Notes under the pieces: model-generated
Databases searched by the model: none
What the model saw: only the letters and a program-made list of their open reading frames with translations
What the model was told of the DNA's origin: nothing
Position numbers and translations under genes: made by a program
Source: Pyrobaculum sp.
Lineage (GTDB): Archaea > Thermoproteota > Thermoprotei > Thermoproteales > Thermoproteaceae
Direction: 5' to 3'
DNA length: 64,000 bases
Assembly (NCBI GenBank): GCA_046293555.1
Contig: JBKBOT010000004.1
Coordinates: 19,372-83,371 of the forward strand
Part shown: piece by piece, positions 1 to 64,000 of the stretch
How the letters are laid out: the number at the start of each line of letters is the position of its first letter
How positions within the stretch are numbered: the stretch's first letter is position 1

Positions 1-350
1 AAGGCGTAGACTGCGGCCCAGTCGGGCTGTAGGTAATAAGGTGGCGTGATTAACAACATGTCTACCCCAACGTCTTTATATCTCCTCGCCATTTCTATAG
101 TGGAAAGGTGGTCGCCGGTGCCGGTGCCTGCAACCACCAACGCCTTGCCGCCGGCAGCCTCCCTTGCCACCTCCATGGCCTTCACCCTCTCATCTGGCGT
201 CAGCTTGGTCACCTCACCTGTAGAGGAGGTGGGGAAGACGCCGTGGTACCCCTCGGCCACGATTTTGGAGAGGAGTTCTCTCAAGCCGTCATAGTTGACC
301 CCCTCTTTCGTAAAGGGGGTTACAGTGGCCACTATAACTCCCTCAATCAT
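1..350 (-). CDS. Dihydrodipicolinate synthase/KDG aldolase family protein (3' end outside window)
   Basis: Not in ORF track. Manual translation from ATG at 350: MIEGVIVATVTPFTKEGVNYDGLRELL...GVFPTSSTGE...VVAGTG...LLITPPYY, matching the DHDPS/NAL family motifs. Confidence 0.85.
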   Translation of the reverse strand, partial: MIEGVIVATVTPFTKEGVNYDGLRELLSKIVAEGYHGVFPTSSTGEVTKLTPDERVKAMEVAREAAGGKALVVAGTGTGDHLSTIEMARRYKDVGVDMLLITPPYYLQPDWAAVYA

Positions 351-372
351 AGAAAAATACTACTGGGGTTTT

Positions 373-1632
373 TTAATACAACTCCTCTAGCCTCCTCCTG
401 GCGCTCTCCACGCCGCGGGAGGCCCACGCCAAGGCGGCCGTCAGCCCCAAAAGCCACAAGACTGCGTTAATAGCTAAAAACTGGCCGGCGGTGAGAAAAG
501 CCTCGGCTAAGACTAGGCTTGTGTTTATTAACCACGCAGTGGCTGTGACTAGCCCCACTACAGAGGCCCTGACGCCTGTGGGGAATAACTCGCTTTCTAA
601 TACGCTAAGCGAGGCCCACGCCCATTCTGAAAAAACAAGATTAGAAAAGAGAATAGACAAATATAGAGAGAGGCCTCCCGGCATGGTGGCCAGCAGGAGG
701 GCGGTGGCGAGGCCCCCGACGTAAGACGACAATAGGGCAAACCGCCTCGACTTGTCTATTGCCGGGATTAACAAAAAGGCGCCGATAGAGGCGCCTAGGT
801 TAGCCACCGCCACAATTACGGGTGCTGTCTCAACGCCTAGCGGGAAGCCCTCTGCATATGGCGAGTAGTATGCCGCTATGTTGTAGGTGGCTAATTGTGT
901 AGAGGTCACCATAAGCAAAACCGCTAGCCTAAATAGATGGCGCCTTAACGCCTCTTTAAGCCCCACAGCTCCCTCTATAGGCATCTCAGACATCCCCATT
1001 TTTCTCAACAAGGTCTCTGCCTCAGCCCGCCTGCCCGCTGTCACAAGCCACCTGGGGGACTCGGGAAGGTGTAGCCTAGCCATAAACACAACAGTGGCCA
1101 ACGCAATTGCCGTCAGGAAGGTGTAAAACACCGCCACGTCTGGCTCCTCAGCTAACGATTTATACCAAAGCGAGAGGCCGGCAATTATGGCGGCGCCGAT
1201 ATTCCAAAAATTAGTGGCAAGCATTAACGCCCTCCCCCTGAGGCGAGGCGGCGAGAGTTCAGCCATGGCGGCATAGGAAGGCCCCACCTCGCCCCCCACC
1301 CCGAAGTTAATCACGCTGGTGAGTAAAACTAATGTCCCAAAAGTGAGTAGGCCGCCCCAGTAGAAGGAGACAAATAGGATAGACCCCACGGTGTAGGTGA
1401 GAAGAGATAATATCAGCCCAAGCCGCCTCCCCACTACATCTGTCACTTTGCCAAAGGCAAAGGCCCCCGCCATAAATGCCAAAGAGTTGGCGGCAAAGAC
1501 ATAGGAGGCTAGGTGGGGCTGTATGAGATATATAGTGACGGGGACAAGGCTAAACAAAACGCCGTCGAGGAAAAAGCTGGCGGACACCACGGCGAAGAGG
1601 CCCCAATGCGTCTTTCCCCATCTCTCCATCAA
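373..1632 (-). CDS. MFS transporter (sugar porter-like)
   Basis: ~12 TM segments; motif A GKVTDVVGRR, ELSPPRLRG, PESPRWL, SELFPTGVRA. Confidence 0.9.
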   Translation of the reverse strand: MMERWGKTHWGLFAVVSASFFLDGVLFSLVPVTIYLIQPHLASYVFAANSLAFMAGAFAFGKVTDVVGRRLGLILSLLTYTVGSILFVSFYWGGLLTFGTLVLLTSVINFGVGGEVGPSYAAMAELSPPRLRGRALMLATNFWNIGAAIIAGLSLWYKSLAEEPDVAVFYTFLTAIALATVVFMARLHLPESPRWLVTAGRRAEAETLLRKMGMSEMPIEGAVGLKEALRRHLFRLAVLLMVTSTQLATYNIAAYYSPYAEGFPLGVETAPVIVAVANLGASIGAFLLIPAIDKSRRFALLSSYVGGLATALLLATMPGGLSLYLSILFSNLVFSEWAWASLSVLESELFPTGVRASVVGLVTATAWLINTSLVLAEAFLTAGQFLAINAVLWLLGLTAALAWASRGVESARRRLEELY

Positions 1633-1658
1633 TAAGTAGTTAATTTTGATATAAAAAC

Positions 1659-1850
1659 TTACTTATTTGGCTTCACCCAGTTTTACTATCTCTCTTCTCC
1701 ACCTTGACGAGCCCTGCTTCCTCAAGCCGCCTTACTGCTTTAAATACCGTAGTGCGCGGAATCCCTAAATCAGACTCAAAAAAACCCCGCCTCTCTCCCT
1801 AACGTGACGGAGAATCAACATGTCTACTTCTGAAAGACCTCCTGGCGTCT
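1659..1850 (-). pseudogene. Remnant of a winged-helix DNA-binding protein
   Basis: Manual translation GLSEVDMLILRHVRERGGVFFESDLGIPRTTVFKAVRRLEEAGLVKVEKRDSK; the wing (NWVK) continues in a shifted frame; no intact 5' part. Confidence 0.55.
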
Positions 1851-2069
1851 TTCCCCACCCGTTTTACATTTGTATACCCCCTAGCCGTGTAACCTAAACC
1901 ACAATGTTGACGTCAAGACTAAGAGTCACGACATGAGAAAATAAAAAATAGACGGCACGCTGTCTGAATTTAGAAAAACGTTAATAAGATAGGAAAAGTC
2001 ACCGTGTAAAACAGTAAAACAGCCAGAGAAAACTTAAAAACTCATAAAAACAAAACGCTAGAAACCCCA

Positions 2070-2110
2070 GGATCTCAAAAAGAGGATTGAAAGTAAAAGA
2101 GGATTGAGAG
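2070..2110 (+). CRISPR. Vestigial CRISPR: one near-complete repeat plus a partial degenerate repeat, no spacer
   Basis: GGATCTCAAAAAGAGGATTGAAAG (2070-2093) differs by 1 nt from the recalled Pyrobaculum/Thermoproteus repeat GAATCTCAAAAAGAGGATTGAAAG; AAAAGAGGATTGAGAG follows at 2095-2110; A-rich leader-like DNA upstream. Confidence 0.7.
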
Positions 2111-2145
2111 TTAAGGAATGGGGTTATTCCACAGGCGGAAAGCCT

Positions 2146-2865
2146 CTAGAGACTTTCCGCAGGCGGAATTTTCGCCGTGGCCACGGCCAACGCCGTGAAG
2201 AGAAAACTACTGGCCAAAACCCTGCGGCCCATCTTCCTGATGTCTCCCACAGCCGACAGTTTTACATTATGCCGATAGTTCTGTATAAGGAGGTAAGTGG
2301 GCTCTACCGCCGCGACGAGAAACGGCGGGTGAGACGCCGCAATGTAGCCAACTGCAGGAGCCCACAGGAGTAGAGGCACGCCGGGGTCCACATTTCTAAA
2401 GGCCAGTCTTGACTCTACATACAAGGCAAAGGTGACAAAATATATGACATATAGCGGGTAGAACAACGTCTCGACGCCGGCGGGGACGCCAAGTAGATAC
2501 CGCATGGGGATAGCCAAGGAGGAGTATAACGCAAGGCCGGCCACATACCCTGTGGGCGTCCTTATGCGGCCTCTGGCTGCAGTTAGAAACACCACCATGG
2601 CCAACGCCACGAGGTAGACAACCCAAGGCGGCGGCATGTTCCACAACGCCGGGGCATACGGCAAGACGTTTAAAACAACAAGCGGGAGAGAAAGGCGGCG
2701 TCTAGAGGCCTCCTCAAAAAGAGGGCTGAAGGTAGTCAGGTGGATAAAAAACGCCAACGCCACGAGGGCAACGCGCCACCACTCCGCGGGGAGGCCCAGG
2801 GCGAGGACAGCCGCCAGGTTTGTAACTAACACCCCCACGATGGTCCACTCTCTGGGTAGACGCAT
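2146..2865 (-). CDS. Polytopic membrane protein, possibly YwiC-like
   Basis: 7-8 TM segments; last gene of the ccm-containing run; N-terminal LPRE and C-terminal RKMG loosely recall YwiC. Confidence 0.55.
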   Translation of the reverse strand: MRLPREWTIVGVLVTNLAAVLALGLPAEWWRVALVALAFFIHLTTFSPLFEEASRRRLSLPLVVLNVLPYAPALWNMPPPWVVYLVALAMVVFLTAARGRIRTPTGYVAGLALYSSLAIPMRYLLGVPAGVETLFYPLYVIYFVTFALYVESRLAFRNVDPGVPLLLWAPAVGYIAASHPPFLVAAVEPTYLLIQNYRHNVKLSAVGDIRKMGRRVLASSFLFTALAVATAKIPPAESL

Positions 2866-2892
2866 GACACATAGACGTCATGTACATATTAA

Positions 2893-3438
2893 TTAATGTC
2901 TGTAGTCTAAAAGCGCCGCCACGAGTGTCCCCACGGCGGCTGTGAGGACCAACGCCCCTACGGCGGCTGTATGGCCTTCTGCCGCAGCTACCGCGGGGGG
3001 TAGGGCCAGAACTATGGCCATGGCGGTGGCGGCTGGGGGCGGCAGCCCGCCGTAGACTGCAAAAAGCGCCGCCAGGGAGCTTACCGTGGAGAACAACAAC
3101 GCCGTAATTACCGCCGTGGGGATGTGGGCTGGGTGGATGAAAAGAGTGGCCAACGCCGTGGCTAACGCCGTCGTGAGGCCTGTCACCACGAGTTTAGAGA
3201 TGTAGATCTCCACGTGGCTTGTGTAATATATCAGCCCTTCCAACACGCCTCTGTCCCAATCCCTAATGACGTAAAGATAGGCAGATAGCTGGGAGGCCAA
3301 CAGGGCTATTAGATAGACGGCAGGCCACCCCGCGGCGGAGGCCAACACCCCCGCGGCTATCGCCACTGTGGCTATATAAGCCGTCTCTTCCGGCCTTCTG
3401 GCCGCCGCCTTTAGGTCAGCCTTTATGATCTCCCACAT
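2893..3438 (-). CDS. ccmB: CcmB-like permease
   Basis: Hydrophobic 181-aa ORF (RDWDRGVLEGL) coupled to an ABC ATPase within a ccmC-E-A run. Confidence 0.7.
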   Translation of the reverse strand: MWEIIKADLKAAARRPEETAYIATVAIAAGVLASAAGWPAVYLIALLASQLSAYLYVIRDWDRGVLEGLIYYTSHVEIYISKLVVTGLTTALATALATLFIHPAHIPTAVITALLFSTVSSLAALFAVYGGLPPPAATAMAIVLALPPAVAAAEGHTAAVGALVLTAAVGTLVAALLDYRH

Positions 3439-3994
3439 TGATTTCTCCCATCTTGAGCTCTCTCCCCAGCCCCAGAGGAAACGGCGAGGTTAACAACGCC
3501 GCCGGCCTTTGTCTTACTATATCCATGAGTTCCCCCCGGGCCTCCTCGTCTAGCCCCGTGGTGGGCTCGTCGATTACGAGATTCGGGGGGTCTGGCAACA
3601 AGGCTCTCGCCAGGTCTACCCGCCGCCTCCAGCCAAAACTGAGGGTCTTGACGGGCTTGTCTAACACCTTACAGACGCCCAGGGGGCAGCCCTCCAGCTT
3701 TCCGCCAGAAAGCTTGGCGAAAAGCCTTAAGTTCTCCCTCACTGTGAGCTCTGGGTAGAGCGTCGGGCTGTGGAAAACCACGCCGAGAGTTCTGGCGGGG
3801 ACTTTAGGCCTGGCGCCATCTATATACACCTCGCCCCTTGTGGGTTCCAACACGCCGGCAATTATTCGCACCAACGTGGTCTTGCCGGAGCCATTTGGGC
3901 CCACGAGCGTGACGACCCCACCTATGGACAGACTTACCCCTCTAAGCACCCAGCCCTCCCCCAGCCTCTTCCATAGGTTTATCACTTCAATCAC
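3416..3994 (-). CDS. ccmA: CcmA-like ABC ATPase
   Basis: Walker A GPNGSGKTT, LYPELTVRENL, signature LSFGW, Walker B LVIDEP; ccm context. Confidence 0.8.
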   Translation of the reverse strand: MIEVINLWKRLGEGWVLRGVSLSIGGVVTLVGPNGSGKTTLVRIIAGVLEPTRGEVYIDGARPKVPARTLGVVFHSPTLYPELTVRENLRLFAKLSGGKLEGCPLGVCKVLDKPVKTLSFGWRRRVDLARALLPDPPNLVIDEPTTGLDEEARGELMDIVRQRPAALLTSPFPLGLGRELKMGEINVGDHKG

Positions 3995-4362
3995 CCCGCT
4001 GGGGCGTAGTAGGCGGAGTGACAGCCTTTGATAATCGTGGTGATATTTAACGTCCTTGTGGCTGGGCTGTATACGCCCTCTACCACCACCTCACGGTCGA
4101 ACTGAAACTGGGGGCCGGCCATTTTGACCACCTCCATGTAGGGCACCACGGCCCTTATGGTAAAGCCGTCTCTCCCCCTGAGCGTTAAGTAGAGATAATC
4201 CCCCTCCCTGCCGTAATCCACAAGGACGCCGGACACCCTCACCTTGCCGCCAGGAAAGTTCTTAAGGTCAGACACGTCTTTTGGACTCCCCACATAAAGC
4301 GACATGATGCCCGCCGCGAGAAAGACGGCGGCTAGGGCAATAATTAAGACAAGCCGCCTCAT
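3991..4362 (-). CDS. ccmE: Heme chaperone CcmE, CxxxY (System I*) variant
   Basis: N-terminal TM, VRVSG and VVVEG OB-fold motifs, C-terminal CHSAY. Confidence 0.8.
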   Translation of the reverse strand: MRRLVLIIALAAVFLAAGIMSLYVGSPKDVSDLKNFPGGKVRVSGVLVDYGREGDYLYLTLRGRDGFTIRAVVPYMEVVKMAGPQFQFDREVVVEGVYSPATRTLNITTIIKGCHSAYYAPAG

Positions 4363-5291
4363 CTCTTCCCCACAGCCCGGAGGACTGCCGCCGCCGTGAG
4401 GAAATACAACGCGGCGTTTATATATGCGCTATAGTGACGCACCAGCTCTACCTCCCCATCTCTTACTAACACGAAGTTCTTTGGGAGGGTGGGGTAGCCC
4501 TCTACCTCAGCTGGCGTGAGGACTTGAGATGGGGAAATTGGGAGAGCTCTACCGTCTTCCAGCACGATAGAGGTGGCGGTGACGTCTACTACCCGCACTG
4601 GGCCGAGAAGCCAGGGGTAGAGCATGGCTAGCGCCACCACAGCCCCCGTCATGTATATCCACACGACTTTCCTCCCCCCGGCGGCGAGAAGCAATGTGAA
4701 GAAAAACGCCGCCACTAATATAGTTCTTGCCATCATGTAGAGACGCAGCGTCCCCGTCAAGGTGGCGCCAGGCTGGGGGTGTAGCGATTTAGCCACGACG
4801 GGGGCCACTAGAGAGATAACTACCAGCACGTAGCCCGCGATGAGGTAAGACTGCGCCAGTTTGACAGATCTATCTGGGTCCTCTACCCCCCTCCTTATGG
4901 CTGGATAGAGGGAAAACACCAGAGCTACAGCCAGTATTGACATCTGCCGTGGGTCGAGGGCAAGGGGCGTGCCCCAGCTTTCGGCAGCCCAAAGGGTGCC
5001 GCTGACAAAGGCGTACCAAGCCAAGGCCGCTGTGATGTAAGCCGAGACGTCCATCAGCTGTATTACCCGAGGCGACGGCCTCTTGACGCCCCAGAGGGCG
5101 GAGGCTAACGCCGCTGTGGCCATTATGTACATAACAATACCTGCAGGCACATGTACGTAAATATTTAGATAGGCCGTGGGGGCGCCCAGCTCTTTAACCA
5201 CAAGAGGGAAGGGCCCCCAGTTCACGAGGTAGATAGCCGAAATGACGTCTACAGCCGCCAGGACGGCTATGACAGACCTCACAGGACTCAC
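4359..5291 (-). CDS. ccmC: Cytochrome c biogenesis protein CcmC
   Basis: IYVHVP, WWD-like GTLWAAESWG...DPRQ, SLHP. Confidence 0.88.
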   Translation of the reverse strand: MSPVRSVIAVLAAVDVISAIYLVNWGPFPLVVKELGAPTAYLNIYVHVPAGIVMYIMATAALASALWGVKRPSPRVIQLMDVSAYITAALAWYAFVSGTLWAAESWGTPLALDPRQMSILAVALVFSLYPAIRRGVEDPDRSVKLAQSYLIAGYVLVVISLVAPVVAKSLHPQPGATLTGTLRLYMMARTILVAAFFFTLLLAAGGRKVVWIYMTGAVVALAMLYPWLLGPVRVVDVTATSIVLEDGRALPISPSQVLTPAEVEGYPTLPKNFVLVRDGEVELVRHYSAYINAALYFLTAAAVLRAVGKR

Positions 5292-5301
5292 GGGCCTCTA
5301 C

Positions 5302-5751
5302 TTAATAAACCTTCTCCCCGAAGTCCTCTATTGCAAACCCCCTGCCGAGCCGCCGCTTGGCTTTTTCAATAATTGCATCTATGAGATCTCTAGGCGTTGC
5401 GTAATGCCCCTCTACCAGCTGTAATCTCGTCAGGGCGTTTAGATGTGTGAAATACATGGGGCACTGGAGGCAATCCACCCCACAGTCCTCCTCTAGGTAC
5501 ACACAGTGGCGCCCCGCAATCGCCACAGGTCTTCTCAAGACTTGAAACACGCCGTCTGTCGACCTAATCGCCAGATATATGCCAGGACTGTCAAAACCAC
5601 GTCGCCTAAAGAGGGCGGCCTTCCTATATAGAGTCGACAAGGGGATTCCGGTGATAAAACTGGCCTGTCTAATCCCTTTTAGAAGTATACAAAAAAGGTT
5701 AAAATCCCCCCTATCTAGAAAAAAGTTGCGGGGAATAAAATTTATCTTCAC
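5302..5751 (-). CDS. Hypothetical HTH protein with Cys cluster
   Basis: HTH-like IRQASFITGIPLSTLYRK; HC...DCGVDCLQCP. Confidence 0.55.
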   Translation of the reverse strand: MKINFIPRNFFLDRGDFNLFCILLKGIRQASFITGIPLSTLYRKAALFRRRGFDSPGIYLAIRSTDGVFQVLRRPVAIAGRHCVYLEEDCGVDCLQCPMYFTHLNALTRLQLVEGHYATPRDLIDAIIEKAKRRLGRGFAIEDFGEKVY

Positions 5752-6341
5752 GACTTTGTGGCAGCCATTTTGAACATCTCGACGAGAGCTGGAACCTCCT
5801 CTGTGGCGTATCCACTCCGTTTCTTAAACGCCTCAGTTTGTGCAAACATAGTTGGCGCTAATTCTTTATCGCCCTCTATTAGGAGCTTGGCAATTAGCTG
5901 CGCCGCCCTCTCTGGATCTGCCGCCGGGTCTTTAAGGCCGTGTTTTTCGAAATATTTCATCATCATGGGGCCGCCGGCAGTGCCTTTCTCTACCCCCACG
6001 CTGCCTAACAGCGCTTTACTTAAGTCGGGGCCGAGGTTGCCCCCCACCTCAATGCCCACAGCCTTTACCGTGTGGCAAGCCACACAAGCCAGATCTTTAA
6101 ACAGCTGGATGCCCTTTTTGGCCAGCTCCTCGTTGTATTTAATCTGTAACGCCGGCGTGGCGGGAGCCCCGGGAGCCCCCGCGGTTATTGTCACCGGCGG
6201 CTCTGTAACTGTGGCGGCTGGCTCTGTAACTGTGGTGACTTTAGTCGCCGTCTTTACCTCGACAGCGGGCTGGTAGGTAAACGCCGCGGCGCCAATGATA
6301 ACTGCAATAATTGCTACAGCCAGATATATAGCTTTGCCCAT
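5748..6341 (-). CDS. Membrane-anchored monoheme cytochrome c (probable NirS electron donor)
   Basis: N-terminal TM, Thr/Pro stalk, CVACH, GPDLS; divergent from nirS. Confidence 0.88.
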   Translation of the reverse strand: MGKAIYLAVAIIAVIIGAAAFTYQPAVEVKTATKVTTVTEPAATVTEPPVTITAGAPGAPATPALQIKYNEELAKKGIQLFKDLACVACHTVKAVGIEVGGNLGPDLSKALLGSVGVEKGTAGGPMMMKYFEKHGLKDPAADPERAAQLIAKLLIEGDKELAPTMFAQTEAFKKRSGYATEEVPALVEMFKMAATKS

Positions 6342-6375
6342 ACGTAAGGGGAATGTGTATGTTTTTAGGAGTTTT

Positions 6376-6392
6376 GGTTTACTATGTTAACC
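6376..6392. promoter_or_regulatory. Palindromic operator candidate, nirS / cyt c divergent promoter
   Basis: GGTTTACTATGTTAACC, ends 33 nt before nirS ATG; matches sites at nosZ and norB. Confidence 0.65.
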
Positions 6393-6425
6393 ACAAAGAT
6401 TAAGTCACTGTGTGTAGAGAGCCAC

Positions 6426-8045
6426 ATGGGCGAGAAAGAGACCAGGAGAGATTTTCTAAAGGCGGCTGCTGCTGCGGGCATAGGCTTCGCAGTGGGGTCA
6501 TGGGCGCTGGCGTTATCTAGACAAAAGGTGGTGGTAGAGACTACTGCAGAAAAGGAGACGTTAGTAAGGCCAGAGGTGAGAGTAAAGCCAGAGGTCCACA
6601 TACAGCAAGCTGCGCCAACTGCGGCGGCGCCGCCCCATCCGGCTTTTGAAAAACGGGGGCTGGAGTTCCTAAACCCAGAGAATATACAAAAGACGTTAAG
6701 AGTTGTCGTGCCGGAGGACCAGCTTCCCGGCAAGCCAGTTGGCTATAACATAAACGACATAGACTGGATAGCTCTCCTCATCGAGAGTAGATACCACGAG
6801 CCGGGGGCCGAGATGGTGGGGTCCTATACCTTCCTCGACATGAAGGAGTTTAAGATCTTAAAGCGGGTGAAAAACGCCGGCGATCGCGTCCATGTGGTGC
6901 GGTTTGGCAGAGAGGAGTGGCCTGAACACAAGAGGCGGTTTGCGGTGGGGATGTCTAGAGACTGCTGGCTCTCTAAGATAGACCTATACTCAATGCAGGT
7001 GGTGAGACAGATAAAAATTGGCGTAGATTGTAGAAGCGCCATCTTTGACAAAGATGGGAAGTACGTAATAGCGGGCTCTAAAGACCCGGGCCACGCCGTG
7101 ATACTAGATGCAGACACCTTTAAGGTCTTAAAGGTAATACCGTTTCTAGGCGTCAGTAAGTACTTCCCCACGCCAATGATGGGGAGACAGGGGGCAATAC
7201 TGGCCTCAGACTTGGGCTACTGGCTTGTCAACGTGAAAGACGCAGAGATGGTGTTAGTAATTGACTACAGGCAGCCTGACTTCCCCATCGTCCACGTCTT
7301 TACTAGTTATGATACAAACAAGAAGGGCAGCTCGGTGAAAGTAAGAATTGGCGACAAGGAGTATGAGACAACAGGTATTGGCAAAAGCCCCCACGAGCTT
7401 AATAAGTTAGATAAGGAGGGTAGATATGTCGCAGTTACAGGACAGGAGGGCAATACCATATCTATAGTAGACATGAAGACTTTCGAAATTGTTAATACAG
7501 TATACTGTGGCAAAAAGCCGCATCCAGGCCCCGGCACGCTGGTACCTGGAAAATACTTCCTTACAAACGCCATAGCGGAGGGTTTAATCACAGTGATAAA
7601 CCTACAGACCATGGATGTAGAGAAATACATCAAGTATCCAAAAGAGTTCCCGCCAGAGACAGGCGGTGGCCTGTACTCCACCCCGCCCCTGCCTGACGGC
7701 AGAGTTCCCCACAACTTGGCGTGGTTTGACACCAGCTTCAATATAAACAAGGGCGTATTTGCAGTAGACATTACGTTAATGGACGTGGCCACTAGGCCCC
7801 CGGAGCCCGCCGTCTTTGCCCCCAACAAGCCCGGCAAGTGGGCTATGCATCCCGGACATACCCCAGACGGGAGATATGTGGTGTCTGCCCTCGAGAGGAC
7901 CGACATGGTGTACAAAGTGGATGCCGAAAGCGGCAAGATTGTCTCCACCATCGAGCTAAAGAAGGTGGAGCCAGTCCAGCTGGTGGAAGAGCCGAGCCCC
8001 ACCGGGATATTCCCGTTGTGGCGTATAAAGGCGCCGTGGTTTTAG
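6426..8045 (+). CDS. nirS: Cytochrome cd1-type nitrite reductase, d1 beta-propeller only, Tat-exported
   Basis: Tat motif TRRDFLK; RVHVVR (d1 axial His region), SPHELN and PHPGPG (distal His regions), C-terminal PTGIF; no CxxCH. Confidence 0.82.
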   Translation: MGEKETRRDFLKAAAAAGIGFAVGSWALALSRQKVVVETTAEKETLVRPEVRVKPEVHIQQAAPTAAAPPHPAFEKRGLEFLNPENIQKTLRVVVPEDQLPGKPVGYNINDIDWIALLIESRYHEPGAEMVGSYTFLDMKEFKILKRVKNAGDRVHVVRFGREEWPEHKRRFAVGMSRDCWLSKIDLYSMQVVRQIKIGVDCRSAIFDKDGKYVIAGSKDPGHAVILDADTFKVLKVIPFLGVSKYFPTPMMGRQGAILASDLGYWLVNVKDAEMVLVIDYRQPDFPIVHVFTSYDTNKKGSSVKVRIGDKEYETTGIGKSPHELNKLDKEGRYVAVTGQEGNTISIVDMKTFEIVNTVYCGKKPHPGPGTLVPGKYFLTNAIAEGLITVINLQTMDVEKYIKYPKEFPPETGGGLYSTPPLPDGRVPHNLAWFDTSFNINKGVFAVDITLMDVATRPPEPAVFAPNKPGKWAMHPGHTPDGRYVVSALERTDMVYKVDAESGKIVSTIELKKVEPVQLVEEPSPTGIFPLWRIKAPWF

Positions 8046-8602
8046 GCAGGGTATACATCGTCGGCGCCGGCCCCGGCGACCCGGAGTTATTAACGGTCAA
8101 GGCCCTTTTTCTCCTTCTAACAGCAGACGTGGTCTTCGCCGCCTCCCTCGTCCCCAGCTCAATTCTCAGCCTAGCTGACGGCAAAGTGGTGAAGTGCGGC
8201 CGCCTTACCTCTAGCCGACATGTAGGGCTGACAGCAAAAGTAATAGAGGAGGCCAAGTCTGGAAAGACGGTAGTGGTGTTAAAAAACGGGGATCCAGTCA
8301 TATTCGGCCGGGGGGTGGCCATGTGTAGAGAGATAGAGAAGGCCGGCGTGCCTTGTGAAATTGTGCCCGGAGTCTCCTCCTTCTCTGCAGCTGCGGCGAA
8401 GTACAAAATACCCATAACTGAGGGGGGCAGGCCTCTCCTCCTGACTACAGCCAGAAGTGGGGGGGAGCCAGACGTGGTGGTATTTATGCCTGAACAGAGG
8501 GCTGAGGGGCTTGTGGTGGAGGACCTATATGGAGAGGGCGAGAGGGCGTATTTTGGGGTGCCACAAAAGACGCCGGCGCTAGTCTTTAAACTAAGGCAGT
8601 AA
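8036..8602 (+). CDS. Uroporphyrin-III C-methyltransferase (SUMT, NirE-like)
   Basis: VYIVGAGPGDPELLTVKA, LKNGDPVIFGRG, VPGVSS; GTG at 8036 overlaps the nirS end. Confidence 0.88.
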   Translation: MVLGRVYIVGAGPGDPELLTVKALFLLLTADVVFAASLVPSSILSLADGKVVKCGRLTSSRHVGLTAKVIEEAKSGKTVVVLKNGDPVIFGRGVAMCREIEKAGVPCEIVPGVSSFSAAAAKYKIPITEGGRPLLLTTARSGGEPDVVVFMPEQRAEGLVVEDLYGEGERAYFGVPQKTPALVFKLRQ

Positions 8603-9041
8603 TTTTTTTCAACACATTTTTAAAGGTCTTATATACAGCTGTCTTAGATATCTGATATCTCTCCGCCAATGTGGCCAAGTTGCCTCCATTAGCCATAGAC
8701 TGCAACACCTCCCTCTGTCGAGGCGTGAGGAAAAGCTCCCGGCTGTCTAAAGTCTTTATTTCAACCACCTGGTCTTTACTCAAGATCTTTCTCACAGCTG
8801 CATTATCGCTCACAATGACTTTAATCCTTTGGTTTTCAAGTATAGGCCCGCGTAACACATAGCCGGCGGCAAGTAGGCGGTAGAAAACACACTCCTCACA
8901 TCGCGCCGCCATGACCTCCACGCCGCGGTGTGTATGTAGGAGGTAGAAAATCTTGTCGCCACGTATTTTAAAACCAACGATGGCCTTCACGTCGGGGGGA
9001 AGTTTGTCACAAGGACGTAAAATAACTTTTAAAAATTTCAT
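8586..9041 (-). CDS. Transcriptional regulator with C-terminal Bat-like HTH and CxxC
   Basis: LTPRQREVL...LAERYQISKTAVYKTFK; PCD and CEEC in the N-terminal domain. Confidence 0.75.
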   Translation of the reverse strand: MKFLKVILRPCDKLPPDVKAIVGFKIRGDKIFYLLHTHRGVEVMAARCEECVFYRLLAAGYVLRGPILENQRIKVIVSDNAAVRKILSKDQVVEIKTLDSRELFLTPRQREVLQSMANGGNLATLAERYQISKTAVYKTFKNVLKKITALV

Positions 9042-9210
9042 AGCAATAGGTTATTATCTTTATTTAAATTTTATCTTAAATATATTTTTATAACCTATTA
9101 CATCTTTATATATGTGAATAGATTTTTATGTAAAATTGTGTATATTTATAAATTCCTGTTTTTAACGATTATTTACACAAAAATTTTTATAGCTCTCTTT
9201 ATTTTAAAAC

Positions 9211-10053
9211 GTGTTGCCCTATTTAGTATTGCTAAAGCCTAGAGTAATTTGGCTTTTAATATTGGCGTCAGTGGCTGGGTATATATATGCAACTCCACAA
9301 ATAGATCCCATACTCTTGTTGTCTTTATTACTTGTAGCTTTTCTTTCTACAGGAGGATCTGCGGCCTTTAATCATTACTGGGAGAGAGATATTGACAGCG
9401 CCATGACTCGCACCGCCAAAAGGCCTCTACCCATGGGCCTTGTGGCGCCGAAAAACGCCTTGACCTACTCCCTAATGCTTTCAGCTGTTGGCGTGTTATG
9501 CGGCTTTCTATTATTGGGGCCTCTCCCGACATTTTTCGTGGCATTGGGGTGGGTCTTTTATTCTGTAGTATATACGATATTGCTAAAAAGGAGAAGTTGG
9601 CTAAATGTGTTGGGCGGCGGCTTTGCTGGAAACGCCACTTTTCTAGGTGGTTATGCCTTGGGTAAGGGGTATATAGACCTTACAGCCCTGTTGCTCTCTT
9701 TTGCGATATATCTCTGGATTCCTTCACACATATGGGCTCTTGCGTATAGATATAGACATGACTACAGAGCCGCCGGGGTGCCCATGTTGCCCACAGTGGT
9801 GAGTGAAGGCAATGCAATAAAGATAATCTCGACGTTAAATATCTTAAGCGCTTTTTACATCCTGTGGCTATATCTCACTCTCGCGGGGGCAGACCACCTC
9901 TTTTTGTTAGTGGCGGCAGGCGCCGCGGCGTCTATATATACAAGCATAAAAGCCCTCATTGAGAAGAGCGACGAGGCGATGTGGAAGATGTATAAAGCCT
10001 CTAGCCCCATCCTCATGTTGTTTCTCCTCGCCCTTATTTTCGCCAAGCTTTAA
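9211..10053 (+). CDS. ctaB: Protoheme IX farnesyltransferase (heme O synthase)
   Basis: [45 protein letters not shown]. Confidence 0.93.
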
Positions 10054-11018
10054 GGAAGGGGGATAGGCTTCTGTCTGGCCAGCCTCCAGGCCACATATAG
10101 CACCGTGGCGATAGTCAAAACGCCGGCTGCTGTGATCTGGCCTAATAGCCGTAGGGCAGTTGCGATAGTGGCCAGCGCCAACAGCTCCAGCCCGTAGGTG
10201 GGGGCCCCCCTATATAAGACAGAGGGGAGGAAATAGGGCACGCACAACACGGACATCACCAAGGCGAAGGCCATGTACATAAAGTGGTGGTGTACCCCCG
10301 CGAGGGCTATGGCCCATCTAAACGCAAGGGCCCCCACGCCGTAGGGGTCTCTCACCTTGGGCGGAGCCACGGCGGTTAACACAAGTGACGGCAGTAAGAA
10401 GGCCCAGAGGTGCCCCAGCCTAAACGCCAGATAGGCGGCGACATATGTGGAGGCGAGGGCGAGAGAGCTGGCGAGAGAAAACCTCCGCCTAGCCTTAGAG
10501 CTGTCGATACGATATAGCAACGTGTAGACTGACGCCAGAGGGTAGGAGGCTATGGCGTCGAGGTGGCTTCCGGCCGTCGGCAGAAATAATAGCCCCGGCA
10601 CTGTGACGAGATTGGGGACATATGTGGGCTTCCCCCCAAGGCCCTTTATATATAAGATGGCGTAAGTTAGAGAAAAGGGGAGGTAGGCTATGTACCCAAC
10701 CCAGTAGGAGACCACGGCGGCGGAGAAAAACGCGGCGGCTAGCAGCCATGTGGCTGGCCTTTTGGGGACTGCGTTTATAAATCCCGGCAGCTGTATATAC
10801 ATGACGGAGAAATAGAAGGCCAGAAGCCCCACTGCCATGAGGTGGGCGTGAAACAAATGGCGACCAGCCACGGCGTCATATATGGCCAGGAGGAAAGATG
10901 CGGCGGAGACATATAACGCGATTTGTGCCGACTTGATTACAGCCACAGTGGCTTTAAAAAAGGCGTGGGGGTTAGACCTCCCGATTTCTAGCCACACGCC
11001 GCTTCTCACATGTCTCAT
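10050..11018 (-). CDS. Polytopic membrane protein, NnrS-like
   Basis: ~11 TM segments; HAHLMAVG...LPGF resembles the NnrS HAHEM.FG motif; further His in HHHFM. Confidence 0.5.
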
Positions 11019-11028
11019 GTACCTGCAG

Positions 11029-11478
11029 TCACGTCAATAACGTCACGACTTTTCTTAACGCCTTTTTGAAGTGTTTGTAGACCGCCGATTTGGAGACGCC
11101 GTATTTATCTGCAACGTCAGACAGACTGTAGCCGCCGGCCACCTGTCTAAGTACTTCTCTCTGGCGGGGAGTTAGAGTGAGGTCGCTAAGCCGCAGGGCC
11201 TCTACTATACGGCCTCTATATGTCTCCACCACCTGTCTAACTGCCCTACTGTCTCTCACCACAATCACAACTTTTCTTCCCTCAAAAATGGGGCCTTTTG
11301 CCACATATCCCGTGGTGAGTAACCTATAGAGGGGACAATTCTCACATTTCGCGACGACGATCTTAACTCCAGCCGTGGTTTGCACTATGTGGTACATCTT
11401 GCCATGTCTAATCTTGACGCCAATTATGTCAAACGGAACGGCGTCGCAGTGATTTAATGTGAGCTTCAAAAATCTCAT
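11029..11478 (-). CDS. Bat-like HTH regulator with CxxC (paralog of 8586-9041)
   Basis: MRFLKLTLNHCD...CENCPLYRLL...LTPRQREVL...SKSAVYK. Confidence 0.75.
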   Translation of the reverse strand: MRFLKLTLNHCDAVPFDIIGVKIRHGKMYHIVQTTAGVKIVVAKCENCPLYRLLTTGYVAKGPIFEGRKVVIVVRDSRAVRQVVETYRGRIVEALRLSDLTLTPRQREVLRQVAGGYSLSDVADKYGVSKSAVYKHFKKALRKVVTLLT

Positions 11479-11504
11479 GATATTACTAATCTCTCTCTTT
11501 TTAA

Positions 11505-11927
11505 CTAGTGTATATGGATTTCGAGGGTGGTGGGCGGCGCCTCGAATTGTATCTTGGCGCCGTCGTCTAGACGTATGGCTACTCTTATGGTTCCCTCTAC
11601 GGCGCCATATATCATGAGGTGGTATGTGAGGTGTCTAAAAGACGCCGTGCTGAAGGGAGCCACACAGACCTTATCTACAGGCAGCATGGCCACCACAGTG
11701 CCGTTAACTACAGTTTTGTGTAACTCCGCCGTGGCTGTATGTGGTTTTTCCAGCTCGGCGCCTATGATACATCTGGTGAAAGGCGTTGGGTTTACAAAGG
11801 TGAAGTATACCATCCCCACGTCTGGCGCCGTCATGACGTAACTGGCGTCTTTCACATAGGGCCTGGCTAGGCCTATATAGGCGAGGGTAATTACGGCGAC
11901 TGTCAGCACTATGGCGAGAAGCCGCAT
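11505..11927 (-). CDS. Copper chaperone PCu(A)C
   Basis: Signal/TM; AELH-x10-M-x21-HLM motif; C-terminal HIH. Confidence 0.8.
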   Translation of the reverse strand: MRLLAIVLTVAVITLAYIGLARPYVKDASYVMTAPDVGMVYFTFVNPTPFTRCIIGAELEKPHTATAELHKTVVNGTVVAMLPVDKVCVAPFSTASFRHLTYHLMIYGAVEGTIRVAIRLDDGAKIQFEAPPTTLEIHIH

Positions 11928-11930
11928 GTC

Positions 11931-12281
11931 TTAATATGGCCTTAAAAATATTGCATATGCCATAGCCACCAACGCCACGAGGCCAATAAAGTGGTCTATA
12001 GGTATGTCTGTATGGGGGATGTGCCAGACGTAGCCCGTGTACATAGATATGGAGAGAGCCAGCTCTCTTGCCAGCAGTAGGAGAAACGCCACGAGGAGCC
12101 ACCTAAATCTGGGGGTTCTCACCCTCACATATCCAGAAATAGCCACGTAGAGCAAAACTGCCGCCACCACCACTGTGGCTGTATGTAACATGGCGTGTCC
12201 TGGCGACAGCCCCTCGTGTTTATGTCCCAAAGAGAGGAGGAGGACGGCTATGGGTATTAGGAAAAACAACAGGCTTCTCAT
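11931..12281 (-). CDS. Small His-rich membrane protein
   Basis: 3-4 TM segments with His residues in loops (HKHE, HAMLH, WHIPHTD, DH). Confidence 0.65.
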   Translation of the reverse strand: MRSLLFFLIPIAVLLLSLGHKHEGLSPGHAMLHTATVVVAAVLLYVAISGYVRVRTPRFRWLLVAFLLLLARELALSISMYTGYVWHIPHTDIPIDHFIGLVALVAMAYAIFLRPY

Positions 12282-13021
12282 AGGTCTATTTTTTTAGAGT
12301 TGTCGTATATGGCTAAAGCCAACGCGGCGAGCCACGCCGCGTATATGCCTGAAAACACCACAAAGATCCACTCTGGTCCCATATGTATGACGTATTCCCC
12401 CAGAGGCCCTAGAGTTAAGAGGTGGCGGTCTACAAGCGCCGTGGCTGTAAGCGCCACCAGCTTTATGGGGTTTGCCAGCTGTATGGCCAACAGGGCTTCA
12501 CTCCCCAGCGGCAGTATGAGGTTTATAAAAGCCACAACTATGTCGTATATTATGGCCAGCCCCGTCCACGCCACCACCGAGTAGAGAAAAGCCGACTCCC
12601 GGCTTTTAGAGATAAGGCCTATATATGTGCCAAGTAGCGACGCCACCGCCGAGACGGACAAGGTGAAAAAAACGGCGGGGGTCCCCCGCAGTAGGAAATA
12701 CGGCGTTATGGCCACAAGGGTGTACGCCAGCGCCAGCGCCAGGTTTGCCACAGCTCTACTCCAGAAATAACCCGCCCTCCCCCAGCTGGAGAGATAGGCC
12801 TCCACAAGGCCCTCTCTATCTCCCACCGTGGAGGCAGTGGAGGCCATCATGGCTATAAAGGAGGCCACCACCGTGAGGAAGTTTATAGAGGTTACCACAG
12901 CCGCAAAGCCGCCGCCTAGAGATGCCAAAGCCACAGAGACAGCCCACCCTAAGGCCAACATGGCGAGATATGGCGGAGTTAAGGCGTCGCGTTTAAGTGT
13001 AAATATAAGCAGTTTAGCCAT
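12278..13021 (-). CDS. NosY-like ABC permease
   Basis: 6 TM segments, DREGLVEAYLS, LANP; downstream of nosD/nosF-like genes. Confidence 0.75.
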   Translation of the reverse strand: MAKLLIFTLKRDALTPPYLAMLALGWAVSVALASLGGGFAAVVTSINFLTVVASFIAMMASTASTVGDREGLVEAYLSSWGRAGYFWSRAVANLALALAYTLVAITPYFLLRGTPAVFFTLSVSAVASLLGTYIGLISKSRESAFLYSVVAWTGLAIIYDIVVAFINLILPLGSEALLAIQLANPIKLVALTATALVDRHLLTLGPLGEYVIHMGPEWIFVVFSGIYAAWLAALALAIYDNSKKIDL

Positions 13022-13670
13022 AGCCCACCACATATCGCATCTCTCCCCACTTGACACATATCTCGTCCCCACAGGCCTCCAGATACGCCGCCTTGGCTTT
13101 CTCCCAGCTGGCCACAGAGGTGACTCTCCCCTCCTGTATATATATCAAGGTGGGTTTAAGTACCAGAAATGGCGCCGGGTCGTGTGTAGCCAGTATGAAG
13201 GGCCTCCCGGCTAGAGACCTAACTAGCTCTACCCTAAACCTAGTCTCTAGGTAGGAAAGCGGCTCGTCCAGAAGAGGTATTTTATCTAGAGAGGCCGCCA
13301 CCGTGAGTAAAACCCGCGCCGCCATGCCGGAAGAAAGCTCCGCCCCCCTCTTGGCGAGAAAGTCCTCTACTCCAAACCTGGGCCTAATGTCCCTCTGGAA
13401 GACCTCAGAGAGGTGTTGTAAATACTCCCCCACAGTTACTGTAGGCGGCAGGCGGGGGGCAGGCGGCAGGTAGTAAAACAGGCCGGGGCCTGCCGGCATG
13501 CCGTCAATCTCCACACGGCTCTTACAGCTATATACGCCGGAGAGGCAGCGGAGGACTGTGGACTTGCCGCTGCCGTTTGGCCCTAACAACAGGGCGGGGC
13601 CGCTCCACCTGGCGTCAAATCTCAGCGAGAAGCCTCTAAACCTCTTCTCTACCGCCGCGTAAATATCCAT
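13014..13670 (-). CDS. NosF-like ABC ATPase
   Basis: GPNGSGKST, LSSGM, LLDEP, ATHD. Confidence 0.8.
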   Translation of the reverse strand: MDIYAAVEKRFRGFSLRFDARWSGPALLLGPNGSGKSTVLRCLSGVYSCKSRVEIDGMPAGPGLFYYLPPAPRLPPTVTVGEYLQHLSEVFQRDIRPRFGVEDFLAKRGAELSSGMAARVLLTVAASLDKIPLLDEPLSYLETRFRVELVRSLAGRPFILATHDPAPFLVLKPTLIYIQEGRVTSVASWEKAKAAYLEACGDEICVKWGEMRYVVGYG

Positions 13671-14809
13671 AACGCCGCCGGCAGTAAGGCAAAGACGGCC
13701 AGCCAGCTGGGTTGACGTACGTCCGGCTGGGGGGTTGGGTCGGCCACGACGGGCCTCCCGGCTAGGGAGTCAATTAGGGCTTTGGCTGGAGATGCGGCCA
13801 GAAAGGCGAGGTCTCCCTCTGTGGCTGTCATGAGGTCTGAAAAGGCGCTGGAGTATACATAGGGCCTGTCTGACGGGTGGCCGCCCCAGAGGTTGTGTAT
13901 AAACGCCGCAGTGGCCGCCGCCTCCCCCACGCCGCGGTGTAATACAGCCACCACGTTGTCTCTAATGGTGTTGTTGGCAAAAAGGACGCCGGTGCCGTTT
14001 CTCCCCCATAGAGTTACCCCAAAGTAGTTCTCCACAATGTCGCAATTTTTAACTACAACACGTGTGCCGCCCCAGTAGAGGACAAAAACGCCGTGGATAT
14101 TCCCACGGGAGGTACAGCCGGCCACCTCTCCCTCTACCTCTGCCAGAAGTAGCCCGTAGCCCTCCGCCCAATTCCTGTTGTCTACCAACGTGGCGTTTTG
14201 TAACGTCGCCGCCGTGGTGTACATCAAGGCGGCTCCCACGTAGTTCTGGCGGGCGTAGAGACCCTCTATAGCCGCCCCGTGGCTAAACATCAGGTGGACG
14301 CCATATCTACAGTCCCAAGTCTCCACATTGCTGATTTTAACCCCCCTGGAGTACTCGACGTATATACAGTCGTGAAAATGTCTAAAAGAGGCCCACGCCG
14401 CCTCCACGTTGCTGGAGTTATATAGATACAGCCCCACGCCCCTCTTGTATATAGGGAGTCCCTCAAGCCCGACGGCGTTAATACCCCTAATGGCGACATT
14501 TGTGGAGTTAAAGACCAGCACCCCCGAGCTACACCAGAGCTCTAGCCTCTCGACGGTTATATTCCTGCCCACAATTAACATACAGCCGGCTGTGGGCTTT
14601 AGCCTATATGCGGTCATAACTGCCGGGAGCTCTACGGCCACCTCCCCGCCTTTAACCACGGCGTTTTTTAAAACCACGTCGCTGGCGTTTATCACAAGCC
14701 TAGAGGCTGTGATGTTTTCATAAACGCCTGGCTTGTCTATTATAACTACAGCCGCTAACGCCTTAACAGCTATTATACCAGCCAGGAGGAGAAGACCAAG
14801 CAGGGCCAT
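13649..14809 (-). CDS. NosD-like beta-helix protein
   Basis: RGVGLYLYNS, HDCIYVEYS, RYGVHLMFS, LMY; C-terminal TM. Confidence 0.82.
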   Translation of the reverse strand: MALLGLLLLAGIIAVKALAAVVIIDKPGVYENITASRLVINASDVVLKNAVVKGGEVAVELPAVMTAYRLKPTAGCMLIVGRNITVERLELWCSSGVLVFNSTNVAIRGINAVGLEGLPIYKRGVGLYLYNSSNVEAAWASFRHFHDCIYVEYSRGVKISNVETWDCRYGVHLMFSHGAAIEGLYARQNYVGAALMYTTAATLQNATLVDNRNWAEGYGLLLAEVEGEVAGCTSRGNIHGVFVLYWGGTRVVVKNCDIVENYFGVTLWGRNGTGVLFANNTIRDNVVAVLHRGVGEAAATAAFIHNLWGGHPSDRPYVYSSAFSDLMTATEGDLAFLAASPAKALIDSLAGRPVVADPTPQPDVRQPSWLAVFALLPAALWIFTRR

Positions 14810-15365
14810 AGTGGAAGTTATTTAAGACACATTTATAACTAACCACCTTCCTCACCTCTCCGCTAGGCTTCGGGGGGCTGTAGACATCGCCACCAATGGC
14901 TTTAACCCGCCAGGGGCTTGACGCCTCGCCTCTCTTGTACCTCTCCAGGTTTTGGGGTGCCACAGCCAATATCCCGGTGCCCATAGCGGTGAACTCCGTA
15001 GTGACCAAAAGGCTGGCCTCCCGCGCCTCTATCCATCTGCCCTCCACTCTATCTATCACACAGACTTGTAACACCTCCCCGCCCGAGTTCTCTACTTCTC
15101 TATGCCATGTGGCTAGACAGCCCACGTCGTCAAAAAAATACCACCGCTCTACTCCCCTCAACCTGACTTTCATCGCCGCGGCTGAGGGGGGGTAATCTAC
15201 CACCATCTTGCAGACTGGACACTCCTCCCGGCCGAAGACAAGCGGCGGCTCCTCCCCACAGTAAAGACCCCCCTCCCCGCCCCTCAGGCGGGACAATACG
15301 CCAAATAACGCCGCCGTCCCCACGAGGCCTAGGAGGAGGGCGAAAAAAGTGCGGCGGGTTGGCAT
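14763..15365 (-). CDS. NosL-like copper chaperone (Tat signal)
   Basis: TRRTFF; CPVCKM, FDDVGCL, TAMG. Confidence 0.8.
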   Translation of the reverse strand: MPTRRTFFALLLGLVGTAALFGVLSRLRGGEGGLYCGEEPPLVFGREECPVCKMVVDYPPSAAAMKVRLRGVERWYFFDDVGCLATWHREVENSGGEVLQVCVIDRVEGRWIEAREASLLVTTEFTAMGTGILAVAPQNLERYKRGEASSPWRVKAIGGDVYSPPKPSGEVRKVVSYKCVLNNFHYGPAWSSPPGWYNSC

Positions 15366-16054
15366 TAGTGGGTGTGCGTCGCCGCGCCTCTACACCAGTT
15401 GGGTCTAGGCATCCCGGTCTTCTGCATCACCTCTCTATATAGCTGAAGCATTTGGTCAAAAGTGTAGATAGTGGCGTTGTGTTTCTTGGCGTCGTCGGGG
15501 TTAGAGAAGGCAAACACACAATCGCCCATGGGGGTCTTCCTGTCTTGTAAGATCACGTAATACGCCCTCTTGGCGTCTACATATAGCTCGACGCCACGTC
15601 TGTGAGCTTCATAATCTGGCACCAACACCTGCTTGACCCCACCCAATACGTTCTTTATGTCATCCACAGTGGCGTTTAGCCTGGCGAGAAAACGCCATTT
15701 CTCTATAGGTATTAACTGCATCCTGAATATACAGCCGATGTCGTCAGTTCTGGCAGCTACCCCCTTGTCGAATATAACTCGCGCCGAGACTCCCATCTTT
15801 ACAGCCTCAGCCACATCCATGCCGCAGAATATACAACGGCGTTCAAAAGTGCCGTTTTTGACAAGTTGTTCCAACAGTGGAACAGGCTTGGCGACAGTTT
15901 GAGTCACCGTAGCGGTCTCGGTTGTTGTCACTGTTTGAGTCACCGTAGTGGCGACAGTTTGAGTCACCACCTTCGCCGGGGCTGTCGCTGTGCCAGCCAG
16001 ATAGGCGGCGACCCCCACCACAATCGCCACCAGAAGTGGAACTACTATTTTCAT
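15365..16054 (-). CDS. NosL-like copper chaperone with Thr-rich stalk
   Basis: CIFCGM, DDIGC, TPMG; (T/V)VTQTV repeats; C-terminal HTH tripeptide (His-Thr-His). Confidence 0.75.
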   Translation of the reverse strand: MKIVVPLLVAIVVGVAAYLAGTATAPAKVVTQTVATTVTQTVTTTETATVTQTVAKPVPLLEQLVKNGTFERRCIFCGMDVAEAVKMGVSARVIFDKGVAARTDDIGCIFRMQLIPIEKWRFLARLNATVDDIKNVLGGVKQVLVPDYEAHRRGVELYVDAKRAYYVILQDRKTPMGDCVFAFSNPDDAKKHNATIYTFDQMLQLYREVMQKTGMPRPNWCRGAATHTH

Positions 16055-16343
16055 AAAGGCCCATGTAATATTTTTGTTTAAACCTTATGGAACAACATGT
16101 GGGGAGTCTCCCGCGGGGGTGTTCTAGAGCGTTAGGCGTTGAGGTAGATATGGCCACATTAAGACATAGGCAAGGGAAAAATATGTAAAATATGCTGGAC
16201 GACGCCGGCGGCCCTGAGGAGTCTCACAGGCTTTGTATATTAAAACGGCGCCGCTGCGATATTCCTTCAGAAGGAGGCCCCCTACAAGCTTATAACAGAT
16301 AGGCGCTGGGGGAGGCCTAGAATTCTAAAAAGCCTAACGGACA

Positions 16344-16817
16344 CTACTTAACTTTAGACATGGCCACGCCTAACAAAACAAAGGCGTAGGCGAGTAGGAA
16401 TACCCCAGCCTTTAGGTAAAACAAGGCTGCCCCAGCCACGTAGACCATCCCGGCGGCCTTAAAGAGGCCTACCCCCGTGGCCTTATATGCCCTTTCCATT
16501 AATATATAAAACGGCACTGTTGTGACTATCCAGGCGGCGGCCACGTGGGCTAGGTAGGGAGAGTTGGTGAGAAAGGCGGTGATAATAGTTAGCCTCAACG
16601 CCGCGGCTGTGGTCAGAGAGGCTGTAAGAGCTGTGGCAAACCAAAACAAGCCCATGGTGTAGATCTGCCTGTTGTTATAGTAATACGCCATCCATCTAGA
16701 GGCCAGTAGTAGAAAGATGTGGGCCACCACGGCCACTGGCAGTAATATCCCCTCAATTATAAAAGAGAGGGCGCCAACAACGCCGAAGACCTTGATAGGG
16801 CCGGGGTCTAGAGACAT
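16344..16817 (-). CDS. DUF996-like membrane protein
   Basis: 4-5 TM segments, TGVGLFKAAG..Y..GA motif. Confidence 0.6.
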   Translation of the reverse strand: MSLDPGPIKVFGVVGALSFIIEGILLPVAVVAHIFLLLASRWMAYYYNNRQIYTMGLFWFATALTASLTTAAALRLTIITAFLTNSPYLAHVAAAWIVTTVPFYILMERAYKATGVGLFKAAGMVYVAGAALFYLKAGVFLLAYAFVLLGVAMSKVK

Positions 16818-16822
16818 AACAG

Positions 16823-17008
16823 CTAAGACCTGGACTCATGTAGCCACCGCTCGTACCACCGCTCAAAATAATAATAAGCCAGCGCCATCATTCCAAGAAC
16901 TAGAAATGAGGAGAAGAGCGGCGGGTCGAAGTGTATAAACGCCACAGCTACGGCGGCGGTCAGTAGAACTACGGCGACTGTTAGAGAAAACCACTTGAGA
17001 ATCCTCAT
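16823..17008 (-). CDS. Small 2-TM protein, possible oxidase subunit IV
   Basis: MRILKWF... from ATG at 17008 overlapping the stop of the subunit I/III gene. Confidence 0.5.
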   Translation of the reverse strand: MRILKWFSLTVAVVLLTAAVAVAFIHFDPPLFSSFLVLGMMALAYYYFERWYERWLHESRS

Positions 17009-19600
17009 GCCGCCGTGGGCACAGGCCTTATGGCATGTATGGCGCCGAGGTAAAAGGTGACGAACAACACCACCCACACTCCGTCTACAAAATGCCAGTA
17101 GTACTCGGCGGCCTCCACGCCCTGAGGCCTCTTCTGGCTCCAGTAGCCCAACGCCACCAACACCGCCACTAGAGACCAGAAGACTAGACCAATTATCACG
17201 TGAAAGCCGTGAAGTGTGACTATGGCGTAGAAGTAGTTAGCCACTATGGAGGACGCCGGCGTAAAGCCTTCTTTTTGTAACGCCGGATACTCCACTAAAA
17301 ACTGGCTGCCTGCAAAAAAGGCCCCCAGGGCCGTGGTTACAGCAAGCCATAGATAGAACTGACGCAAGTTGCCTCTCTGGAGGCTTCTCCTGGCGGCCAT
17401 GGCCGTGAAGCTACTTCCCCACAAGGCAAAAGTCATGGCTAGAGACAGGGGGCCTATTAAAGAGGGTAGATGCGTCAAGGCGGCGTTCCAGTTGTCAAAT
17501 AGCACCACCCTGGCGTAATATGCCGAAGATATCAACGTGCCGAAGAGGGCTACCTCAGACAGGATTATCCACACCATAGACAGCCTCAAGTCCCCCCAGA
17601 GGGTGGGCGGCTTTGGCATCTCCACATGTGCCCCATTTAACATGCGGAGAGCCTTGGCGTGTTTTACCTGGTCTGCGAGAAACCACGCGACGCCAAGTGA
17701 CATAAACACGGCTATAGCCACAAGCCCAAATTGTGGCGCGGAGAGAAATGGATAGTTTTGAAGTATGGGGGAGACGCCTTTGAGCAGCGAGAGGACGCCG
17801 AGCCCCAACGGGATCAAGCCGGTGGCTAAGATAAATGGCCACGGGTTTGGCGAGTGGTGTGGCTTCACCAACGGCGGTATTACGTCCGGAAGGCCATATC
17901 TAGCAGAGCCCCAGGGGTCTTCCCTATTTTTAACCGCAGGCCCGTTGAGCAGGCTATAGAGGAGGTTTATGAAATACAACACAACACCCGTGGTGAGGAT
18001 AATTGTGAAGATAGACATGGCGGCGTGGTATGGATAGAGGTCTGGGGTGGGGGCTGCCGAGTATCTCCTAGGCGACCCCAAAACGCCGGCGGCAGACATT
18101 AGCGTATATGTGACAAAACCCCCTATGGTTATCAGACCCCAGCTAAACACAGCAAGCCTCTCGTTATACCATCTGCCAGTTAAGTGAGGGAAGTAGTACA
18201 GCAAGGCGCCGAAGATAGAGAAGGCGATGGCGTTGACGATGTAGTGGAAGTGTCCAATCACAAAGTAGGTGTCTTGTAGGGTTAAGCGTAACTACTGGGA
18301 AAAACACGCCGGTGACGCCGCCTACGATAAAAAAGAGGAGAAAGGTAAACATAAACAACATGGGGGCTCTTAGCAATATCCTGCCGCCGTATAGGGTGGC
18401 GGTCCAGTTAAAGACCTTTACGCCAGAGGGGATGGCCACAGCCATGGTGGCAATAGCCATGGCTAGCCTAGGGGCGTAGTCCTGCACTGCGGTAAACATG
18501 TGGTGCATCCAGACGGCGAAGCTTATGGAGGCTATAGCCACAGACGACACGGCAATAGCTGTGTAGCCATAGGCCCTCCTCCTGGCCATCCTCTGTATAA
18601 CCTCTGAGACAAGCCCCATGGCTGGCAACACCAGGATGTAGACCTCCGGATGGCCAAAGAACCAGAAGATGTGTTGAAACAGCCGCGGGTCTCCCGACGC
18701 CGCCGGGTTGTTAGGCACCACCGTGAAGAAGTGAAGGCCCAGGTGTCTCTCTACTAACAACATGATCGCCCCGGCCGCCAGGGGGGGCAGCGCCACAACC
18801 ATGAGAAGAGACGTGGCGAGGATAGACCAGGCAAAGAGAGACATATCTAACATCTTTATGTCAGGTCTCCTCAGCCTAGTTATGGTGAGGAGGAAGTTTA
18901 TCCCAGTTAAGGTAGAGGACATGCCGGAGATTATTACCGCCAACAGTATGAGATCTACGCCGATAGACCTGCTAAATGTGCTAAGCGGGGGGTATAACGT
19001 CCAGCCTATAGAGTCGCCGTGTTGCCAAAAGAGGAGGCTACTCCACATGAAGGCCGTTGCGGGGACCTGCATCCAGAGGGAGAGGGCGTTTACCCGAGGC
19101 CAGTAGAGGTCAGGCGCCCCGATTAGCTTAGGCACAAGAATGTTTGCCACCCCCGTCACGGCCTGCATGGCAAATAGTAATAACATGCCAAGGCCGTGAA
19201 GAGACATAAACCATGTATATAACAAGTCGTCGAAGGGTGGCGAGACGCCAGGGGTAGCCACGGCGGTGGTAGGAGGGCTATTGGCGATAGCAAGCCGCAT
19301 GTAAATAGCGACAAAGCCCGCCAAGGCGAAGTTTACTATAGAAAAGAGTATGTACATTATGCCTATCTTGTGGGCATCGGTAGTGGTTAGGTAGTCGCCC
19401 AATATCTCTGACACGGGCTTCCCCCCCTTTCTCTGTTCACTATTTGCGGGTTCATTAGGGGCCACCACGGAAGCAGAGCCATACGGCTCCACCCCCGCCT
19501 CAGATGGCGCCGGTCCCATGGAGGCGGGGCGAGATTTTCCAAAAGCCTTTCTAACGAAACTACCCAAAATGTATGGTAGGTAGAACTTTTGGCTCTTCAT
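17005..19600 (-). pseudogene. A1-family (aa3, SoxM-like) heme-copper oxidase subunit I+III fusion, frameshifted
   Basis: GHPEVY and WMHHM in one frame; LQDTYFVIGHFHY and subunit III motifs (ILSEVALF, HGFHV, YWHFVDGVW) in another; break at ~18279-18283. Confidence 0.85.
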
Positions 19601-20267
19601 GTGGCCACCACCTGGCCTAACATTAGGTAGTGTTTTGCTCCACAAAACTCTGCACAGAATATGTGATATACGCCGGGTTTCTCCACTTGTAGCCACATGG
19701 TGTACCACCGGCCGGGCACTGCGTCGTATTTATACCCCAGCTCTCTGATGTAGAAGGAGTGTACTACATCTCTAGACGTGGCCTCTAGCCTATACAACTT
19801 ACCCGCCTTTATGTATAGGGTATTTACCGTAGTTGTGCCGTTTGGATATTCAAATATCCAACTATATCTAACTGCATATACCTTGATAGCCTCGTATTCC
19901 CCGGCGCCGAAAGCCCTGCCGGCGGCTGCCCTCCCGTAGTTTGATAAAGACCCACGGCGGTTATATAGGCTAGGTACCCCAATATAGCCGCCGCGCCTAA
20001 TATGGTGGCGTATTCAAGAGCTTTCCCCCTCTCCATGGCCTCTCTCTCTGAACCTGTACATGAAGAAAACTATGGCGCCCAGAAATAAGGCCACCACAAC
20101 GCCGGCCGATATCGCCACGATTGTATACGCCTCAACTTGCGATATTGGAGATGCGGGGTCAAAGGGGGGCTTTCCGAAGTTTACTATATAAAGCCACGTG
20201 GCCAGTATGGCATGGCCAGTATGGCGACAACCACCCCCATATAGACCCCGAGGTCTTTCAAAGTCAT
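19597..20267 (-). pseudogene. CuA-containing oxidase subunit II region, frameshifted
   Basis: DVVHSF...CAEFCGAKHYLM; frame break at the C-run 19899-19902 (…SAPG / EYEAIKVYAVRYSWIFEYPNG); 14-nt tandem duplication at 20199-20225 breaks the N-terminal TM part. Confidence 0.82.
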
Positions 20268-20327
20268 GTAAAAAAGTAGAGAATTCTATTTAAAAATCTT
20301 ATTCTATCTAAAATTGGAGTAAATTCT

Positions 20328-20343
20328 GTATCTATGTAGATAC
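20328..20343. promoter_or_regulatory. Palindrome upstream of the ctaA BRE/TATA
   Basis: GTATCTA-TG-TAGATAC directly followed by CAAGGCTTATATA; ends 32 nt before the ATG. Confidence 0.5.
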
Positions 20344-20375
20344 CAAGGCTTATATACCACGAAATAAGTAGGGCC

Positions 20376-21224
20376 ATGCGCCTTCCTGTCGCGGTGAGGA
20401 GCGCCTTTATTTCTGTGCTCTTGGTCAGCTTTACAGGCGGCTTAACTGCGGGGCTTGGCCATGGTTTTGACTTAGGCACCGCGTGGCCTGGCGAGCCGCT
20501 GGTAGTTTTGCTTACGCTTATACAGGGGAGCCTAGAGCCAGTCCACAGGCTTTTAACCATAGCTGCCGGCGTCTTGTATGTAGTAGTCTTTGCGCTCGCC
20601 CTGAGGACTGGGGCTAGGCCTCTCGTCTATCTGGCCGCTACGGCTCTGGCGTTTCTAATAGCCACAGCCCTCACCGGCAGGGTGGTGTTGTTAGTTCTCG
20701 GCGGCGAGGTGCCGGCGCCGTGGTCTTACGCCGTATACCCCCTAAACAACGCCTTAGCTCTCGCCGCAGCCATGTCTATGGCCCTGTTGGCCTCTATGTT
20801 TACACCTCCTGTTTCCACAAGGGGGGGTTATCTCTTCAGGGGGGCTGCCTTCTGGGGCGCCGTGGCTTCTATCTCTGGCGCATATATCCTCGGCTACCAC
20901 AAGATAACGCGGACGCCACTTCAATACGGCCTAATCCCCACCTTTGACGACCTGCCGTGGTTAATACACCTACTTTCTGCAACGGTTGCGGTAGCTCTAG
21001 CTGCGGCAGGTCTGGCTATAAACAAGAGGGGGGTTTGGCATTGGCTTCTTCTAGCGTCGCTTTTGGCACAGCCGGCTACAGGCCTGTTGATGTATCTAGG
21101 GGCTTCCACAGACCCGTGGGCCCCTGGCCCCCAGGCGGGTCTCCACGCCGCATTTGCCCACCTGTTTGTTATCTCCGCCTTTGTTATCTATGTGAGGGGT
21201 AGACAATGGACATCCCGTACCTAG
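20376..21224 (+). CDS. ctaA: Heme A synthase (CtaA/COX15 family)
   Basis: 8 TM segments, G.G..LG..WP, EPVHRL, later His in IHLL and LHAAFAH. Confidence 0.7.
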   Translation: MRLPVAVRSAFISVLLVSFTGGLTAGLGHGFDLGTAWPGEPLVVLLTLIQGSLEPVHRLLTIAAGVLYVVVFALALRTGARPLVYLAATALAFLIATALTGRVVLLVLGGEVPAPWSYAVYPLNNALALAAAMSMALLASMFTPPVSTRGGYLFRGAAFWGAVASISGAYILGYHKITRTPLQYGLIPTFDDLPWLIHLLSATVAVALAAAGLAINKRGVWHWLLLASLLAQPATGLLMYLGASTDPWAPGPQAGLHAAFAHLFVISAFVIYVRGRQWTSRT

Positions 21225-23344
21225 CCCTCCTCATAGCGGCCATAGCTCTCAACGCCGCGGCGGCATTTTACAGAAGGCTGGGCCCTCTGGCTTTTGTATC
21301 AGTTGGAGCCCTAGTGGCGTATCACTACGCCCTTTTTCTTCTCGGAGATTTTAGACTCGTCTTGGTGTATATAAACGCGGCTGTGGGCCAGACGGCGTTA
21401 GAGAGGGCTACAGCCGCCATAGCCTCCATCCCGGGCGCCGTATATCTAATGGCGTTGCCCACAGCCGCCGTGTTTAAAAGAGGCGGCCACCTGGCGGCCG
21501 CCTTGTTGTTAACATACGCCGCCCTCGAGAGGCCCTTCTTGACTATAGACGACGTCCTCCCTGGATATATCCCCCAGTCTGGAATGGGGCTAAACCCCCT
21601 CCTCCGAAGCGTATGGGCAGTGCCACATCCCGTGGCGGTGTTGGTGGGCTACGGCCTTATCGTCGCGGCGGCGGCGTCAAGCTCTGAGAGGCTTCTCAAA
21701 TGGGGCTGGGCCTCTGTCTCCCTCGGCTTACTTCTCGGCGCCATATGGAGCTACCAGACTTTCGGCTGGGCTGGCTACTGGGCGTGGGACCCCGTGGAAA
21801 ACGCCCTGCTGGCCGTCTGGCTTGTGACGACTGCCGCGTTGCACCTCAAAAACCGCGGCGGGATGGTGGCGGCCGTGGGGGTCGTGCTAGGCGCCGTGGG
21901 ACTAAACCAAGGCGGTTTTTCCGCCCTCCATAGCTTCGTCGGGGGGACCCCCACGCCGCAGGTAATGCTGGCGGCGTCTTTAGCCCTGTTGACATACGGC
22001 ATCTATAAGTCCACAGAGGGGGTAAAAGATGGCATGTTGGCAATGGCGGCGTTTGGCATGATGGCAGTAGGTGTGGTTATATACATAACGGCGGCGGTTC
22101 CAGCTCTCTACTCTATAGCCACCTCTACGGCTGTACAGCCCCCAGCTGGCGACGTCTTTGTGGCAAGCTTTCTCTACCCCCTGGCGGCCTCTGTGTTGTC
22201 GGGGCTCTTCCTGGCGGCTGTATATCACGGCGTTGGGGTGAAGAGGGGGGTTGTGATTTTTGCCGCCATATTAGCCCTCTCGGCAGTTCTCTCCTGGGTT
22301 TTTAAGCCGGCCTTCGAGAGCCCCATTGCCACAAACTTTTTTGTATATGCCATAGCCGCCGCGGCTCTAGCTGCGGCATACCAGACGGCTAGAAGTAACT
22401 ACGGGAGGTGGCATAAGGCTCTTCACGTTGTTGCCTTCCTGCTGGTGGCCCTACTGGCCGCCAGCGGGCCTTTTTCATACAGCCAGAGTTACTACAAGCT
22501 GCTGGCAGTAGATAGAGTCGGCGCGGTTTACTTCACCCTACTGGATTGGCCCTACCCACAACAGGTCTCCCTAGTCGACATAGCCGTCACGCAAGATGGG
22601 AGAGTTGTGGAGGTTCCCCCAACGGCGCAGGTGGAGCCCCCGCCTAACTATACGGCATTTGTCAAAAGGGTTGACGGCAAGTTTAGCCTAGGCGGGCTGA
22701 ACTACAGCGTCGTGGAGCTAGGGGGGATCCCATATGTGGTAGTATGGGGAGGCGGGCAGGAGCTGGGCCGGGTCGGCGGCGTGCCGGTAGTAGAGGTGGA
22801 GAGAAACGGCACCGTGGTGGTCTTCCCCGCACCGCTGGACTTAATAAAGGCGCTGGAGACAAGCCCCAGGTGGGCGAAAAGGTTCTTAGAGTGTTTTAAC
22901 TCCAGCCGCCTGGCCCCCGGCGGCGTGGAGGTCAGGGGGGTTCTGTCGATAGACGGCGTGGAGGCGCCCTTCGTGGTGAGGTACGACATATCCGGCTGGC
23001 TTAAGGGCGTTGGGGCTTTAACCGCCGGCGTGGTGGACATCTATAAGCCCGTGGTGGGCTACCACGCGGTGGCGATACCCCCAACTACCCTAGAGGGCGT
23101 CGCGTGGGATTACGCCACACGTCAATACGCCGCCTTGTTGTTACAACAATGCAACGCCCCCATGGCATATGCCGTGTTAAAAACAACAGGCGTCAAAAAC
23201 CTCACCTCCGCCGTGACCTATCTTGAAGCCACACAAGACATCTGGGTGGTGGGATTCAAGCCCGTACCCCTAATTTTAGAGCTGTGGGTATTTTCCGCAA
23301 TACTTATAATTGTCGCGATATATAAGTACAAAGACAAAGTTTAA
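21206..23344 (+). CDS. ccmF: Cytochrome c heme lyase CcmF
   Basis: GLNPLL, HP, GAIWSYQTFGWAGYWAWDPVEN, LH, LHSF. Confidence 0.9.
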   Translation: MDIPYLALLIAAIALNAAAAFYRRLGPLAFVSVGALVAYHYALFLLGDFRLVLVYINAAVGQTALERATAAIASIPGAVYLMALPTAAVFKRGGHLAAALLLTYAALERPFLTIDDVLPGYIPQSGMGLNPLLRSVWAVPHPVAVLVGYGLIVAAAASSSERLLKWGWASVSLGLLLGAIWSYQTFGWAGYWAWDPVENALLAVWLVTTAALHLKNRGGMVAAVGVVLGAVGLNQGGFSALHSFVGGTPTPQVMLAASLALLTYGIYKSTEGVKDGMLAMAAFGMMAVGVVIYITAAVPALYSIATSTAVQPPAGDVFVASFLYPLAASVLSGLFLAAVYHGVGVKRGVVIFAAILALSAVLSWVFKPAFESPIATNFFVYAIAAAALAAAYQTARSNYGRWHKALHVVAFLLVALLAASGPFSYSQSYYKLLAVDRVGAVYFTLLDWPYPQQVSLVDIAVTQDGRVVEVPPTAQVEPPPNYTAFVKRVDGKFSLGGLNYSVVELGGIPYVVVWGGGQELGRVGGVPVVEVERNGTVVVFPAPLDLIKALETSPRWAKRFLECFNSSRLAPGGVEVRGVLSIDGVEAPFVVRYDISGWLKGVGALTAGVVDIYKPVVGYHAVAIPPTTLEGVAWDYATRQYAALLLQQCNAPMAYAVLKTTGVKNLTSAVTYLEATQDIWVVGFKPVPLILELWVFSAILIIVAIYKYKDKV

Positions 23345-23366
23345 ATATTGTGAGATTTCTAACTCC

Positions 23367-23924
23367 ATGAAGTGGGTAACTGTAGTAATAATAATAGCGG
23401 TGGTGGTGATAGCAGCCGTAACGGCAATAACCCTCTCAGGACTTGGCGCAACGCCTGCACACACACCAACACCTACTCCCACAACGGCGACACCTACCCC
23501 CCCTACGACTCCCACCACGCCGACAGCGCCCGGCACGCCGGCCCCCACTCCAGGCGGCGTTAAATACAACGCCGAACTTGCCCAAAAGGGAGTAAAGTAT
23601 TTCAGTGAACTTGGATGTACGGCTTGTCACAGCGTGAAGTCTTTAGGCATTTCTGGCGGCGCCGTGGGGCCTGATTTAAGCAAGGCGTTATCCAGCGAGA
23701 CTCAATGGCTCGGTAAGTACTATAAGGAAAACGGCCTGACTAACCCGGCGGCCGACCCAGAAAAAGCTGCTGAGTTACTTGCCAAGTATTTTGAGTCGCC
23801 ACCTTCTTATTCGGTAACTATGTTGGCGCAGGTTCAGACATATAAGTCGCTTTATGGCGACGACTGGGTTAAGCAGTATGTGCCGGCGTTTGTAGAAATG
23901 TTTAAAATGGCGGCGTCGAGGTGA
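23367..23924 (+). CDS. Membrane-anchored cytochrome c heading the Rieske/cyt b operon
   Basis: TM, Thr/Pro stalk, CTACH, GPDLSKAL; paralog of 5748-6341. Confidence 0.88.
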   Translation: MKWVTVVIIIAVVVIAAVTAITLSGLGATPAHTPTPTPTTATPTPPTTPTTPTAPGTPAPTPGGVKYNAELAQKGVKYFSELGCTACHSVKSLGISGGAVGPDLSKALSSETQWLGKYYKENGLTNPAADPEKAAELLAKYFESPPSYSVTMLAQVQTYKSLYGDDWVKQYVPAFVEMFKMAASR

Positions 23925-24475
23925 TGACTGACGAAAAGAGGAGGGAAACCCTCAAGTTTTTTATCGGCACCTCTGCCGCGTTGGGCGTCGGCATGTTGGC
24001 CACACCCCTTGTGGCTTCTCTAGTGGGCAACCGCGCCGCCTTGCTGGGAGAAAGTTCTACAGTTAGCGCAATACCTGTAGAGATCTGTAAGTCGCCGGAG
24101 GGATGTCCCCACGGCGTCCCGCTGGAAGAGCTCCGCGGCGGGCCTGTGTTTAGGCTTATTAAGGTAAACACCATGGCCATACCGGCGGTGTTCGGCCTCG
24201 TGAGGGCTACAGACGGGAAGGAGTACCCAGCCGCCTATGTGGCCATATGTACACATTTCGGCTGCCCTCTAAACGTCTCTGGCGGCAAGTACCTCACTGG
24301 CTTCTTCTGTCCATGTCACGGCAGCTTCTTTGCGGTATGTAACAACCCCAACGGCTGCCCCAAGGGGAGGTTTCTGGAGATGTTTGTACAAGGAGGCCCG
24401 GCGGTAAGGTCCCTTAGGGCGATAAAGGTGGAGGTAAAAGACGGGGTTGTGTACCCGCTGGTTGCCTACATATGA
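23921..24475 (+). CDS. Rieske [2Fe-2S] protein
   Basis: Tat-like KRRETLK; CTHFGC, CPCHGS, GGPA. Confidence 0.93.
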   Translation: MMTDEKRRETLKFFIGTSAALGVGMLATPLVASLVGNRAALLGESSTVSAIPVEICKSPEGCPHGVPLEELRGGPVFRLIKVNTMAIPAVFGLVRATDGKEYPAAYVAICTHFGCPLNVSGGKYLTGFFCPCHGSFFAVCNNPNGCPKGRFLEMFVQGGPAVRSLRAIKVEVKDGVVYPLVAYI

Positions 24476-25704
24476 GGGTCTTCAGCAGGCTTTGGGAACT
24501 CATCCTGGAGCGTTTCCACCTAAAGGAGTTTTTAGAACACCCGGTGCCCCGCTATTCTAACATAAACCCCCTCTACTGGTTTGGCGACGTGGCGGCCGTC
24601 AGCTTCTTTCTGTTGGCTCTCACAGGCTTCTTCCTGGCGCTTATGTACACCCCCAGCGTAAATGTGGCGACTATACCCACCACAGCGCTTGCCCCTTGGG
24701 ATATCCTCCACGTGCCTGCCTCAGCTGAGGTTCAAGCCACTGGGAGTTACCTCAGCGTCTATAAGACCGCCTATCTGACCCCATTTGGCTTTATACTGAG
24801 GCAATTCCACCTATGGGCGGCATATATGATGATTATGGCCGTCTTGGTGCACTTTTTTGCCAAATTTGTCCTAGGTGCCTACAAGAGGAGGGGCGGCGGC
24901 GCCCTCTGGCTGTTAGGCGTCCTGTTGGGCTTCCTCACTATAAACCAGGCGGTTCTGGGGTACATACTGCCTCTCCATCTTGACGGCATCTTGGCCCTCA
25001 TGATTGGGCTAAATCTCTTCCGCTATTTTGACTACCTTGGAATACCTGTGGGCAACGCCATAATTGCGCTGGTGGGCTCTAACTACCCCACCAACGGCGT
25101 GATTCAAGTAATCTACGTGGCCCACATCTTGATCGTACCTGCCATAATTTTAATACTTCTAGCCCTTAAGATACAGGGGATTCTCTACGGCGGCGTGTCC
25201 CCCCCGCCCATAAGAGACGAGGCTGTGAGAGAGAGGCTGGTTAAAGACGTGGAGCCCTTCTACCCCCACAGGTTTGCACTAATGGTGGGGCAAGTCTTTC
25301 TACAGATTTCCCTCCTGTTGCTACTAGTTGCCTTCTTCCCACAGCCTCTACTAGAGCCGTGGGCCCCTGGCGAGCTTGTGCCGGCTGGAGTCAGGCCGCC
25401 CTGGCCGGTCATGTGGTATTACACATACGTGAAGATGATCGACCCGTTTATCTCTGTGGGCATGCCGATAATAATGGTCCTCTTCGCGCTGGTAGTGCCC
25501 CTGCTAGATAGAAGCAAGGGGATTACCGTGGGAGAGAGGTGGGTGTGGGTAGTAATCGCAATTATATACATGGCCATTATTGGCTACGGCTCGGTGTTGG
25601 GCTTTATAATCGACATCCCGCGGCAAATTACGCCATTTACGCAAATCGCCGTACCTCCAGAGAGCGCAGTTCCCTATATCTCAACGCCGCAGCCTGTGGG
25701 CTAA
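24472..25704 (+). CDS. Cytochrome b of a Rieske/cyt b complex
   Basis: TGFFLALMYTP, RQFHLWAA...LVHF, GYILP, AHIL, PFYP; PPWP at the PEWY position. Confidence 0.92.
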   Translation: MRVFSRLWELILERFHLKEFLEHPVPRYSNINPLYWFGDVAAVSFFLLALTGFFLALMYTPSVNVATIPTTALAPWDILHVPASAEVQATGSYLSVYKTAYLTPFGFILRQFHLWAAYMMIMAVLVHFFAKFVLGAYKRRGGGALWLLGVLLGFLTINQAVLGYILPLHLDGILALMIGLNLFRYFDYLGIPVGNAIIALVGSNYPTNGVIQVIYVAHILIVPAIILILLALKIQGILYGGVSPPPIRDEAVRERLVKDVEPFYPHRFALMVGQVFLQISLLLLLVAFFPQPLLEPWAPGELVPAGVRPPWPVMWYYTYVKMIDPFISVGMPIIMVLFALVVPLLDRSKGITVGERWVWVVIAIIYMAIIGYGSVLGFIIDIPRQITPFTQIAVPPESAVPYISTPQPVG

Positions 25705-25705
25705 T

Positions 25706-26041
25706 ATGGAGCCGCTGTCTCCTTCCACGCTCGCGTGGATTACTGCCGGCGTAGCCGTGCCGGCGGTGGTGCTGGTATATGCGCTAAATGGGGTAGACAG
25801 GAGGTGGGCTACCGCAGTTGGGCTAATCTCTGTGATAGCGCTAATGGCCATATTTGGATATACGGCAAACGTCATAATGTCTTTCTACAGCGCCGTGGAG
25901 TTTCCGCCAGATGTCCACACCATAGAGCTGGGCGTGGCCTACCAGAGGGTGGCCGCCGGACAGCTGGCTGCAGCATCTATGGTCATAGGCCTTCTCGCAA
26001 TTGGTTACTACATGGAGATTTCGAAGAGGGGCCATGAGTAG
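25706..26041 (+). CDS. 3-TM membrane protein
   Basis: Hydrophobic ORF directly after cyt b. Confidence 0.7.
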   Translation: MEPLSPSTLAWITAGVAVPAVVLVYALNGVDRRWATAVGLISVIALMAIFGYTANVIMSFYSAVEFPPDVHTIELGVAYQRVAAGQLAAASMVIGLLAIGYYMEISKRGHE

Positions 26042-26285
26042 AGAGTCCATATTGATAATACTGGCCGCCATTGTCGCGGTGGGGATGGTGTTGCTAAACT
26101 ACGGCCTTACTTACGTCCAGGAGGTGTATAACGCCCTCGCCAACGCGCCAAGAGACCTAGCAGAGCTGAGGGCAGACAAGGTGGAAAGCCTCTGGATGCT
26201 TCAAAGCGCCGTGTGGACCGGTGTATTTGCCCTCTCGATGGTGGCAGTAATGGCATATTTATATTACCTAACTCAAGAAAAATAA
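26034..26285 (+). CDS. 2-TM membrane protein
   Basis: MSRESIL... overlapping the previous stop, GAGGGG upstream. Confidence 0.7.
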   Translation: MSRESILIILAAIVAVGMVLLNYGLTYVQEVYNALANAPRDLAELRADKVESLWMLQSAVWTGVFALSMVAVMAYLYYLTQEK

Positions 26286-26456
26286 AATCTATAAAACCCA
26301 GATTTTCTACAAAAAAGTTGAACTTTATATAAATTTATGTCATAGTGTACATATTTATGAATTTGTGTAAAATTATATAGCTTTATAGATGAAATTCTAT
26401 ATTTATTAAAAAATCCTTCGGAAAAAAATTTATAAATAACTTGAATTCTGTTCTAT

Positions 26457-26576
26457 ATGGAGGGCAGAGAAGAAGCAAAAGGCGCTTTGGCTACTATGTT
26501 GATATATGCTGCAATATTTGCCGCACTTTGGTTTTTGGTTTATACAGTCACGTTAGGTAGAGGCATAGTGGGGTAG
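26457..26576 (+). CDS. cbaD: ba3 oxidase subunit IIa (39 aa)
   Basis: Manual translation MEGREEAKGALATMLIYAAIFAALWFLVYTVTLGRGIVG; KGAL...W..VY....RG pattern of Thermus subunit IIa; TTTATAAA ~28 nt upstream. Confidence 0.8.
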   Translation: MEGREEAKGALATMLIYAAIFAALWFLVYTVTLGRGIVG

Positions 26577-26578
26577 CT

Positions 26579-27055
26579 ATGACGATACACAGAGAAGAGA
26601 AGATCTGGGCCGCCGTGGTAGCGGCGATGGTCGCCATATTTCTGGCGGCGCTTGCCTACGCCGCGTGGGTAATCGGCCTCCAGGTCCCCGGCGGGGAGGT
26701 AGAGTTAGTCAACCCCAAGACTGTCCTACAGGAGTTTAAGCCTGGCGTGAGGGAGGTGGCGCCGGGGAGATATGAGGTGACTCTAGTGGGGCGGATGTTT
26801 TCGTGGTTTCCCTCAGAGATCACGCTAAAGGACCCCGTAGAGGTGAAGTTCAGGCTTACCTCTCTCGACGTGATACACGGCTTTCAGATTGTCGGCACTA
26901 ATGTAAACGTCATGGTGTTTCCAGGCTATGTGGCAGAAATCACGTGGAGAGTGCCGCCAAATGCAGAGGGGAAATACCTAGTGGTATGTAACGAGTACTG
27001 TGGCATCGGCCATCAGAACATGTACGGCGTCGTGAATATAGTTCGTAGTAAATAA
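26579..27055 (+). CDS. cbaB: ba3-type (B-family) oxidase subunit II
   Basis: Single TM, DVIHGF, CNEYCGIGHQNM CuA motif. Confidence 0.92.
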   Translation: MTIHREEKIWAAVVAAMVAIFLAALAYAAWVIGLQVPGGEVELVNPKTVLQEFKPGVREVAPGRYEVTLVGRMFSWFPSEITLKDPVEVKFRLTSLDVIHGFQIVGTNVNVMVFPGYVAEITWRVPPNAEGKYLVVCNEYCGIGHQNMYGVVNIVRSK

Positions 27056-27102
27056 GTGTAAAGAATAGAAAAGTTTATAAATTGAACTTCTTTTTTTATT
27101 AC

Positions 27103-28764
27103 ATGTTAAGTCAAAAATTTGTGGTTGAAGATAAGGTGGCCAAGATTGCGTTGGTGTTTAGCTTTGTGCTCCTGTTGTTAGGGGGGCTTTTTGGCTTTCT
27201 ACAGGTGATTTCTAGAGCTCCCGGCATGCCTGCGTTACAGACTGCAGATATTTACTATATGGGCTTGACTCTTCACGGAGTTGCTCTGGCGGTGTTATGG
27301 ACTGCCTTTTTTATCGTGGGGCTTGCCGTGTTTGTACTGACGAGAGAACTGGGGCTAAACATGAACGCGCCGCTTCTACTAGGCGGCGCCGTCTTGGCTA
27401 TCTTAGGTAGCTTGATGGGCGCCGTGGCTATACTTTCTGGCCAGGCCTCAGTTCTATATACCTTCTACCCGCCGCTGCAAGCCACGCCGCTGTTTTTCAT
27501 AGGCCTTGCGGTAGTTTTAATCGGCACGTGGCTAATTGGCGCCGCTGTGATTGAAGTTTTTCTGAGGTGGCGGCGGCTGAATCCAGGCAAGGAGGTGCCC
27601 CTAGGTACCTACGGGGTGCTTACAACCATTGTGATCTGGCTTTTAGCCACGCCGCCTTTGGCCTATGCCGTAATTTTCTTCTCTATCCCCATGTCGTTGA
27701 TGAATGCGCCGGTAGATGTGCTATGGTGGCGCCTCTGGTTCTGGTTTTTCGGCCACCCCCTGGTTTACTTCTGGCTTGTGCCCGCCATCACGGTCTGGTA
27801 CGTAGTTTTGCCTAAAGTGTTGGGAACTGAGGTGTTTAGCAAGACTATGGCTAAGGTCGCCTTTATGTTGTATATCATCGCCTCGGTGCCGGTGGGGCTA
27901 CACCACCAGTTTGTAGACCCCGGCGTCCACCCGGTCTATAAGTATCTACACACCGTGTTGACATATCTAGTGGCTGTGCCGTCTTTCCTCACGGCGCTAA
28001 ACGTGTTGGCTACTTTAGAGAGGGCAGGCCGCATGAGGGGTGGGAAGGGGCTCTTTGGCTGGATTGCCAAACTGCCTTGGGGGAAAGACCCGGTCTTTAC
28101 GGGCATAACTTTTGCCATCATCCTCTTCGGCATTGCGGGGTTTTCGGGCGTTGTCAACGCCTCCTTTAATGTGAACTACATGGTGCACAACACCGCGTGG
28201 GTGGTGGGACATTTCCACCTCACGGTAGGTGGAGGAATCACGTTGACCTTTATAGCCACCTCGTTCCTACTAGTCCCCCTGTTGTTTGGCAGAGATTACG
28301 TCGGCAAGAAGTTATTAATCGCGGTGCCAGCCCTGTGGTTTGTAGGCCAGCTGATTTTCGGCTTTGCCTACCACCTTGCGGGCATTTATGGCGCCCCCAG
28401 AAGGACGTTTCTAGCTGAAGCCGGCTACTTCCACCAGACGGACCTCCTGCAGTCGTTACATTTTGTCCCTCAGTGGGTTCCACTACTTCAAATTGGGGCT
28501 GTGGGCGGGGTTATTTTCGCCATAGGCGGCGCCTTGTTCATACTGCTAACTTTCGCCACTATAGCTAGAGGCCCTAGGGTACAGCTAAGCGGCGGCGAGG
28601 CGTCGCCGGAGCTAGGGCCAGCTGGCTTTTTAGACAGGCTGGGGCTGTTAGTGCTAATCGCCATAGTGATAATTGTGATTGCCTACGCGCTGCCTGTTGT
28701 AGAGATATACAGCAGGGGCTTTTCGCCGGCGCCGCCGTATTGGCCCACGGGGGCGGCAAGTTAA
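27103..28764 (+). CDS. cbaA: ba3-type (B-family) oxidase subunit I
   Basis: LTLHG, YTFYPPL, GHPLVYFW, GLHHQF, HNTAWVVGHFH, PRR. Confidence 0.93.
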   Translation: MLSQKFVVEDKVAKIALVFSFVLLLLGGLFGFLQVISRAPGMPALQTADIYYMGLTLHGVALAVLWTAFFIVGLAVFVLTRELGLNMNAPLLLGGAVLAILGSLMGAVAILSGQASVLYTFYPPLQATPLFFIGLAVVLIGTWLIGAAVIEVFLRWRRLNPGKEVPLGTYGVLTTIVIWLLATPPLAYAVIFFSIPMSLMNAPVDVLWWRLWFWFFGHPLVYFWLVPAITVWYVVLPKVLGTEVFSKTMAKVAFMLYIIASVPVGLHHQFVDPGVHPVYKYLHTVLTYLVAVPSFLTALNVLATLERAGRMRGGKGLFGWIAKLPWGKDPVFTGITFAIILFGIAGFSGVVNASFNVNYMVHNTAWVVGHFHLTVGGGITLTFIATSFLLVPLLFGRDYVGKKLLIAVPALWFVGQLIFGFAYHLAGIYGAPRRTFLAEAGYFHQTDLLQSLHFVPQWVPLLQIGAVGGVIFAIGGALFILLTFATIARGPRVQLSGGEASPELGPAGFLDRLGLLVLIAIVIIVIAYALPVVEIYSRGFSPAPPYWPTGAAS

Positions 28765-28786
28765 AATACCCCTCCCTTTTTTTCCC

Positions 28787-29404
28787 GTGAGGTTTTTCCC
28801 CATCCTCATCCTGGCCGTAGCAATTCCCTTCATAGTGGCTATAGTTATGCAGCTTGGGGGCACCACCGCCGAGGAGCACTCAGGTCTTTTTGAGAGAGTT
28901 GTCCCCATTTGCTACCCCCCGGGCCGGGAGCCAGAGGCGTATGACTTCCAGCTGGTGGACCAGTTCGGCAGGTCGGTGAGGCTCTCCCAGCTGTGGGGTG
29001 GGGCGGTGTTGATTACTTTTACCTATAGCTACTGTCCCGACGTCTGTCCGTTAATGCACCTAGTGCTCAACAGGTCGCTCCCCCACATAAGGCCGTATAT
29101 AGCCCATGTGTTAGACGTCTCTCTCGACCCCGAGAGAGACACTGTGGAGAGGTTATATCACTACGCTATGGGCAATCGTTACAACTGGACCTTTCTTACG
29201 GGCGACTTGAGGGCTCTGGAGGCCGTCTGGAGGGCATATGGCGTGACCCGCTCTGTGACATATGTGGGCGGCCAGCCGTATATAGTACACGACGTGGTTT
29301 GGGCCGTGGTAAAAGACGGCAGGCTGTTAGGCATGGTGAGGGGGCTCCCGTCGCCCGAAACGCTTTCGCAATATCTGGCGAGAATTGTGGAGAGGAGATG
29401 TTAG
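28787..29404 (+). CDS. SCO1/SenC copper chaperone
   Basis: FTYSYCPDVCP, SLDPERDT, downstream His. Confidence 0.9.
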   Translation: MRFFPILILAVAIPFIVAIVMQLGGTTAEEHSGLFERVVPICYPPGREPEAYDFQLVDQFGRSVRLSQLWGGAVLITFTYSYCPDVCPLMHLVLNRSLPHIRPYIAHVLDVSLDPERDTVERLYHYAMGNRYNWTFLTGDLRALEAVWRAYGVTRSVTYVGGQPYIVHDVVWAVVKDGRLLGMVRGLPSPETLSQYLARIVERRC

Positions 29405-29763
29405 ACCTAATACTTAGGGCCTTGTTGCAATGTCCAGGCCCCTACTTCCGCCAGCTTTCAAAAGAGCTGTCCATACCGGTGGGCACTCTTGACTACTACC
29501 TCACAAAGCTGACTAGAGAAAGGCTGGCATATAGGCTGGGGTCTCGGCCCCGGTATTACCACATCAAGACAGCCCTCGAGGAGGCCCTGGCGATATATAT
29601 ACTACGGGAGGGTCCGAGGGCACTGGCGGAATTTCCAGAGGCTAAATGTGGCAAGTCTCTATGCCCAACAGTCAGAAACCTCATGGCTGCTGCGTTAGAT
29701 AAATATCCATGTCTAAGGAGAGACGTTGTGGAAAACTACATAACCCTCATGATGTTGATATAG
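29398..29763 (+). CDS. Winged-helix regulator with Cys residues
   Basis: CPGPYFRQLSKELSIPVGTLDYYLTKL; CGKSLC; GAGGAG before ATG 29398. Confidence 0.7.
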   Translation: MLDLILRALLQCPGPYFRQLSKELSIPVGTLDYYLTKLTRERLAYRLGSRPRYYHIKTALEEALAIYILREGPRALAEFPEAKCGKSLCPTVRNLMAAALDKYPCLRRDVVENYITLMMLI

Positions 29764-29863
29764 CCGCGTTTTTACCGCAGCGATACTAGAACAGCTTTTG
29801 GAGATTTTTGAAGGTTGTTGTTCCAAAACTTTTATAAAGTCTTGTGTGACAAGTGGAGGGGGA

Positions 29864-29880
29864 GGTTAATGTGATTAACC
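29864..29880. promoter_or_regulatory. Palindromic operator candidate upstream of nosZ
   Basis: GGTTAATGTGATTAACC, ends 34 nt before the ATG, followed by TAAAGGCTTATAT. Confidence 0.7.
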
Positions 29881-29914
29881 TAAAGGCTTATATGTGTAGT
29901 GGTAGGCATGGATC

Positions 29915-32041
29915 ATGAGCCGGGTTAGAGTTTATGGATCTGCGGCGTCGGGTGGGGGCAAGCCCACGAGGGTCAAGATCTCGAGGCGTGAGGTGATTGC
30001 AGGTGTCGGCGGGTTGGCGGTAGGCCTTGTGGGTGGCTATGCGTTAAGCACTCTCTTGCAGAAAGGCGCCGTGGCGCCGGCGCCGCCTGGCGTGTGGGAA
30101 GAGGTACAGAAGATAGCAACTGCGCGGAAGCTCTCTCCTGACGACGTCACAGCTGCCGTCAAGACCTATCTGCCGGGCACTATGCATGACGAGTTTTATC
30201 TATTCTCGAGCGGCGGCCACTCCGGCCAGGTGGGGGTTATGGGGATACCGTCGATGAAGCTATATCGCATTATTGCCGTATTTACTCCAGAGCCTTGGCA
30301 GGGGTGGGGATATCACGACAAGAAGACTATGGAGACTTTATTTAGCGAAAGAGCCACTGCCGGCAGGCCGCTGGCGTGGGGTGACACACACCACCCGGAG
30401 TTTGATAGACAAAATGCAGAGTATGTAGGCAGGTGGCTTTTCATAGGCGACAAAGTCCACGGCAGGGCTGCCGCCATTTCTCTATTGGACTTTGAGCCTA
30501 AAGACATTGTGAAGATACCAAACGTCCAGACTATCCACGGCGGCGCCTTCACTACGCCGAACACCGAATATGTGCTCTACGCCACGCAGTACCCAGCGCC
30601 ATGGGAGCCCGGGAGGGGGTATAAGCCCGGCGTGACTAAAGTGCCGTGGTTACAGGTTGTAAAAGAGGAGAAATACTTCTTTGAATATATGAGGGGGGCT
30701 CTCACCTTCCTTGCCTTTGATAGAGGCACCGGGCGGTTTGACCTCACGAGGAGCTTCCAGATCGAGGTTCCGCCCTACGTCCAGGACTTGGCGACAATTA
30801 GCTGGGGTCCCGGCGACGGCTTGGCGTTTGTAAATTCTTTCGGCACTGAGGGCATGTTCGGCGAGGTGCCTTACGAGGCCAAGTTGTCTAAAAACGACTT
30901 TGACCTCCTCCACATCGTGCAGTGGAAGAAGGCGGAGGAGCTTTGTCTAAAGCAGGGACGTTGTAAGGAGATAAACGGCATTAAGGTGTTATCTCTAGAA
31001 GACGCGGTGAGGGAGGGAGTGTTGTTTTTCGCTAGAGAGCCCAAGAGCCCACACGGCGTGGACACCTCGCCGGGAGGTAATTTCATATCGGTCGGCGGGA
31101 AGCTTGCCCCCTATGCCACAATCTACGGCGCTGAGAGAGTGAAGAGGGCAATTGCAGATGGGAAGTTTGAGGGGAGGGATAGATATGGCGTGCCTATACT
31201 AGATTTCGGCTCTATAGTGGCCGGGCAGGTGGAGGCGTGTCTAGGGCCTCTCCACACGGAGTTCGACGGGAGGGGCAATGCGTATATAAGCTGTTTTGTG
31301 GAAAACGTGGTTACTAAATTCTCTCTCGGCCCTCCAGAGTATAGAGGCGATAAGCCGTTTTCTGTATTAGATAAGGTGGCTATTCACTACAATGTTGGCC
31401 ATATCTGTGTGCCTGAGTCCAACTCGCCGAATCCCGCCGGCAAGTATCTAGTGGCTATGAACAAGTGGTCAATTGACCGCTTCATGTCCGCAGGCCCGTT
31501 ACTGCCGCAAAACTTCCAGCTGATTGACATATCTGGCGAGAAGATGAAATTGTTGCTAGATGTCCCCATTGGCTGGGGCGAGCCTCATTACGCCAAGGCG
31601 ATTAGGTCTGAGAAGCTCAAGCCTCCAGCTGTATATCCAGTTGGCGCCAATCCGCATGTGATGAAAGGTGGCGAGTTCCAGATAGACCCCAACGCCGTGA
31701 CTGAGGTGGGGAAGGAGAGGGTTGAGCGCCGCCAGCTGCCAGACGGGCGTTGGGTCACAGAGGTGTGGGGGACTGTCATCAGATCTACGATAAGGCCCAT
31801 CATAATTGTGGCAAAGAGGGGAGACTTGGTGAGACTACATTTAACCAACGTGGAGAAGAGTATAGACGCCACACATGGCCTCGCCATTGCGGAATACAAT
31901 GTGGCCGCATCTCTAGAGCCTGGGGAATATGCGTTAATAGAGTTTGTAGCTGACATACCTGGCGTGTTTGCGTTTTACTGCTACGAGTTCTGCTCGCCGC
32001 TTCACCTAGAAATGGTCGGATGGCTGGTGGTGGAGGAATAA
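29915..32041 (+). CDS. nosZ: Nitrous oxide reductase (clade II-type motifs, Tat signal)
   Basis: SRREVI; CuZ His motifs DTHH, IHG, SPHG, PLHT, VGH, EPH; CuA THG...CYEFCSPLHLEM. Confidence 0.95.
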   Translation: MSRVRVYGSAASGGGKPTRVKISRREVIAGVGGLAVGLVGGYALSTLLQKGAVAPAPPGVWEEVQKIATARKLSPDDVTAAVKTYLPGTMHDEFYLFSSGGHSGQVGVMGIPSMKLYRIIAVFTPEPWQGWGYHDKKTMETLFSERATAGRPLAWGDTHHPEFDRQNAEYVGRWLFIGDKVHGRAAAISLLDFEPKDIVKIPNVQTIHGGAFTTPNTEYVLYATQYPAPWEPGRGYKPGVTKVPWLQVVKEEKYFFEYMRGALTFLAFDRGTGRFDLTRSFQIEVPPYVQDLATISWGPGDGLAFVNSFGTEGMFGEVPYEAKLSKNDFDLLHIVQWKKAEELCLKQGRCKEINGIKVLSLEDAVREGVLFFAREPKSPHGVDTSPGGNFISVGGKLAPYATIYGAERVKRAIADGKFEGRDRYGVPILDFGSIVAGQVEACLGPLHTEFDGRGNAYISCFVENVVTKFSLGPPEYRGDKPFSVLDKVAIHYNVGHICVPESNSPNPAGKYLVAMNKWSIDRFMSAGPLLPQNFQLIDISGEKMKLLLDVPIGWGEPHYAKAIRSEKLKPPAVYPVGANPHVMKGGEFQIDPNAVTEVGKERVERRQLPDGRWVTEVWGTVIRSTIRPIIIVAKRGDLVRLHLTNVEKSIDATHGLAIAEYNVAASLEPGEYALIEFVADIPGVFAFYCYEFCSPLHLEMVGWLVVEE

Positions 32042-32484
32042 GTCGGCGGGTTGTAGTCATGTCTCTTGTCGCCATTGCCTCCGGGGCGGCAGTTTTTTTC
32101 CTCCCTCCAAGGAGGGAGAATTCCCCCGAAATTAGGCTGGGGGTAGATAAATGCGCCGTCTGTCAAATGGTTATTGTAGACAAGAGGTTTGCCGCCGTCT
32201 ATCGCCATGAGGGGAGGTGGGAGAAATTTGACGACGTTATATGTCTCCTCCGTTATCTCAAAGAAATTGGGCGGCTTGACGATATTAAAAACGCCTATGT
32301 ATATGACTACCTCTCTGGAAGGTTGGTAAAGGCGTCGGAGGCCTATTTTGTCATAACAAAGAAGATACCTACCCCCATGGGCTCTGGAATTGTGGCGTTT
32401 ATAGATAGAGAACAAGCCGCGGCATATTCGGAAGACGGGAAGATCTACACTATAGAAGAGCTAGCGGAGAAAGTCTTGCCATGA
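32020..32484 (+). CDS. nosL: NosL copper chaperone
   Basis: CAVCQM, FDDVICL, TPMGSG. Confidence 0.85.
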   Translation: MAGGGGISRRVVVMSLVAIASGAAVFFLPPRRENSPEIRLGVDKCAVCQMVIVDKRFAAVYRHEGRWEKFDDVICLLRYLKEIGRLDDIKNAYVYDYLSGRLVKASEAYFVITKKIPTPMGSGIVAFIDREQAAAYSEDGKIYTIEELAEKVLP

Positions 32485-33035
32485 GGCTGGCGGTAAGGCC
32501 CATAGCCCTTGTAGGCCTCGTGTTGATTTTAATTAGCTACGCCTTCCCCTTCTGGTCTACTTACTTGTCTTCGCCTATATTTGGCTACACCCGGCAGGTA
32601 TATATCAAGGTGATGTTGGCTGGATATGTGGATTACACCCCTCCTGACGCCCTCCTGCAGTTAAATATAGCCCATCACTACGTCGGCTTGCCGCCTCTAG
32701 AGCCCGAAAAAATGATTGAGCTGAAGCTCATGCCCCTTCTGCCGGCTGGGCTTTTTGTGGTCTACCTTCTGTATCTATTTGGCAAACTAAGGCCCAGGTG
32801 GCTTCTCTTGGTTACATACCTGGCGCTGATAGGCGGCGTGGCTTACTTCCAGTGGTGGCTATATAACCTCGGCCACAGCATAACGCCGGGGGCGCCTGTG
32901 AAGATCGAGCCGTTTACGCCAATGGTTGTGGGCGCGTACCAAATCGCCAATTTCACGGCATTAAACCTCTTAGACGTGGGCTTCTGGCTTCTGGCCATAG
33001 CCCCGGTGTTTGCATATCTGGGACGTAAAAAGTGA
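32481..33035 (+). CDS. nosB: NosB-like 4-TM protein
   Basis: LNIAHHYVGL, WLYNLGH...AP.KIEPFTP, G...IANF, typical of the clade II nosB gene. Confidence 0.75.
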   Translation: MRLAVRPIALVGLVLILISYAFPFWSTYLSSPIFGYTRQVYIKVMLAGYVDYTPPDALLQLNIAHHYVGLPPLEPEKMIELKLMPLLPAGLFVVYLLYLFGKLRPRWLLLVTYLALIGGVAYFQWWLYNLGHSITPGAPVKIEPFTPMVVGAYQIANFTALNLLDVGFWLLAIAPVFAYLGRKK

Positions 33036-34333
33036 TTATTTTTTTACTTTTTACAGTCTTTATCTCAGCTGCCGTCATGGTGTCGCCGCCTGGGGGCGGC
33101 GCCTATCAACTACCCACGTTTAATTTATCTCAAGTCCCCCCCGGCTCTAAGGTGTATCTCAGCGGCGTTTTTGCCGGGAGTTTTGTTGTAGATAGGCCGG
33201 TGGAGATTGTGGGGCGTGGCGCCGTGTTGTACGGAAATGGCACAGTGTTGAGAATTGTGGCCAGTGACGTTAGAGTAGCTAACTTAACTATCGCCCGCTG
33301 TGGGAGAACCGGGCTGGATTCGGGAATTTGGGTGGAGAATGCCAGAAATGTGACTATAGTCGGAATATCTATAGAGGAGTGTCTCTACCCAGTTATGGTG
33401 TATAACTCCACCGGGGTTAAAATCGTTGGCTCAAATATAGCAAGCTTTAGGGAAGTACCTAGGGTGACCTACGGCGGGGGGCCGGTGGCTATGCACGAAC
33501 TGACGCAATACTTCAGGGGGCATGGGGTATATGTCTGGTTTTCACGTGGCGTCGTAGTGGAGGGTAGCCGTTTTGCCCACGTGTTAGATGGGGTCTACTG
33601 CGACCACGCCTATGGGTTGGAGGTAGTGCAAAATGTCTTCACGTCGGGTAGTAGATATGCAGTCCACCTGATGTATTGCGAGGGGGTTAACATAGTTGGC
33701 AACTCTGTGCGGGATTATGTGGTGGGCTTTATCCCCATGTATAGCAGCTCTGTGGTTATTAACAAAAATGTTGTAGTCGACATAAGGAGAGTCGGCGGCG
33801 CGGCTGTGGTGATTTTTGAAAGCGACGACGTGTATATATGCAACAATATAATTACCAGAAATTACCTAGGCGTTGAGCACTTCCGTTCCCCCCTCAGGCC
33901 GGGGGGTCGGGTGGTCATTGTAAATAACACTTTTCTCTATAATAACATAGCCATAAAGCTAGACTCCTACTCTACCCCAGCCATATATGGAAATTTATTT
34001 ATAGAAAACATCCGGGATGTGTTGCCGTTGTTTAACAATGGCGCGTTACTTTACAACGAGAGTTTAAAAATAGGTAACTTCTGGGGGGTTTCACGCGGCG
34101 TGTATGTAGCACGGCAGAGGGTATTTGACAAACTACTGGCCGACAATCCCCACCTCGAGCTCTTTGTATTAACGCCAGCTTTTACACTTTTGGAACAACT
34201 ATTTGGCGTGACGTATCCCCGGGGGGGAGAGCTAGTGGATAAATACCCCATTTCCCGTCAAGTAGACATATCGGCGTTGTATATAGTTGTCGCCATTCTG
34301 GCGGTGGTGGCATATGTCTGGAGTAGAGATTAA
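33032..34333 (+). CDS. nosD: NosD
   Basis: RGHGVYVW, DGVY, RYAVHLMY, GNFW. Confidence 0.88.
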   Translation: MIIFLLFTVFISAAVMVSPPGGGAYQLPTFNLSQVPPGSKVYLSGVFAGSFVVDRPVEIVGRGAVLYGNGTVLRIVASDVRVANLTIARCGRTGLDSGIWVENARNVTIVGISIEECLYPVMVYNSTGVKIVGSNIASFREVPRVTYGGGPVAMHELTQYFRGHGVYVWFSRGVVVEGSRFAHVLDGVYCDHAYGLEVVQNVFTSGSRYAVHLMYCEGVNIVGNSVRDYVVGFIPMYSSSVVINKNVVVDIRRVGGAAVVIFESDDVYICNNIITRNYLGVEHFRSPLRPGGRVVIVNNTFLYNNIAIKLDSYSTPAIYGNLFIENIRDVLPLFNNGALLYNESLKIGNFWGVSRGVYVARQRVFDKLLADNPHLELFVLTPAFTLLEQLFGVTYPRGGELVDKYPISRQVDISALYIVVAILAVVAYVWSRD

Positions 34334-34931
34334 AGTCGCAGACCTGACTTATGCCGTAGGCGGCCATGAGATCTTGAAGAATGTAAACATGGAGATAGAC
34401 AGGGGGGCATTTGTGGTGGTGACAGGGCCAAACGGCTCTGGCAAGACCACCTTCCTTAGGTGTGTTGTAGGCGTGTTGAAATGTGAGGGAATCGTGGAGG
34501 TTATGGGGAGAGACCCGCGGAGAGATGTAGAGGTGAGAAGGGGGGTGGGGTATGTTCCACAACTGCTCCCCTTCCCCCCACTCGCCGTGAGGGAGGTGGT
34601 GTGGCTACACTACAAGATCTACGGGATTTCAAACGGCGAGGTGTTAAAAGAGTGGGGGCTGGCGGCTCTGCTCGACAGAAAGGTGGCTAGGCTTTCTGGC
34701 GGCGAGAGGCAAAGGCTGGCGTGGGCCCTCGCCCTATCTCACAAGCCGAGGGTGTTAATTCTCGACGAGCCTTTTAACAACCTAGATGCAGAGGGGAAAA
34801 GGTTGGCTTTAGAGAAGTTAAGAGAGTTGAGAGAAAAGGTGACAGTAGTTATGGCCATACATGAGGCGTATGAGGTGGAGAAGTTGGCAGACGCCGTGGT
34901 GAGATTTGAGGGGGGGATGGCGAGGATATGA
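34314..34931 (+). CDS. nosF: NosF ABC ATPase
   Basis: GPNGSGKTT, LSGGERQR, ILDEP. Confidence 0.85.
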   Translation: MSGVEIKVADLTYAVGGHEILKNVNMEIDRGAFVVVTGPNGSGKTTFLRCVVGVLKCEGIVEVMGRDPRRDVEVRRGVGYVPQLLPFPPLAVREVVWLHYKIYGISNGEVLKEWGLAALLDRKVARLSGGERQRLAWALALSHKPRVLILDEPFNNLDAEGKRLALEKLRELREKVTVVMAIHEAYEVEKLADAVVRFEGGMARI

Positions 34932-35710
34932 TAGTCTGTCTCTTCACGGTGAGGCAGTGGCTTCTCCACAGGTGGGTTTTTTCCTACGCCGCCTCTCTTG
35001 TTTTAATACTGCTTTTCATATTCTACACGGCCTATTTTGGCCTCGCCTGGATACAACCAGAGTTTTACGGCAGGGTGGCCGTGGCTGTAGTCAACGCCGC
35101 TCTTTTTCTAGTCTCTCTCTCCGCTCTGTTGATTCCGCTGTTTGTATATCAAGACGATAGAGAGACTGGGCTTTACGAGTGGTTTATCTCCAGGCCTGTG
35201 AGGCGATTTCATCTATGCCGCTGGCTGGGCGTGGCGGCTTCCCTCTCGGCGGCCACCATTGCCTCCTTCCTCGTCGCCATGTCTCTTAACTACCTGATGT
35301 TCCGCCTTTTTGTCTCGCAGATGTTAATAATCGCCGCGGTTTTTATGGCCTTAATCTTCTCGCTGTCTGCAGTTAGCTATCTCATCTCCATGGCTCTTCC
35401 CGACAAGGCCTCTGCCTTAGGCGCCGGGTTTTTCCTCTGGCTTTACCTCAATATTATCCACACCATTGTGGCTATGGTTTTTGCCCTGGGGTCCCCTCCA
35501 GATGTCGCCTTTGTGATATATGTCCTCAGCCCCGTGGAGTCCGCCAGATTTCTCAGCTTCTATGTGGTAGACCCCACTCTCTCTTTTTTAAACCCAGTGA
35601 CGGCGATAGACCTCACGCTCTCGCTACAAGGCCTCCTCTTTTACCTACCTGTAGCCGTATTGGCAACACCTATTGTGATCGCCCTGGCGGTGTTTCGAAC
35701 TCTTCCTTAA
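34928..35710 (+). CDS. nosY: NosY permease
   Basis: 6 TM segments, DRETGLYEWFISRP, LSPVESAR. Confidence 0.8.
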   Translation: MIVCLFTVRQWLLHRWVFSYAASLVLILLFIFYTAYFGLAWIQPEFYGRVAVAVVNAALFLVSLSALLIPLFVYQDDRETGLYEWFISRPVRRFHLCRWLGVAASLSAATIASFLVAMSLNYLMFRLFVSQMLIIAAVFMALIFSLSAVSYLISMALPDKASALGAGFFLWLYLNIIHTIVAMVFALGSPPDVAFVIYVLSPVESARFLSFYVVDPTLSFLNPVTAIDLTLSLQGLLFYLPVAVLATPIVIALAVFRTLP

Positions 35711-36203
35711 ATATAGCCCACAGCGCCCTGGCTAGGTGTCTATATGGACTCTTGTGTTTTTCTAGACATTCCACAAATTTCTTAAACCACGGCGCAATAA
35801 AACGTCGGTAGAATTCTCTCCTAAGTTCCTCCCTGCCGCCTGTGGTGGCGCCGAGAAATTCCAACATGGCTGGGAGGTAGTCTGGTAGCTCCCGCCGTAT
35901 GTCCATAGTGAAGCCCAGGGCCTTGTAGTAAGTCAATATTTGGTACATATAGAGGCCTCTCTCCCTGCTGTCTTCCCCCAGGGCGTAGTAGCCGGCATAT
36001 GGGGGACATCTGGGCGTGAGTTCAAACATCTCCACCCTGTGGCTTTCCAGATCTACACCCTCTGCCTCCTCGAGGAAGGCCTTAAGTTCCTCAAGGCCTA
36101 GCTCTTCTGCCAGCGTGGAGATCTGTTCTCTAGCTTGTAGAAATGCCGTGGGGCTGTCCACAGCCCTGGCGGCTATTATGTACAAAACGCCTACCAAATC
36201 CAC
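35670..36203 (-). CDS. narJ: Nitrate reductase maturation chaperone (NarJ/TorD family)
   Basis: CPPY...GEDSRERG, ELPDYLPAMLEF, SPY. Confidence 0.85.
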   Translation of the reverse strand: MDLVGVLYIIAARAVDSPTAFLQAREQISTLAEELGLEELKAFLEEAEGVDLESHRVEMFELTPRCPPYAGYYALGEDSRERGLYMYQILTYYKALGFTMDIRRELPDYLPAMLEFLGATTGGREELRREFYRRFIAPWFKKFVECLEKHKSPYRHLARALWAIFKEEFETPPGRSQ

Positions 36204-36228
36204 AGATGTAGAAAAGAGCTATAGATAA

Positions 36229-36245
36229 AGTTAATGTGGTTAACC
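36229..36245. promoter_or_regulatory. Palindromic operator candidate, norB / narJ divergent promoter
   Basis: AGTTAATGTGGTTAACC, ends 38 nt before the norB ATG. Confidence 0.7.
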
Positions 36246-36283
36246 CAAGGGATTTAACGCCCATATCGACATAGTTTCGACAT

Positions 36284-38458
36284 ATGAAAAACGGCTGGAC
36301 CTACTTAGTGCTGGCAGCCACGGTGTTTGTCTATGTGGTATATATCGCCATGGCCGTCTGGACGTTTTTCAACATGCCGCCAATTCCAGAGAGGGTGGAG
36401 ACCGCCGGCGGCAAGCTGCTTTTCACCGGGCGGGATGTCGTAGAGGGTAAAATACTGGCGCAGAAATATGGCCTTCTTGACTACGGCTCTTTTCTCGGCT
36501 TCGGCGGCTATTTCGGCATTGACTACACTGCATACACCATGAAGATCTACGTAGAGAAGGTGGCCAAAATGCGGGGAGTGGAGTTCACGCCAGAGGCGGC
36601 TACTCAAGTCAGGCGGCTGCTTACGCCGAGGTTTGAGGTCAAGGCTGCCTTTTTTGGGTCTCAGAGCGGGAGGGTTGTAGTAAGCGAAGAGTTCGGCACG
36701 GCGTTTGAAGAAGTGGTGAAGTTCTACAAGGAGTACTTTGGGCCCAAGGCCGAGTCTGTTGGCCTAAAGCCCAACCTAATTACCGACGAGAGTCATGTCA
36801 GAAAAATTGCGGCGTTTTTCACATGGGGGGTGTTGATCTCCATGGCTAATTACACCAACGGCTTTCCCTACATGCCGGGGATACTGGAGCCTACAGTACA
36901 CGTCACGGTCTCCACCTGGGTCACCTTCTTCGTACTTCTACTCGTCATAATGCCCGTCGCCGGCTATATAATCATCAAGTTTCTTGACTACTGGAAGGAG
37001 CCGAGGATTTCGCTACAGCTCCCACCGCCCACGTCAACACAGAGGCTGGCGTTACTGGGCTTCGTGCTGGCGGTCCTGGGGCTGTCAATACAGGGGCTGC
37101 TGGGGGGCTACCTAATGCATAAATACACAGAGCCTTCTGACCTCTATGGAGTGTCTGGCGTAAACTCCATACTGCCCTTCAACGTGGCTAGAGCCCTTCA
37201 CTACAACCTAGCCATCTTGTGGATCGCCGTGTCTTGGGTCTCTTTCGCCCTCTTTGTGTTGCCATATCTAGGCGTCCAGCTAAACAGGGCGAAGGTGTTA
37301 GCCATATTAGGCGCCGGCGCCTTTACGGCTTTTGGCATCCTTCTCGGCATCTGGGCTTCATACCTCCAGCTCATCCCAGAGCCGTGGTGGTTTATAGTGG
37401 GGTCCCAGGGGAGGCCTGTGGTTAATCAAGGCACCTTGTGGCTTCTGCTGGTGGCAGCCCTCTTGGGCTACCTCTCCCTCGCCGTGTGGAGGGCGTCGAG
37501 GACATCCCCAGAGCCCATACAGCCGCTAGTCAAGATTCTGGCCATAGCTCTCGCCGGCACTGCCTTCGGGGCTGTGATGGGGGCATTGCCTGTAGTGTCG
37601 CCGTGGGGCCACTTCACGATAGATGAGTACTTCCGGTGGGTTTTAATACACGCCTTTGTGGAGGGCTTCTGGCCGGCCATCGTGATACCCATATTACTCA
37701 TACTGTTGGTAATTGCCGGCATGGTGCCGCCCAAGATGGCGGTAGCTGCTGCAGGTATTGACGCCACGTTGGAAATAGCTACAGGCATGATTGGCACGGC
37801 CCACCACTACTATTGGGGGGGACAGCCCACCCTCTGGATGTATGTCGGCGCGGTGACGTCCACATTAGAGGTAATCCCCATAGGTTTCCTCATAGCCTAC
37901 GCCCTGGTGTTATGGCGCCGCGGCGAGTATAAGACAGAGCTCCAGAAGACTTTGCTGACCTTCGTCCTCGTGGCGGCCTTCGGCGGCGCAGTCGGCGTAG
38001 TGGCCTTTGGCGCAGGTATGATAAACATGCCTGTAGTTAACTACTATCTACACGGCTCGCAGGGAACTATGACACACGCCCATCTTGCGATGCCGCTTGC
38101 CTACGGCGTCCCCACAATGTTGATGTGGGTAGTAGCCTTCACTCTGGCCGGGGCATTTGGCGATGTCCAGTTAAGGCGTCTTCGCTTAGCTGTAGTAATA
38201 ATGGCCGTCGGGTTCTACTTACAAGTGCTGCTTTCGCTAGGCCTCTTAATGACAGCCCAATTTGTGGTCACGACAACAGAGGGGTACTGGGCTTCTAAGG
38301 CCTTGTTTGCCCCAGACGGGACGCCGGCGTTTTGGCAGAGGCCAGACGTAAAGACTTTTGTCTGGCTTAGAATGATAGGCGACGTAATTGCCGCGGCGGG
38401 TATAGCCGTCTTTTTGGTATATATGTTGAGGGGACTTCCTAAAGCATTAAGGCCATAA
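36284..38458 (+). CDS. norB: Quinol-dependent nitric oxide reductase (qNor)
   Basis: YGS..G.GGYFG.DYTA, YTNGFP, RALH, RW..IHAFVEG, GTAHHYYW, HAHLA. Confidence 0.93.
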   Translation: MKNGWTYLVLAATVFVYVVYIAMAVWTFFNMPPIPERVETAGGKLLFTGRDVVEGKILAQKYGLLDYGSFLGFGGYFGIDYTAYTMKIYVEKVAKMRGVEFTPEAATQVRRLLTPRFEVKAAFFGSQSGRVVVSEEFGTAFEEVVKFYKEYFGPKAESVGLKPNLITDESHVRKIAAFFTWGVLISMANYTNGFPYMPGILEPTVHVTVSTWVTFFVLLLVIMPVAGYIIIKFLDYWKEPRISLQLPPPTSTQRLALLGFVLAVLGLSIQGLLGGYLMHKYTEPSDLYGVSGVNSILPFNVARALHYNLAILWIAVSWVSFALFVLPYLGVQLNRAKVLAILGAGAFTAFGILLGIWASYLQLIPEPWWFIVGSQGRPVVNQGTLWLLLVAALLGYLSLAVWRASRTSPEPIQPLVKILAIALAGTAFGAVMGALPVVSPWGHFTIDEYFRWVLIHAFVEGFWPAIVIPILLILLVIAGMVPPKMAVAAAGIDATLEIATGMIGTAHHYYWGGQPTLWMYVGAVTSTLEVIPIGFLIAYALVLWRRGEYKTELQKTLLTFVLVAAFGGAVGVVAFGAGMINMPVVNYYLHGSQGTMTHAHLAMPLAYGVPTMLMWVVAFTLAGAFGDVQLRRLRLAVVIMAVGFYLQVLLSLGLLMTAQFVVTTTEGYWASKALFAPDGTPAFWQRPDVKTFVWLRMIGDVIAAAGIAVFLVYMLRGLPKALRP

Positions 38459-38459
38459 A

Positions 38460-38500
38460 ATCGGGAAAACTTCCCCTTTTTCCGCCTTTCTTTTCCCGAT
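38460..38500. promoter_or_regulatory. 10-bp inverted repeat with pyrimidine-rich loop between norB and narG (terminator and/or operator)
   Basis: ATCGGGAAAA (38460-38469) ... TTTTCCCGAT (38491-38500). Confidence 0.5.
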
Positions 38501-38534
38501 GTGACAATTTTAATGGCCGTTAGTATTGTTCTCT

Positions 38535-41500
38535 ATGTTGACCACACGCAGGCGGCTTCTATCCGCCACTGCCGCTGTGGGCACAGCTGCCGGCGTGTTG
38601 GCGTTGGCGCAAAACCTCCAGTATTTAAAGCCGCTTACGCAGTTTGTAGAGACTAGGCTACAGTATCCAGATCGCAGCTGGGAGTCGTTTTATAGAGGCA
38701 GGTGGCAGTTTGACCGGGTAGTCCGCTCTACCCACGGCGTGAACTGTACCGGCTCTTGTTCGTGGAATGTATATACCAAGGAGGGTCTCGTGGTGTGGGA
38801 GCTACAGGCCACGGACTATCCCGACATCTCGCCAGAGATCCCCAATTACGAGCCCAGGGGCTGCCCCAGGGGGGCTAGCTTCTCCTGGTATATATACTCC
38901 CCACTGAGGGTGAAATATCCCTACGTCCGCAAGGTGCTTATCGACATGTATAGACGATATAAGGCCGAGGCCGGAGACCCGGTGGAGGCCTGGCGGCGTA
39001 TTGTAGAGAACCCCGCAAACCGCTCGGCGTATCAAAAGGCCAGGGGCAAGGCGGGGTGGGCTAGAGTCAGCTGGGACGAAGTCACAGAGTTAATCGCAGC
39101 GGCGTTAATATATACTATTAAGAAATACGGCCCCGACAGGATTTACGGATTTACACCAATCCCCGCCATGTCGCCTGTGAGTTACGCCAGTGGGGCTAGG
39201 TTTATCGAACTAATCGGCGGCGCCATGGGCTCTTTCTATGACTGGTACTGCGACCTCCCGCCCGCCAGCCCGCAGATGTGGGGGGAGCAGACTGACGTGC
39301 CTGAATCTGCCGACTGGTACCATGCGCAGTATATGATCGTGTGGGGGACAAACCTCCCCATGACTAGAACTCCCGACGCCCATATGTACGTCGAGGCGCG
39401 GTACCGCGGGGCAAAAGTGGTGGTGGTTAGCCCAGACTATAGCGAACATGTCAAATTTGCCGACGTCTGGGTGCCGGCGGCCGCCGGCACAGACGCAGCT
39501 TTAGGCGTCGCGCTGGCGCACGTGGCCCTAAAGGAGTTTTACGTAGAGAGGCAGTTTAAGTGCCTGAGGGAATACGCCAGGCGGTATACAGACCTGCCGT
39601 TTTTAGTAATACTAGAGCCGTTGGGAGACGGCACGTATGTCGCCGGCAGGTTCCTCCGCGCTAGCGACGTGGCTGAGCTTAAAGAGGCCGTTGGGAAAAA
39701 CCCAGAGTGGAAAACCGTAGTGGTTCAGAAAGACGGCACTCTGGCTGCGCCCTACGGCTCTATTGGCTTTAGGTGGGACGGCAGCGGCAAGTGGAGCCTC
39801 CAGCTAAAAGGCTATACGGCGAAAGGGGAGGGAGACATAGACCCAGTTCTCTCCGTAATGGAGTTAGGGAGGTATGAAAAAGTGCCTGTGAAGTTCCACG
39901 CGGTGGATTTCGACCAGAAGGTGTTTGTGAGAGAGGTGCCGGCAGTTAAAATTGGCGACAAATATGTCGCTACAGTGTTTGACCTCCTGGCGGCACACCT
40001 GGGGGTAAAGAGGGGGGATCTGGGCGGAGACTATCCCGCCGGCTACGACGACCCCAAGCCCTTCACGCCGGCGTGGCAGGAGGCCATAACTGGCGTCTCT
40101 AGAGATCTGGCGGTGCAGATGGCTAGAGACTTTATGAATACCGCAGTCTACTCCAGGCCAGTATACGGAAAGCCCAGCGACCCGCCTTATTTTGGCGATG
40201 ACAACACGCCGTGTGGCGGGAGGGCAATGATATTTGTAGGGCCTGGGATAAACCACTGGTACCACAACGACTTGATCTACCGCTCAGTATTGTTGTTAGT
40301 ATTGCTAGGGGGCACACAGGGGAAGAACGGCGGCGGCTGGGCTCACTACGTGGGGCAGGAGAAGATAAGGACGTTGATAGGCTGGGCCACCCTAGCCTTC
40401 GCTCTAGACTGGCGGAGGCCGCCTAGGCAACAGAACTCGCCTAGCTATTGGTATGTCCACACAGACCAGTGGCGTTATGACTCCATCACGACTGAGAGCA
40501 TCTACCCCACGCCATGGGCTAAAAAATGGAAGAACCTACATGAAATGGATGCAAACGTAATCGCCGCGAGGCTTGGGTGGCTTCCCTTCTACCCAAGCCT
40601 AAATGTGAACCCCCTGGAGCTAGGCCGCCGTCTAGTTGTAGAAGAGAAAGTGCCGGTGTCCGACGTCCCCAAGAGAGTGGCGGAGATGTTAAAGAGGGGT
40701 GAGATCAAGCTGGCGATTGAGGACCCAGACGCCCCCGAGAACTGGCCTAGGGTGTTATTTGTGTGGAGGGCAAACCTGTTGGGCTCTTCCTCCAAGGGCC
40801 ATGAGTACTTCCTTAAACACTTACTGGGAACAGATAGCAACGCCAGGGCGGAGGAGGTGGGGACAAAGCTTGTGAGAGAGGTAACTATAAGAGACGCGCC
40901 TGTGGGCAAGCTGGACCTGTTGGTTGTATTAGACTTCCGTATGGCCACCTCTGCGGTTTATGCCGACGTGGTGTTGCCAGCAGCCACCTGGTATGAGAAA
41001 TATGACATCTCTATGACTGACCTACATACCTTTATCCATCCCTTCACTCCAGCTGTAGACCCGCCGTGGGAGGCTAAAAGCGATTGGGAGATCTTTAAGG
41101 CTATTGCCAAGAAGTTCTCAGAGCTGGCGCCCAAGTATTTACCACAGGTGGCACACGACGTCGTGTTGACGCCGTTGATGCACGACAGCCCCGGAGAGAT
41201 TGCCCAACCCTTCGGCGAGGTGAAAGACTGGAAAAAAGGCGAGGTTGACCCAATACCGGGTAAAACCATGCCGGCAGTCTCAGTTGTGGAAAGAAGGTAT
41301 TGGGACGTATATGACATGTACACCTCTCTTGGGCCTCTAGTGGTCACCGCAGGGCTTACGGCAAAGGGCATACCGCTTTTCAAGCCTGAGGAGCAATACA
41401 GGTGGCTTAGAGAGAGAAACGGCGTGTGTAAACCCGCCTCTGAATACGTAAGAGGCGAATGTGGGAAAGTTGGGGGGTGTCCAAGCCTTGTGTTTGATAA

Positions 41501-42389
41501 ATACGCCGCGGAGACTATATTAGCCCTCTCCCCAGAGTCTAACGGCGGGGTGAGCTACATGGCTTGGAAAAACCTAGAGAAGGTGGTTGGATTGCCTCTA
41601 GCCGACCTGCCGTCTAAGGAGTTACAGATGACTTTTGACGACATAGTGGCGCAGCCCCGTAGGGTGACCACATCCCCCGTGTGGAACGGCGTTGAGGCTC
41701 CGGGTAGGACCTACTCGCCGTTTACGGTAAATACCGAGAGGCTTGTGCCCTGGCGTACTTTAACCGGCAGACAACATTTCTATATAGACCACGAGTGGTT
41801 TAGAGAACTGGGGGAGTCCTTCCCACTATACAAACGTCCTCTAGACCGTGAGGAGATCAAAGCGGTGGCGGAGGTCGGCATTAAGGACTTCTGGTACGAC
41901 CCGGCTAAGTATAGAGTTGAGAAAGGCGGCACGCGGCAGTTAGTGTTGAGATTCTTGACGCCACATGGTAAGTGGGTTATACACAGCACCTATTGGGATA
42001 ACCTCATCATGCTTACTTTATTCCGCGGGGGGCAAGTGGTTTGGATTAACGACGAGGACGCCAAATGGGCCGGCGTTAAGGACAACGACTGGGTTGAGGT
42101 GATAAACTCCCACGGCGTGGTTGTGGCGAGAGCTGCCGTAAGTCCTAGAATACCTAGAGGCACGATATTTATGTATCACGCACAGGAGCGCCATGTTTAC
42201 GTCCCGCTGTCCCCCACCACCGGCAGGAGGGCGGGGATGCACAACAGCCCTACTCTCACTCATTTAAAGCCTACCGAAATGGTTGGGGGGTATGCCCAGT
42301 TGAGCTGGTTCTTTAACTACTATGGCCCTACTGGCGTAAATAGAGACACGCTTGTGATAGTAAGACCTCTCCGTGAGGTGAGGCTATGA
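38535..42389 (+). CDS. narG: Respiratory nitrate reductase alpha subunit, Tat-exported
   Basis: TRRRLL; STHGVNCTGSCSW, PRGCPRGASFSW, SFYDWYCDLPP, GGWAHYVGQEK, TPHGKW. Confidence 0.96.
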   Translation: MLTTRRRLLSATAAVGTAAGVLALAQNLQYLKPLTQFVETRLQYPDRSWESFYRGRWQFDRVVRSTHGVNCTGSCSWNVYTKEGLVVWELQATDYPDISPEIPNYEPRGCPRGASFSWYIYSPLRVKYPYVRKVLIDMYRRYKAEAGDPVEAWRRIVENPANRSAYQKARGKAGWARVSWDEVTELIAAALIYTIKKYGPDRIYGFTPIPAMSPVSYASGARFIELIGGAMGSFYDWYCDLPPASPQMWGEQTDVPESADWYHAQYMIVWGTNLPMTRTPDAHMYVEARYRGAKVVVVSPDYSEHVKFADVWVPAAAGTDAALGVALAHVALKEFYVERQFKCLREYARRYTDLPFLVILEPLGDGTYVAGRFLRASDVAELKEAVGKNPEWKTVVVQKDGTLAAPYGSIGFRWDGSGKWSLQLKGYTAKGEGDIDPVLSVMELGRYEKVPVKFHAVDFDQKVFVREVPAVKIGDKYVATVFDLLAAHLGVKRGDLGGDYPAGYDDPKPFTPAWQEAITGVSRDLAVQMARDFMNTAVYSRPVYGKPSDPPYFGDDNTPCGGRAMIFVGPGINHWYHNDLIYRSVLLLVLLGGTQGKNGGGWAHYVGQEKIRTLIGWATLAFALDWRRPPRQQNSPSYWYVHTDQWRYDSITTESIYPTPWAKKWKNLHEMDANVIAARLGWLPFYPSLNVNPLELGRRLVVEEKVPVSDVPKRVAEMLKRGEIKLAIEDPDAPENWPRVLFVWRANLLGSSSKGHEYFLKHLLGTDSNARAEEVGTKLVREVTIRDAPVGKLDLLVVLDFRMATSAVYADVVLPAATWYEKYDISMTDLHTFIHPFTPAVDPPWEAKSDWEIFKAIAKKFSELAPKYLPQVAHDVVLTPLMHDSPGEIAQPFGEVKDWKKGEVDPIPGKTMPAVSVVERRYWDVYDMYTSLGPLVVTAGLTAKGIPLFKPEEQYRWLRERNGVCKPASEYVRGECGKVGGCPSLVFDKYAAETILALSPESNGGVSYMAWKNLEKVVGLPLADLPSKELQMTFDDIVAQPRRVTTSPVWNGVEAPGRTYSPFTVNTERLVPWRTLTGRQHFYIDHEWFRELGESFPLYKRPLDREEIKAVAEVGIKDFWYDPAKYRVEKGGTRQLVLRFLTPHGKWVIHSTYWDNLIMLTLFRGGQVVWINDEDAKWAGVKDNDWVEVINSHGVVVARAAVSPRIPRGTIFMYHAQERHVYVPLSPTTGRRAGMHNSPTLTHLKPTEMVGGYAQLSWFFNYYGPTGVNRDTLVIVRPLREVRL

Positions 42390-43789
42390 GGGTCAGGGCA
42401 CATATCTCAATGGCGATGAATCTAGATAAGTGTATTGGCTGCCACACATGTTCCATCACGTGTAAAAACGTGTGGACCAACAGAGAGGGGGCGGAGTACA
42501 TGTGGTGGAATAATGTAGAGACAAGGCCGGGCCCCGGCTACCCGAGGCAGTGGGATAACCAAGATAGATACGACGGCGGCTGGGTGTTAGACGGCGGAAA
42601 GCTGAAGTTAAGAATTGAGGTGAAGAAAGCCTACAGGCCGCCTAGCCTCGATGTTTATTACCACCCGTGGACATATGACTACGAGACGTTATTTTCAGAA
42701 CGGCAGTTTGACCAACAGCCCGTAGCTAGGCCTATCTCGTTAATTACCGGCGAGCCGGTTGACGTAAAGTACGGCCCCAACTGGAATGACGACTTGGCCG
42801 GCACGGATTTTATCCTGGAGGACATGTCGCTTGTAGAGAGGGAGGTCTACACACAGTTTGAAAAAGTCTTCATGATGTATCTACCGCGTATTTGTAACCA
42901 CTGTCTCAACCCCGCCTGTCTTGCCGCGTGTTCCAGAAAGGCTATCTACAAGCGGGAGGGGGACGGGATTGTGTTAATTGACCAAAACCGCTGTAGGGGG
43001 TACCGCCATTGCGTCTCTGCGTGTCCCTACAAGAAGGCGTATTACAACTGGAAGACAGGCACGTCTGAGAAATGTATTTTCTGCTATCCGAGAGTTGAGG
43101 CGGGGGAGACTACTGTCTGTTCGCTAACTTGCGTTGGGAGGATTCGTTACGTCGGCGTGTTGTTATATGACGTGGACAAAGTTCTCGAGGTCGCATCTGA
43201 GCCAGACCCCAAGAGGTTGGCACGACGCCTTATAGACGAGGTTATTTTAGACCCCACAGACCCCGCCGTGAGAGCCGAGGCGGAGAAGGCAGGTATACCT
43301 AGCGACTGGATCTCAGCCGCGGTGAGGTCGCCGGTGTATAAAATGGTGAAAAAGTGGCGGATAGCCCTGCCGTTACATCCAGAATACAGGACGTTGCCGA
43401 TGGTGTTTTACGTGCCGCCTCTCAGCCCTGTGGTTACCACCTTTGAGAAATACTACGGCGCCAAGATTACAGACATGTTGCCTAAAGTGGCTGACCTCAG
43501 GATACCGCTGCAGTATCTAGCCAATATGTTTACTGCAGGCGACATAACGCTTGTAGAACAGGCGTTGAAGAGGCTAATCGCCGTGAGGATTTACGAGAGG
43601 TCTAGAAACGTGGTGGGGGTAGACGCCAAGGCGGCTCTAGCTGAGGCGGGCCTCACCGAGGAGGAGGCTGAAGAGATGTATAGACTGTTGGCTATAGCTA
43701 GGCTAGAGGACAGGTTTGTGGTGCCCACCACGCCTGAAGGTTATCGCAAACAGCCATACGTAATGAGGGGAGTGGCGGGGTACCCATGA
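42386..43789 (+). CDS. narH: Nitrate reductase beta subunit
   Basis: NLDKCIGCHTCS..C, PRICNHCLNPAC, CPYKK, EKCIFC. Confidence 0.96.
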   Translation: MRVRAHISMAMNLDKCIGCHTCSITCKNVWTNREGAEYMWWNNVETRPGPGYPRQWDNQDRYDGGWVLDGGKLKLRIEVKKAYRPPSLDVYYHPWTYDYETLFSERQFDQQPVARPISLITGEPVDVKYGPNWNDDLAGTDFILEDMSLVEREVYTQFEKVFMMYLPRICNHCLNPACLAACSRKAIYKREGDGIVLIDQNRCRGYRHCVSACPYKKAYYNWKTGTSEKCIFCYPRVEAGETTVCSLTCVGRIRYVGVLLYDVDKVLEVASEPDPKRLARRLIDEVILDPTDPAVRAEAEKAGIPSDWISAAVRSPVYKMVKKWRIALPLHPEYRTLPMVFYVPPLSPVVTTFEKYYGAKITDMLPKVADLRIPLQYLANMFTAGDITLVEQALKRLIAVRIYERSRNVVGVDAKAALAEAGLTEEEAEEMYRLLAIARLEDRFVVPTTPEGYRKQPYVMRGVAGYP

Positions 43790-44721
43790 GGCGGGTAGTT
43801 ATACCCGGTTTCGCGTTGTTGATTGCAGCAATCCTGGCGTCTTTTGGGCTAGTGGTGGTGACCGCCCAGGTCCCGGCGGCGTTGGTGAAATATGTCGAGG
43901 GCGCCCTGCCGTTAGACCCGGCCTCGCCCCTCTGGCCCGCCCCAGTGGAGGTCTCGTTGACAAGCCAGACGTTGGTATACCCGCTGTCGCCTACAGTGGA
44001 GACCAGGTCGTTGTCTGTCTCTGCGGTACATAACGGCACCCATGTGGCCATACGGCTGACGTGGAGTGACGCCACGCAAGATGTAATTAAGGCCGGAGGT
44101 CTTGACGTCTTTCCAGACGCCGTGGCGGTACAGTTCCCAGTGTCGCGGGCACAGCTGCCGTATATATGTATGGGCACTGTGGACAATCCCGTCAATATAA
44201 TATACTGGAGGGCTGGCGCCGGCGTGGAGAACTTAGTGGCGGGGGCGGGCTATGGGCTATCGCCACAACAAAGAGAGGCGTTAGGCCTACAGGCAACCCC
44301 AACGGCGACTTTAGAGCTATTACCACCACAGGCGCAGGTAGTTACTGCTTACAGCAAATACGAGGGAGGGAAGTGGGCTGTAGTGATCGTAAGACCTCTG
44401 GGCTCTGTACATCCACTAATGTCGTCACTAGCCGGCGGCTTTAACGCCGCCTTTGCCGTATGGGATGGCAGTAAGGGCGAGAGAGGCGGGTTGAAGGCCA
44501 CCAGCGGGTGGGTACAATTCCAGCTAGAGAGGCCAGCAGCCCCAACGCCGACAACTGTTACAGTAACAACGACAGTAACAACGCCGGTGACAGTAACCAC
44601 CACTGAGGCTGTCACCACCACTAGGCTTGTGGAGACAACGCCGACGTGGGCTTGGGTGGTAATTGGGGTGCTTATTGCATTAATAGCGCTACTGGCCGGT
44701 CTGACCCTCCGTAAAAAATAG
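43786..44721 (+). CDS. Heme b DOMON-type subunit (EbdC/NarM-like) with C-terminal anchor
   Basis: L.W.D.T, FPDAVAVQFP, CMG...PVNIIYW, FAVWDGS..ERGG.K; Thr stalk plus TM. Confidence 0.85.
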   Translation: MRRVVIPGFALLIAAILASFGLVVVTAQVPAALVKYVEGALPLDPASPLWPAPVEVSLTSQTLVYPLSPTVETRSLSVSAVHNGTHVAIRLTWSDATQDVIKAGGLDVFPDAVAVQFPVSRAQLPYICMGTVDNPVNIIYWRAGAGVENLVAGAGYGLSPQQREALGLQATPTATLELLPPQAQVVTAYSKYEGGKWAVVIVRPLGSVHPLMSSLAGGFNAAFAVWDGSKGERGGLKATSGWVQFQLERPAAPTPTTVTVTTTVTTPVTVTTTEAVTTTRLVETTPTWAWVVIGVLIALIALLAGLTLRKK

Positions 44722-45411
44722 ATGTTTTTTTCTATACTTTTTTTTCTCGAGTTTTTATTTAACCGTACGTTAAGCCGGCTCTGGGTTTTTGTCCCCCACA
44801 CCGCGGTTACTTACGTCATGTTTGTAGCCATCCAGTGGGTGGGGGTCTTGGCTATGTATGGCCTCTATGTGGCCTCATTTGTGATAATGGGCAGTTGGGG
44901 TCGTCGGTATTTGCCGCTAGGGGCGGCGGCTGTGACACTCACGGCGTTAGACCTCGCGGCGTATTATCTGGGGTGGGGCTTTCGGCTGCTTTTTTTACTC
45001 CCGCTGGCTTTTAGCGTTGTGTTTAGAGAAAGGGCCGCCGTGGGGTTTTCGACGTATTACCTCGTTAGGGGGGCGGCGGACATATATCTAGGGGGCGTGG
45101 GGAGGTTAGTGCCTTTTTTCGAGCTGGCGTGGGCGTTAATGCCGCTAGCGGGGGGCTGGAGGTTTAACAAAAAGGCTGCGGCCACTGCGGCTATGGCACT
45201 CCTGTTGGTGTTAGTCTCTCCACACTACATGGGGTTGGTTTTCGCCTTTAGCCTAGGCCTCACTCAGATATACCTACTGCCCCTCGCCGTATTTCTCGCG
45301 ATGTCTTCTAGAAGTAGGTACCCCATATTTCCCCTCCTCGCCGGGCCGCAGCCACAGCTGTCTGTACATTATCTCACGCTCGCTGTCGCCGCGGGGTATA
45401 TACGTAAATAG
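44722..45411 (+). CDS. Hypothetical membrane protein (end of nar operon)
   Basis: Hydrophobic ORF abutting the previous stop. Confidence 0.65.
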   Translation: MFFSILFFLEFLFNRTLSRLWVFVPHTAVTYVMFVAIQWVGVLAMYGLYVASFVIMGSWGRRYLPLGAAAVTLTALDLAAYYLGWGFRLLFLLPLAFSVVFRERAAVGFSTYYLVRGAADIYLGGVGRLVPFFELAWALMPLAGGWRFNKKAAATAAMALLLVLVSPHYMGLVFAFSLGLTQIYLLPLAVFLAMSSRSRYPIFPLLAGPQPQLSVHYLTLAVAAGYIRK

Positions 45412-45429
45412 TGGAAACATCTTTATCTC

Positions 45430-46800
45430 ATGGAGGAACTTCTCCTCAGGGCTGTGGACTATGGGCTTCAGCTCGGGGCAGAGTATGTAGAGGCCAGGTG
45501 GCAACTAGACGTGGGGGAGGCGGCGGGGTTGCGAAATGGCGAGTTTGAGTTCTCCTCCACCTATAGACATGGGGGGGTCTCCATACGTGTGCTAGCCGGC
45601 GGGGGGCTTGGCTTCTCCGCCACGCCTAGGGTGGAGGTAGTGGACGTGTTGGGAGCCGTGGAGAGAGCCTATAGGCTCGCCAAAGCCGCTGGCTCTTTTA
45701 GAAAACGGCCTGTAGCCCTCAGCGAGGAGAGGCTGGCCAACGTGAGGTATTTCCTGCCGGAAGTCTCCACAAGCCCTCTAGAGGTGTTGAAAGAGCTAGA
45801 CGGCCATGTGGACCGTGGGCTGTCTGTACGTAGGCTTGTCGGCGCCGTGTGGCTTACTGAGAAGCTTGTTGTGACTAGCGACGGGGGTTATGTATATAGC
45901 AAAATCCCCCGCGTCTATGTTTTCGCCATGTTTATTAAACACGGCGCGGGGGGGAGTCTGCAGAGAGATCTATTTGCCGGCGGGGTTTCCCTAAAGGCGT
46001 TAAGGGGGTTTGAAAAAGTGGTGGAGGAGGAGTCTAGAAAGGTCTCCCTCCTGTTGGAAAAGGCGAGAGCCATAACGCCCGGCAGATACGACGTGGTGTT
46101 TAGCCCAGAGATGGCGGGCATATTGGTACACGAGTCTGTGGGGCACCCCTTTGAGCTAGATAGGATTTTCGGCCGGGAGGGCGCAGAGGCTGGGGAGTCA
46201 TACATAAGGCCTGGGGATCTATATGTAAAAATCGGCAGTGACCATGTAAATATTGTAGACAACCCGACGCTTCCGGAGACTTACGGCTTTTATCTAGTAG
46301 ACGACGAGGGAGTTGTGGCTAGACCCAAGTGGCTAGTCAGAGAGGGACGTGCCTCCGAGTTTATCTCCAATAGGCAATACGCCGCGTTGATCAATAGCCG
46401 TAGCAACGCCGGCGCTAGGGCTTCTGCTTTCGACAGAGAGCCTATCCCCAGGATGTCAAATACGTACCTCCTCCCCGGCGGCTGGAGCCCCGAGGAGATT
46501 ATTAGAGACACGAGGAGGGGAATATACGTGGTGTCATATACCGAGTGGAATATAGATGACGTGAGATATTCCGGCAGATATGGCATTTTTGAGGGGTATC
46601 TTATCGAGAATGGGGAGTTAAAACACCCAGTGAAGGGCTTTATTGAGGTAGACACGCCGGAGCTTTGGGGCGGGGTAGACGCGGTGGGGAAAGACTTCAA
46701 GCTTTTTGTTGGCACTTGCGGCAAGGGGAACCCCGTACAAGGCGTCCCCGTCACTATGGGCGGCCCCACCTTTAGGAGTAAGTCTCTTAGGGTGATATGA
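45430..46800 (+). CDS. tldD: TldD family metalloprotease
   Basis: HESVGHPFE, DDEG, PRMSNT, CGKG. Confidence 0.92.
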   Translation: MEELLLRAVDYGLQLGAEYVEARWQLDVGEAAGLRNGEFEFSSTYRHGGVSIRVLAGGGLGFSATPRVEVVDVLGAVERAYRLAKAAGSFRKRPVALSEERLANVRYFLPEVSTSPLEVLKELDGHVDRGLSVRRLVGAVWLTEKLVVTSDGGYVYSKIPRVYVFAMFIKHGAGGSLQRDLFAGGVSLKALRGFEKVVEEESRKVSLLLEKARAITPGRYDVVFSPEMAGILVHESVGHPFELDRIFGREGAEAGESYIRPGDLYVKIGSDHVNIVDNPTLPETYGFYLVDDEGVVARPKWLVREGRASEFISNRQYAALINSRSNAGARASAFDREPIPRMSNTYLLPGGWSPEEIIRDTRRGIYVVSYTEWNIDDVRYSGRYGIFEGYLIENGELKHPVKGFIEVDTPELWGGVDAVGKDFKLFVGTCGKGNPVQGVPVTMGGPTFRSKSLRVI

Positions 46801-48074
46801 TTCTCCGCTTGTTTTCCAACAGGGTGGATGAAGCCGCCTTGGTGAAAGTCTCACAGAAGAACTACATGGCGAGATTTGCTAACGACGAGGTGACTATATT
46901 TAAACACTGGACTTCCGAAAGCCTTTACCTATACCTAGCGAGGGGGAGGAGGGCCCTCTATGTAAACATGTCTGGAGGGTTGGACATACAGATGTTAGAA
47001 AGAGAGGTGAGACGTCTCTCCACACTGCCGGAAGACCCTCTTTACGTCCCGCTTGGAGGGCCCACGCCTGGCGTCTATCAAGAGCCTGAGGGAGACCCGG
47101 AGAGGCTTGTAGATCTGGTGAAAACCGCTGTGGATAACACGGAGGGGGTGGAGAGAAATGCCGGCGCGGCGCGTATGATTTACTCAACTGTGGAGTATGA
47201 AGACACCGCCGGCCGCACGGGCCGGTATGCGCTTAACAAGATCTTTCTCACCATGAGGTCTTTCGCCGGGGAGCTTTCTGTAACTAACACCGCTGCCGGA
47301 AGGCAGGAGGTAGACGCCAGGAGGCTAGCTGTCGCCAACTCGCAGCTGTTAAGTCTAGCCAGGGGGCTGCCGAAAAGGAGAGCTGAGGCCTCGAAAACAC
47401 GGCTGTTGCTCTCCCCAATTGTCTTTGGCCACCTCATGGGCGAGGTGGCCATGCATTGGGTCAACGGAGGGGAGGTCATAGCGCAAACCTCTCGGTACAC
47501 AAAAGAGGATTTGGGCAAGGAGGTGGCTTCTGAAAACTTGACTCTAGTGGAGACGACTTACTACCAACATGCCTACGGCTTTACTCCTTTCGACTTTGAG
47601 GGAATCCCGCCGAGGAGGGTGGGGATATTCGACAGGGGCGTGTTGAAAGAGTTTATACATAACCGACGTACTGCCGCCAGGCTTGGCGTAGAGTCTACTG
47701 GACACGCCCTAGGGGGTTGGGTCAGGCCCTCGCCTGGACATGTGGAAGTGGCGCCCGGCGATATTCCACACGACGTGGAGATATTAATGACAGAACTGAG
47801 GAGGGGGTATTACATACATAACAACTGGTATACAAGATATCAAAACGTCAAGACCGGCCAGTTCTCCACCGTGGGTAGAGATTTAGCGCTAGAGGTAATA
47901 GACGGGAGGCCTGTCGCCGTTGTGAAGTTTGTCAGAATTGCCGACACTTTAGAAAACATAGTGAGAAATATAGCGGCTCTCTCGAAAGAGGCAGAACAAG
48001 TGTATTGGTGGGATATGGTCGTGCCCGCCACTGCGCCTTATGCGATAATTCAAGACGTCGGGATAACCACGTGA
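46797..48074 (+). CDS. TldE/PmbA family protein
   Basis: Coupled to tldD; FDFEG, STGHA, no HExxxH. Confidence 0.85.
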   Translation: MILRLFSNRVDEAALVKVSQKNYMARFANDEVTIFKHWTSESLYLYLARGRRALYVNMSGGLDIQMLEREVRRLSTLPEDPLYVPLGGPTPGVYQEPEGDPERLVDLVKTAVDNTEGVERNAGAARMIYSTVEYEDTAGRTGRYALNKIFLTMRSFAGELSVTNTAAGRQEVDARRLAVANSQLLSLARGLPKRRAEASKTRLLLSPIVFGHLMGEVAMHWVNGGEVIAQTSRYTKEDLGKEVASENLTLVETTYYQHAYGFTPFDFEGIPPRRVGIFDRGVLKEFIHNRRTAARLGVESTGHALGGWVRPSPGHVEVAPGDIPHDVEILMTELRRGYYIHNNWYTRYQNVKTGQFSTVGRDLALEVIDGRPVAVVKFVRIADTLENIVRNIAALSKEAEQVYWWDMVVPATAPYAIIQDVGITT

Positions 48075-48106
48075 AAATTTAAAAAGCCGCTAATTATATA
48101 TACATA

Positions 48107-48195
48107 GCGGCCGTAGCTCAGCGGGAGAGTAATGCCCCGAAAGCGCCCGGCTGAAGACCGGGCGGTCCCGGGTTCAAGTCCCGGCGGCCGCACCA
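48107..48195 (+). tRNA. tRNA-Phe(GAA) with a 14-nt intron at position 22/23 (48128-48141); CCA encoded
   Basis: Acceptor GCGGCCG/CGGCCGC, anticodon arm CCCGG-CTGAAGA-CCGGG, T arm CCGGG-TTCAAGT-CCCGG; BHB-like CGGG-AG|A...CCCG-AA|A; TTTAAAAA upstream. Confidence 0.92.
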
Positions 48196-49520
48196 TCTTC
48201 TCGATATTACTTTCCTCTTTCATCACGCCGTTTTTCGCCACAGCCCTAAGTGTCGCTCTCCCCTCCATAGCTAGAGAGTTCGTAATTCCCTCTAGCTCCA
48301 CCTTAGGCCTACTGGTGGCATTAACTACGGCAATCGCCGCGTTTGTCCTCCCGGCTGGCCAACTTGCCGACATGAAAGGCTATGCGAGAATATTTAGGGC
48401 CGGCCTTTTGATAGTCCTAACGGGACTTGTCGTAACCTCTGCTGCCCTCACGCCGGCGTGGCTTTACGCCGGCTTGACTATAGCCGGCTTAGGGCTCGCC
48501 ATGGTGTTTGGCAGTAACAACGCCTTGTTGATCCAGTTGGCGCCCCCGGGGAGGCGGGCGTCTCTAGTGGGGCTAAACTCCATGGCGGTATATATAGGCT
48601 TGGTTTTAGGCCCGCCGACAGGCGGCATGTTGGCTGAAATAAGCTGGAGGCTAGTCTTCCTGCCGGCAATTGCGTTAGGCGTTATCTCTTATCTCCTCTC
48701 TTGTGGCATAAAGTCAAAGGGGGCTGCCGGCAGGTTAGACCTCCTGGGGGCAGTGGGGTGGGGCGCCACGGCCGTCTTGTTGATACTTGGCACGCAGAAA
48801 TACCAACTGTTGGCCTTTGGGCTTTTGGCCTTGTTGTTAACTCTATTGGCAGAACGCAAGGCTGTAAACCCGCTTATAGACCCCGCCTCTTTTAAAAACG
48901 TGGTTTTTTCAGCCTCTGTAGCTGCCTCGTTTTTAAATTATCTCTCCACAGCTGCCCTCATCCCCGTGTTGAGTCTATTATTTCAGGAGACATACGCCCT
49001 CTCCCCCGGAGTGACCGGCTGGATACTCGCCCTACAGGCGTTAGCCATGGCCGTGTTAGCCCCCATATCGGGGAGAATTAGCGATAGGCTATCCCCGCCC
49101 GCTGTGGCCACGGCAGGTTCGGCCGTATTGGCCGGAGGCCTCCTGTTATGTGCCCACACGCCCCACCCAATGTGGGCTATCCCCTCCCTGTTTATAATCG
49201 GCGTCGGCTTTGCCCTCTTTATAGTTCCTAACACCACAATTATACTCACCACAGCCGCCTCTAGAGGCTTTGGGTCGGCCGTAGTTGCAACATCTAGAGT
49301 ATTAGGCCAATCTATGAGTAACGCCCTGGCCGTATATATGTTAAGAGATGTCACGCCTGAAGAAGTGGCCAAATTGTTGTTCTTACTAGTAATCTTTGCA
49401 GTGATGTCAGCCTTCCTCTCGGCAGTTCGCCTATCTAAAGTCAGGAAGGGGGCTTACAGCTGTCTGCAAGACTTAAGCTGTCTGACGGCAATATTAAAAC
49501 AATCTACATTAGCCCATTAG
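48132..49520 (+). CDS. MFS drug/H+ antiporter (DHA2-like); start uncertain, frame overlaps tRNA-Phe
   Basis: SVALPSI, PAGQLADMKG, G.VLGP..GG.L...SWR.VF, SGRISDR. Confidence 0.8.
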   Translation: MPRKRPAEDRAVPGSSPGGRTIFSILLSSFITPFFATALSVALPSIAREFVIPSSSTLGLLVALTTAIAAFVLPAGQLADMKGYARIFRAGLLIVLTGLVVTSAALTPAWLYAGLTIAGLGLAMVFGSNNALLIQLAPPGRRASLVGLNSMAVYIGLVLGPPTGGMLAEISWRLVFLPAIALGVISYLLSCGIKSKGAAGRLDLLGAVGWGATAVLLILGTQKYQLLAFGLLALLLTLLAERKAVNPLIDPASFKNVVFSASVAASFLNYLSTAALIPVLSLLFQETYALSPGVTGWILALQALAMAVLAPISGRISDRLSPPAVATAGSAVLAGGLLLCAHTPHPMWAIPSLFIIGVGFALFIVPNTTIILTTAASRGFGSAVVATSRVLGQSMSNALAVYMLRDVTPEEVAKLLFLLVIFAVMSAFLSAVRLSKVRKGAYSCLQDLSCLTAILKQSTLAH

Positions 49521-50042
49521 CCCCCAGTCGGGCACTTTAAAGTCCTTACGTAGGGGGTAGAGGGGCTTTCCGGTCTTCTCGTCTATACAACAGTCTGGGT
49601 CTAGTAGAAACCTCTTGCCCATATGGGGGTTGCCCTCAAACCAGATGCCAAACATCTCGTGGCATTCTCTCTCGTCGTAATCTGCAGAGGGGAATATGTC
49701 GGCAATGCTGTCTATCTTCGGGCTGTCTCTAGGTATTTCCGCCCGGATGTGTAAAAGCTGGCTTCTCAACTCGGGCGTTAGATAGGAGGCAAAGACGTAT
49801 ATCACCAGAAGTTTCCTCTCTGCCAGATAGTCCACGGCGCTTAGTGACAACACGTGGTCAAACCCCAGTTTCTTCACGGCGGCGGCCACCTCTCTGATCT
49901 TCTGTGGGGGCACCATTACGCAGAGATGTCCCTCAGGCGTCACGCCGTGGTTAAGAAAGCTCTCCCCCAACGCCTCTCTCACCTTTTGGAGTAATGTATG
50001 TTCTCCCGCCTGTGGGCACTTGGGCGGAATTTTTGCCGACAT
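49509..50042 (-). CDS. nuoC: Complex I-like subunit C
   Basis: ERECHEMFGIWFEGNP, YPLRKDF. Confidence 0.9.
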   Translation of the reverse strand: MSAKIPPKCPQAGEHTLLQKVREALGESFLNHGVTPEGHLCVMVPPQKIREVAAAVKKLGFDHVLSLSAVDYLAERKLLVIYVFASYLTPELRSQLLHIRAEIPRDSPKIDSIADIFPSADYDERECHEMFGIWFEGNPHMGKRFLLDPDCCIDEKTGKPLYPLRKDFKVPDWGLMG

Positions 50043-50043
50043 G

Positions 50044-50595
50044 TTACCCAGAGCGAGGCGCAGTTGTTGGAGGCGGCGTGGGCTTTGCCGGCGGCAAATA
50101 GGGGGCGAGGTCTATCTTGACGGGCTCTATGTGGGGCCCGGGGGCGCCCTTGATCTTATTGTGCACCATGATGAAAGCTCTTATCACTGCCTCCGGCGTG
50201 GGGGGACAGCCGGCTATATATACGCTTACGGGGACCACGGTGTCTACCTGTACCACGTGGTAGGAATTCCAGAAGAGGCCGCCCCTCACGGCGCAAGCCC
50301 CCATGGCCATCACGAACTTGGGCTCCGGCATCTGTTCATAGACCTGTTTCAAGACTTTTGCCATCTTTCTTGTGATTGTTCCCTCTACTAGTAACACGTT
50401 GCACTGCCTCATGGTGTGAAATGGGAGCACCCCCCAACGCTCGGCGTCAAAGCCGGGGGCAGACGTGTGGGCCACTTCTACCCCACAACAGCTGGTGACC
50501 AGGTGGACAGGCCAGAGGCTCCACCTTACCCCCCATTTGAACAACTTTTCTAACTTAGCTCGTTTTAACAAAAATTCCCTCAACGCTTGAGACAT
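50044..50595 (-). CDS. nuoB: Complex I-like subunit B
   Basis: TSCCGVE, QMPEPKFVMAMGACA, GCPPTPE. Confidence 0.93.
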   Translation of the reverse strand: MSQALREFLLKRAKLEKLFKWGVRWSLWPVHLVTSCCGVEVAHTSAPGFDAERWGVLPFHTMRQCNVLLVEGTITRKMAKVLKQVYEQMPEPKFVMAMGACAVRGGLFWNSYHVVQVDTVVPVSVYIAGCPPTPEAVIRAFIMVHNKIKGAPGPHIEPVKIDLAPYLPPAKPTPPPTTAPRSG

Positions 50596-50633
50596 GTCGA
50601 TAGAGATGAAATTACTTTAAATATGTTTAGACG

Positions 50634-51572
50634 TCACCAGGTGGTGTATATAACCTGTTGGGACAGCTCCCACCCCAACCTGTCTAAAAGCCTCCAGTGT
50701 TCTTCCGAAAGGCTCCAGCCGACGGCGCCCACATTGTCTACAACCTGTTCTGGCGTCTTGGCGCCGGGGATGGGAAGTACCGTGGGGTCTCTAGTAAGCC
50801 AGTTGAGAGCCACCTGTGCCGGAGTCTTGCCGTAAAGTTTGGCAATTTTGATAAGCTCGTCTATAAGTGGGTCAACTTTTTTTAGATTTTCCCCCGTAAA
50901 GAGGGGGTCGTTCCTCCTCACGTCTTCAAATGTGGTCACGGCCCTATATTTGCCTGTCAGCAGGCCTTTCGCCAAGGGGCTCCACGCGATTAAAACAATG
51001 CCTTCCCGTCTTAAATATGGCAGTAGTTCTTTATCTGCCTCCCTCTCGACTAGGTTATACCTATTTTGTGAAGATATTATGTCTACCTTCGAGAGACATG
51101 TCCGGGCGTATTCTAGCAGCGGCTTGGGGAAATTACTCACGCCGACGTATCTCACGAGGCCTCTATCCACCAGCTCCTCTAGTGTCTTCATCGTCTCGCA
51201 TATCGGCGTGTTGTGCCAACAGGCGGGCCAATGTATTTGATATAGATCTATGGCGTCTACCCCAAGCCTCCTACGTTGGTTCTCTACAGACGCCAATATG
51301 TCCACCCGCCTTAGCCACTCCCCATGTATCTTAGTGGCGATATATACCTGATCCCTTACGCCAAGCTCTCTGACGGCACGGCCTAGATACTCCTCGCTCC
51401 TCCCCCGGCCGTATATAGCCGCCGTGTCGAAAAAATTTATGCCCACCTCAACGGCTTTAGACACCACCGCCTTTGTCTGTTCATATGTGAAATTCCCCCA
51501 TGCGTCTCCTGAAAACTGCCAAGCCCCCAGCCCAATGCGGGACACCTCCATATCCGACTTTCCTAACTTCAT
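50634..51572 (-). CDS. Aldo/keto reductase
   Basis: IGLGAW, FDTAAIYG.G.SE, DLYQIHWP, GVSNF, SPLAKG, IPG. Confidence 0.93.
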   Translation of the reverse strand: MKLGKSDMEVSRIGLGAWQFSGDAWGNFTYEQTKAVVSKAVEVGINFFDTAAIYGRGRSEEYLGRAVRELGVRDQVYIATKIHGEWLRRVDILASVENQRRRLGVDAIDLYQIHWPACWHNTPICETMKTLEELVDRGLVRYVGVSNFPKPLLEYARTCLSKVDIISSQNRYNLVEREADKELLPYLRREGIVLIAWSPLAKGLLTGKYRAVTTFEDVRRNDPLFTGENLKKVDPLIDELIKIAKLYGKTPAQVALNWLTRDPTVLPIPGAKTPEQVVDNVGAVGWSLSEEHWRLLDRLGWELSQQVIYTTW

Positions 51573-51606
51573 AAAGATTTTTAAAACTCGCCATTTTTAA
51601 ATACAG

Positions 51607-51717
51607 GCGGCGGTAGTCTAGCCTGGTTTAGGATGGCGGCCTTCCACGCCGCTGCGAGGAAAGCCGTTGATCCCGGGAGGGCAAACCCCGGGAGTTCGAA
51701 TCCCGGCCGCCGCACCA
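51607..51717 (+). tRNA. tRNA-Gly(TCC) with two introns: 37/38 (51647-51661) and 53/54 (51678-51694)
   Basis: Acceptor GCGGCGG/CCGCCGC-ACCA; removing both segments restores the anticodon arm GCGGC-CTTCCAA-GCCGT and T arm CCGGG-TTCGAAT-CCCGG; both fold as BHB-like motifs. Confidence 0.9.
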
Positions 51718-51973
51718 GAACTCTCAGCCGTAACCAACCTTGTGGCGTCTGGCCCTGCGGCTAAAGGCCCTCCAGACGTCTTTACGCCCACAGCTGCATA
51801 ACTGTCGTTCTTGTCTCAAGGGCTCACCGCCGGGTTTGGCGTTAGGCGGCCTAGCCGTTCCGGCATACGCTAGGCCCTTCGTGGGGCCCCTCGCCCCGAG
51901 CGGACGGGAGCCGCCACGGCTGTGCCAACCTCCCCCACGTCGCGACCTAGAGCCCTCCACGCCGCCGGGGACC

Positions 51974-53014
51974 TTACGCTAGAGAGCCCCATATCACTAA
52001 CGCCCTGTGGTGCCTTCCGCCTCGCAGATTTTCGTAGGCCTGGTTTATCTCCTCTGGCTTGTATCTATGTGAGACAAGCCGCCTTGGGTCTATCTTGCCT
52101 GCTGCCGCCAGTGTGAGTAACTCGGGGATGTCTACCCTGGGCTTGTACCCCAAGCTGCCTATAATCCTTATGCCATTTATCACCAGGTGGCTTGCCGGCA
52201 TTTCTACCTGCGAGGTTCCGAGCCCCGTCACCACGATAGTTCCACCCCTCCTCACCACCTCTAGCGCAATTTTTAAGTCGGGGTTAGGCTTGGTCTCATA
52301 TACCACGTCGAATCCTTGGGGCGCCAGCTCTCTAGCTTCCGAAATGGGGTCTTTTCGGGCATCTACTGGATGGGCCCCCAGTTCTCTAGCCCTCTCCAGC
52401 GCTAGGGGCCTCACGTCTACAGCCGCTATTGGGCTTGCCCCCAGGGCGGAGGCCAGCTCCACGGCGGCGAGGCCCACGCCGCCTACGCCTATTACCACTA
52501 GCGAGGCGCCAGGCCCCACGCCTGCCTCCCGTAGCGCTCTATACGCAGTGCCGTATGCACAGGTTATAGTGGCCGCGGCGTATATGTCGAGATTTCTGGG
52601 TATGGGGAATATGGCCGCCTCTGGGGCGGCCATATATTCCGCATGTCCCCCGTCTAGGCCTACTAAGCCGGGCATCCTGCCGGCGGCGTAGGGGCAGTAG
52701 TTTTCCTGCCCCCGGGCGCAGTAGACACATTTGCCACATGGGATTATCCAGGAAACTACCGCCGGGTCGCCTGGAGAGAGGCCATGGGGGTTTTCGCACC
52801 GAGGCCCAAATTCTACAACCCAGCCCGAAACCTCGTGGCCTAGAATAAACCCTCCTGGGGGTGGTATCAGCTCGCCGTCTATTATGTGGAGATCTGAGTG
52901 ACATATGCCCGTGGCCGCCACCCTTATTAAGACCTCCCCCTCCCCGGGGGTGGGTTTTTCTACTTCGGCTAGTTCTAACGGCTGACGTGGGGCTTTAAAT
53001 ATGGCGGCTTTCAC
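51974..53014 (-). CDS. Zn-dependent alcohol dehydrogenase
   Basis: GICHSD, GHE, CGKCVYC...C, GVGGVG. Confidence 0.93.
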   Translation of the reverse strand: MKAAIFKAPRQPLELAEVEKPTPGEGEVLIRVAATGICHSDLHIIDGELIPPPGGFILGHEVSGWVVEFGPRCENPHGLSPGDPAVVSWIIPCGKCVYCARGQENYCPYAAGRMPGLVGLDGGHAEYMAAPEAAIFPIPRNLDIYAAATITCAYGTAYRALREAGVGPGASLVVIGVGGVGLAAVELASALGASPIAAVDVRPLALERARELGAHPVDARKDPISEARELAPQGFDVVYETKPNPDLKIALEVVRRGGTIVVTGLGTSQVEMPASHLVINGIRIIGSLGYKPRVDIPELLTLAAAGKIDPRRLVSHRYKPEEINQAYENLRGGRHHRALVIWGSLA

Positions 53015-53412
53015 AGACCTAGCTTTTGGGCCTCTTTTATCATGGCGAGGGCGGCTGTGGCGTATTGGACCAATGTGGCAAAACTCCCCCTTTTCAACTT
53101 AATTCTACCCAACGCAATTGCTGGAATTGGCTGAAATTTTCCAGTTATTACATCTATCCACGTCTTGTAATCCGCCTCAAGTATGTAGGGGGCCTCCACC
53201 CTGTCGTCTGTATAAAACTCAACTCCATGACAGGCGCCATGGCTGAGGCGGAACTTCACGGCGGCTTTTTCACCGACGCCCACCTCCTGCGGGATGTTCA
53301 CCACGAGGAAGGCTATATCCCACACCCACCTGGAGGCAGATGTGCGATATTCTGGAGAGTTGTTTAAATTACTACAAAACGCCTCAGCCCACTCCCTGTC
53401 TGGAAATTTCAC
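53011..53412 (-). CDS. SCP2 sterol/lipid-binding domain protein
   Basis: FP..EW, LN....Y, A.Y.TW..VI.G...P..A...G.IKL..G. Confidence 0.75.
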   Translation of the reverse strand: MKFPDREWAEAFCSNLNNSPEYRTSASRWVWDIAFLVVNIPQEVGVGEKAAVKFRLSHGACHGVEFYTDDRVEAPYILEADYKTWIDVITGKFQPIPAIALGRIKLKRGSFATLVQYATAALAMIKEAQKLGL

Positions 53413-53464
53413 ATAACGTCATAAAACTTTGAATATAAACGTTGTGATATAATTATGGCCGCCC

Positions 53465-53617
53465 CCGGGCTGTCTGTTGGAGGGGCTTATGGTGTGTTTA
53501 TAAACGCCCCTGGTGGGTGCCCAAGCCCTGAGGGCTTAGGCAGCCCCGTGCCGCTATCCACCACCCACGGCGCCACTTCCCATGGGCGTACGTAAATACA
53601 AACAGACAACAGCCCGG
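53465..53617. ncRNA. Putative structured intergenic RNA or miniature element
   Basis: Closing stem CCGGGCTGTCTGTT / AACAGAC(AAC)AGCCCGG plus internal hairpins. Confidence 0.3.
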
Positions 53618-53681
53618 AGTAAAATGGACATTATAGTTGCGTCTGTCGAGGGACATGTCTGGCGATATGTCGCCGTGAATC

Positions 53682-54440
53682 TCATCTCGACTTGTCTTTA
53701 ATATGTCTTTCCAGTAGTATGTCTAGCGACTTTTTTTCTAGGCTGCCTAACGTTTTCTGGAGGGCGGCACATCCCGCGGCGTCGCTGTTTTTACATGTCT
53801 CATACCGTCTTAACGCCCTTTCTGCAGTCTTTTCGTCAATGCCCTCGCCTCTTCTTGCCAACGTCTTTAATGTGGATAAGGTCTCCATGACGCAATCCAC
53901 GTCGGGGCCTTGCGTCTTTTCTATAGTGCCGTCTTTCTTATAGATGGTGATATATACGGTACAGGTGTCGCCGTCGTAAGACATCTCCACCCTGTCTGTG
54001 TTGCGTCCCGGAATTTTTCTAGCCGCCAGAGACTCCTCGACGCTAGCCGCGTATTTTAACAGCTTTATCCCAAGCCGTACTGACCTCCTGTCTAGCCGCC
54101 CCAACAGCTTATAGGCCACATTTTTCAGGTCGAGTATCTCCTCTGCTGTAAGCTGGCTGGGCTCCTTGTCGAGAATCTCGTCTACCTTATCTAGGTCCTC
54201 CGCGGTGAGGGGCCCCGCCGCAGACATGTTTTTTATAAGGGCGGCCTCCGCCGTGGTGATAAGCCCTTTTGACACCAGGAGGGAGGTGAGAAACTCGAAG
54301 AGGAACTGGTCTCTCTCCCGTTTTCTAATCAACTCCGCGTAGAGGGGGATTAGATATATCTCAAGCGACTTTATGAGCCGGTAGGTCAGTAGGCCTAGAG
54401 CCACCACAGCTGCGGTAAGTATGTACAACAACAACTCCAC
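53682..54440 (-). CDS. Hypothetical protein with N-terminal TM
   Basis: 252-aa ORF, no recognised motif. Confidence 0.7.
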   Translation of the reverse strand: MELLLYILTAAVVALGLLTYRLIKSLEIYLIPLYAELIRKRERDQFLFEFLTSLLVSKGLITTAEAALIKNMSAAGPLTAEDLDKVDEILDKEPSQLTAEEILDLKNVAYKLLGRLDRRSVRLGIKLLKYAASVEESLAARKIPGRNTDRVEMSYDGDTCTVYITIYKKDGTIEKTQGPDVDCVMETLSTLKTLARRGEGIDEKTAERALRRYETCKNSDAAGCAALQKTLGSLEKKSLDILLERHIKDKSR

Positions 54441-54481
54441 GGGGGTTGGGGATTAGAAATATAAAAATGTTGTATAGTACT

Positions 54482-55006
54482 GTGAGCTGGAATCTTGTGG
54501 TGGCTACCGGCTGGAGGCAGGAGAGGCTATGCATAGAGGAGTTGTATAGAATTGGAGACATGTTGGCAAGACGGGTAGAGGAGGTGTGGTTTACCGGCTT
54601 TGACGGTCTGCTTACCGCAAGAGTGGGGGGAGACCCTGTGGAGTTTGTAAAACTGCTTTCCGACATGGTTCAAAATAGTTACTACATACCGCGGTATGTG
54701 TTAAGAGCCACGCCTATAATGGCGGTGGTGAGGACAGATCTAGACGAGATTCAAAAAGCTGTGGGCGAGCTGGCGGGCCGCCACATCTCGGAGGGGGAGA
54801 GCTTTAAGATCGAGCTGAAAAAACGTGGAGTTAAATACGACAGAGTTGCCGTCATTGAGTACGTGGCTAAGGCTGTAGACAGGAGGGTAGATTTGACGCA
54901 TCCAGACAAGATAGTCTGGATAGAGATGTTTCCAAGCAAGACCGGCATCTCGGTCATCAGGGAGGGGGAAAACTTCTCCCTAATGAGGGCCAGGTCTGCC
55001 ACATGA
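54482..55006 (+). CDS. THUMP-domain RNA-binding protein
   Basis: ESFKIELKKRG, RVDLTHPDKIVWIE; start (GTG 54482 or ATG 54467) uncertain. Confidence 0.85.
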   Translation: MSWNLVVATGWRQERLCIEELYRIGDMLARRVEEVWFTGFDGLLTARVGGDPVEFVKLLSDMVQNSYYIPRYVLRATPIMAVVRTDLDEIQKAVGELAGRHISEGESFKIELKKRGVKYDRVAVIEYVAKAVDRRVDLTHPDKIVWIEMFPSKTGISVIREGENFSLMRARSAT

Positions 55007-55587
55007 GGGAAGTCACTATAGGCGGCAGGAGGGTTTTATACCTAGAAGAAGGCGCCGGGGAGCCGTTGGTGCTTCTACACGGATGGTCTTTTAACTCAGA
55101 CGACTGGGTGCGTTCCGGCATTTTCCACAAGCTGGCTAGACACTTTAGGATATACGCTGTGGATATGCCTTACGGCCTTAAGACTAGAAGTGACCGCTTT
55201 AACGCGCCCCGTAGAGAATATGCGAAATTCTTGCGGCAGATACTAGACGCCCTGGGGCTAGAAGACCCGCCGCTTGTGGGGCCCAGCGCCTCTGGAGAGG
55301 TGGTGTTGTGGTACGTGGCGTTGGGGCTTCCCGCCAGGGCGGCCGTCGTGATAGGAGCCGTGGGCCTCACCGCAGAGCTTCTAGCGGGGCTTTCTCAAAG
55401 CAAAACCCCCATATTGGCCATATGGGGGGAGAGAGACCACATATCGCCGCCTGCTAACGCCAGGCTTCTTGAAGGCAGGGCGAGGGTTGTAGTCATCAAG
55501 GAGGCGGGACATGCGGCGTATTTAGACAAGCCGGAGGAGTTCGTGGCCGTGGTTTTAGACTTCCTGCGCCCTCAAGGCCTCGGCTAG
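55003..55587 (+). CDS. Alpha/beta hydrolase
   Basis: LLHGW, GPSASG, WGERD, GHAAY. Confidence 0.88.
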   Translation: MREVTIGGRRVLYLEEGAGEPLVLLHGWSFNSDDWVRSGIFHKLARHFRIYAVDMPYGLKTRSDRFNAPRREYAKFLRQILDALGLEDPPLVGPSASGEVVLWYVALGLPARAAVVIGAVGLTAELLAGLSQSKTPILAIWGERDHISPPANARLLEGRARVVVIKEAGHAAYLDKPEEFVAVVLDFLRPQGLG

Positions 55588-56442
55588 CCTTACAGCCTGT
55601 TTACTCTCTTTAGGGTTATGTGTCCTCACCACATGTGCCCCATGTAGCACCGCCACTGCCTCTGCCGCCACTGAGGCCGGCATAACCTCGTCGGGGTTTT
55701 CCACGGCTGTGATCTTCCTGAGGAATGACTTCCGCGAAATGCCAACAAGTAGGGGCTTGCCTAAAGCCCTCAGCTGCCTCAAGTGGAGAATGAGGTGGAG
55801 GTCCCACCTCCACCACGGCCACCTAACGTCGCCATGTCTATACTCGCCTTTTACCACATACGGCTCGTCTCCTGGCGGCAGGAGGGGGAAGCCGACGCCG
55901 GGGTCTACTATTATCTTGCGTGGATCTACTCCACATCTTTCAAACCGCTCTGTAGATTCCCTAAGCGCGTTGGCTACCCTCTCTATGGGCGTCCCCCCTG
56001 TCGGCTGTCTCTCTCTAGCTACAAGCACGACGGAGGCCCCGTAGTCAGCCACCACTTTACACATCTCTGGATATAACCTCCCCCCCGTGACGTCATTTAT
56101 GGCGGCAGCGCCTGTCCTCAAGGCGTATTCAGCCACCTTGGGCCGGTAGGTGTCCACAGAGATGGGCGTCTGGAGGCTGCCCACAAGTTCTGGCAGCACT
56201 GCGGCAAGTCTCTCCAGCTCTCTCTCTGGCGGAATCCACGTCTCTAAATACGGCGCTGTGGACATAGCGCCTACATCCAGGATGTCTGCATATTGTGCGA
56301 GCTCTCTTGCTCTCTCCACGGCGTTTTCTATAGCCACAGACCTCTTGTAGAAAGACTCTGGGGAGAGGTTTAACACAGCCATTATTCTAACTGGGTGGCT
56401 ATCTCCCACGTTAATTCCCCCCAGCAGGCCTTCTATAGGCAT
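55555..56442 (-). CDS. folP: Dihydropteroate synthase
   Basis: IMAVLNLSPESFY, DVGAMSTAP, SVDT, DPG.GF, GISRKSF, VRTH. Confidence 0.9.
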   Translation of the reverse strand: MPIEGLLGGINVGDSHPVRIMAVLNLSPESFYKRSVAIENAVERARELAQYADILDVGAMSTAPYLETWIPPERELERLAAVLPELVGSLQTPISVDTYRPKVAEYALRTGAAAINDVTGGRLYPEMCKVVADYGASVVLVARERQPTGGTPIERVANALRESTERFERCGVDPRKIIVDPGVGFPLLPPGDEPYVVKGEYRHGDVRWPWWRWDLHLILHLRQLRALGKPLLVGISRKSFLRKITAVENPDEVMPASVAAEAVAVLHGAHVVRTHNPKESKQAVRLAEALRAQEV

Positions 56443-56467
56443 AAATATTTCTTGGCTAGATACATTT

Positions 56468-56767
56468 ATGAAGGTTGTCCGTAGCAAGACCTATGTCTTC
56501 GAGGGGCAGGTGCCGGGAGATGTGGTAGCTATCTTGGAGAAATGGGGTAGAGCCATAAGGAGGGATGCCATCACGGTGTACACAATAGAGCAGGGGGAAA
56601 TCAGGGCTAAGAAGGTCTCCGAAAGCCCGTCTCAGGTAGTGAGGAGAATTTACATAAATCCACACTGCGGCTGTGTGTTAGAACTAGACGAAATCAAAGA
56701 TTTTGAACGTGACAACGTGTCTTATGTAGTTATAAAAAAGAAAATTTGTCAAACTCACCAACAATAA
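56468..56767 (+). CDS. Conserved hypothetical protein
   Basis: 99-aa ORF with CGC and C..H. Confidence 0.65.
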   Translation: MKVVRSKTYVFEGQVPGDVVAILEKWGRAIRRDAITVYTIEQGEIRAKKVSESPSQVVRRIYINPHCGCVLELDEIKDFERDNVSYVVIKKKICQTHQQ

Positions 56768-56795
56768 GCTTAAATCTCCATATGTCGTACAGCCC

Positions 56796-58034
56796 GTGAG
56801 GGCCTATGTGGAGACTTATGGCTGTTGGCTCGCCAAGGCGGATGCAGAGATTTTACGCCAGAGGCTGGGACTTGAGGCTGTAGACAAGGTGGAGGAGGCA
56901 GACCTCCTGTTGGTATACACATGCGCCGTTAGGGAAGACGGCGAGGTGAGACAACTGGGTAGGATAAAAGAGCTGGCGGGTCTAGACAGGAGGCTTGTGG
57001 TGGCGGGGTGTCTGGCTAGGCTGAGGCCATATACCATAAAGTCCATAGCCCCCCACGCCCAGTTGATCTACCCCTCCCAGATGGAGGGCGGCGCCGAGAG
57101 GGAGATGCGGAAATTGCCGGAATTCGAGAGGGGGCTTATCTACACCGTGCCGCTACAGGTAGGCTGTCTGGGCAGCTGTACCTTCTGCGCCACGAAATAC
57201 ACCAGAGGGGGCGCTGGCTACGTCAAAAGCGCAGACCCAGAGGACGTCGTTAAATATGTCAAGAGGGCTGTGGGGAAAGGCGCTAAGGAGATCTACCTTA
57301 CAGGCCAGGACGTGATTACCTACGGCTACGAGGTGAGGTGGAGACGTGGCTGGAGTTTGCCAGACCTGCTGGAGAGGTTGCTTAAAGAGGTGGAGGGGGA
57401 ATATAGGGTGAGAATCGGCATGTCTGAGCCATGGGTCTTCAAGAAGTTTGTAGACCAGATCCTAGACGTGGTTAAGAGAGACCATAGGGTGTACCGTTTC
57501 TTCCACCTGCCGGTACAGTCGGGAAGCAGCCGGGTGTTGAGAGCCATGGGGAGGAGATATACGGTTGACGAATATAGAGAGCTGATATATAGCATCCGGC
57601 GGGAGTTAGGACACCACGCCTTTATAGCTACAGACATAATTGTGGGGTTCCCTGGAGAAAGTGAGGAAGACTTCCTGGAGACTGTAAAACTTGTAGAGGA
57701 GCTTCAATTTGACAAAATACATGTGGCGAGATTTAGCCCAAGGCCCTTCACAGAGGCGGCAGTTATGCCAGGCCAGGTGCCCGACGTGGAGAAGAAGAGG
57801 AGGAGTAAGATCTTGTCGGAACTCGCGCTGAGGGTGGCACATATAAGAAACGGCCTGAGGGTAGGGTCGAGAGACGTGGCGTTAGTCTCCGAGGTGGACC
57901 ACGGCCTTGTGGTGGGGCGGGGGGTTGACTACAGGCAGATCGTAGTGGGGCGGGGCTGGGGGCCTCTGGGGGAGTTTATAGAGGTGAGAATCGTGGGGGC
58001 AACCCCCGTATATCTATACGGCGCTATAGAATAA
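56796..58034 (+). CDS. tRNA methylthiotransferase (MiaB-like/MtaB radical SAM)
   Basis: [28 protein letters not shown]-terminal TRAM domain. Confidence 0.9.
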
Positions 58035-59730
58035 CCTGCTCCCAGGGGTACCTCCCGCCGGCCTTCTGGCTTCTCAACTCCTCCAGCCGGCTTAACAGCT
58101 GCCTCACCTCCCCCTCGCCTATCTTTCTAAACAACGGCTCTACCTCCCCAATGGGGGCACCTGGCGTTGGGGGCCTCTCTGCCTCCTCCCAGAGGAGGGG
58201 GCCGGGGCTCCCCATCATCTTCCATAGCCTCTCAACGCTTTGAGGGACAACGGGGGCTAGGCCGACTGCCAGAAGTTTTAACGACCAGTAGGCGTAATAC
58301 ATAACGGCGTTTGTCTCCCCGACGTCTGTCTTTATTAGCTCCCACGGCGCCCTGGCGTTGAGATATCTGTTGCCCTCCCTGGCTATTTCCACCACTGTGT
58401 GTAGCCCGTCTCTTAGCTCGATGGCGTCGTAATGGGCCTCCGCCTTTTTAAACAGCCCGTGGACTCTCCCCCAGAACTCTCTATCTTCCCCCCTGGGCGA
58501 GCCCTCTGGGGGGACTTTCCCCCCCAGCCTCTTTATAAAAGACAGGACCCTGTTTATGTAGTTACCCACGTCGTCGTTCATCACCTTGTTTATAACCTCT
58601 AGGGCTAGAGGCCAGGTGAAGTTTGTATCTCTATTTTCGGGCCTGATGTAAATTAGGACAAATCTCCAGTAGTCTACTGGAAGTAGGTGAGGCGCCTCGT
58701 CTATCCATATCCCCCACCTCCTGCTTTTAGAAAACTTATCTCCTTCATACATGAGGTATTCAGTGGAGGCTGTGGTTGTGGGCAACGTGTAGCCGCCGTG
58801 GGCGAGGAGTAGTGCGGGCAGGATGATCACGTGGAAAGGCACGTTGTCTTTCCCCACGAAAAACACTATCTTTGTGTCTAGCTCCTTCCAAAACCTCTCC
58901 CAGCCCCCCGCCTCGCCACGTTTGGCGAAATGCTCCACCACCGCCGAGATGTATCCCAACACGGCCTCAAACCACACGTAGATCGTCTTCCCCCCCGCCT
59001 CTGGGAAGGGGGCGGGGATTCCCCACCTGTTGTCTCTAGTTATCGCCCTGGGCCTAAGGCCCTCTTTCAACATGCCTAGCGACATCTCTTTGGCGTTTTG
59101 TGGGAGGTATCTGTTCTCCTCTACGTACTTCCTAACTCTATCCTCAAGTCTCCCCAAGTCTAGATACCAATGGCGGGTCGCCTCCCACCTGGGCTTTGAG
59201 CCACATATGACACACCTGGGCTCCACCAGCTGTCTGGGGTCTAGCAGCCTGCCGCAGTTTTCACACTGGTCCCCCCTAGCCCTCTCGTAGCCACAGTAGG
59301 GACATCTGCCCACCACAAATCTATCTGGGAGAAAGATCTTGTCGTTAGGGCAGTAGGGAATTTCGTCCTCCCTGGCGAAAATATAGCCATTTTCATATAC
59401 CTTCAGGAAGAAGTTTTGGACAAACTTTATGTGTGTCTCCGAGTGGGTGTGGGTATATAGGTCAAAAGAGATATCCCACCTCCTAAACAGCTCGGCCACA
59501 ATTTCGTGCATCCTCGTGGCGTATTCCTCAGGGCTTACCCCCAGCTGTACTGCCTCCACCTCTATGGGGGTGCCGTGCATGTCGCTACCGGAGATAAACA
59601 CCACCTCGTGTCTTCTTAGCCTCAGGTATCTGGCGTAGACGTCAGCCGAGAGAACAGAGCCAACCATGTTGCCTAGATGGGGCACGGTCTGTACGTAAGG
59701 CCACGCGGATCCCACCACGTATTTAGCCAC
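58024..59730 (-). CDS. metG: Methionyl-tRNA synthetase (no C-terminal OB domain)
   Basis: PY...PHLGN, Zn knuckles, YVWFEA, GKDN, KFSKS. Confidence 0.95.
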
Positions 59731-59750
59731 GTGTGTCTAAAGTACTGTCT

Positions 59751-60386
59751 TTATAAGCTCTTGCCAGCTATTGACCTCAACATGGCCCTCACCGCGGCCT
59801 CCAGGCCGCCCCTCTCGTATGCCGCCAGCACCATGGACCACCTTATCCGTAACGCCAACGCCGTGAGGACAATTGTCGCCAAGGCGGTGAGGACTGTGGT
59901 GATTATGGGAGAGGCAAAAGGCTCGAAGACGTATACGAGGGACTCTGTGAATAACACAATTAGGGAGGCTAACGCCATCTTGCCCGCCAACACCGCCGCA
60001 AAAAACCGCCTTATGTCATAACCGGCGGCCCCCAGGGGTATATACAACACGTCGTCTGCCAGCGGCGAGACCGCAAAGATAAATACCGCCAGGTCCACAC
60101 CCCATTTTGACACCTTCTGGAAAAACCTCCTGGCGTAGGCCAGCTCCTCTCCCATAACCGCCCTGCCTATGCCGTAGCCGTAGAGAAACACCGCTATTTT
60201 ACCCAAGGCGGCGCCAAGCCCCGTGGCCACAATGGCCAGTATGGCCTCCACAAGACCCCTATTTGCGGTAGTGTAGACCACCGTGGCTAAATATCCCGGG
60301 AGGGGGACAAAGGGGATGAGGTGGGAGATAAAAACCGCCAGGAAGACCCCCAGTGGGCCTAGCCATCCCACCAGCTCATTAGACAT
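59751..60386 (-). CDS. DedA/VTT-family membrane protein
   Basis: IPFVPLP, GAALGK, SPLADD..YIPLG, GK; start set to ATG 60386. Confidence 0.7.
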   Translation of the reverse strand: MSNELVGWLGPLGVFLAVFISHLIPFVPLPGYLATVVYTTANRGLVEAILAIVATGLGAALGKIAVFLYGYGIGRAVMGEELAYARRFFQKVSKWGVDLAVFIFAVSPLADDVLYIPLGAAGYDIRRFFAAVLAGKMALASLIVLFTESLVYVFEPFASPIITTVLTALATIVLTALALRIRWSMVLAAYERGGLEAAVRAMLRSIAGKSL

Positions 60387-60397
60387 CTGGCAGCGGG

Positions 60398-61108
60398 CTA
60401 TCTGCCAAATCTCCTCTGCCTGTTGGAGTACTCTTCTACCACATATCTCACGTCTTCTCTCTCGATTTCTGGCCACAACTTTTCTAAAAATATCAGCTCT
60501 GAGTAGGCCGCTTGGTATAACAGGAAGTTGCTAAGTCTCTTCTCGCCCCCCGTTCTAAGCACCACGTCGGGTTGTGGCTGTGGGAGATCCCTAGTGTCTA
60601 GACACTGAAATAACGTCTCCTCGTTTATCTCCCCCATCTTCACCTCCCCCGAGATGATCCTCTTTATGCATCGTACGAGCTCAGCCCTGCCCCCATACCC
60701 CAGGGCAAAGGTGAGGTGGTAGTTTTGGTAGTTTTTCGTCAGCGACTCTATCTCCTCCACGAGTTTTACGATTTTTGTTGGGAGTAACGCTCTGTCGCCT
60801 ATAACTCTGATCCTAACCCTGTTTTCATGAAGTAGGGGGTCCTCCAGCGTCTTTCTAAACTCCTCCTCAAAGATTTTAAACAATATCTCTAGCTCTAGCC
60901 TGCTTCTCCTGAGGTTTTCAGTAGAGAGGGCGAAAATGGTGACGTGTTTAATATCTCTAAACTCTAAAACCCACGTGAGGAAGCTCCTCACTTTCTCCAC
61001 CCCCACCTTATATGCGCGGTAGAGGTCTAAGCCGGCCTTTTTTGCGTAGCGCCTATTTCCGTCTGGAATAACCGCAATGTGTGTAGGCAGTTTAACAGAC
61101 ATTTTCAC
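60398..61108 (-). CDS. uppS: cis-Prenyltransferase (UppS)
   Basis: IPDGNRRYA, LSTENL.R, YGGR.E, RTGGE.RLSNFL. Confidence 0.95.
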   Translation of the reverse strand: MKMSVKLPTHIAVIPDGNRRYAKKAGLDLYRAYKVGVEKVRSFLTWVLEFRDIKHVTIFALSTENLRRSRLELEILFKIFEEEFRKTLEDPLLHENRVRIRVIGDRALLPTKIVKLVEEIESLTKNYQNYHLTFALGYGGRAELVRCIKRIISGEVKMGEINEETLFQCLDTRDLPQPQPDVVLRTGGEKRLSNFLLYQAAYSELIFLEKLWPEIEREDVRYVVEEYSNRQRRFGR

Positions 61109-61415
61109 CTATATGTTCATCTCCTGCCTTCTCTATAGTCAATAATACCGGCTTTTCACATGTGGCTAATATCATGCCCTGGCTTTCAAGCCCCATAATC
61201 CTCTTAGGCTCCAGGTTGGCCACCACCACCACGTATCTCCCCGCCAAGTCTTCTGGCCTGTAGTACTCGGCGAGGCCGGCGACAATTTGTCTCTTCTCCC
61301 TGCCTAAATCCACGAGAAGTTTTATAAGTTTCTTAGATCCCTCCACTCTAGACGCCTCTACCACCTTCCCCACCTTTAGGACAACGCGGCGAAACTCCTC
61401 AATACTTATAGCCAT
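61092..61415 (-). CDS. Stand-alone tRNA-binding OB-fold (Trbp111 / MetRS C-domain)
   Basis: KLIKLLVDLG..RQIVAG, ANLEPK..MGLESQGMIL. Confidence 0.9.
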   Translation of the reverse strand: MAISIEEFRRVVLKVGKVVEASRVEGSKKLIKLLVDLGREKRQIVAGLAEYYRPEDLAGRYVVVVANLEPKRIMGLESQGMILATCEKPVLLTIEKAGDEHIGENVC

Positions 61416-61438
61416 GACGTTGGCTGTAAGACATATAT

Positions 61439-61831
61439 TTAAAGGTTCAGCTTAAAGTCTTTATAGACGCTCCCCACTGTGTATACCGCCACGGACTCTA
61501 GGCGGACCTCCTGCCCTACGCGGTATCTAAACAAAACCGCCACCCCCTGTATTAAATGCACGTATCCCACCCTCTCTATGTACCCCTCCCTAATCTCCTC
61601 CCTCGTCGGCAAGACGTTGGCGTAATCTCCCGCGGCCAGATATACGTCCACTCTCTCTAAAACGCCCTCTTTGGTGTTTTTACACTCCAGGTAGGTGGGG
61701 CCGTCTGAATGCTGGAAGTTAATCGAGACGCCTATCTGTTTTACCCTCGAGATTATGTAGTTTACCGTCTGTTGTACCTGTTCTCTTGTGGTTAGCGTTA
61801 CCACCAATACTGCGGGTGGGAAGAAAAACAC
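61439..61831 (-). CDS. Hypothetical protein
   Basis: 130-aa ORF within the operon. Confidence 0.65.
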   Translation of the reverse strand: MFFFPPAVLVVTLTTREQVQQTVNYIISRVKQIGVSINFQHSDGPTYLECKNTKEGVLERVDVYLAAGDYANVLPTREEIREGYIERVGYVHLIQGVAVLFRYRVGQEVRLESVAVYTVGSVYKDFKLNL

Positions 61832-61834
61832 GTC

Positions 61835-64000
61835 TTAAATACCCTCCTTAAAAATCTTTTTTATCACAAACGCAGTCCCAAGGCCTAACGCCAGAGACCC
61901 CACATAAATTGCGACAAGGAAGGTGGGGATGCCGAAAAAGCTGGGCTCTACAGTCACAGTGACGATATTAGACATGTTGGGGGCCTGGTAGGGGTTTCCG
62001 GTGTAGTTTACCACAATCTCGTAAACACCGGGATTGGCGAACTGTAGATACAACAAGGGCTCTGCCTGTCGTATCTCCACGTCGGTGTAATTCACAGTGA
62101 GGTTCTTCTTGAATATCTCCAACAAGCCCTCCTTACGCCCCACCGGACTTGTGATGTTTACATAAAGCGGCAGAGATCTCTCTATTACGGTGACCTTACG
62201 TCCCGCGGCTATGGAGACCACTGTGGGGTTTTTAACCGCGGTGTAGTACCTCGAGGCGGCGCAGGGGTAGTAACTATCGTCTCCAGGGAAGGCCACAGTG
62301 ATGTTATACACGCCGGTCTTGTTAAAAGTCAACACTTTCCCCACACGGCTGCCGTTTACCTCCACATGTGTGGGCAATGTGGTGTTTAGCCAGATGGCGT
62401 ATTGTCTCAACACATATACCGTGTTGCCAACAGCCCCTCTCAACATGAAGGTTATGACACATCGCGCCCTGTCTATATGGACATATGTCGTATTGTAGGC
62501 GCCGGCGTAGTTGGGGTCAAGGCTTTCAAACCTGGCCGTTATTTGAAACACGCCGCCTCGCGGCGGCGGCCACCAGCCCCGGTAGGCCGTGGCGTTTCCG
62601 GCATATAACACAGTGCCGTTTATGGAGATAAAAAGCCGGCCGGCAATACCGCTGGGCTTTACGGCGACGTCTATAGGCAGCAGGCTGCCGTATACCCCCC
62701 TCTGTGGGACCTCTAGAGATATAAACGACGGCGCCTTGTAGACAAAAAGGTTAAAACTCTCGCCTTGTGGGATCAACCCCGGCGCCGACACCCTGACGTT
62801 GCCCAGATAGGTCCCCGCCGGCAGTGTGAGAGTTAACGACCCCGTCCCTCTCTCTACCTTAAGTTTATAGCTAAACTGGCCCTGGCCTCCAGAGATCTCC
62901 ACAACGGCGTCTACTGTGACAGGCCGGCCGAATAGAGTAACTTTAAAACTTATGACTAGAGGTTGGCCGTAGATTGCGTGAAAGGTCTTGTTTATATATA
63001 TCTCGGGGGGAGAGGGCAATATGTATAACGTCACCGAGGTTTTTGTAGAGAGGAAGTTCTTTGTGGCTGGGGTGAAGACAGCCGTGAGGTTGTACTCCCC
63101 CGGCAGTAGGTCTAGGGTGTCTACAACAGGCCCCCAAGGCCTGCCGTTAAGAAAAACCTCCACTCTCCCCACCGGCTGTACCAACGAGGTGGGGACGGCT
63201 GTAACCATTACCACCTTGCCGAAATTGACAATATAGGGGTTTGAAAAGGTGTTATTTAGCTTGAGGTCTAGCCAAACTGGCGCCGGCTGGATTAGAAACT
63301 GCGCCGTGGCGGCGGCAGAAGTCACGTTTCTATCTCCCGGCGTTGCGGCCTGTAGCATATAGACGCCGACGTCTAGAGGCGGCATGGCTACCGCCAGGGG
63401 GGCTTTCCCAAAGGCGATAAAGGTGTTGTTAAGCCAAAGCCTGACCTCCACCCCATATTCCCTATTGCCGACATAAACCCTCGCCTTGACCTCCACGGGC
63501 TCTCCATAGGTGTATCTCTCTCTTAGCGTTAACTCAACTCTGGGAGCTGCCTTGTGGATCACCACGTCGTAACGTCTAGATATGCCAGATATAGTTAAGA
63601 CCATGGTGTAATTCCCCGCCCCCAACTGCCACGTGTCTACCTCCAGCCTCCCCCCCGCCGCAAATCTCAGGGGGCCAATAGCCACAATTCCCCTCATGGG
63701 AGGGGGGCTGAGCGAGATGGCCATAACCTGGCCAAAGACGTTTCCAGTAATCGACACGTTGGGCCATACCACTATGGTGGTCCTGTTGTAAAAAACGCCG
63801 GTGGTGGCCACAATGCGGTAGAGGCCGGAGTGTTGGGGGACGTGGGTTTTTTCTATCCTCGTCCTGTTTGAATATAGAGCTACATCCGGACAGGTGGAGT
63901 TTAGACTCACCACAATTTTTGACGTCATGTTTTCAGCCTCTAGAGAGATCTTACAGATAGGTCTCACCGGCAGAGCCACGACCCCCCTGTCTGTCTTTAT
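61835..64000 (-). CDS. Large surface protein with Ig-like repeats and C-terminal TM (start probably outside window)
   Basis: Repeated YG...G.Y.IT..F.G...Y modules, many N-x-S/T sequons, C-terminal TM; frame stays open to the window edge. Confidence 0.75.
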   Translation of the reverse strand: MKTDRGVVALPVRPICKISLEAENMTSKIVVSLNSTCPDVALYSNRTRIEKTHVPQHSGLYRIVATTGVFYNRTTIVVWPNVSITGNVFGQVMAISLSPPPMRGIVAIGPLRFAAGGRLEVDTWQLGAGNYTMVLTISGISRRYDVVIHKAAPRVELTLRERYTYGEPVEVKARVYVGNREYGVEVRLWLNNTFIAFGKAPLAVAMPPLDVGVYMLQAATPGDRNVTSAAATAQFLIQPAPVWLDLKLNNTFSNPYIVNFGKVVMVTAVPTSLVQPVGRVEVFLNGRPWGPVVDTLDLLPGEYNLTAVFTPATKNFLSTKTSVTLYILPSPPEIYINKTFHAIYGQPLVISFKVTLFGRPVTVDAVVEISGGQGQFSYKLKVERGTGSLTLTLPAGTYLGNVRVSAPGLIPQGESFNLFVYKAPSFISLEVPQRGVYGSLLPIDVAVKPSGIAGRLFISINGTVLYAGNATAYRGWWPPPRGGVFQITARFESLDPNYAGAYNTTYVHIDRARCVITFMLRGAVGNTVYVLRQYAIWLNTTLPTHVEVNGSRVGKVLTFNKTGVYNITVAFPGDDSYYPCAASRYYTAVKNPTVVSIAAGRKVTVIERSLPLYVNITSPVGRKEGLLEIFKKNLTVNYTDVEIRQAEPLLYLQFANPGVYEIVVNYTGNPYQAPNMSNIVTVTVEPSFFGIPTFLVAIYVGSLALGLGTAFVIKKIFKEGI

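Follow-up and report, generated by a model that had tools for sequence, protein, structure and literature searches.

A 17-bp inverted repeat with the consensus tGGTTAAC-N3-RTTAACCa precedes the denitrification genes nirS, norB and nosZ in the hot-spring archaeon Pyrobaculum, and it is very probably a real operator of a denitrification regulon. Taken as a whole, the evidence makes it likely that this operator belongs to a denitrification-specific transcription factor, which would be a LuxR-type protein acting as an activator. In the window, the 64,000-nucleotide stretch of DNA analyzed here (genome G000), the operator occurs at three promoters, and the sequences, coordinates and distances to start codons listed in an earlier note on this DNA proved exact when the letters were re-checked. 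The nirS operator (GGTTTACTATGTTAACC; 6376-6392) ends 33 nt before the ATG (6426) of the gene for cytochrome cd1 nitrite reductase (6426-8045, plus strand; Pfam Cytochrom_D1, 4.3e-29). The nosZ operator (GGTTAATGTGATTAACC; 29864-29880), a perfect GGTTAA-N5-TTAACC, ends 34 nt before the ATG (29915) of nosZ (29915-32041), which is followed by nosL, an unknown ORF, nosD, an ABC ATPase and a membrane ORF (29915-35710 overall, plus strand; Pfam). The norB operator (AGTTAATGTGGTTAACC; 36229-36245) ends 38 nt before the ATG (36284) of the gene for a 724-aa single-subunit NO reductase (36284-38458, plus strand; Pfam COX1 and NorB_cytochrome_c-like), whose N-terminal extension is a cytochrome c-like fold domain according to Pfam. 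The sites themselves are assigned to neither strand.

All three TATA-like heptamers named previously are also present on the plus strand, GATTAAG (6398-6404) at nirS, where an A-rich, BRE-like stretch occupies 6393-6397, CTTATAT (29887-29893) at nosZ and ATTTAAC (36252-36258) at norB. Two of the sites had been described as lying between divergent genes, and this is borne out. The nirS operator starts 34 nt past the ATG (6341) of a cytochrome c gene (5748-6341, minus strand) belonging to a cytochrome c-ccm operon (2146-6341, minus strand; Pfam) that includes CcmC-like (4359-5291) and ABC ATPase (3416-3994) genes, and the reverse-strand reading of the cytochrome c promoter contains a TATA-like CTAAAAA (6362-6368, minus strand). 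On the other edge of the norB operator, narJ (35670-36203, minus strand) starts at a distance of 25 nt, without matching promoter geometry.

Position and sequence of the motif are both maintained across the genus. Among the 18 genomes compared, nirS is found in 9, norB in 8 and nosZ in 4, and a phylogenetic footprint recovers the motif at all 21 orthologous upstream regions (21/21), with zero mismatches in the ten core bases at 10 promoters, one mismatch at 9 and two mismatches at 2. The distance from the end of the motif to the conserved ATG is 33-38 nt in 20 promoters, leaving out the broken nirS of G007; the four nosZ promoters among these, counted by hand, give 33-34 nt. In 18 non-redundant promoters, the half-sites carry 1.41 bits per position, against 0.22 in the 30 nt upstream, and their pairwise identity (153 pairs) is 0.85, whereas the flanks have diverged to 0.32 (32% identity). 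The sole other conserved block consists of an AA at +20/21 and a TTAT at +25-28, with the first motif base taken as +1, so that the operator is followed by two bases, the conserved AA and then, five bases on, TTAT(C). This block abuts the motif, upholding the claim that it lies directly upstream of a BRE/TATA-like element. The same evidence bears on the idea that the palindrome is non-regulatory, be it the leftover of a promoter duplication or mobile element, a hairpin-forming sequence or, given the GTTAAC within it, a restriction-type site. GTTAAC alone is indeed common, with 340 copies in the genome, and the G015 site lies immediately 3' of the stop codon of norB, a place for a hairpin that might terminate transcription. 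Against this, the half-sites are conserved over diverged flanks across species and three unrelated genes, the distance to the ATG is fixed, genomes that lack the pathway lack the site, and the palindrome, being upstream of the TATA box, is not transcribed. A non-regulatory origin is hence very improbable and close to refuted.

The motif is also specific. In the window, GTTWA-N5-TWAAC occurs three times, whereas 100 dinucleotide shuffles average 0.22 and none of them reaches three (0/100); at up to two mismatches, GGTTAA-N5-TTAACC occurs four times against a shuffle mean of 2.6, a count reached by 29 of 100 shuffles and not significant. The strict form GTTAA-N5-TTAAC has three copies in the entire 1.75-Mb assembly: one at nosZ, one at norB and one in an intragenic position on C24. 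A matrix built from 15 sites of other genomes, and scanned over 3,500,334 positions of G000, ranks nosZ (21.9 bits), norB (21.7) and nirS (17.1) as the top three distinct sites, followed by a position at 15.2, indicating that unrelated promoters rarely carry the motif; the nirS score is by itself within random reach, as three 0.6-Mb simulations peaked at 14.8-17.2. In a profile scan of the window, the nirS site scores 22.3 bits, nosZ 26 and norB 21 forward and 9 reverse, and the next-best match in the window reaches 5.9 bits, against 21-26 for the three sites, confirming the reported absence of the motif from the narG and oxidase promoters of this stretch. Across the genus, a 36-column sequence profile yields 30 matches at E <= 0.01, corresponding to 24 distinct palindromes. 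Twenty of these belong to nirS/cytochrome c, norB or nosZ, another three are found at different genes in genomes that denitrify, and the last is in G011; since the 21 training sites are re-found by construction, the informative part of this search is the absence of others, and the seven pathway-free genomes return zero matches even at E <= 1. Perfect copies of GGTTAA-N5-TTAACC number 10 in the nine genomes with nirS and 0 in the nine without it. The bare 17-mer with one mismatch is no commoner than its reversed control (0-9 versus 0-8 per genome), and specificity resides only in motif and promoter geometry together. Two sites outside intact pathways are relics: in G011, 16 of 17 bases agree with the nirS operator of G012, but ATA stands in place of ATG and the long ORF is missing, and the G017 site is followed by narH-like and narI-like fragments.

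The conservation at 21 of 21 promoters and the specificity scans support the proposal that a single operator is common to the genes for NO-producing, NO-removing and N2O-removing enzymes. The membership of nirS, norB and nosZ thus stands, but the restriction of the regulon to these three genes does not. The nirS palindrome is the midpoint between two divergent start codons, and in eight of nine genomes its other edge is 33-35 nt away from the start of an intact cytochrome c ORF, the exception being G007, where the ORF is apparently frameshifted; the divergent cytochrome c-ccm operon joins the regulon throughout. In single genomes, the operator is also found at narG (one of eight genomes), at a membrane-protein operon (one of eight loci scanned) and at the heme o synthase gene, where the G003 ortholog has a perfect operator and the copy in the window (9211-10053, plus strand; NCBIfam TIGR01473, 234 bits versus a cut-off of 210) has none. 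In G000, narG, narH and the heme b subunit gene (38535-44721, plus strand) have their own promoter region, from which the operator is absent, and nitrate reductase is mostly outside the operator circuit. An ORF 3' of nirS (7838-8602, plus strand) has a TP_methylase domain (Pfam; from residue 71) assigning it to uroporphyrinogen-III C-methyltransferases, with all NCBIfam matches under their cut-offs, and probably serves the heme d1 branch.

In archaea, sites located upstream of the BRE and TATA box activate transcription, while overlapping or downstream sites repress it, as illustrated by SurR, TrmBL1, Ptr2 and TFB-RF1. The operator described here shares with the activating sites of these regulators its position relative to BRE/TATA, although the protein family differs, and by analogy the bound factor rather probably acts by activation. 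The conserved AA and TTAT(C) would represent BRE and TATA, the latter with its center some 24 nt ahead of the ATG, a spacing that fits leaderless mRNAs; ten P. aerophilum transcripts are reported to lack a 5'-UTR (PMC2151090). A homodimer bound to the palindrome would contact the TFB/TBP complex on its upstream face, and its most likely effect would be to recruit or stabilize that complex on weak TATA boxes, switching on nirS, the cytochrome c-ccm operon, norB and the nosZ operon together, and at nirS a single symmetric site would drive two oppositely firing promoters. With an identical operator and regulon, the factor could instead be a repressor that blocks TFB/TBP under oxygen and is released on signal, much as the bacterial repressor NsrR is released by NO; just 2 nt separate the operator from the BRE-like AA, near enough for steric exclusion of TFB. 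Repression is nonetheless unlikely, given that the site never overlaps the TATA box or the start in the 20 measured promoters, that a single site set symmetrically between two promoters is typical of activators, and that TTATC and CTTTTC make weaker TATA boxes than the TTTAAAAAT preceding the regulator genes, which suits activator dependence.

The best candidate readers of the operator are two Cys-rich in-paralogs, P0001 (151 aa; 8586-9041, minus strand), with three conserved N-terminal Cys and a C-terminal LuxR/GerE HTH, and P0002 (149 aa; 11029-11478, minus strand), encoded by the last gene of a nosL-nosL-nosD-ABC-PCuAC-like operon. Full-length relatives are present in 10 of the 18 genomes, comprising all nine with nirS and G017, and every contiguous assembly (7/7) has a gene of this type no more than about 3.1 kb from a site. 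On this linkage and co-occurrence, the balance tips modestly toward a Cys-rich LuxR-type protein as the reader. LuxR/GerE/NarL-type HTH proteins are dimers on inverted repeats, and like them the C-terminal 50 residues of the candidates reach the Pfam GerE cut-off (27.7 and 32.5 versus 23.5). This part superposes on NarL/DesR-type domains (Z 7.0-9.3), namely those of DesR (Z 8.3, rmsd 1.2 over 48 residues), NarL (Z 7.0, rmsd 3.8 over 51 residues) and the archaeal transcription factor 8hno_A (Z 9.3, rmsd 0.8 over 48 residues), but the candidates, unlike LuxR/NarL-type proteins, have neither a receiver nor an autoinducer-binding domain. The predicted homodimer scores 0.78, against 0.00 for the best of three controls, passing a mark reached by 20 of 30 proteins solved as one-chain pairs and by a single one of 23 solved as lone chains. 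Contacts agree to at least 94% between runs, with a partner pLDDT of at least 85, and the pass may partly reflect memorized structures, because dimers of this HTH family have already been solved.

The N-terminal domain (~100 residues, beta-rich) has invariant Cys11, Cys48, Cys51 and Asp17 and a near-invariant His33, which is Tyr in P0001. It matched no known sensor fold or named relative, and a metal site is for this reason a guess from the conserved Cys and His; that such a site would be sensory rather than structural is less likely than not. NarO, in the haloarchaea, joins an N-terminal Cys motif to an HTH. The candidate family is very small, as 1.84 billion cluster representatives include 31 matches at E <= 1e-10, and the motif is absent from the promoters of the regulator genes themselves. 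A real operator might have another reader, such as an unlinked factor or a winged-helix-like protein of 121 aa whose gene immediately precedes the nosZ operator (29398-29763, plus strand; HTH judged from sequence only, no Pfam or NCBIfam family), leaving the LuxR-type proteins to control, for instance, copper or heme cofactor supply. The location of P0002 in a copper-chaperone-like operon fits this proposal, as does the presence of the winged-helix gene in nine of 18 genomes, eight of which have or formerly had the pathway, and its adjacency to the nosZ site in G000 and to the relic site in G017. It is, however, more than 1 Mb from any site in G001 and some 20 kb away in G003, was not found in G010 and G012 (both incomplete assemblies) and is present in G011. 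Linkage to the sites is far tighter for the LuxR/GerE-type proteins, at ~3 kb or less in every contiguous assembly, and these have a predicted dimer, so that another reader is the less likely option.

No CRP/FNR-type domain was found among the ORFs of the window, and the FNR/DNR box (TTGAT-N4-ATCAA) differs in sequence from the operator. In bacteria, a dimeric activator of the FNR/CRP family (DNR, NnrR, FixK) on a palindrome immediately upstream of the core promoter co-induces nir, nor and nos; here the basal machinery is archaeal (TBP/TFB). Another parallel is provided by the haloarchaea, for which two reports describe a (semi-)palindrome common to nir, nor and nos promoters, with nar apart, that is CGAA-N4-TTCG in Haloferax volcanii, with NarO as regulator, and CGAAYATDKTYG in H. 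mediterranei, and whose importance is shown by mutagenesis (PMC10062603, PMC5746218). The haloarchaeal operator differs in sequence and phylum, and it lies 66-79 nt before the ATG, compared with 33-38 nt here.

No earlier description of a denitrification operator in the Thermoproteales was found in the literature, a coverage that stops short of the P. aerophilum transcriptome study of Cozen et al. 2009 (J Bacteriol 191:782); no citation of a motif from that study was found in the later literature searched. Its abstract reportedly predicts "a nitric oxide-responsive transcriptional regulator" for denitrification in the genus, which may be the LuxR-type candidate, and the prediction perhaps covers the motif too. 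In the mechanism proposed here, the conserved N-terminal residues of the candidate would hold a metal or Fe-S center sensing NO, nitrite-derived stress or oxygen. The palindrome would mark a dedicated on/off switch for denitrification in Pyrobaculum and point to its probable reader protein.

The three copies of the 17-bp palindrome GGTTAA-N5-TTAACC that the earlier note had singled out in the window are confirmed by direct sequence check at positions 6376–6392, 29864–29880, and 36229–36245, and Pfam agrees with the note on the genes that lie downstream. These encode a cytochrome cd1 nitrite reductase (nirS, 6426–8045), a nitrous oxide reductase (nosZ, 29915–32041), and the 724-aa NorB (36284–38458). 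Behind nosZ come nosL, nosD, and the gene of an ABC ATPase; behind norB, narG, narH, and the gene of a heme b subunit. The relaxed form GTTWA-N5-TWAAC occurs three times in the 64-kb window against 0.22 expected, a count reached in none of 100 shuffles; when the full 17-mer is allowed two mismatches, the four copies in the window (2.6 expected) are not a significant excess. The strict form GTTAA-N5-TTAAC has three copies in the 1.75-Mb source assembly (145 contigs), at the nosZ site, at the norB site, and within an ORF. The palindrome is real, and the note's reading of it is essentially right.

Comparison across 18 genomes of the genus provides strong support for the palindrome as a putative operator. 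Among these genomes, in which norB is found in eight, nirS in nine, and nosZ in four, the motif is present in all 21 upstream regions, with no mismatch in its ten core bases in 10 promoters, one in nine, and two in two. The last base of the motif lies 33–38 nt from the conserved ATG in 16 promoters of this set and, by counting, 33–34 nt from that of the four nosZ genes, spacings that cover 20 of the 21 promoters, the broken nirS of one genome (G007) being left out. In an alignment of 18 promoters anchored on the motif, from which near-duplicates had been dropped (norB of G002, nirS of G010, and nirS of G007), the half-sites carry 1.41 bits per position and the 5-nt spacer 0.52, against 0.22 in the 30 nt upstream and 0.36 in the 34 nt downstream. 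The promoter-proximal half-site, RTTAACC, is better conserved than the distal GGTTWA. Pairwise identity over 153 pairs reaches 0.85 within the half-sites, compared with 0.32 for the flanks. Chance, a mobile remnant, and a hairpin were all considered as the origin of the palindrome and rejected on the basis of this contrast, the constant spacing to the ATG, the position upstream of the TATA and hence outside the transcript, and the lack of matches in genomes without the pathway. The motif is hence maintained at orthologous promoters while the surrounding sequence diverges, so that the lack of conservation named in the earlier note as a refutation is not seen.

By the same note, a high frequency of the motif at unrelated promoters would also count as a refutation, and genome-wide searches do not find it. 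With a weight matrix built from 15 non-redundant sites of other genomes, and none from the source genome, the top three distinct sites among 3,500,334 positions of the latter are those of nosZ (21.9 bits), norB (21.7), and nirS (17.1), the next scoring 15.2. Three 0.6-Mb second-order Markov simulations gave maxima of 16.8, 14.8, and 17.2, so that the nirS score alone would not stand out, whereas those of nosZ and norB do. When one mismatch is allowed, the bare 17-mer is not enriched in the genomes of the genus (0–9 copies per genome, against 0–8 for a reversed control), and perfect copies number ten in the nine genomes with nirS and zero in the nine genomes without it. Eight of the ten precede nirS, nosZ, narG (in G015), or a heme o synthase gene (in G003), and the remaining two lie inside long open frames, without the promoter geometry. 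Of 20 further one-mismatch palindromes inspected in relatives, 17 score at least 12 bits, and among these 17 only one (G003:959599) has that geometry; the perfect or high-scoring sites among those shown lay over long open frames.

A 36-column profile combining motif and BRE/TATA, based on sequence only, was run on all 18 genomes, scoring at most 150 first-look candidates in each. Since the profile was trained on the 21 sites, their recovery proves nothing, and it is the absence of further sites that is informative. At E ≤ 0.01, the candidates scored yielded 30 matches, representing 24 distinct palindromes: 20 at nirS/cytochrome c, norB, or nosZ, three at other genes of denitrifying genomes, and one in G011. 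Within the window, the three sites score 26.0, 22.3, and 21.0 bits, and everything else 5.9 bits or less. Among the candidates scored in seven genomes without the pathway, no match appeared even at E ≤ 1. Nor was a further profile site that might serve an alternative N2O reductase (a multicopper oxidase) found at E ≤ 0.01 among the candidates scored in three genomes without nosZ (G001, G002, and G007).

Besides the motif, the sole conserved positions in the 18-promoter alignment are AA at +20/21 and TTAT at +25–28, with the motif beginning at position 1. This block is taken to be the BRE/TATA element, and the motif, which ends at position 17, lies directly upstream of it without overlap, confirming the placement proposed in the earlier note and reproducing the layout of archaeal activator-type promoters. 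A conserved palindrome thus sits at a fixed distance upstream of BRE/TATA in three to four denitrification transcription units. Among known archaeal regulators, a site upstream of BRE/TATA typically activates transcription, and it is because of this position rule that we propose activation by a dimer, which, bound to the palindrome, would help TFB/TBP onto weak TATA boxes. Repression from the same site is the main rival reading and seems rather unlikely. The centre of the BRE/TATA block lies about 24 nt before the ATG and therefore fits leaderless transcripts; ten P. aerophilum transcripts lacking a 5′-UTR are mentioned in one report (PMC2151090).

The extent of the putative regulon can be traced from the same geometry. 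Two of the sites had been described as lying between divergent genes, and this description stands, the neighbour being a cytochrome c gene followed by ccm genes in one case and narJ in the other. The nirS palindrome is common to the cytochrome c-ccm side, but narJ does not fit as a target. An intact cytochrome c ORF starts 33–35 nt from the other edge of the nirS palindrome in eight of nine genomes. G007 retains the cytochrome c ATG, but the long frame begins at another position, and the gene is likely frameshifted near its start; nirS of this genome is interrupted by an in-frame TGA, its alignment begins only at residue 145, and the nir locus of G007 (L017 and L026) may be decaying. The start codons of nirS and the cytochrome c gene are about 85 bp apart, with the operator midway and a TATA-like block on each side, an arrangement in which one site would drive two divergent promoters. 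As a second target of the norB site, narJ was rejected on its spacing (25–30 nt), its reverse score (9 bits), and the absence of a TATA-like block.

For narG, the motif is found in one of eight genomes, G015, in which a perfect copy between norB and narG (L002:3002–3018, contig C35) stops 32 nt short of the ATG; scores in the remaining seven do not exceed −0.7 bits. In G003, sites lie 34 nt from the GTG of the heme o synthase gene and 34 nt from the ATG of a two-gene operon (L060:1600–3584) encoding multi-pass membrane proteins of 190 and 454 aa that belong to no Pfam family. This membrane-protein family occurs in eight of the 18 genomes, all of them present or former denitrifiers, and adjoins norB in four. 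A search of the source genome detected no member, and among the loci of the family only the G003 copy has the site. The narG promoter of the window (38445–38515) contains a different element, a long inverted repeat with perfect arms ATCGGGAAAA and TTTTCCCGAT, 21 nt apart, ending immediately ahead of a TTTTAAT box, itself some 20 nt before the start codon of narG. A comparable repeat (ATATCGAGAA and TTCTCGATAT, 24 nt apart) precedes narG of G007 and G002, and weaker versions are discernible by eye in G010, G003, and G004; these repeats may constitute a separate, nitrate-specific operator. Another inverted repeat, CTAGAAC ... GTTCTAG, is located distal to the nosZ operator in G003 (L024:8740–8785) and G015 (L019) and is not seen in the window. 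Elsewhere in the window, cytochrome oxidase subunit I extends over two overlapping minus-strand ORFs (17005–19708), of which 18164–19708 corresponds to profile positions 1–338 and 17005–18261 to positions 344–435 fused to a COX3 domain, reflecting either a frameshift, a fault in the assembly, or a naturally split gene.

The palindrome is restricted to genomes that have the pathway or formerly had it, and two sites in genomes without nirS and norB, G011 and G017, look like scars of its loss. The G011 site (L080:1501–1532) matches 16 of the 17 bases of the G012 nirS operator and retains the same TATA-like block, with ATA in place of ATG and no long ORF behind it. The one-mismatch site of G017 (L038:1501–1517) follows a pair of genes encoding SCO1 and a winged-helix-like protein, the arrangement found before nosZ in the window, and behind it lie fragments similar to the narH end and to a heme b subunit gene. 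Such relic sites provide markers for recent loss of the pathway.

The earlier note had proposed testing the local HTH proteins for binding to this DNA, and one HTH family among them is tightly linked to the operator and is the strongest candidate for its reader. The window encodes two of its members, the paralogs P0001 (8586–9041, minus strand) and P0002 (11029–11478, minus strand), of about 150 aa each, whose last 50 residues exceed the Pfam GerE cut-off of 23.5 with 27.7 and 32.5 bits. Full-length relatives are present in 10 of the 18 genomes, namely the nine with nirS and G017, and in all seven contiguous assemblies the distance from a regulator gene to an operator is at most about 3.1 kb. 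A rival candidate is the 121-aa winged-helix-like protein encoded upstream of the nosZ operator (29398–29763, plus strand), which occurs in nine of the 18 genomes, in several of them far from any site. The P0001/P0002 family is small: of 1.84 billion proteins searched, 31 cluster representatives match at E ≤ 1e-10; a word-index search returned only the query, and a related-loci search with close alignment yielded four loci, all in the genus or titled Thermoproteales. P0001, P0002, and the G017 copy group in the tree (support 80/86), which indicates that the window genes are recent duplicates, with P0002 on a longer branch than P0001. Cys11, Cys48, Cys51, and Asp17 are invariant in eleven regulator sequences and His33 nearly so, residue 33 of P0001 being Tyr; in 27 wider relatives Cys11 and Cys51 remain invariant and His33 nearly invariant, and several sequences differ at Cys48. 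These Cys, His, and Asp residues could hold a metal centre sensing NO, nitrite stress, or oxygen.

In the AlphaFold model of the regulator (mean pLDDT 86.3), residues 104–151 superpose on HTH domains of the NarL/DesR and sigma region 4 types (Z 7.0–9.3), the best match being the archaeal transcription factor 8hno_A (Z 9.3, rmsd 0.8, 48 residues). For the beta-rich N-terminal domain, Foldseek found no match in the PDB at E ≤ 0.001, and nearly all VIA-align matches fall at residues 103–151, the one N-terminal match (1p9q_C; Z 7.0, 63 residues, rmsd 3.0) being unconvincing; Atlas matches to this domain, which was compared as part of the whole model, were below 0.8 or had TM ≤ 0.42. A homodimer is predicted with a score of 0.78, the highest of three controls scoring 0.00, with partner pLDDT of at least 85 and runs agreeing in at least 94% of contacts. 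The mark that this prediction passes is one that 20 of 30 proteins with structures solved as one-chain pairs also reach, as does one of 23 solved as single chains, and the pass may partly reflect memorisation by the predictor, dimers of the HTH family being in the PDB. As to autoregulation, the 70 nt before ten regulator genes contain strong TATA-like boxes and no palindrome. P0002 forms the end of a second, nos-like accessory operon (11029–16054, minus strand), which besides unknown ORFs encodes two NosL-like and one NosD-like protein, an ABC ATPase, and a PCuAC copper chaperone, and the same block adjoins the regulator in G017. Shorter paralogs of about 130 aa and the same build, with a CxxC-type Cys pair and an HTH, are encoded in the source genome (C28:20388–20783) and in G001, G003, G004, and G015, often as back-to-back neighbours of the full-length regulator or in the vicinity of nosZ.

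How denitrification is regulated is known in detail for bacteria, and its study has begun in haloarchaea. The bacterial DNR, NnrR, and FNR systems are alike in working but use another box and a CRP-type protein. The half-sites described here are GGTTAA, and no cNMP-binding-like domain with a CRP-type HTH was detected among the 71 window ORFs scanned with Pfam, so that the distinction the earlier note drew from the FNR/DNR box holds. In Haloferax, a palindrome (CGAA-N4-TTCG or CGAAYATDKTYG) common to nirK, nor, and nosZ is described 66–79 nt before the ATG, with the nar promoter set apart and NarO proposed as the regulator in H. volcanii (PMC10062603, PMC5746218). The logic is alike, with nir, nor, and nos together and nar apart, but sequence, distance, and phylum all differ, and neither a CGAA-N4-TTCG-type palindrome nor its 66–79 nt spacing is found at the sites studied here. 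At the protein level, P0002 matches Pfam HTH_10 (5.5e-07; 29.7 bits, cut-off 23.1), and neither a NarL/FixJ receiver nor an autoinducer-binding domain was found in P0001 or P0002 with Pfam or NCBIfam, in which response-regulator models score 19–22 bits against cut-offs of 242–300. No hit to Rrf2, the winged-helix family of NsrR-type Fe-S NO sensors with three Cys ligands, was obtained either, and the resemblance of those ligands to the three invariant Cys and the Asp of the regulator is at most an analogy. In the literature consulted, which did not include Cozen et al. (2009) or Hattori (2016), no Pyrobaculum denitrification motif or regulator was found described, and no denitrification operator or regulator in hyperthermophilic crenarchaea. 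An NO-responsive regulator was reportedly predicted in P. aerophilum by Cozen and colleagues in 2009; our findings may overlap with that work, which may bear on their novelty.

Taken together, the comparisons point to an operator dedicated to denitrification in a crenarchaeon and to a candidate sensor-regulator that goes with it. Tentatively, the Cys/His-HTH proteins of about 150 aa might represent new, Thermoproteales-restricted gas or redox sensors based on a metal or Fe-S centre, dimers of which, on one palindrome between two BRE/TATA elements, would activate two divergent leaderless promoters at once, coupling the production and removal of NO, the removal of N2O, and the maturation of cytochrome c in a hyperthermophilic crenarchaeon. 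The finding supplies a defined cis element with a fixed promoter geometry, a short list of target promoters that includes a symmetric bidirectional one, and a single strong candidate protein from an uncharacterised family. With a few oligonucleotides and one recombinant protein, it thereby makes directly testable how an archaeon keeps NO and N2O from accumulating at high temperature, what form a gas or redox sensor takes in crenarchaea, and by which contacts an archaeal activator engages TFB/TBP.

Follow-up and report, generated by a model that had tools for sequence, protein, structure and literature searches.

In the genome of a hot-spring archaeon of the genus Pyrobaculum, a gene for a transporter of the major facilitator superfamily (MFS) is joined directly to the 3' end of a tRNA-Phe gene, and the only canonical start codon ahead of its first helix lies inside the tRNA intron. 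In the preferred reading, to which a probability of about 0.4 is given from comparison of the sequences, a deletion fused the two genes, the transporter gene would be transcribed by read-through, and its translation would start at the intron AUG (GUG in a sister species) of the unspliced precursor. The window that was analysed is a stretch of 64,000 nucleotides, and all positions below refer to it.

A tRNA-Phe gene with a short non-canonical intron

The Rfam tRNA model RF00005 matched positions 48107-48192 over its full length (model positions 1-71) with 57 bits against a cut-off of 29 and an E-value of 1.1e-11. The whole-genome search and the window search returned the same score. The parts of the gene are as follows.

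48107-48195, + strand: tRNA-Phe(GAA) gene, from the Rfam RF00005 match and comparison with relatives
48107..48127, + strand: exon 1 (acceptor 5' strand, D-stem 5' strand, D-loop and G22)
48128..48141, + strand: 14-nt bulge-helix-bulge (BHB) intron at tRNA position 22/23, with a relaxed motif
48142..48195, + strand: exon 2, up to the discriminator A48192, plus the encoded CCA; its translation in the MFS frame is KRPAEDRAVPGSSPGGRT
48193-48195, + strand: encoded CCA

The anticodon arm, read by eye, is CCCGG-CTGAAGA-CCGGG, with GAA in a 7-nt loop closed by a 5-bp stem, and, apart from one T-loop base, the exons match intronless Pyrobaculum tRNA-Phe genes exactly. ARAGORN called a tRNA-Ser at 48107-48195; the call is wrong, as the loop CTGAAGA reads GAA, for Phe, and the miscall is due to the intron. 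Minimum-free-energy folds of the whole pre-tRNA at 37 °C gave no cloverleaf and were left out of the analysis.

This is the one tRNA-Phe gene found in the Pyrobaculum assembly to which the window belongs (G000), which is 96% complete, so that a second copy may be missing from it. One perfect Phe anticodon arm each is present in this genome, in the sister species G001 and in the relative G011. Candidates for a second gene were inspected and rejected: in G000, an ARAGORN “Phe” call at C10:52870 and one arm match with two mismatches; in G001, two arm matches with two mismatches, which are no tRNAs. As the sole tRNA-Phe found in G000, and in G001 too, this tRNA has to be expressed itself.

Comparison with the intronless genes of relatives places the intron junctions at GGGAG/AGTAATGCCCCGAA/AGCGCC. 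By hand reading, a central helix of 4 bp pairs CGGG (48122-25) with CCCG (48136-39) and is flanked by the bulges AG/A and AA/A; a local fold forms the same helix. Central helix and bulges together fix the position of the intron, so its limits are exactly 48128-48141. The outer helix is weak, which makes the motif a relaxed BHB form. Excision restores the D-stem GAGC and is predicted to yield a correct mature tRNA-Phe. The sister species has an intron of 17 nt with the same helix and bulges and an in-frame GTG, and among close species both the presence and the position of the intron differ. To our knowledge, no agreed function is ascribed to archaeal tRNA introns, beyond their being tolerated. 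Position 22/23 is listed as a non-canonical archaeal intron site (PMC4090602). In the available text of that article (Yoshihisa 2014), the non-canonical BHB introns of Thermoproteales tRNA genes resemble this one in the 22/23 site, in shortness and in the relaxed BHB/HBh' motif. It is thus an ordinary member of its class, and only its possible second use, as the carrier of a start codon, would be new.

The transporter frame and its candidate start codons

The MFS frame opens at 48117, just past a TAG at 48114-16 within the tRNA gene, and runs to 49520. From residue 25 of the open reading frame it matches the Pfam family PF07690 (MFS_1) with 108.4 bits against a cut-off of 33.4 (E-value 4.8e-31). 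Ten orthologues of the same genus align at 46-57% identity, beginning at query residue 1-3 and ending at about 412-419, and helix 1, which begins at the tRNA CCA, aligns with them residue for residue. The source labels of the relatives read MFS, and those of the distant ones DHA2/EmrB-QacA-type.

48201..49520, + strand: coding sequence of MFS origin, running from ancestral residue ~7 (S-I-L-L-S-S-F) up to the stop codon, from Pfam, orthologue alignments and selection tests
48132..48134, + strand: ATG in the intron's apical part; no other canonical in-frame start precedes MFS helix 1
48195..48197, + strand: ATC, an in-frame near-cognate codon 2 nt past the predicted tRNase Z site; the sister species has ATA here
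48204..48206, + strand: ATA, the start in the public annotation (438-aa product “MLLSSF...”); an annotation choice and not evidence of a start

The initial annotation had described this arrangement of tRNA, intron and transporter frame, including the ATG at 48132 as the only in-frame start upstream, and Rfam, Pfam and the reading of the frame agree with it in every detail. The next canonical in-frame starts are GTG 48315 (residue 62) and ATG 48372 (residue 81). Ahead of the intron ATG stands GGGAG (48123-27), which was considered as a Shine-Dalgarno sequence and rejected, being simply D-loop sequence. A 16S rRNA gene, from which the anti-Shine-Dalgarno sequence could be read, was not found in the G000 assembly.

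The arrangement is singular within its genome. Among the 43 Rfam tRNA matches, only tRNA-Phe precedes a long co-directional frame without a canonical start soon after it. In the six other long frames examined behind tRNA genes, a canonical start stands at +12 to +52.

A deletion junction shared by three lineages

The comparison covered 18 genomes of the genus, and 13 MFS orthologues were examined. In 11 of these 13 orthologues, all from the same genus, the protein starts with M/V-(D/N/R)-R-x-L, four to five residues ahead of the SSF motif. In G000 and G001, the place of these start codons is taken by the tRNA acceptor strand, GGC GGC CGC, and the transporter's own start was therefore deleted rather than mutated. 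The initial annotation had reckoned with orthologues whose normal start immediately follows the tRNA and is merely mutated here; instead, the start region has been replaced by the tRNA.

48193..48200, + strand: CCATCTTC, the ancestral 8-nt tRNA-Phe trailer, followed by the deletion junction with the MFS gene, from comparison with relatives

The same 8 nt stand behind the tRNA-Phe gene of the relative G004. In the sequencing run X1, contigs with the tRNA-Phe gene of another organism match up to 48199 and then diverge. Among the 18 genomes, only the sister species matches the window past the tRNA into the MFS gene, and it has the same junction. A third lineage was met in run X2, from a different study, where a 294-nt contig bridges 48163-48384 at about 87% identity; this lineage, met only as contigs, has about 88% DNA identity to the window. 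The differences listed for this relative include no change at 48107-48137, and 83 further differences lie beyond those listed; at 48138-48205 its differences are unreadable, the depth being inflated by the tRNAs of other organisms. The junction is carried by only two assembled genomes and one fragmentary lineage and thus reflects one evolutionary event.

A scan of metagenomes with the 3' half of tRNA-Phe (22 nt) found 19 loci. Several of them are tRNA-Phe genes that carry other introns, and in none does the sequence run on into this MFS gene. When 5.8 billion proteins were searched with the MFS query, 19 matches were obtained, and only the window's own protein and that of the sister species exceed 52% identity. 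A search of shorter proteins with MFS residues 1-110 found nothing. No MFS match is present in G007, G009, G011 and G016, and a search for a remnant behind the tRNA-Phe gene of G007 found only a 13-nt identity (score 26, against a maximum of 25 in shuffled sequence). In the preferred reading, an ancestor shared by G000 and G001 would have lost, by deletion, everything between tRNA-Phe and the MFS gene, including the MFS promoter and the first six or so codons, and the deletion would have joined MFS codon ~7 in frame to the 8-nt tRNA trailer.

A transporter gene without a promoter of its own

The gene order TldD1-TldD2-[tRNA-Phe]-MFS-nuoC-nuoB is kept across the genus, and the end of the MFS frame overlaps the convergent nuoC by 12 nt.

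46797..48074, + strand: TldD/PmbA-family gene 2 (TldD2), the upstream neighbour (Pfam PmbA_TldD_3rd, 8.3e-45)
48074..48085, + strand: putative tRNA promoter, with an A-rich BRE-like AAAA (48074-77) and the TATA box TTTAAAAA (48078-85)
48231..48235, + strand: T5 run within P-F-F codons, 39 nt past the tRNA; a possible leaky archaeal terminator

The TldD2 stop codon lies 3 nt ahead of the tRNA promoter. The TATA box TTTAAAAA ends 21 nt ahead of the tRNA-Phe +1, and the tRNA promoters of this genome have their TATA box at -29 to -22. By eye, the AAAA and TTTAAAAA block is found, at the same distance, ahead of the majority of the 43 tRNA genes, and it is kept in the sister species. It can be inferred that 48074-48085 acts as the tRNA-Phe promoter. 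Between tRNA-Phe and the MFS gene there is no TATA-like block, helix 1 abutting the CCA, and as there is no room for a promoter of its own, the MFS gene would be read from the tRNA transcription unit. The lack of a spacer for a promoter after the tRNA, stated in the initial annotation, is thus borne out. Judging from this layout, the MFS gene has neither a promoter nor a start of its own and must then depend on the tRNA-Phe transcript. Its transcription would come by read-through from the promoter at 48074-48085, with the upstream TldD operon as a possible additional source.

A second promoter nested within this region is a very improbable source of a separate mRNA. According to this explanation, the AT-rich TTATATATAC (48094-48103) would be a second TATA box, from which a transcript would begin at about 48124, could not fold into a tRNA and would present the intron ATG behind a leader of about 7 nt. 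The geometry fits the rule of this genome, the end of the box being about 22 nt ahead of the start, and such a transcript would remove the competition with tRNA processing. However, no A-rich BRE precedes TTATATATAC, no such box is present in the sister species, and the X2 relative deviates from TTATATATAC at three bases. TATATA-like stretches also occur at -15 to -5 before several other tRNA genes (C1:98855, C10:52870 and C8:1851), and for this reason TTATATATAC looks like an ordinary AT-rich proximal promoter element.

The T run at 48231 is T6 in the sister species and at most T4 in 10 orthologues. It was considered as a conserved attenuator, and this was downgraded to a weak case: the X2 relative reads a CTT codon there, and the run is lost.

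Purifying selection on the transporter

Between G000 and G001, the MFS genes differ with pS 0.70 and pN 0.256, and dN/dS is about 0.15 over 402 codons; orthologues with a normal start give 0.14-0.25. The dN/dS check proposed for the gene thus places it among its normally started relatives. In helix 1 (codons 4-30), 14 codons carry synonymous differences, 9 are identical and 4 have replacements. The X2 relative has 10 synonymous against 7 replacement codons among 45, and all of the replacements are conservative. As the selection tests show, the MFS gene stayed functional as a transporter and is, by these sequence measures, under purifying selection. The view that it depends on the tRNA transcript, drawn in the initial annotation, survives and is strengthened both by this selection and by the junction shared with G001 and X2.

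It is improbable that the gene is a silent relic, that is, a pseudogene whose expression ended with the fusion and which has not yet decayed. The idea has several points in its favour. The gene no longer has a start and a promoter of its own, four genomes of the genus (G007, G009, G011 and G016) lack an MFS match, and the stem branch of the G000 and G001 clade is long (0.58 for MFS against 0.14 for TldD2). In the sister species, the gene has one frameshift near codon 330, found in the NCBI, ENA and Logan protein versions. Against it, synonymous sites are saturated (pS 0.70) at a pN of 0.26, and drift over such a distance would litter a frame of 441 codons with stops. In G000 this frame is intact, and with a dN/dS of about 0.15 the gene does not look like a pseudogene. 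The counts in helix 1 and in the X2 relative (10 to 7, conservative throughout) speak the same way. The terminal branches are not raised: those of G000 and G001 are 1.4 times the TldD2 branches, and those of other lineages 1.4-3 times. Even past its frameshift, the protein of the sister species is still 69% identical. The initial annotation had also offered a 5'-truncated gene as an alternative; historically this is right, since the 3' end of the tRNA took the place of the ancestral start, but the gene is not in decay.

The same data bear on a start further downstream. If GTG 48315 or ATG 48372, the next canonical in-frame starts, were used, the product would be a transporter without helices 1-2 behind an untranslated leader. 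This is scarcely credible, as the supposed leader is conserved as protein and not as RNA (14 synonymous against 4 replacement codons in helix 1 between G000 and G001), and in all orthologues helix 1 lines up with it position by position.

Translation from the intron or from the processed 3' end

In the preferred reading, ribosomes would engage a fraction of the primary transcripts at AUG 48132 before tRNA folding, splicing or the 3' cut. The product would be a transporter with a basic N-terminal tail of 21 residues derived from tRNA exon 2; it would begin MPRKRPAEDR, and MPRKRPAEDRAVPGSSPGGR comes from its predicted N-terminal sequence. Transcripts that are folded and processed first would give tRNA-Phe, and their start codon would be lost with the intron. 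This reading is favoured by the fact that ATG 48132 is the only canonical start. Additionally, the intron of the sister species has diverged and is 3 nt longer, yet the frame is kept, with a GTG two codons upstream of the place of the ATG. The absence of listed changes at 48107-48137 in the X2 relative speaks for it as well, and so does the precedent of the Pyrobaculum C/D box sRNA genes described below, which contain the start codon of the overlapping frame.

Several observations stand against the intron start. A search for sequencing runs with this DNA listed four, and no RNA run among them. The AUG lies within the splicing motif, 25 nt from the 5' end of a pre-tRNA rich in G+C. Ahead of it there is only the 4-nt GGAG of the universal D-loop, and in the sister species GGAG is 1 nt from the GTG. 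The tail of 21 residues has no counterpart in any orthologue. Furthermore, the tRNA-Phe gene of G011 has an intron at 22/23 with an ATG in the same frame, and this genome has no MFS match and an unrelated open reading frame behind the tRNA. An in-frame intron ATG can thus exist unused, and that of G000 probably predates the fusion. The comparison of relatives proposed in the initial annotation therefore cuts both ways: the in-frame GTG kept in the longer intron of the sister species speaks for the intron start, and the intron ATG of G011 without an MFS gene speaks against reading the ATG as selected. Owing to its frameshift, the start in the sister species may be under selection no longer.

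More tentatively, one transcript may have two exclusive fates. If ribosomes come first, they would translate through exon 2 and make the transporter; if folding comes first, the start codon would be spliced out, tRNase Z would sever the coding region, and tRNA-Phe would result. Were this so, a tRNA intron would gain a protein-coding role as the carrier of a start codon, and transporter output would be inversely coupled to the efficiency of pre-tRNA-Phe processing.

A somewhat less probable alternative places the start behind the tRNA, in the manner of tRNA punctuation. A tRNase Z cut after A48192 would free an RNA beginning CC-AUC... (UA-AUA... in the sister species), with a leaderless-like start at the near-cognate AUC/AUA or at AUA 48204. 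A tRNA and an mRNA would then arise from every transcript, and the transporter would be kept scarce by the weak start. The textbook analogue is found in mitochondria, where mRNAs are freed by tRNA excision and start with AUA or AUU. Both G000 and G001 have an in-frame AUH codon at +3 to +5 past the discriminator, and its A and T are the only ones of the eight trailer bases that agree between the two genomes. The N-terminus would lie at most four residues from that of the orthologues, and ATC 48195 aligns with their Leu-5 codon, which is TTG in most. GTG starts are already present in four orthologues, and the public annotation, too, resorts to ATA.

There are also reasons to doubt a start at this codon. 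The processed RNA would have a 5' monophosphate, a disadvantage for stability and for leaderless initiation. The conserved AT is equally explained by selection for the hydrophobic Ile at the edge of helix 1. AUG is one change away, yet no lineage has it there; the X2 relative has an ATG at 48222 instead, inside helix 1. In the portions of PMC7531240 that were available, leaderless mRNAs are reported to be prevalent in P. aerophilum, and the archaeal start codons named are only AUG, GUG and UUG. The non-canonical start that the initial annotation had also considered stays live, with AUC/AUA at +3 past the discriminator in both genomes as its candidate.

Comparison with known systems

In mitochondrial tRNA punctuation, the mRNA's 5' end arises from tRNA 3' processing, and the start, which may be AUA, AUU or AUC, is at or near the new 5' end. 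The locus described here is similar in that the mRNA would start at the tRNA 3' end without a spacer. It differs in belonging to a free-living archaeon with a promoter-per-gene organisation, in which it is the only such case among 43 tRNA genes. Bacterial tRNA-mRNA operons, such as the Escherichia coli tRNA cluster upstream of tufB, have one promoter and one primary transcript; in them, a spacer separates the protein gene from the tRNA, and this gene has retained a ribosome-binding site and an AUG that lies outside the tRNA. A transcript shared by a tRNA and a protein gene would be common to these operons and the present locus, whereas the spacer and the external AUG are found only in the tufB type.

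The closest parallel comes from the same genus. As described in the accessible part of Lui et al. 2018 (PMC6009581), C/D box sRNA genes of Pyrobaculum overlap the 5' ends of open reading frames in the sense direction, co-transcription is thought to occur, and the start codon of the frame lies inside the sRNA. Each transcript, according to these authors, is either excised into the RNA or used as mRNA. The same source describes the sRNA sR44, which lies 8 nt behind tRNA-Met and is probably co-transcribed with it. The present locus shares with these overlaps a stable-RNA gene that overlaps the 5' end of a frame in sense and a single inferred promoter. In contrast to them, the RNA is an essential single-copy tRNA and not a guide sRNA, the candidate start lies in an intron that is spliced out, and translation would run through about 60 nt of tRNA exon. 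In the literature searched, which comprised the openly accessible parts of papers, no report was found of a protein that starts inside a tRNA intron.

If a tRNA intron provides a gene under selection with its only canonical start, such an intron would have a concrete function. The locus can also be regarded as a natural experiment in three respects: start-site choice in Crenarchaeota on RNAs that have neither a Shine-Dalgarno sequence nor a 5'-terminal AUG, tRNA 3' processing as a maker of translatable mRNAs outside organelles, and the survival of a gene after promoter loss through capture of the promoter of a neighbouring stable RNA. There is a lesson for annotation as well: for two species with the same junction, the public gene calls disagree, with the start placed at the ATA after the tRNA in G000 and at the GTG inside the intron in G001.

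The tRNA-Phe Gene and Its Intron

The features of the locus are as follows (window positions).

45430-48074: tandem TldD/PmbA-family genes, with a stop/start overlap (ATGA) at 46797-46800
48107-48192: tRNA-Phe gene (Rfam tRNA model, 57 bits)
48128-48141: intron of the tRNA-Phe gene
48132: in-frame ATG within the intron
48193-48195: encoded CCA, directly after the tRNA match
48117-49520: open frame of the MFS transporter (Pfam MFS_1, 4.8e-31)
49509-49520: 12-nt overlap of the MFS stop codon end with the convergent nuoC
51607-51714 (+): second tRNA gene (Rfam, 40 bits)

The coordinates of the tRNA, intron, frame and ATG in the initial annotation were all confirmed by Rfam, a comparison with intronless genes and a frame scan. 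The anticodon arm, CCCGG-CTGAAGA-CCGGG, is that of tRNA-Phe(GAA). ARAGORN makes no provision for a D-arm intron and therefore labels the 48107 locus tRNA-Ser or, with the intron misplaced, "Phe(aaa)"; these labels were overruled by the anticodon arm. Five species of the genus have tRNA-Phe genes with no intron; these read GGGAGAGCGCCCGG, and the window counterpart is GGGAG-AGTAATGCCCCGAA-AGCGCCCGG. This comparison, together with a 4-bp helix of CGGG (48122-25) and CCCG (48136-39) with bulges on either side (AG|A and AA|A), places the intron between tRNA positions 22 and 23. Local folding recovers the same pairing, and a review (PMC4090602) has 22/23 as one of the non-canonical archaeal tRNA intron sites.

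No other tRNA-Phe was detected in the assembly of the window's genome, G000 (145 contigs, 96% complete), in a search that covered 43 Rfam tRNA hits, a regular expression, a two-mismatch pattern and near-misses inspected by eye. The sister species G001 and the basal lineage G011 have one copy each. An AAAA+TTTAAAAA block ends 21 nt before tRNA +1, is kept in G001 and, by eye, lies 5' of most of the 43 tRNA genes of G000. It is the predicted promoter of the tRNA-Phe gene and is of the type standard for this genome. Judged from its sequence, the tRNA-Phe at 48107 is a working gene, and neither it nor its intron departs from known kinds.

The promoters of the 43 tRNA genes of G000 are strikingly uniform: the block stops 21-22 nt short of the mature 5' end, a spacing that implies transcripts with a very short 5' leader or none. 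The block is absent from two tRNA-Glu genes (C5:28728, C8:39664), which have in common another upstream sequence, rich in G+C. The second tRNA gene in the window (G000:C4:70978-71085) is reported by ARAGORN as tRNA-Ser(TGA) with a 15-nt intron when the intron option is used and is missed otherwise.

The Junction and the Lost Start Codon

The tRNA-MFS junction is genuine and is found beyond G000. Sequencing run X1 (possibly the source sample) gave an independent assembly that covers 47900-48900 with zero differences. G001 has the junction at the same base, with an intron of 17 nt (CGTGGCGCAACCCCGAA), and among the 18 genomes of the genus it alone matches past the tRNA into the MFS gene. Its position as the sister species is supported at 81/72 in the TldD2 tree and 100/100 in the MFS tree. 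A third lineage occurs in X2, a run from another study, with a DNA identity to the window of ~87-89%. There, a 27-kb contig covers 47900-48192 and ends, and a 294-nt contig bridges 48163-48384, from the tRNA into the MFS gene.

The transporter is an ordinary MFS protein, and the source names of its orthologues place the organism in Pyrobaculum. After the ATG at 48132, the next canonical in-frame starts are a GTG at 48315 (residue 62) and an ATG at 48372 (residue 81). Thirteen orthologues were examined, and all 11 from the same genus start with M/V-(D/N/R)-R-x-L, 4-5 residues ahead of the conserved helix-1 SSF motif. For the initial annotation, such a start just 3' of the tRNA, merely mutated here, would have spoken against its reading. 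The window codons at this position are GGC GGC CGC ACC ATC, i.e., the acceptor-stem 3' strand, discriminator, CCA and trailer, so the ancestral start was replaced by the tRNA 3' end, not mutated. The first 7-8 bases past the discriminator, CCATCTTC, represent the ancestral tRNA trailer. The same eight bases stand behind the tRNA-Phe of another Pyrobaculum genome (G004), and X1 contigs of another organism's tRNA-Phe agree up to 48199 and then diverge; MFS-derived sequence thus begins at ~48201 (S-I-L-L-S-S-F).

The public start calls differ. The window's protein record (P0001, 438 aa) starts from ATA 48204, read as M, and that of G001 (P0002, 356 aa) takes the GTG in the tRNA intron as its start and ends at a frameshift. 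The C-terminus in G000 is ~20 residues longer than in the orthologues.

Selection on the Transporter Gene

The dN/dS analysis proposed in the initial annotation gave an ordinary value. Between G000 and G001, pS is 0.70 (saturated) and pN is 0.256, with an NG86 dN/dS of ~0.15 over 402 codons. This falls within the range of normally started orthologues (0.14-0.25 in 7/7 pairs); in three further comparisons of G000 with such orthologues, pS was too saturated for a ratio. In helix 1 (codons 4-30 past the discriminator), 14 codons differ synonymously between G000 and G001, nine are identical and four carry replacements. The synonymous excess indicates that helix 1 is translated, which excludes downstream starts and leaves them almost no probability. 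In the X2 relative, the 19 listed substitutions in 48206-48341 touch 17/45 codons (10 synonymous, seven conservative replacements). The MFS terminal branches (0.37 in G000, 0.47 in G001) are 1.4x those of TldD2 (0.27, 0.33), and this ratio is 1.4-3x in other lineages. Only the stem shared by G000 and G001 is long, 0.58 for MFS vs 0.14 for TldD2.

These patterns of substitution show purifying selection on the MFS gene in the fused arrangement, and it is unlikely that the frame is a silent relic. Two facts count against such selection. One frameshift interrupts the G001 gene, in a loop near codon 330 (L038, G001:C8, ~6105-6140). It is seen in the protein versions from NCBI, ENA and Logan, and past it the C-terminal 99 codons lie in another frame with 69% protein identity to G000. 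In addition, the MFS gene is missing from four species of the genus and is thus dispensable in some settings.

Transcription and the Choice of Start Codon

Helix 1 begins at the CCA, and the T-arm takes up the position that a TATA box would need. There is therefore no room for an MFS promoter. A nested second promoter is very unlikely. Six other G000 tRNA genes are followed by a long co-directional frame; its canonical start lies at +12 to +52, and several have a TATA-like block directly behind the tRNA. As the MFS gene is selected and has no promoter, it must be read from the tRNA promoter or by the TldD operon reading through. No T-run terminator lies between the TldD genes and the tRNA promoter, so the latter is possible.

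Translation from the intron, at ATG 48132 or the G001 GTG, is the leading reading, with a probability of roughly 40%. The sole canonical start lies there. The G001 intron has diverged and gained 3 nt, and the frame is kept, with the GTG two codons upstream of the G000 ATG position. The X2 relative has no listed change in 48107-48137. There is also a precedent in Pyrobaculum: genes for C/D box sRNAs extend over the 5' ends of ORFs, the sRNA contains the start codon, and PMC6009581 infers co-transcription. In the comparison of relatives suggested in the initial annotation, evidence against the intron start comes from G011. This lineage has no MFS gene but also carries a 22/23 intron, whose ATG has the same frame with respect to exon 2. 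That frame stops nine codons past the CCA and is followed by an unrelated ORF with its own ATG. The ATG therefore probably predates the fusion, and selection for it need not be assumed. In addition, the AUG falls inside the splicing motif of a precursor rich in G+C, and the preceding GGGAG is just D-loop, 1 nt from the GTG in G001.

A less probable alternative is that tRNase Z cleavage gives a near-leaderless RNA translated from AUC (G000) or AUA (G001), at +3 to +5 past the discriminator. The two bases of this AUH codon are the only ones conserved between G000 and G001 among the eight trailer bases, the codon aligns with the orthologue Leu-5 codon (TTG in most), and leaderless mRNAs are described as prevalent in the genus in a review (PMC7531240). 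That review, however, lists no archaeal starts other than AUG, GUG and UUG, and the Ile may be kept for the helix.

The sole tRNA-Phe of G011 (G011:C27:20360-20470; L055 / L098) has two introns, at 22/23 and an 18-nt one in the T-arm. It lies directly behind nuoC on the same strand, and the unrelated ORF starts 29 nt past it.

Comparison with Known Arrangements

The architecture is unusual: a protein gene under selection, with no start codon beyond the tRNA, is joined base to base to an essential tRNA gene that exists in a single copy. This arrangement has persisted across a divergence with saturated synonymous sites. Mitochondrial tRNA punctuation and bacterial tRNA-mRNA operons are among the nearest precedents. 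Another is the set of 5' overlaps of sRNAs and ORFs in Pyrobaculum (PMC6009581). Literature searches that covered journals without subscription, as listings and selected passages, surfaced no description of a protein whose start lies within a tRNA intron. The expression mechanism is directly testable.

Neighbourhood and Probable Origin of the Fusion

The order TldD1-TldD2-[tRNA-Phe]-MFS-nuoC-nuoB is kept in five other Pyrobaculum genomes (G002, G005, G006, G008, G012), and G017 has the tRNA-MFS-nuoC/nuoB part alone within the stretch examined. In these six, 1.2-3.4 kb separate tRNA-Phe from the MFS gene, and the two are mostly on opposite strands. G015 has its tRNA-Phe in another neighbourhood, on the MFS strand and 264 nt upstream of the gene. 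The near-identical G006 and G008, whose MFS genes are 98% identical, have tRNA-Phe in opposite orientations (G006 6684-6758, L042; G008 6916-6990, L041), which suggests a local inversion or a replacement of the tRNA gene. The varied distance, strand and orientation mark the region as prone to rearrangement. The simplest history would be a deletion in the common G000/G001 ancestor that fused the two genes in frame.

The TldD2-MFS interval also varies across the genus (2.5-4.8 kb). The acceptor stem of G006 carries paired changes (GCCACCG...CGGTGGC vs GCGGCCG...CGGCCGC). In G007, which has no MFS gene, a 13-nt exact match to the window's I-L-L-S-S-F codons (TTACTTTCCTCTT) lies 14-26 nt after the tRNA-Phe CCA. 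It could be chance in pyrimidine-rich sequence or an MFS remnant; its score is 26 vs a shuffle maximum of 25.
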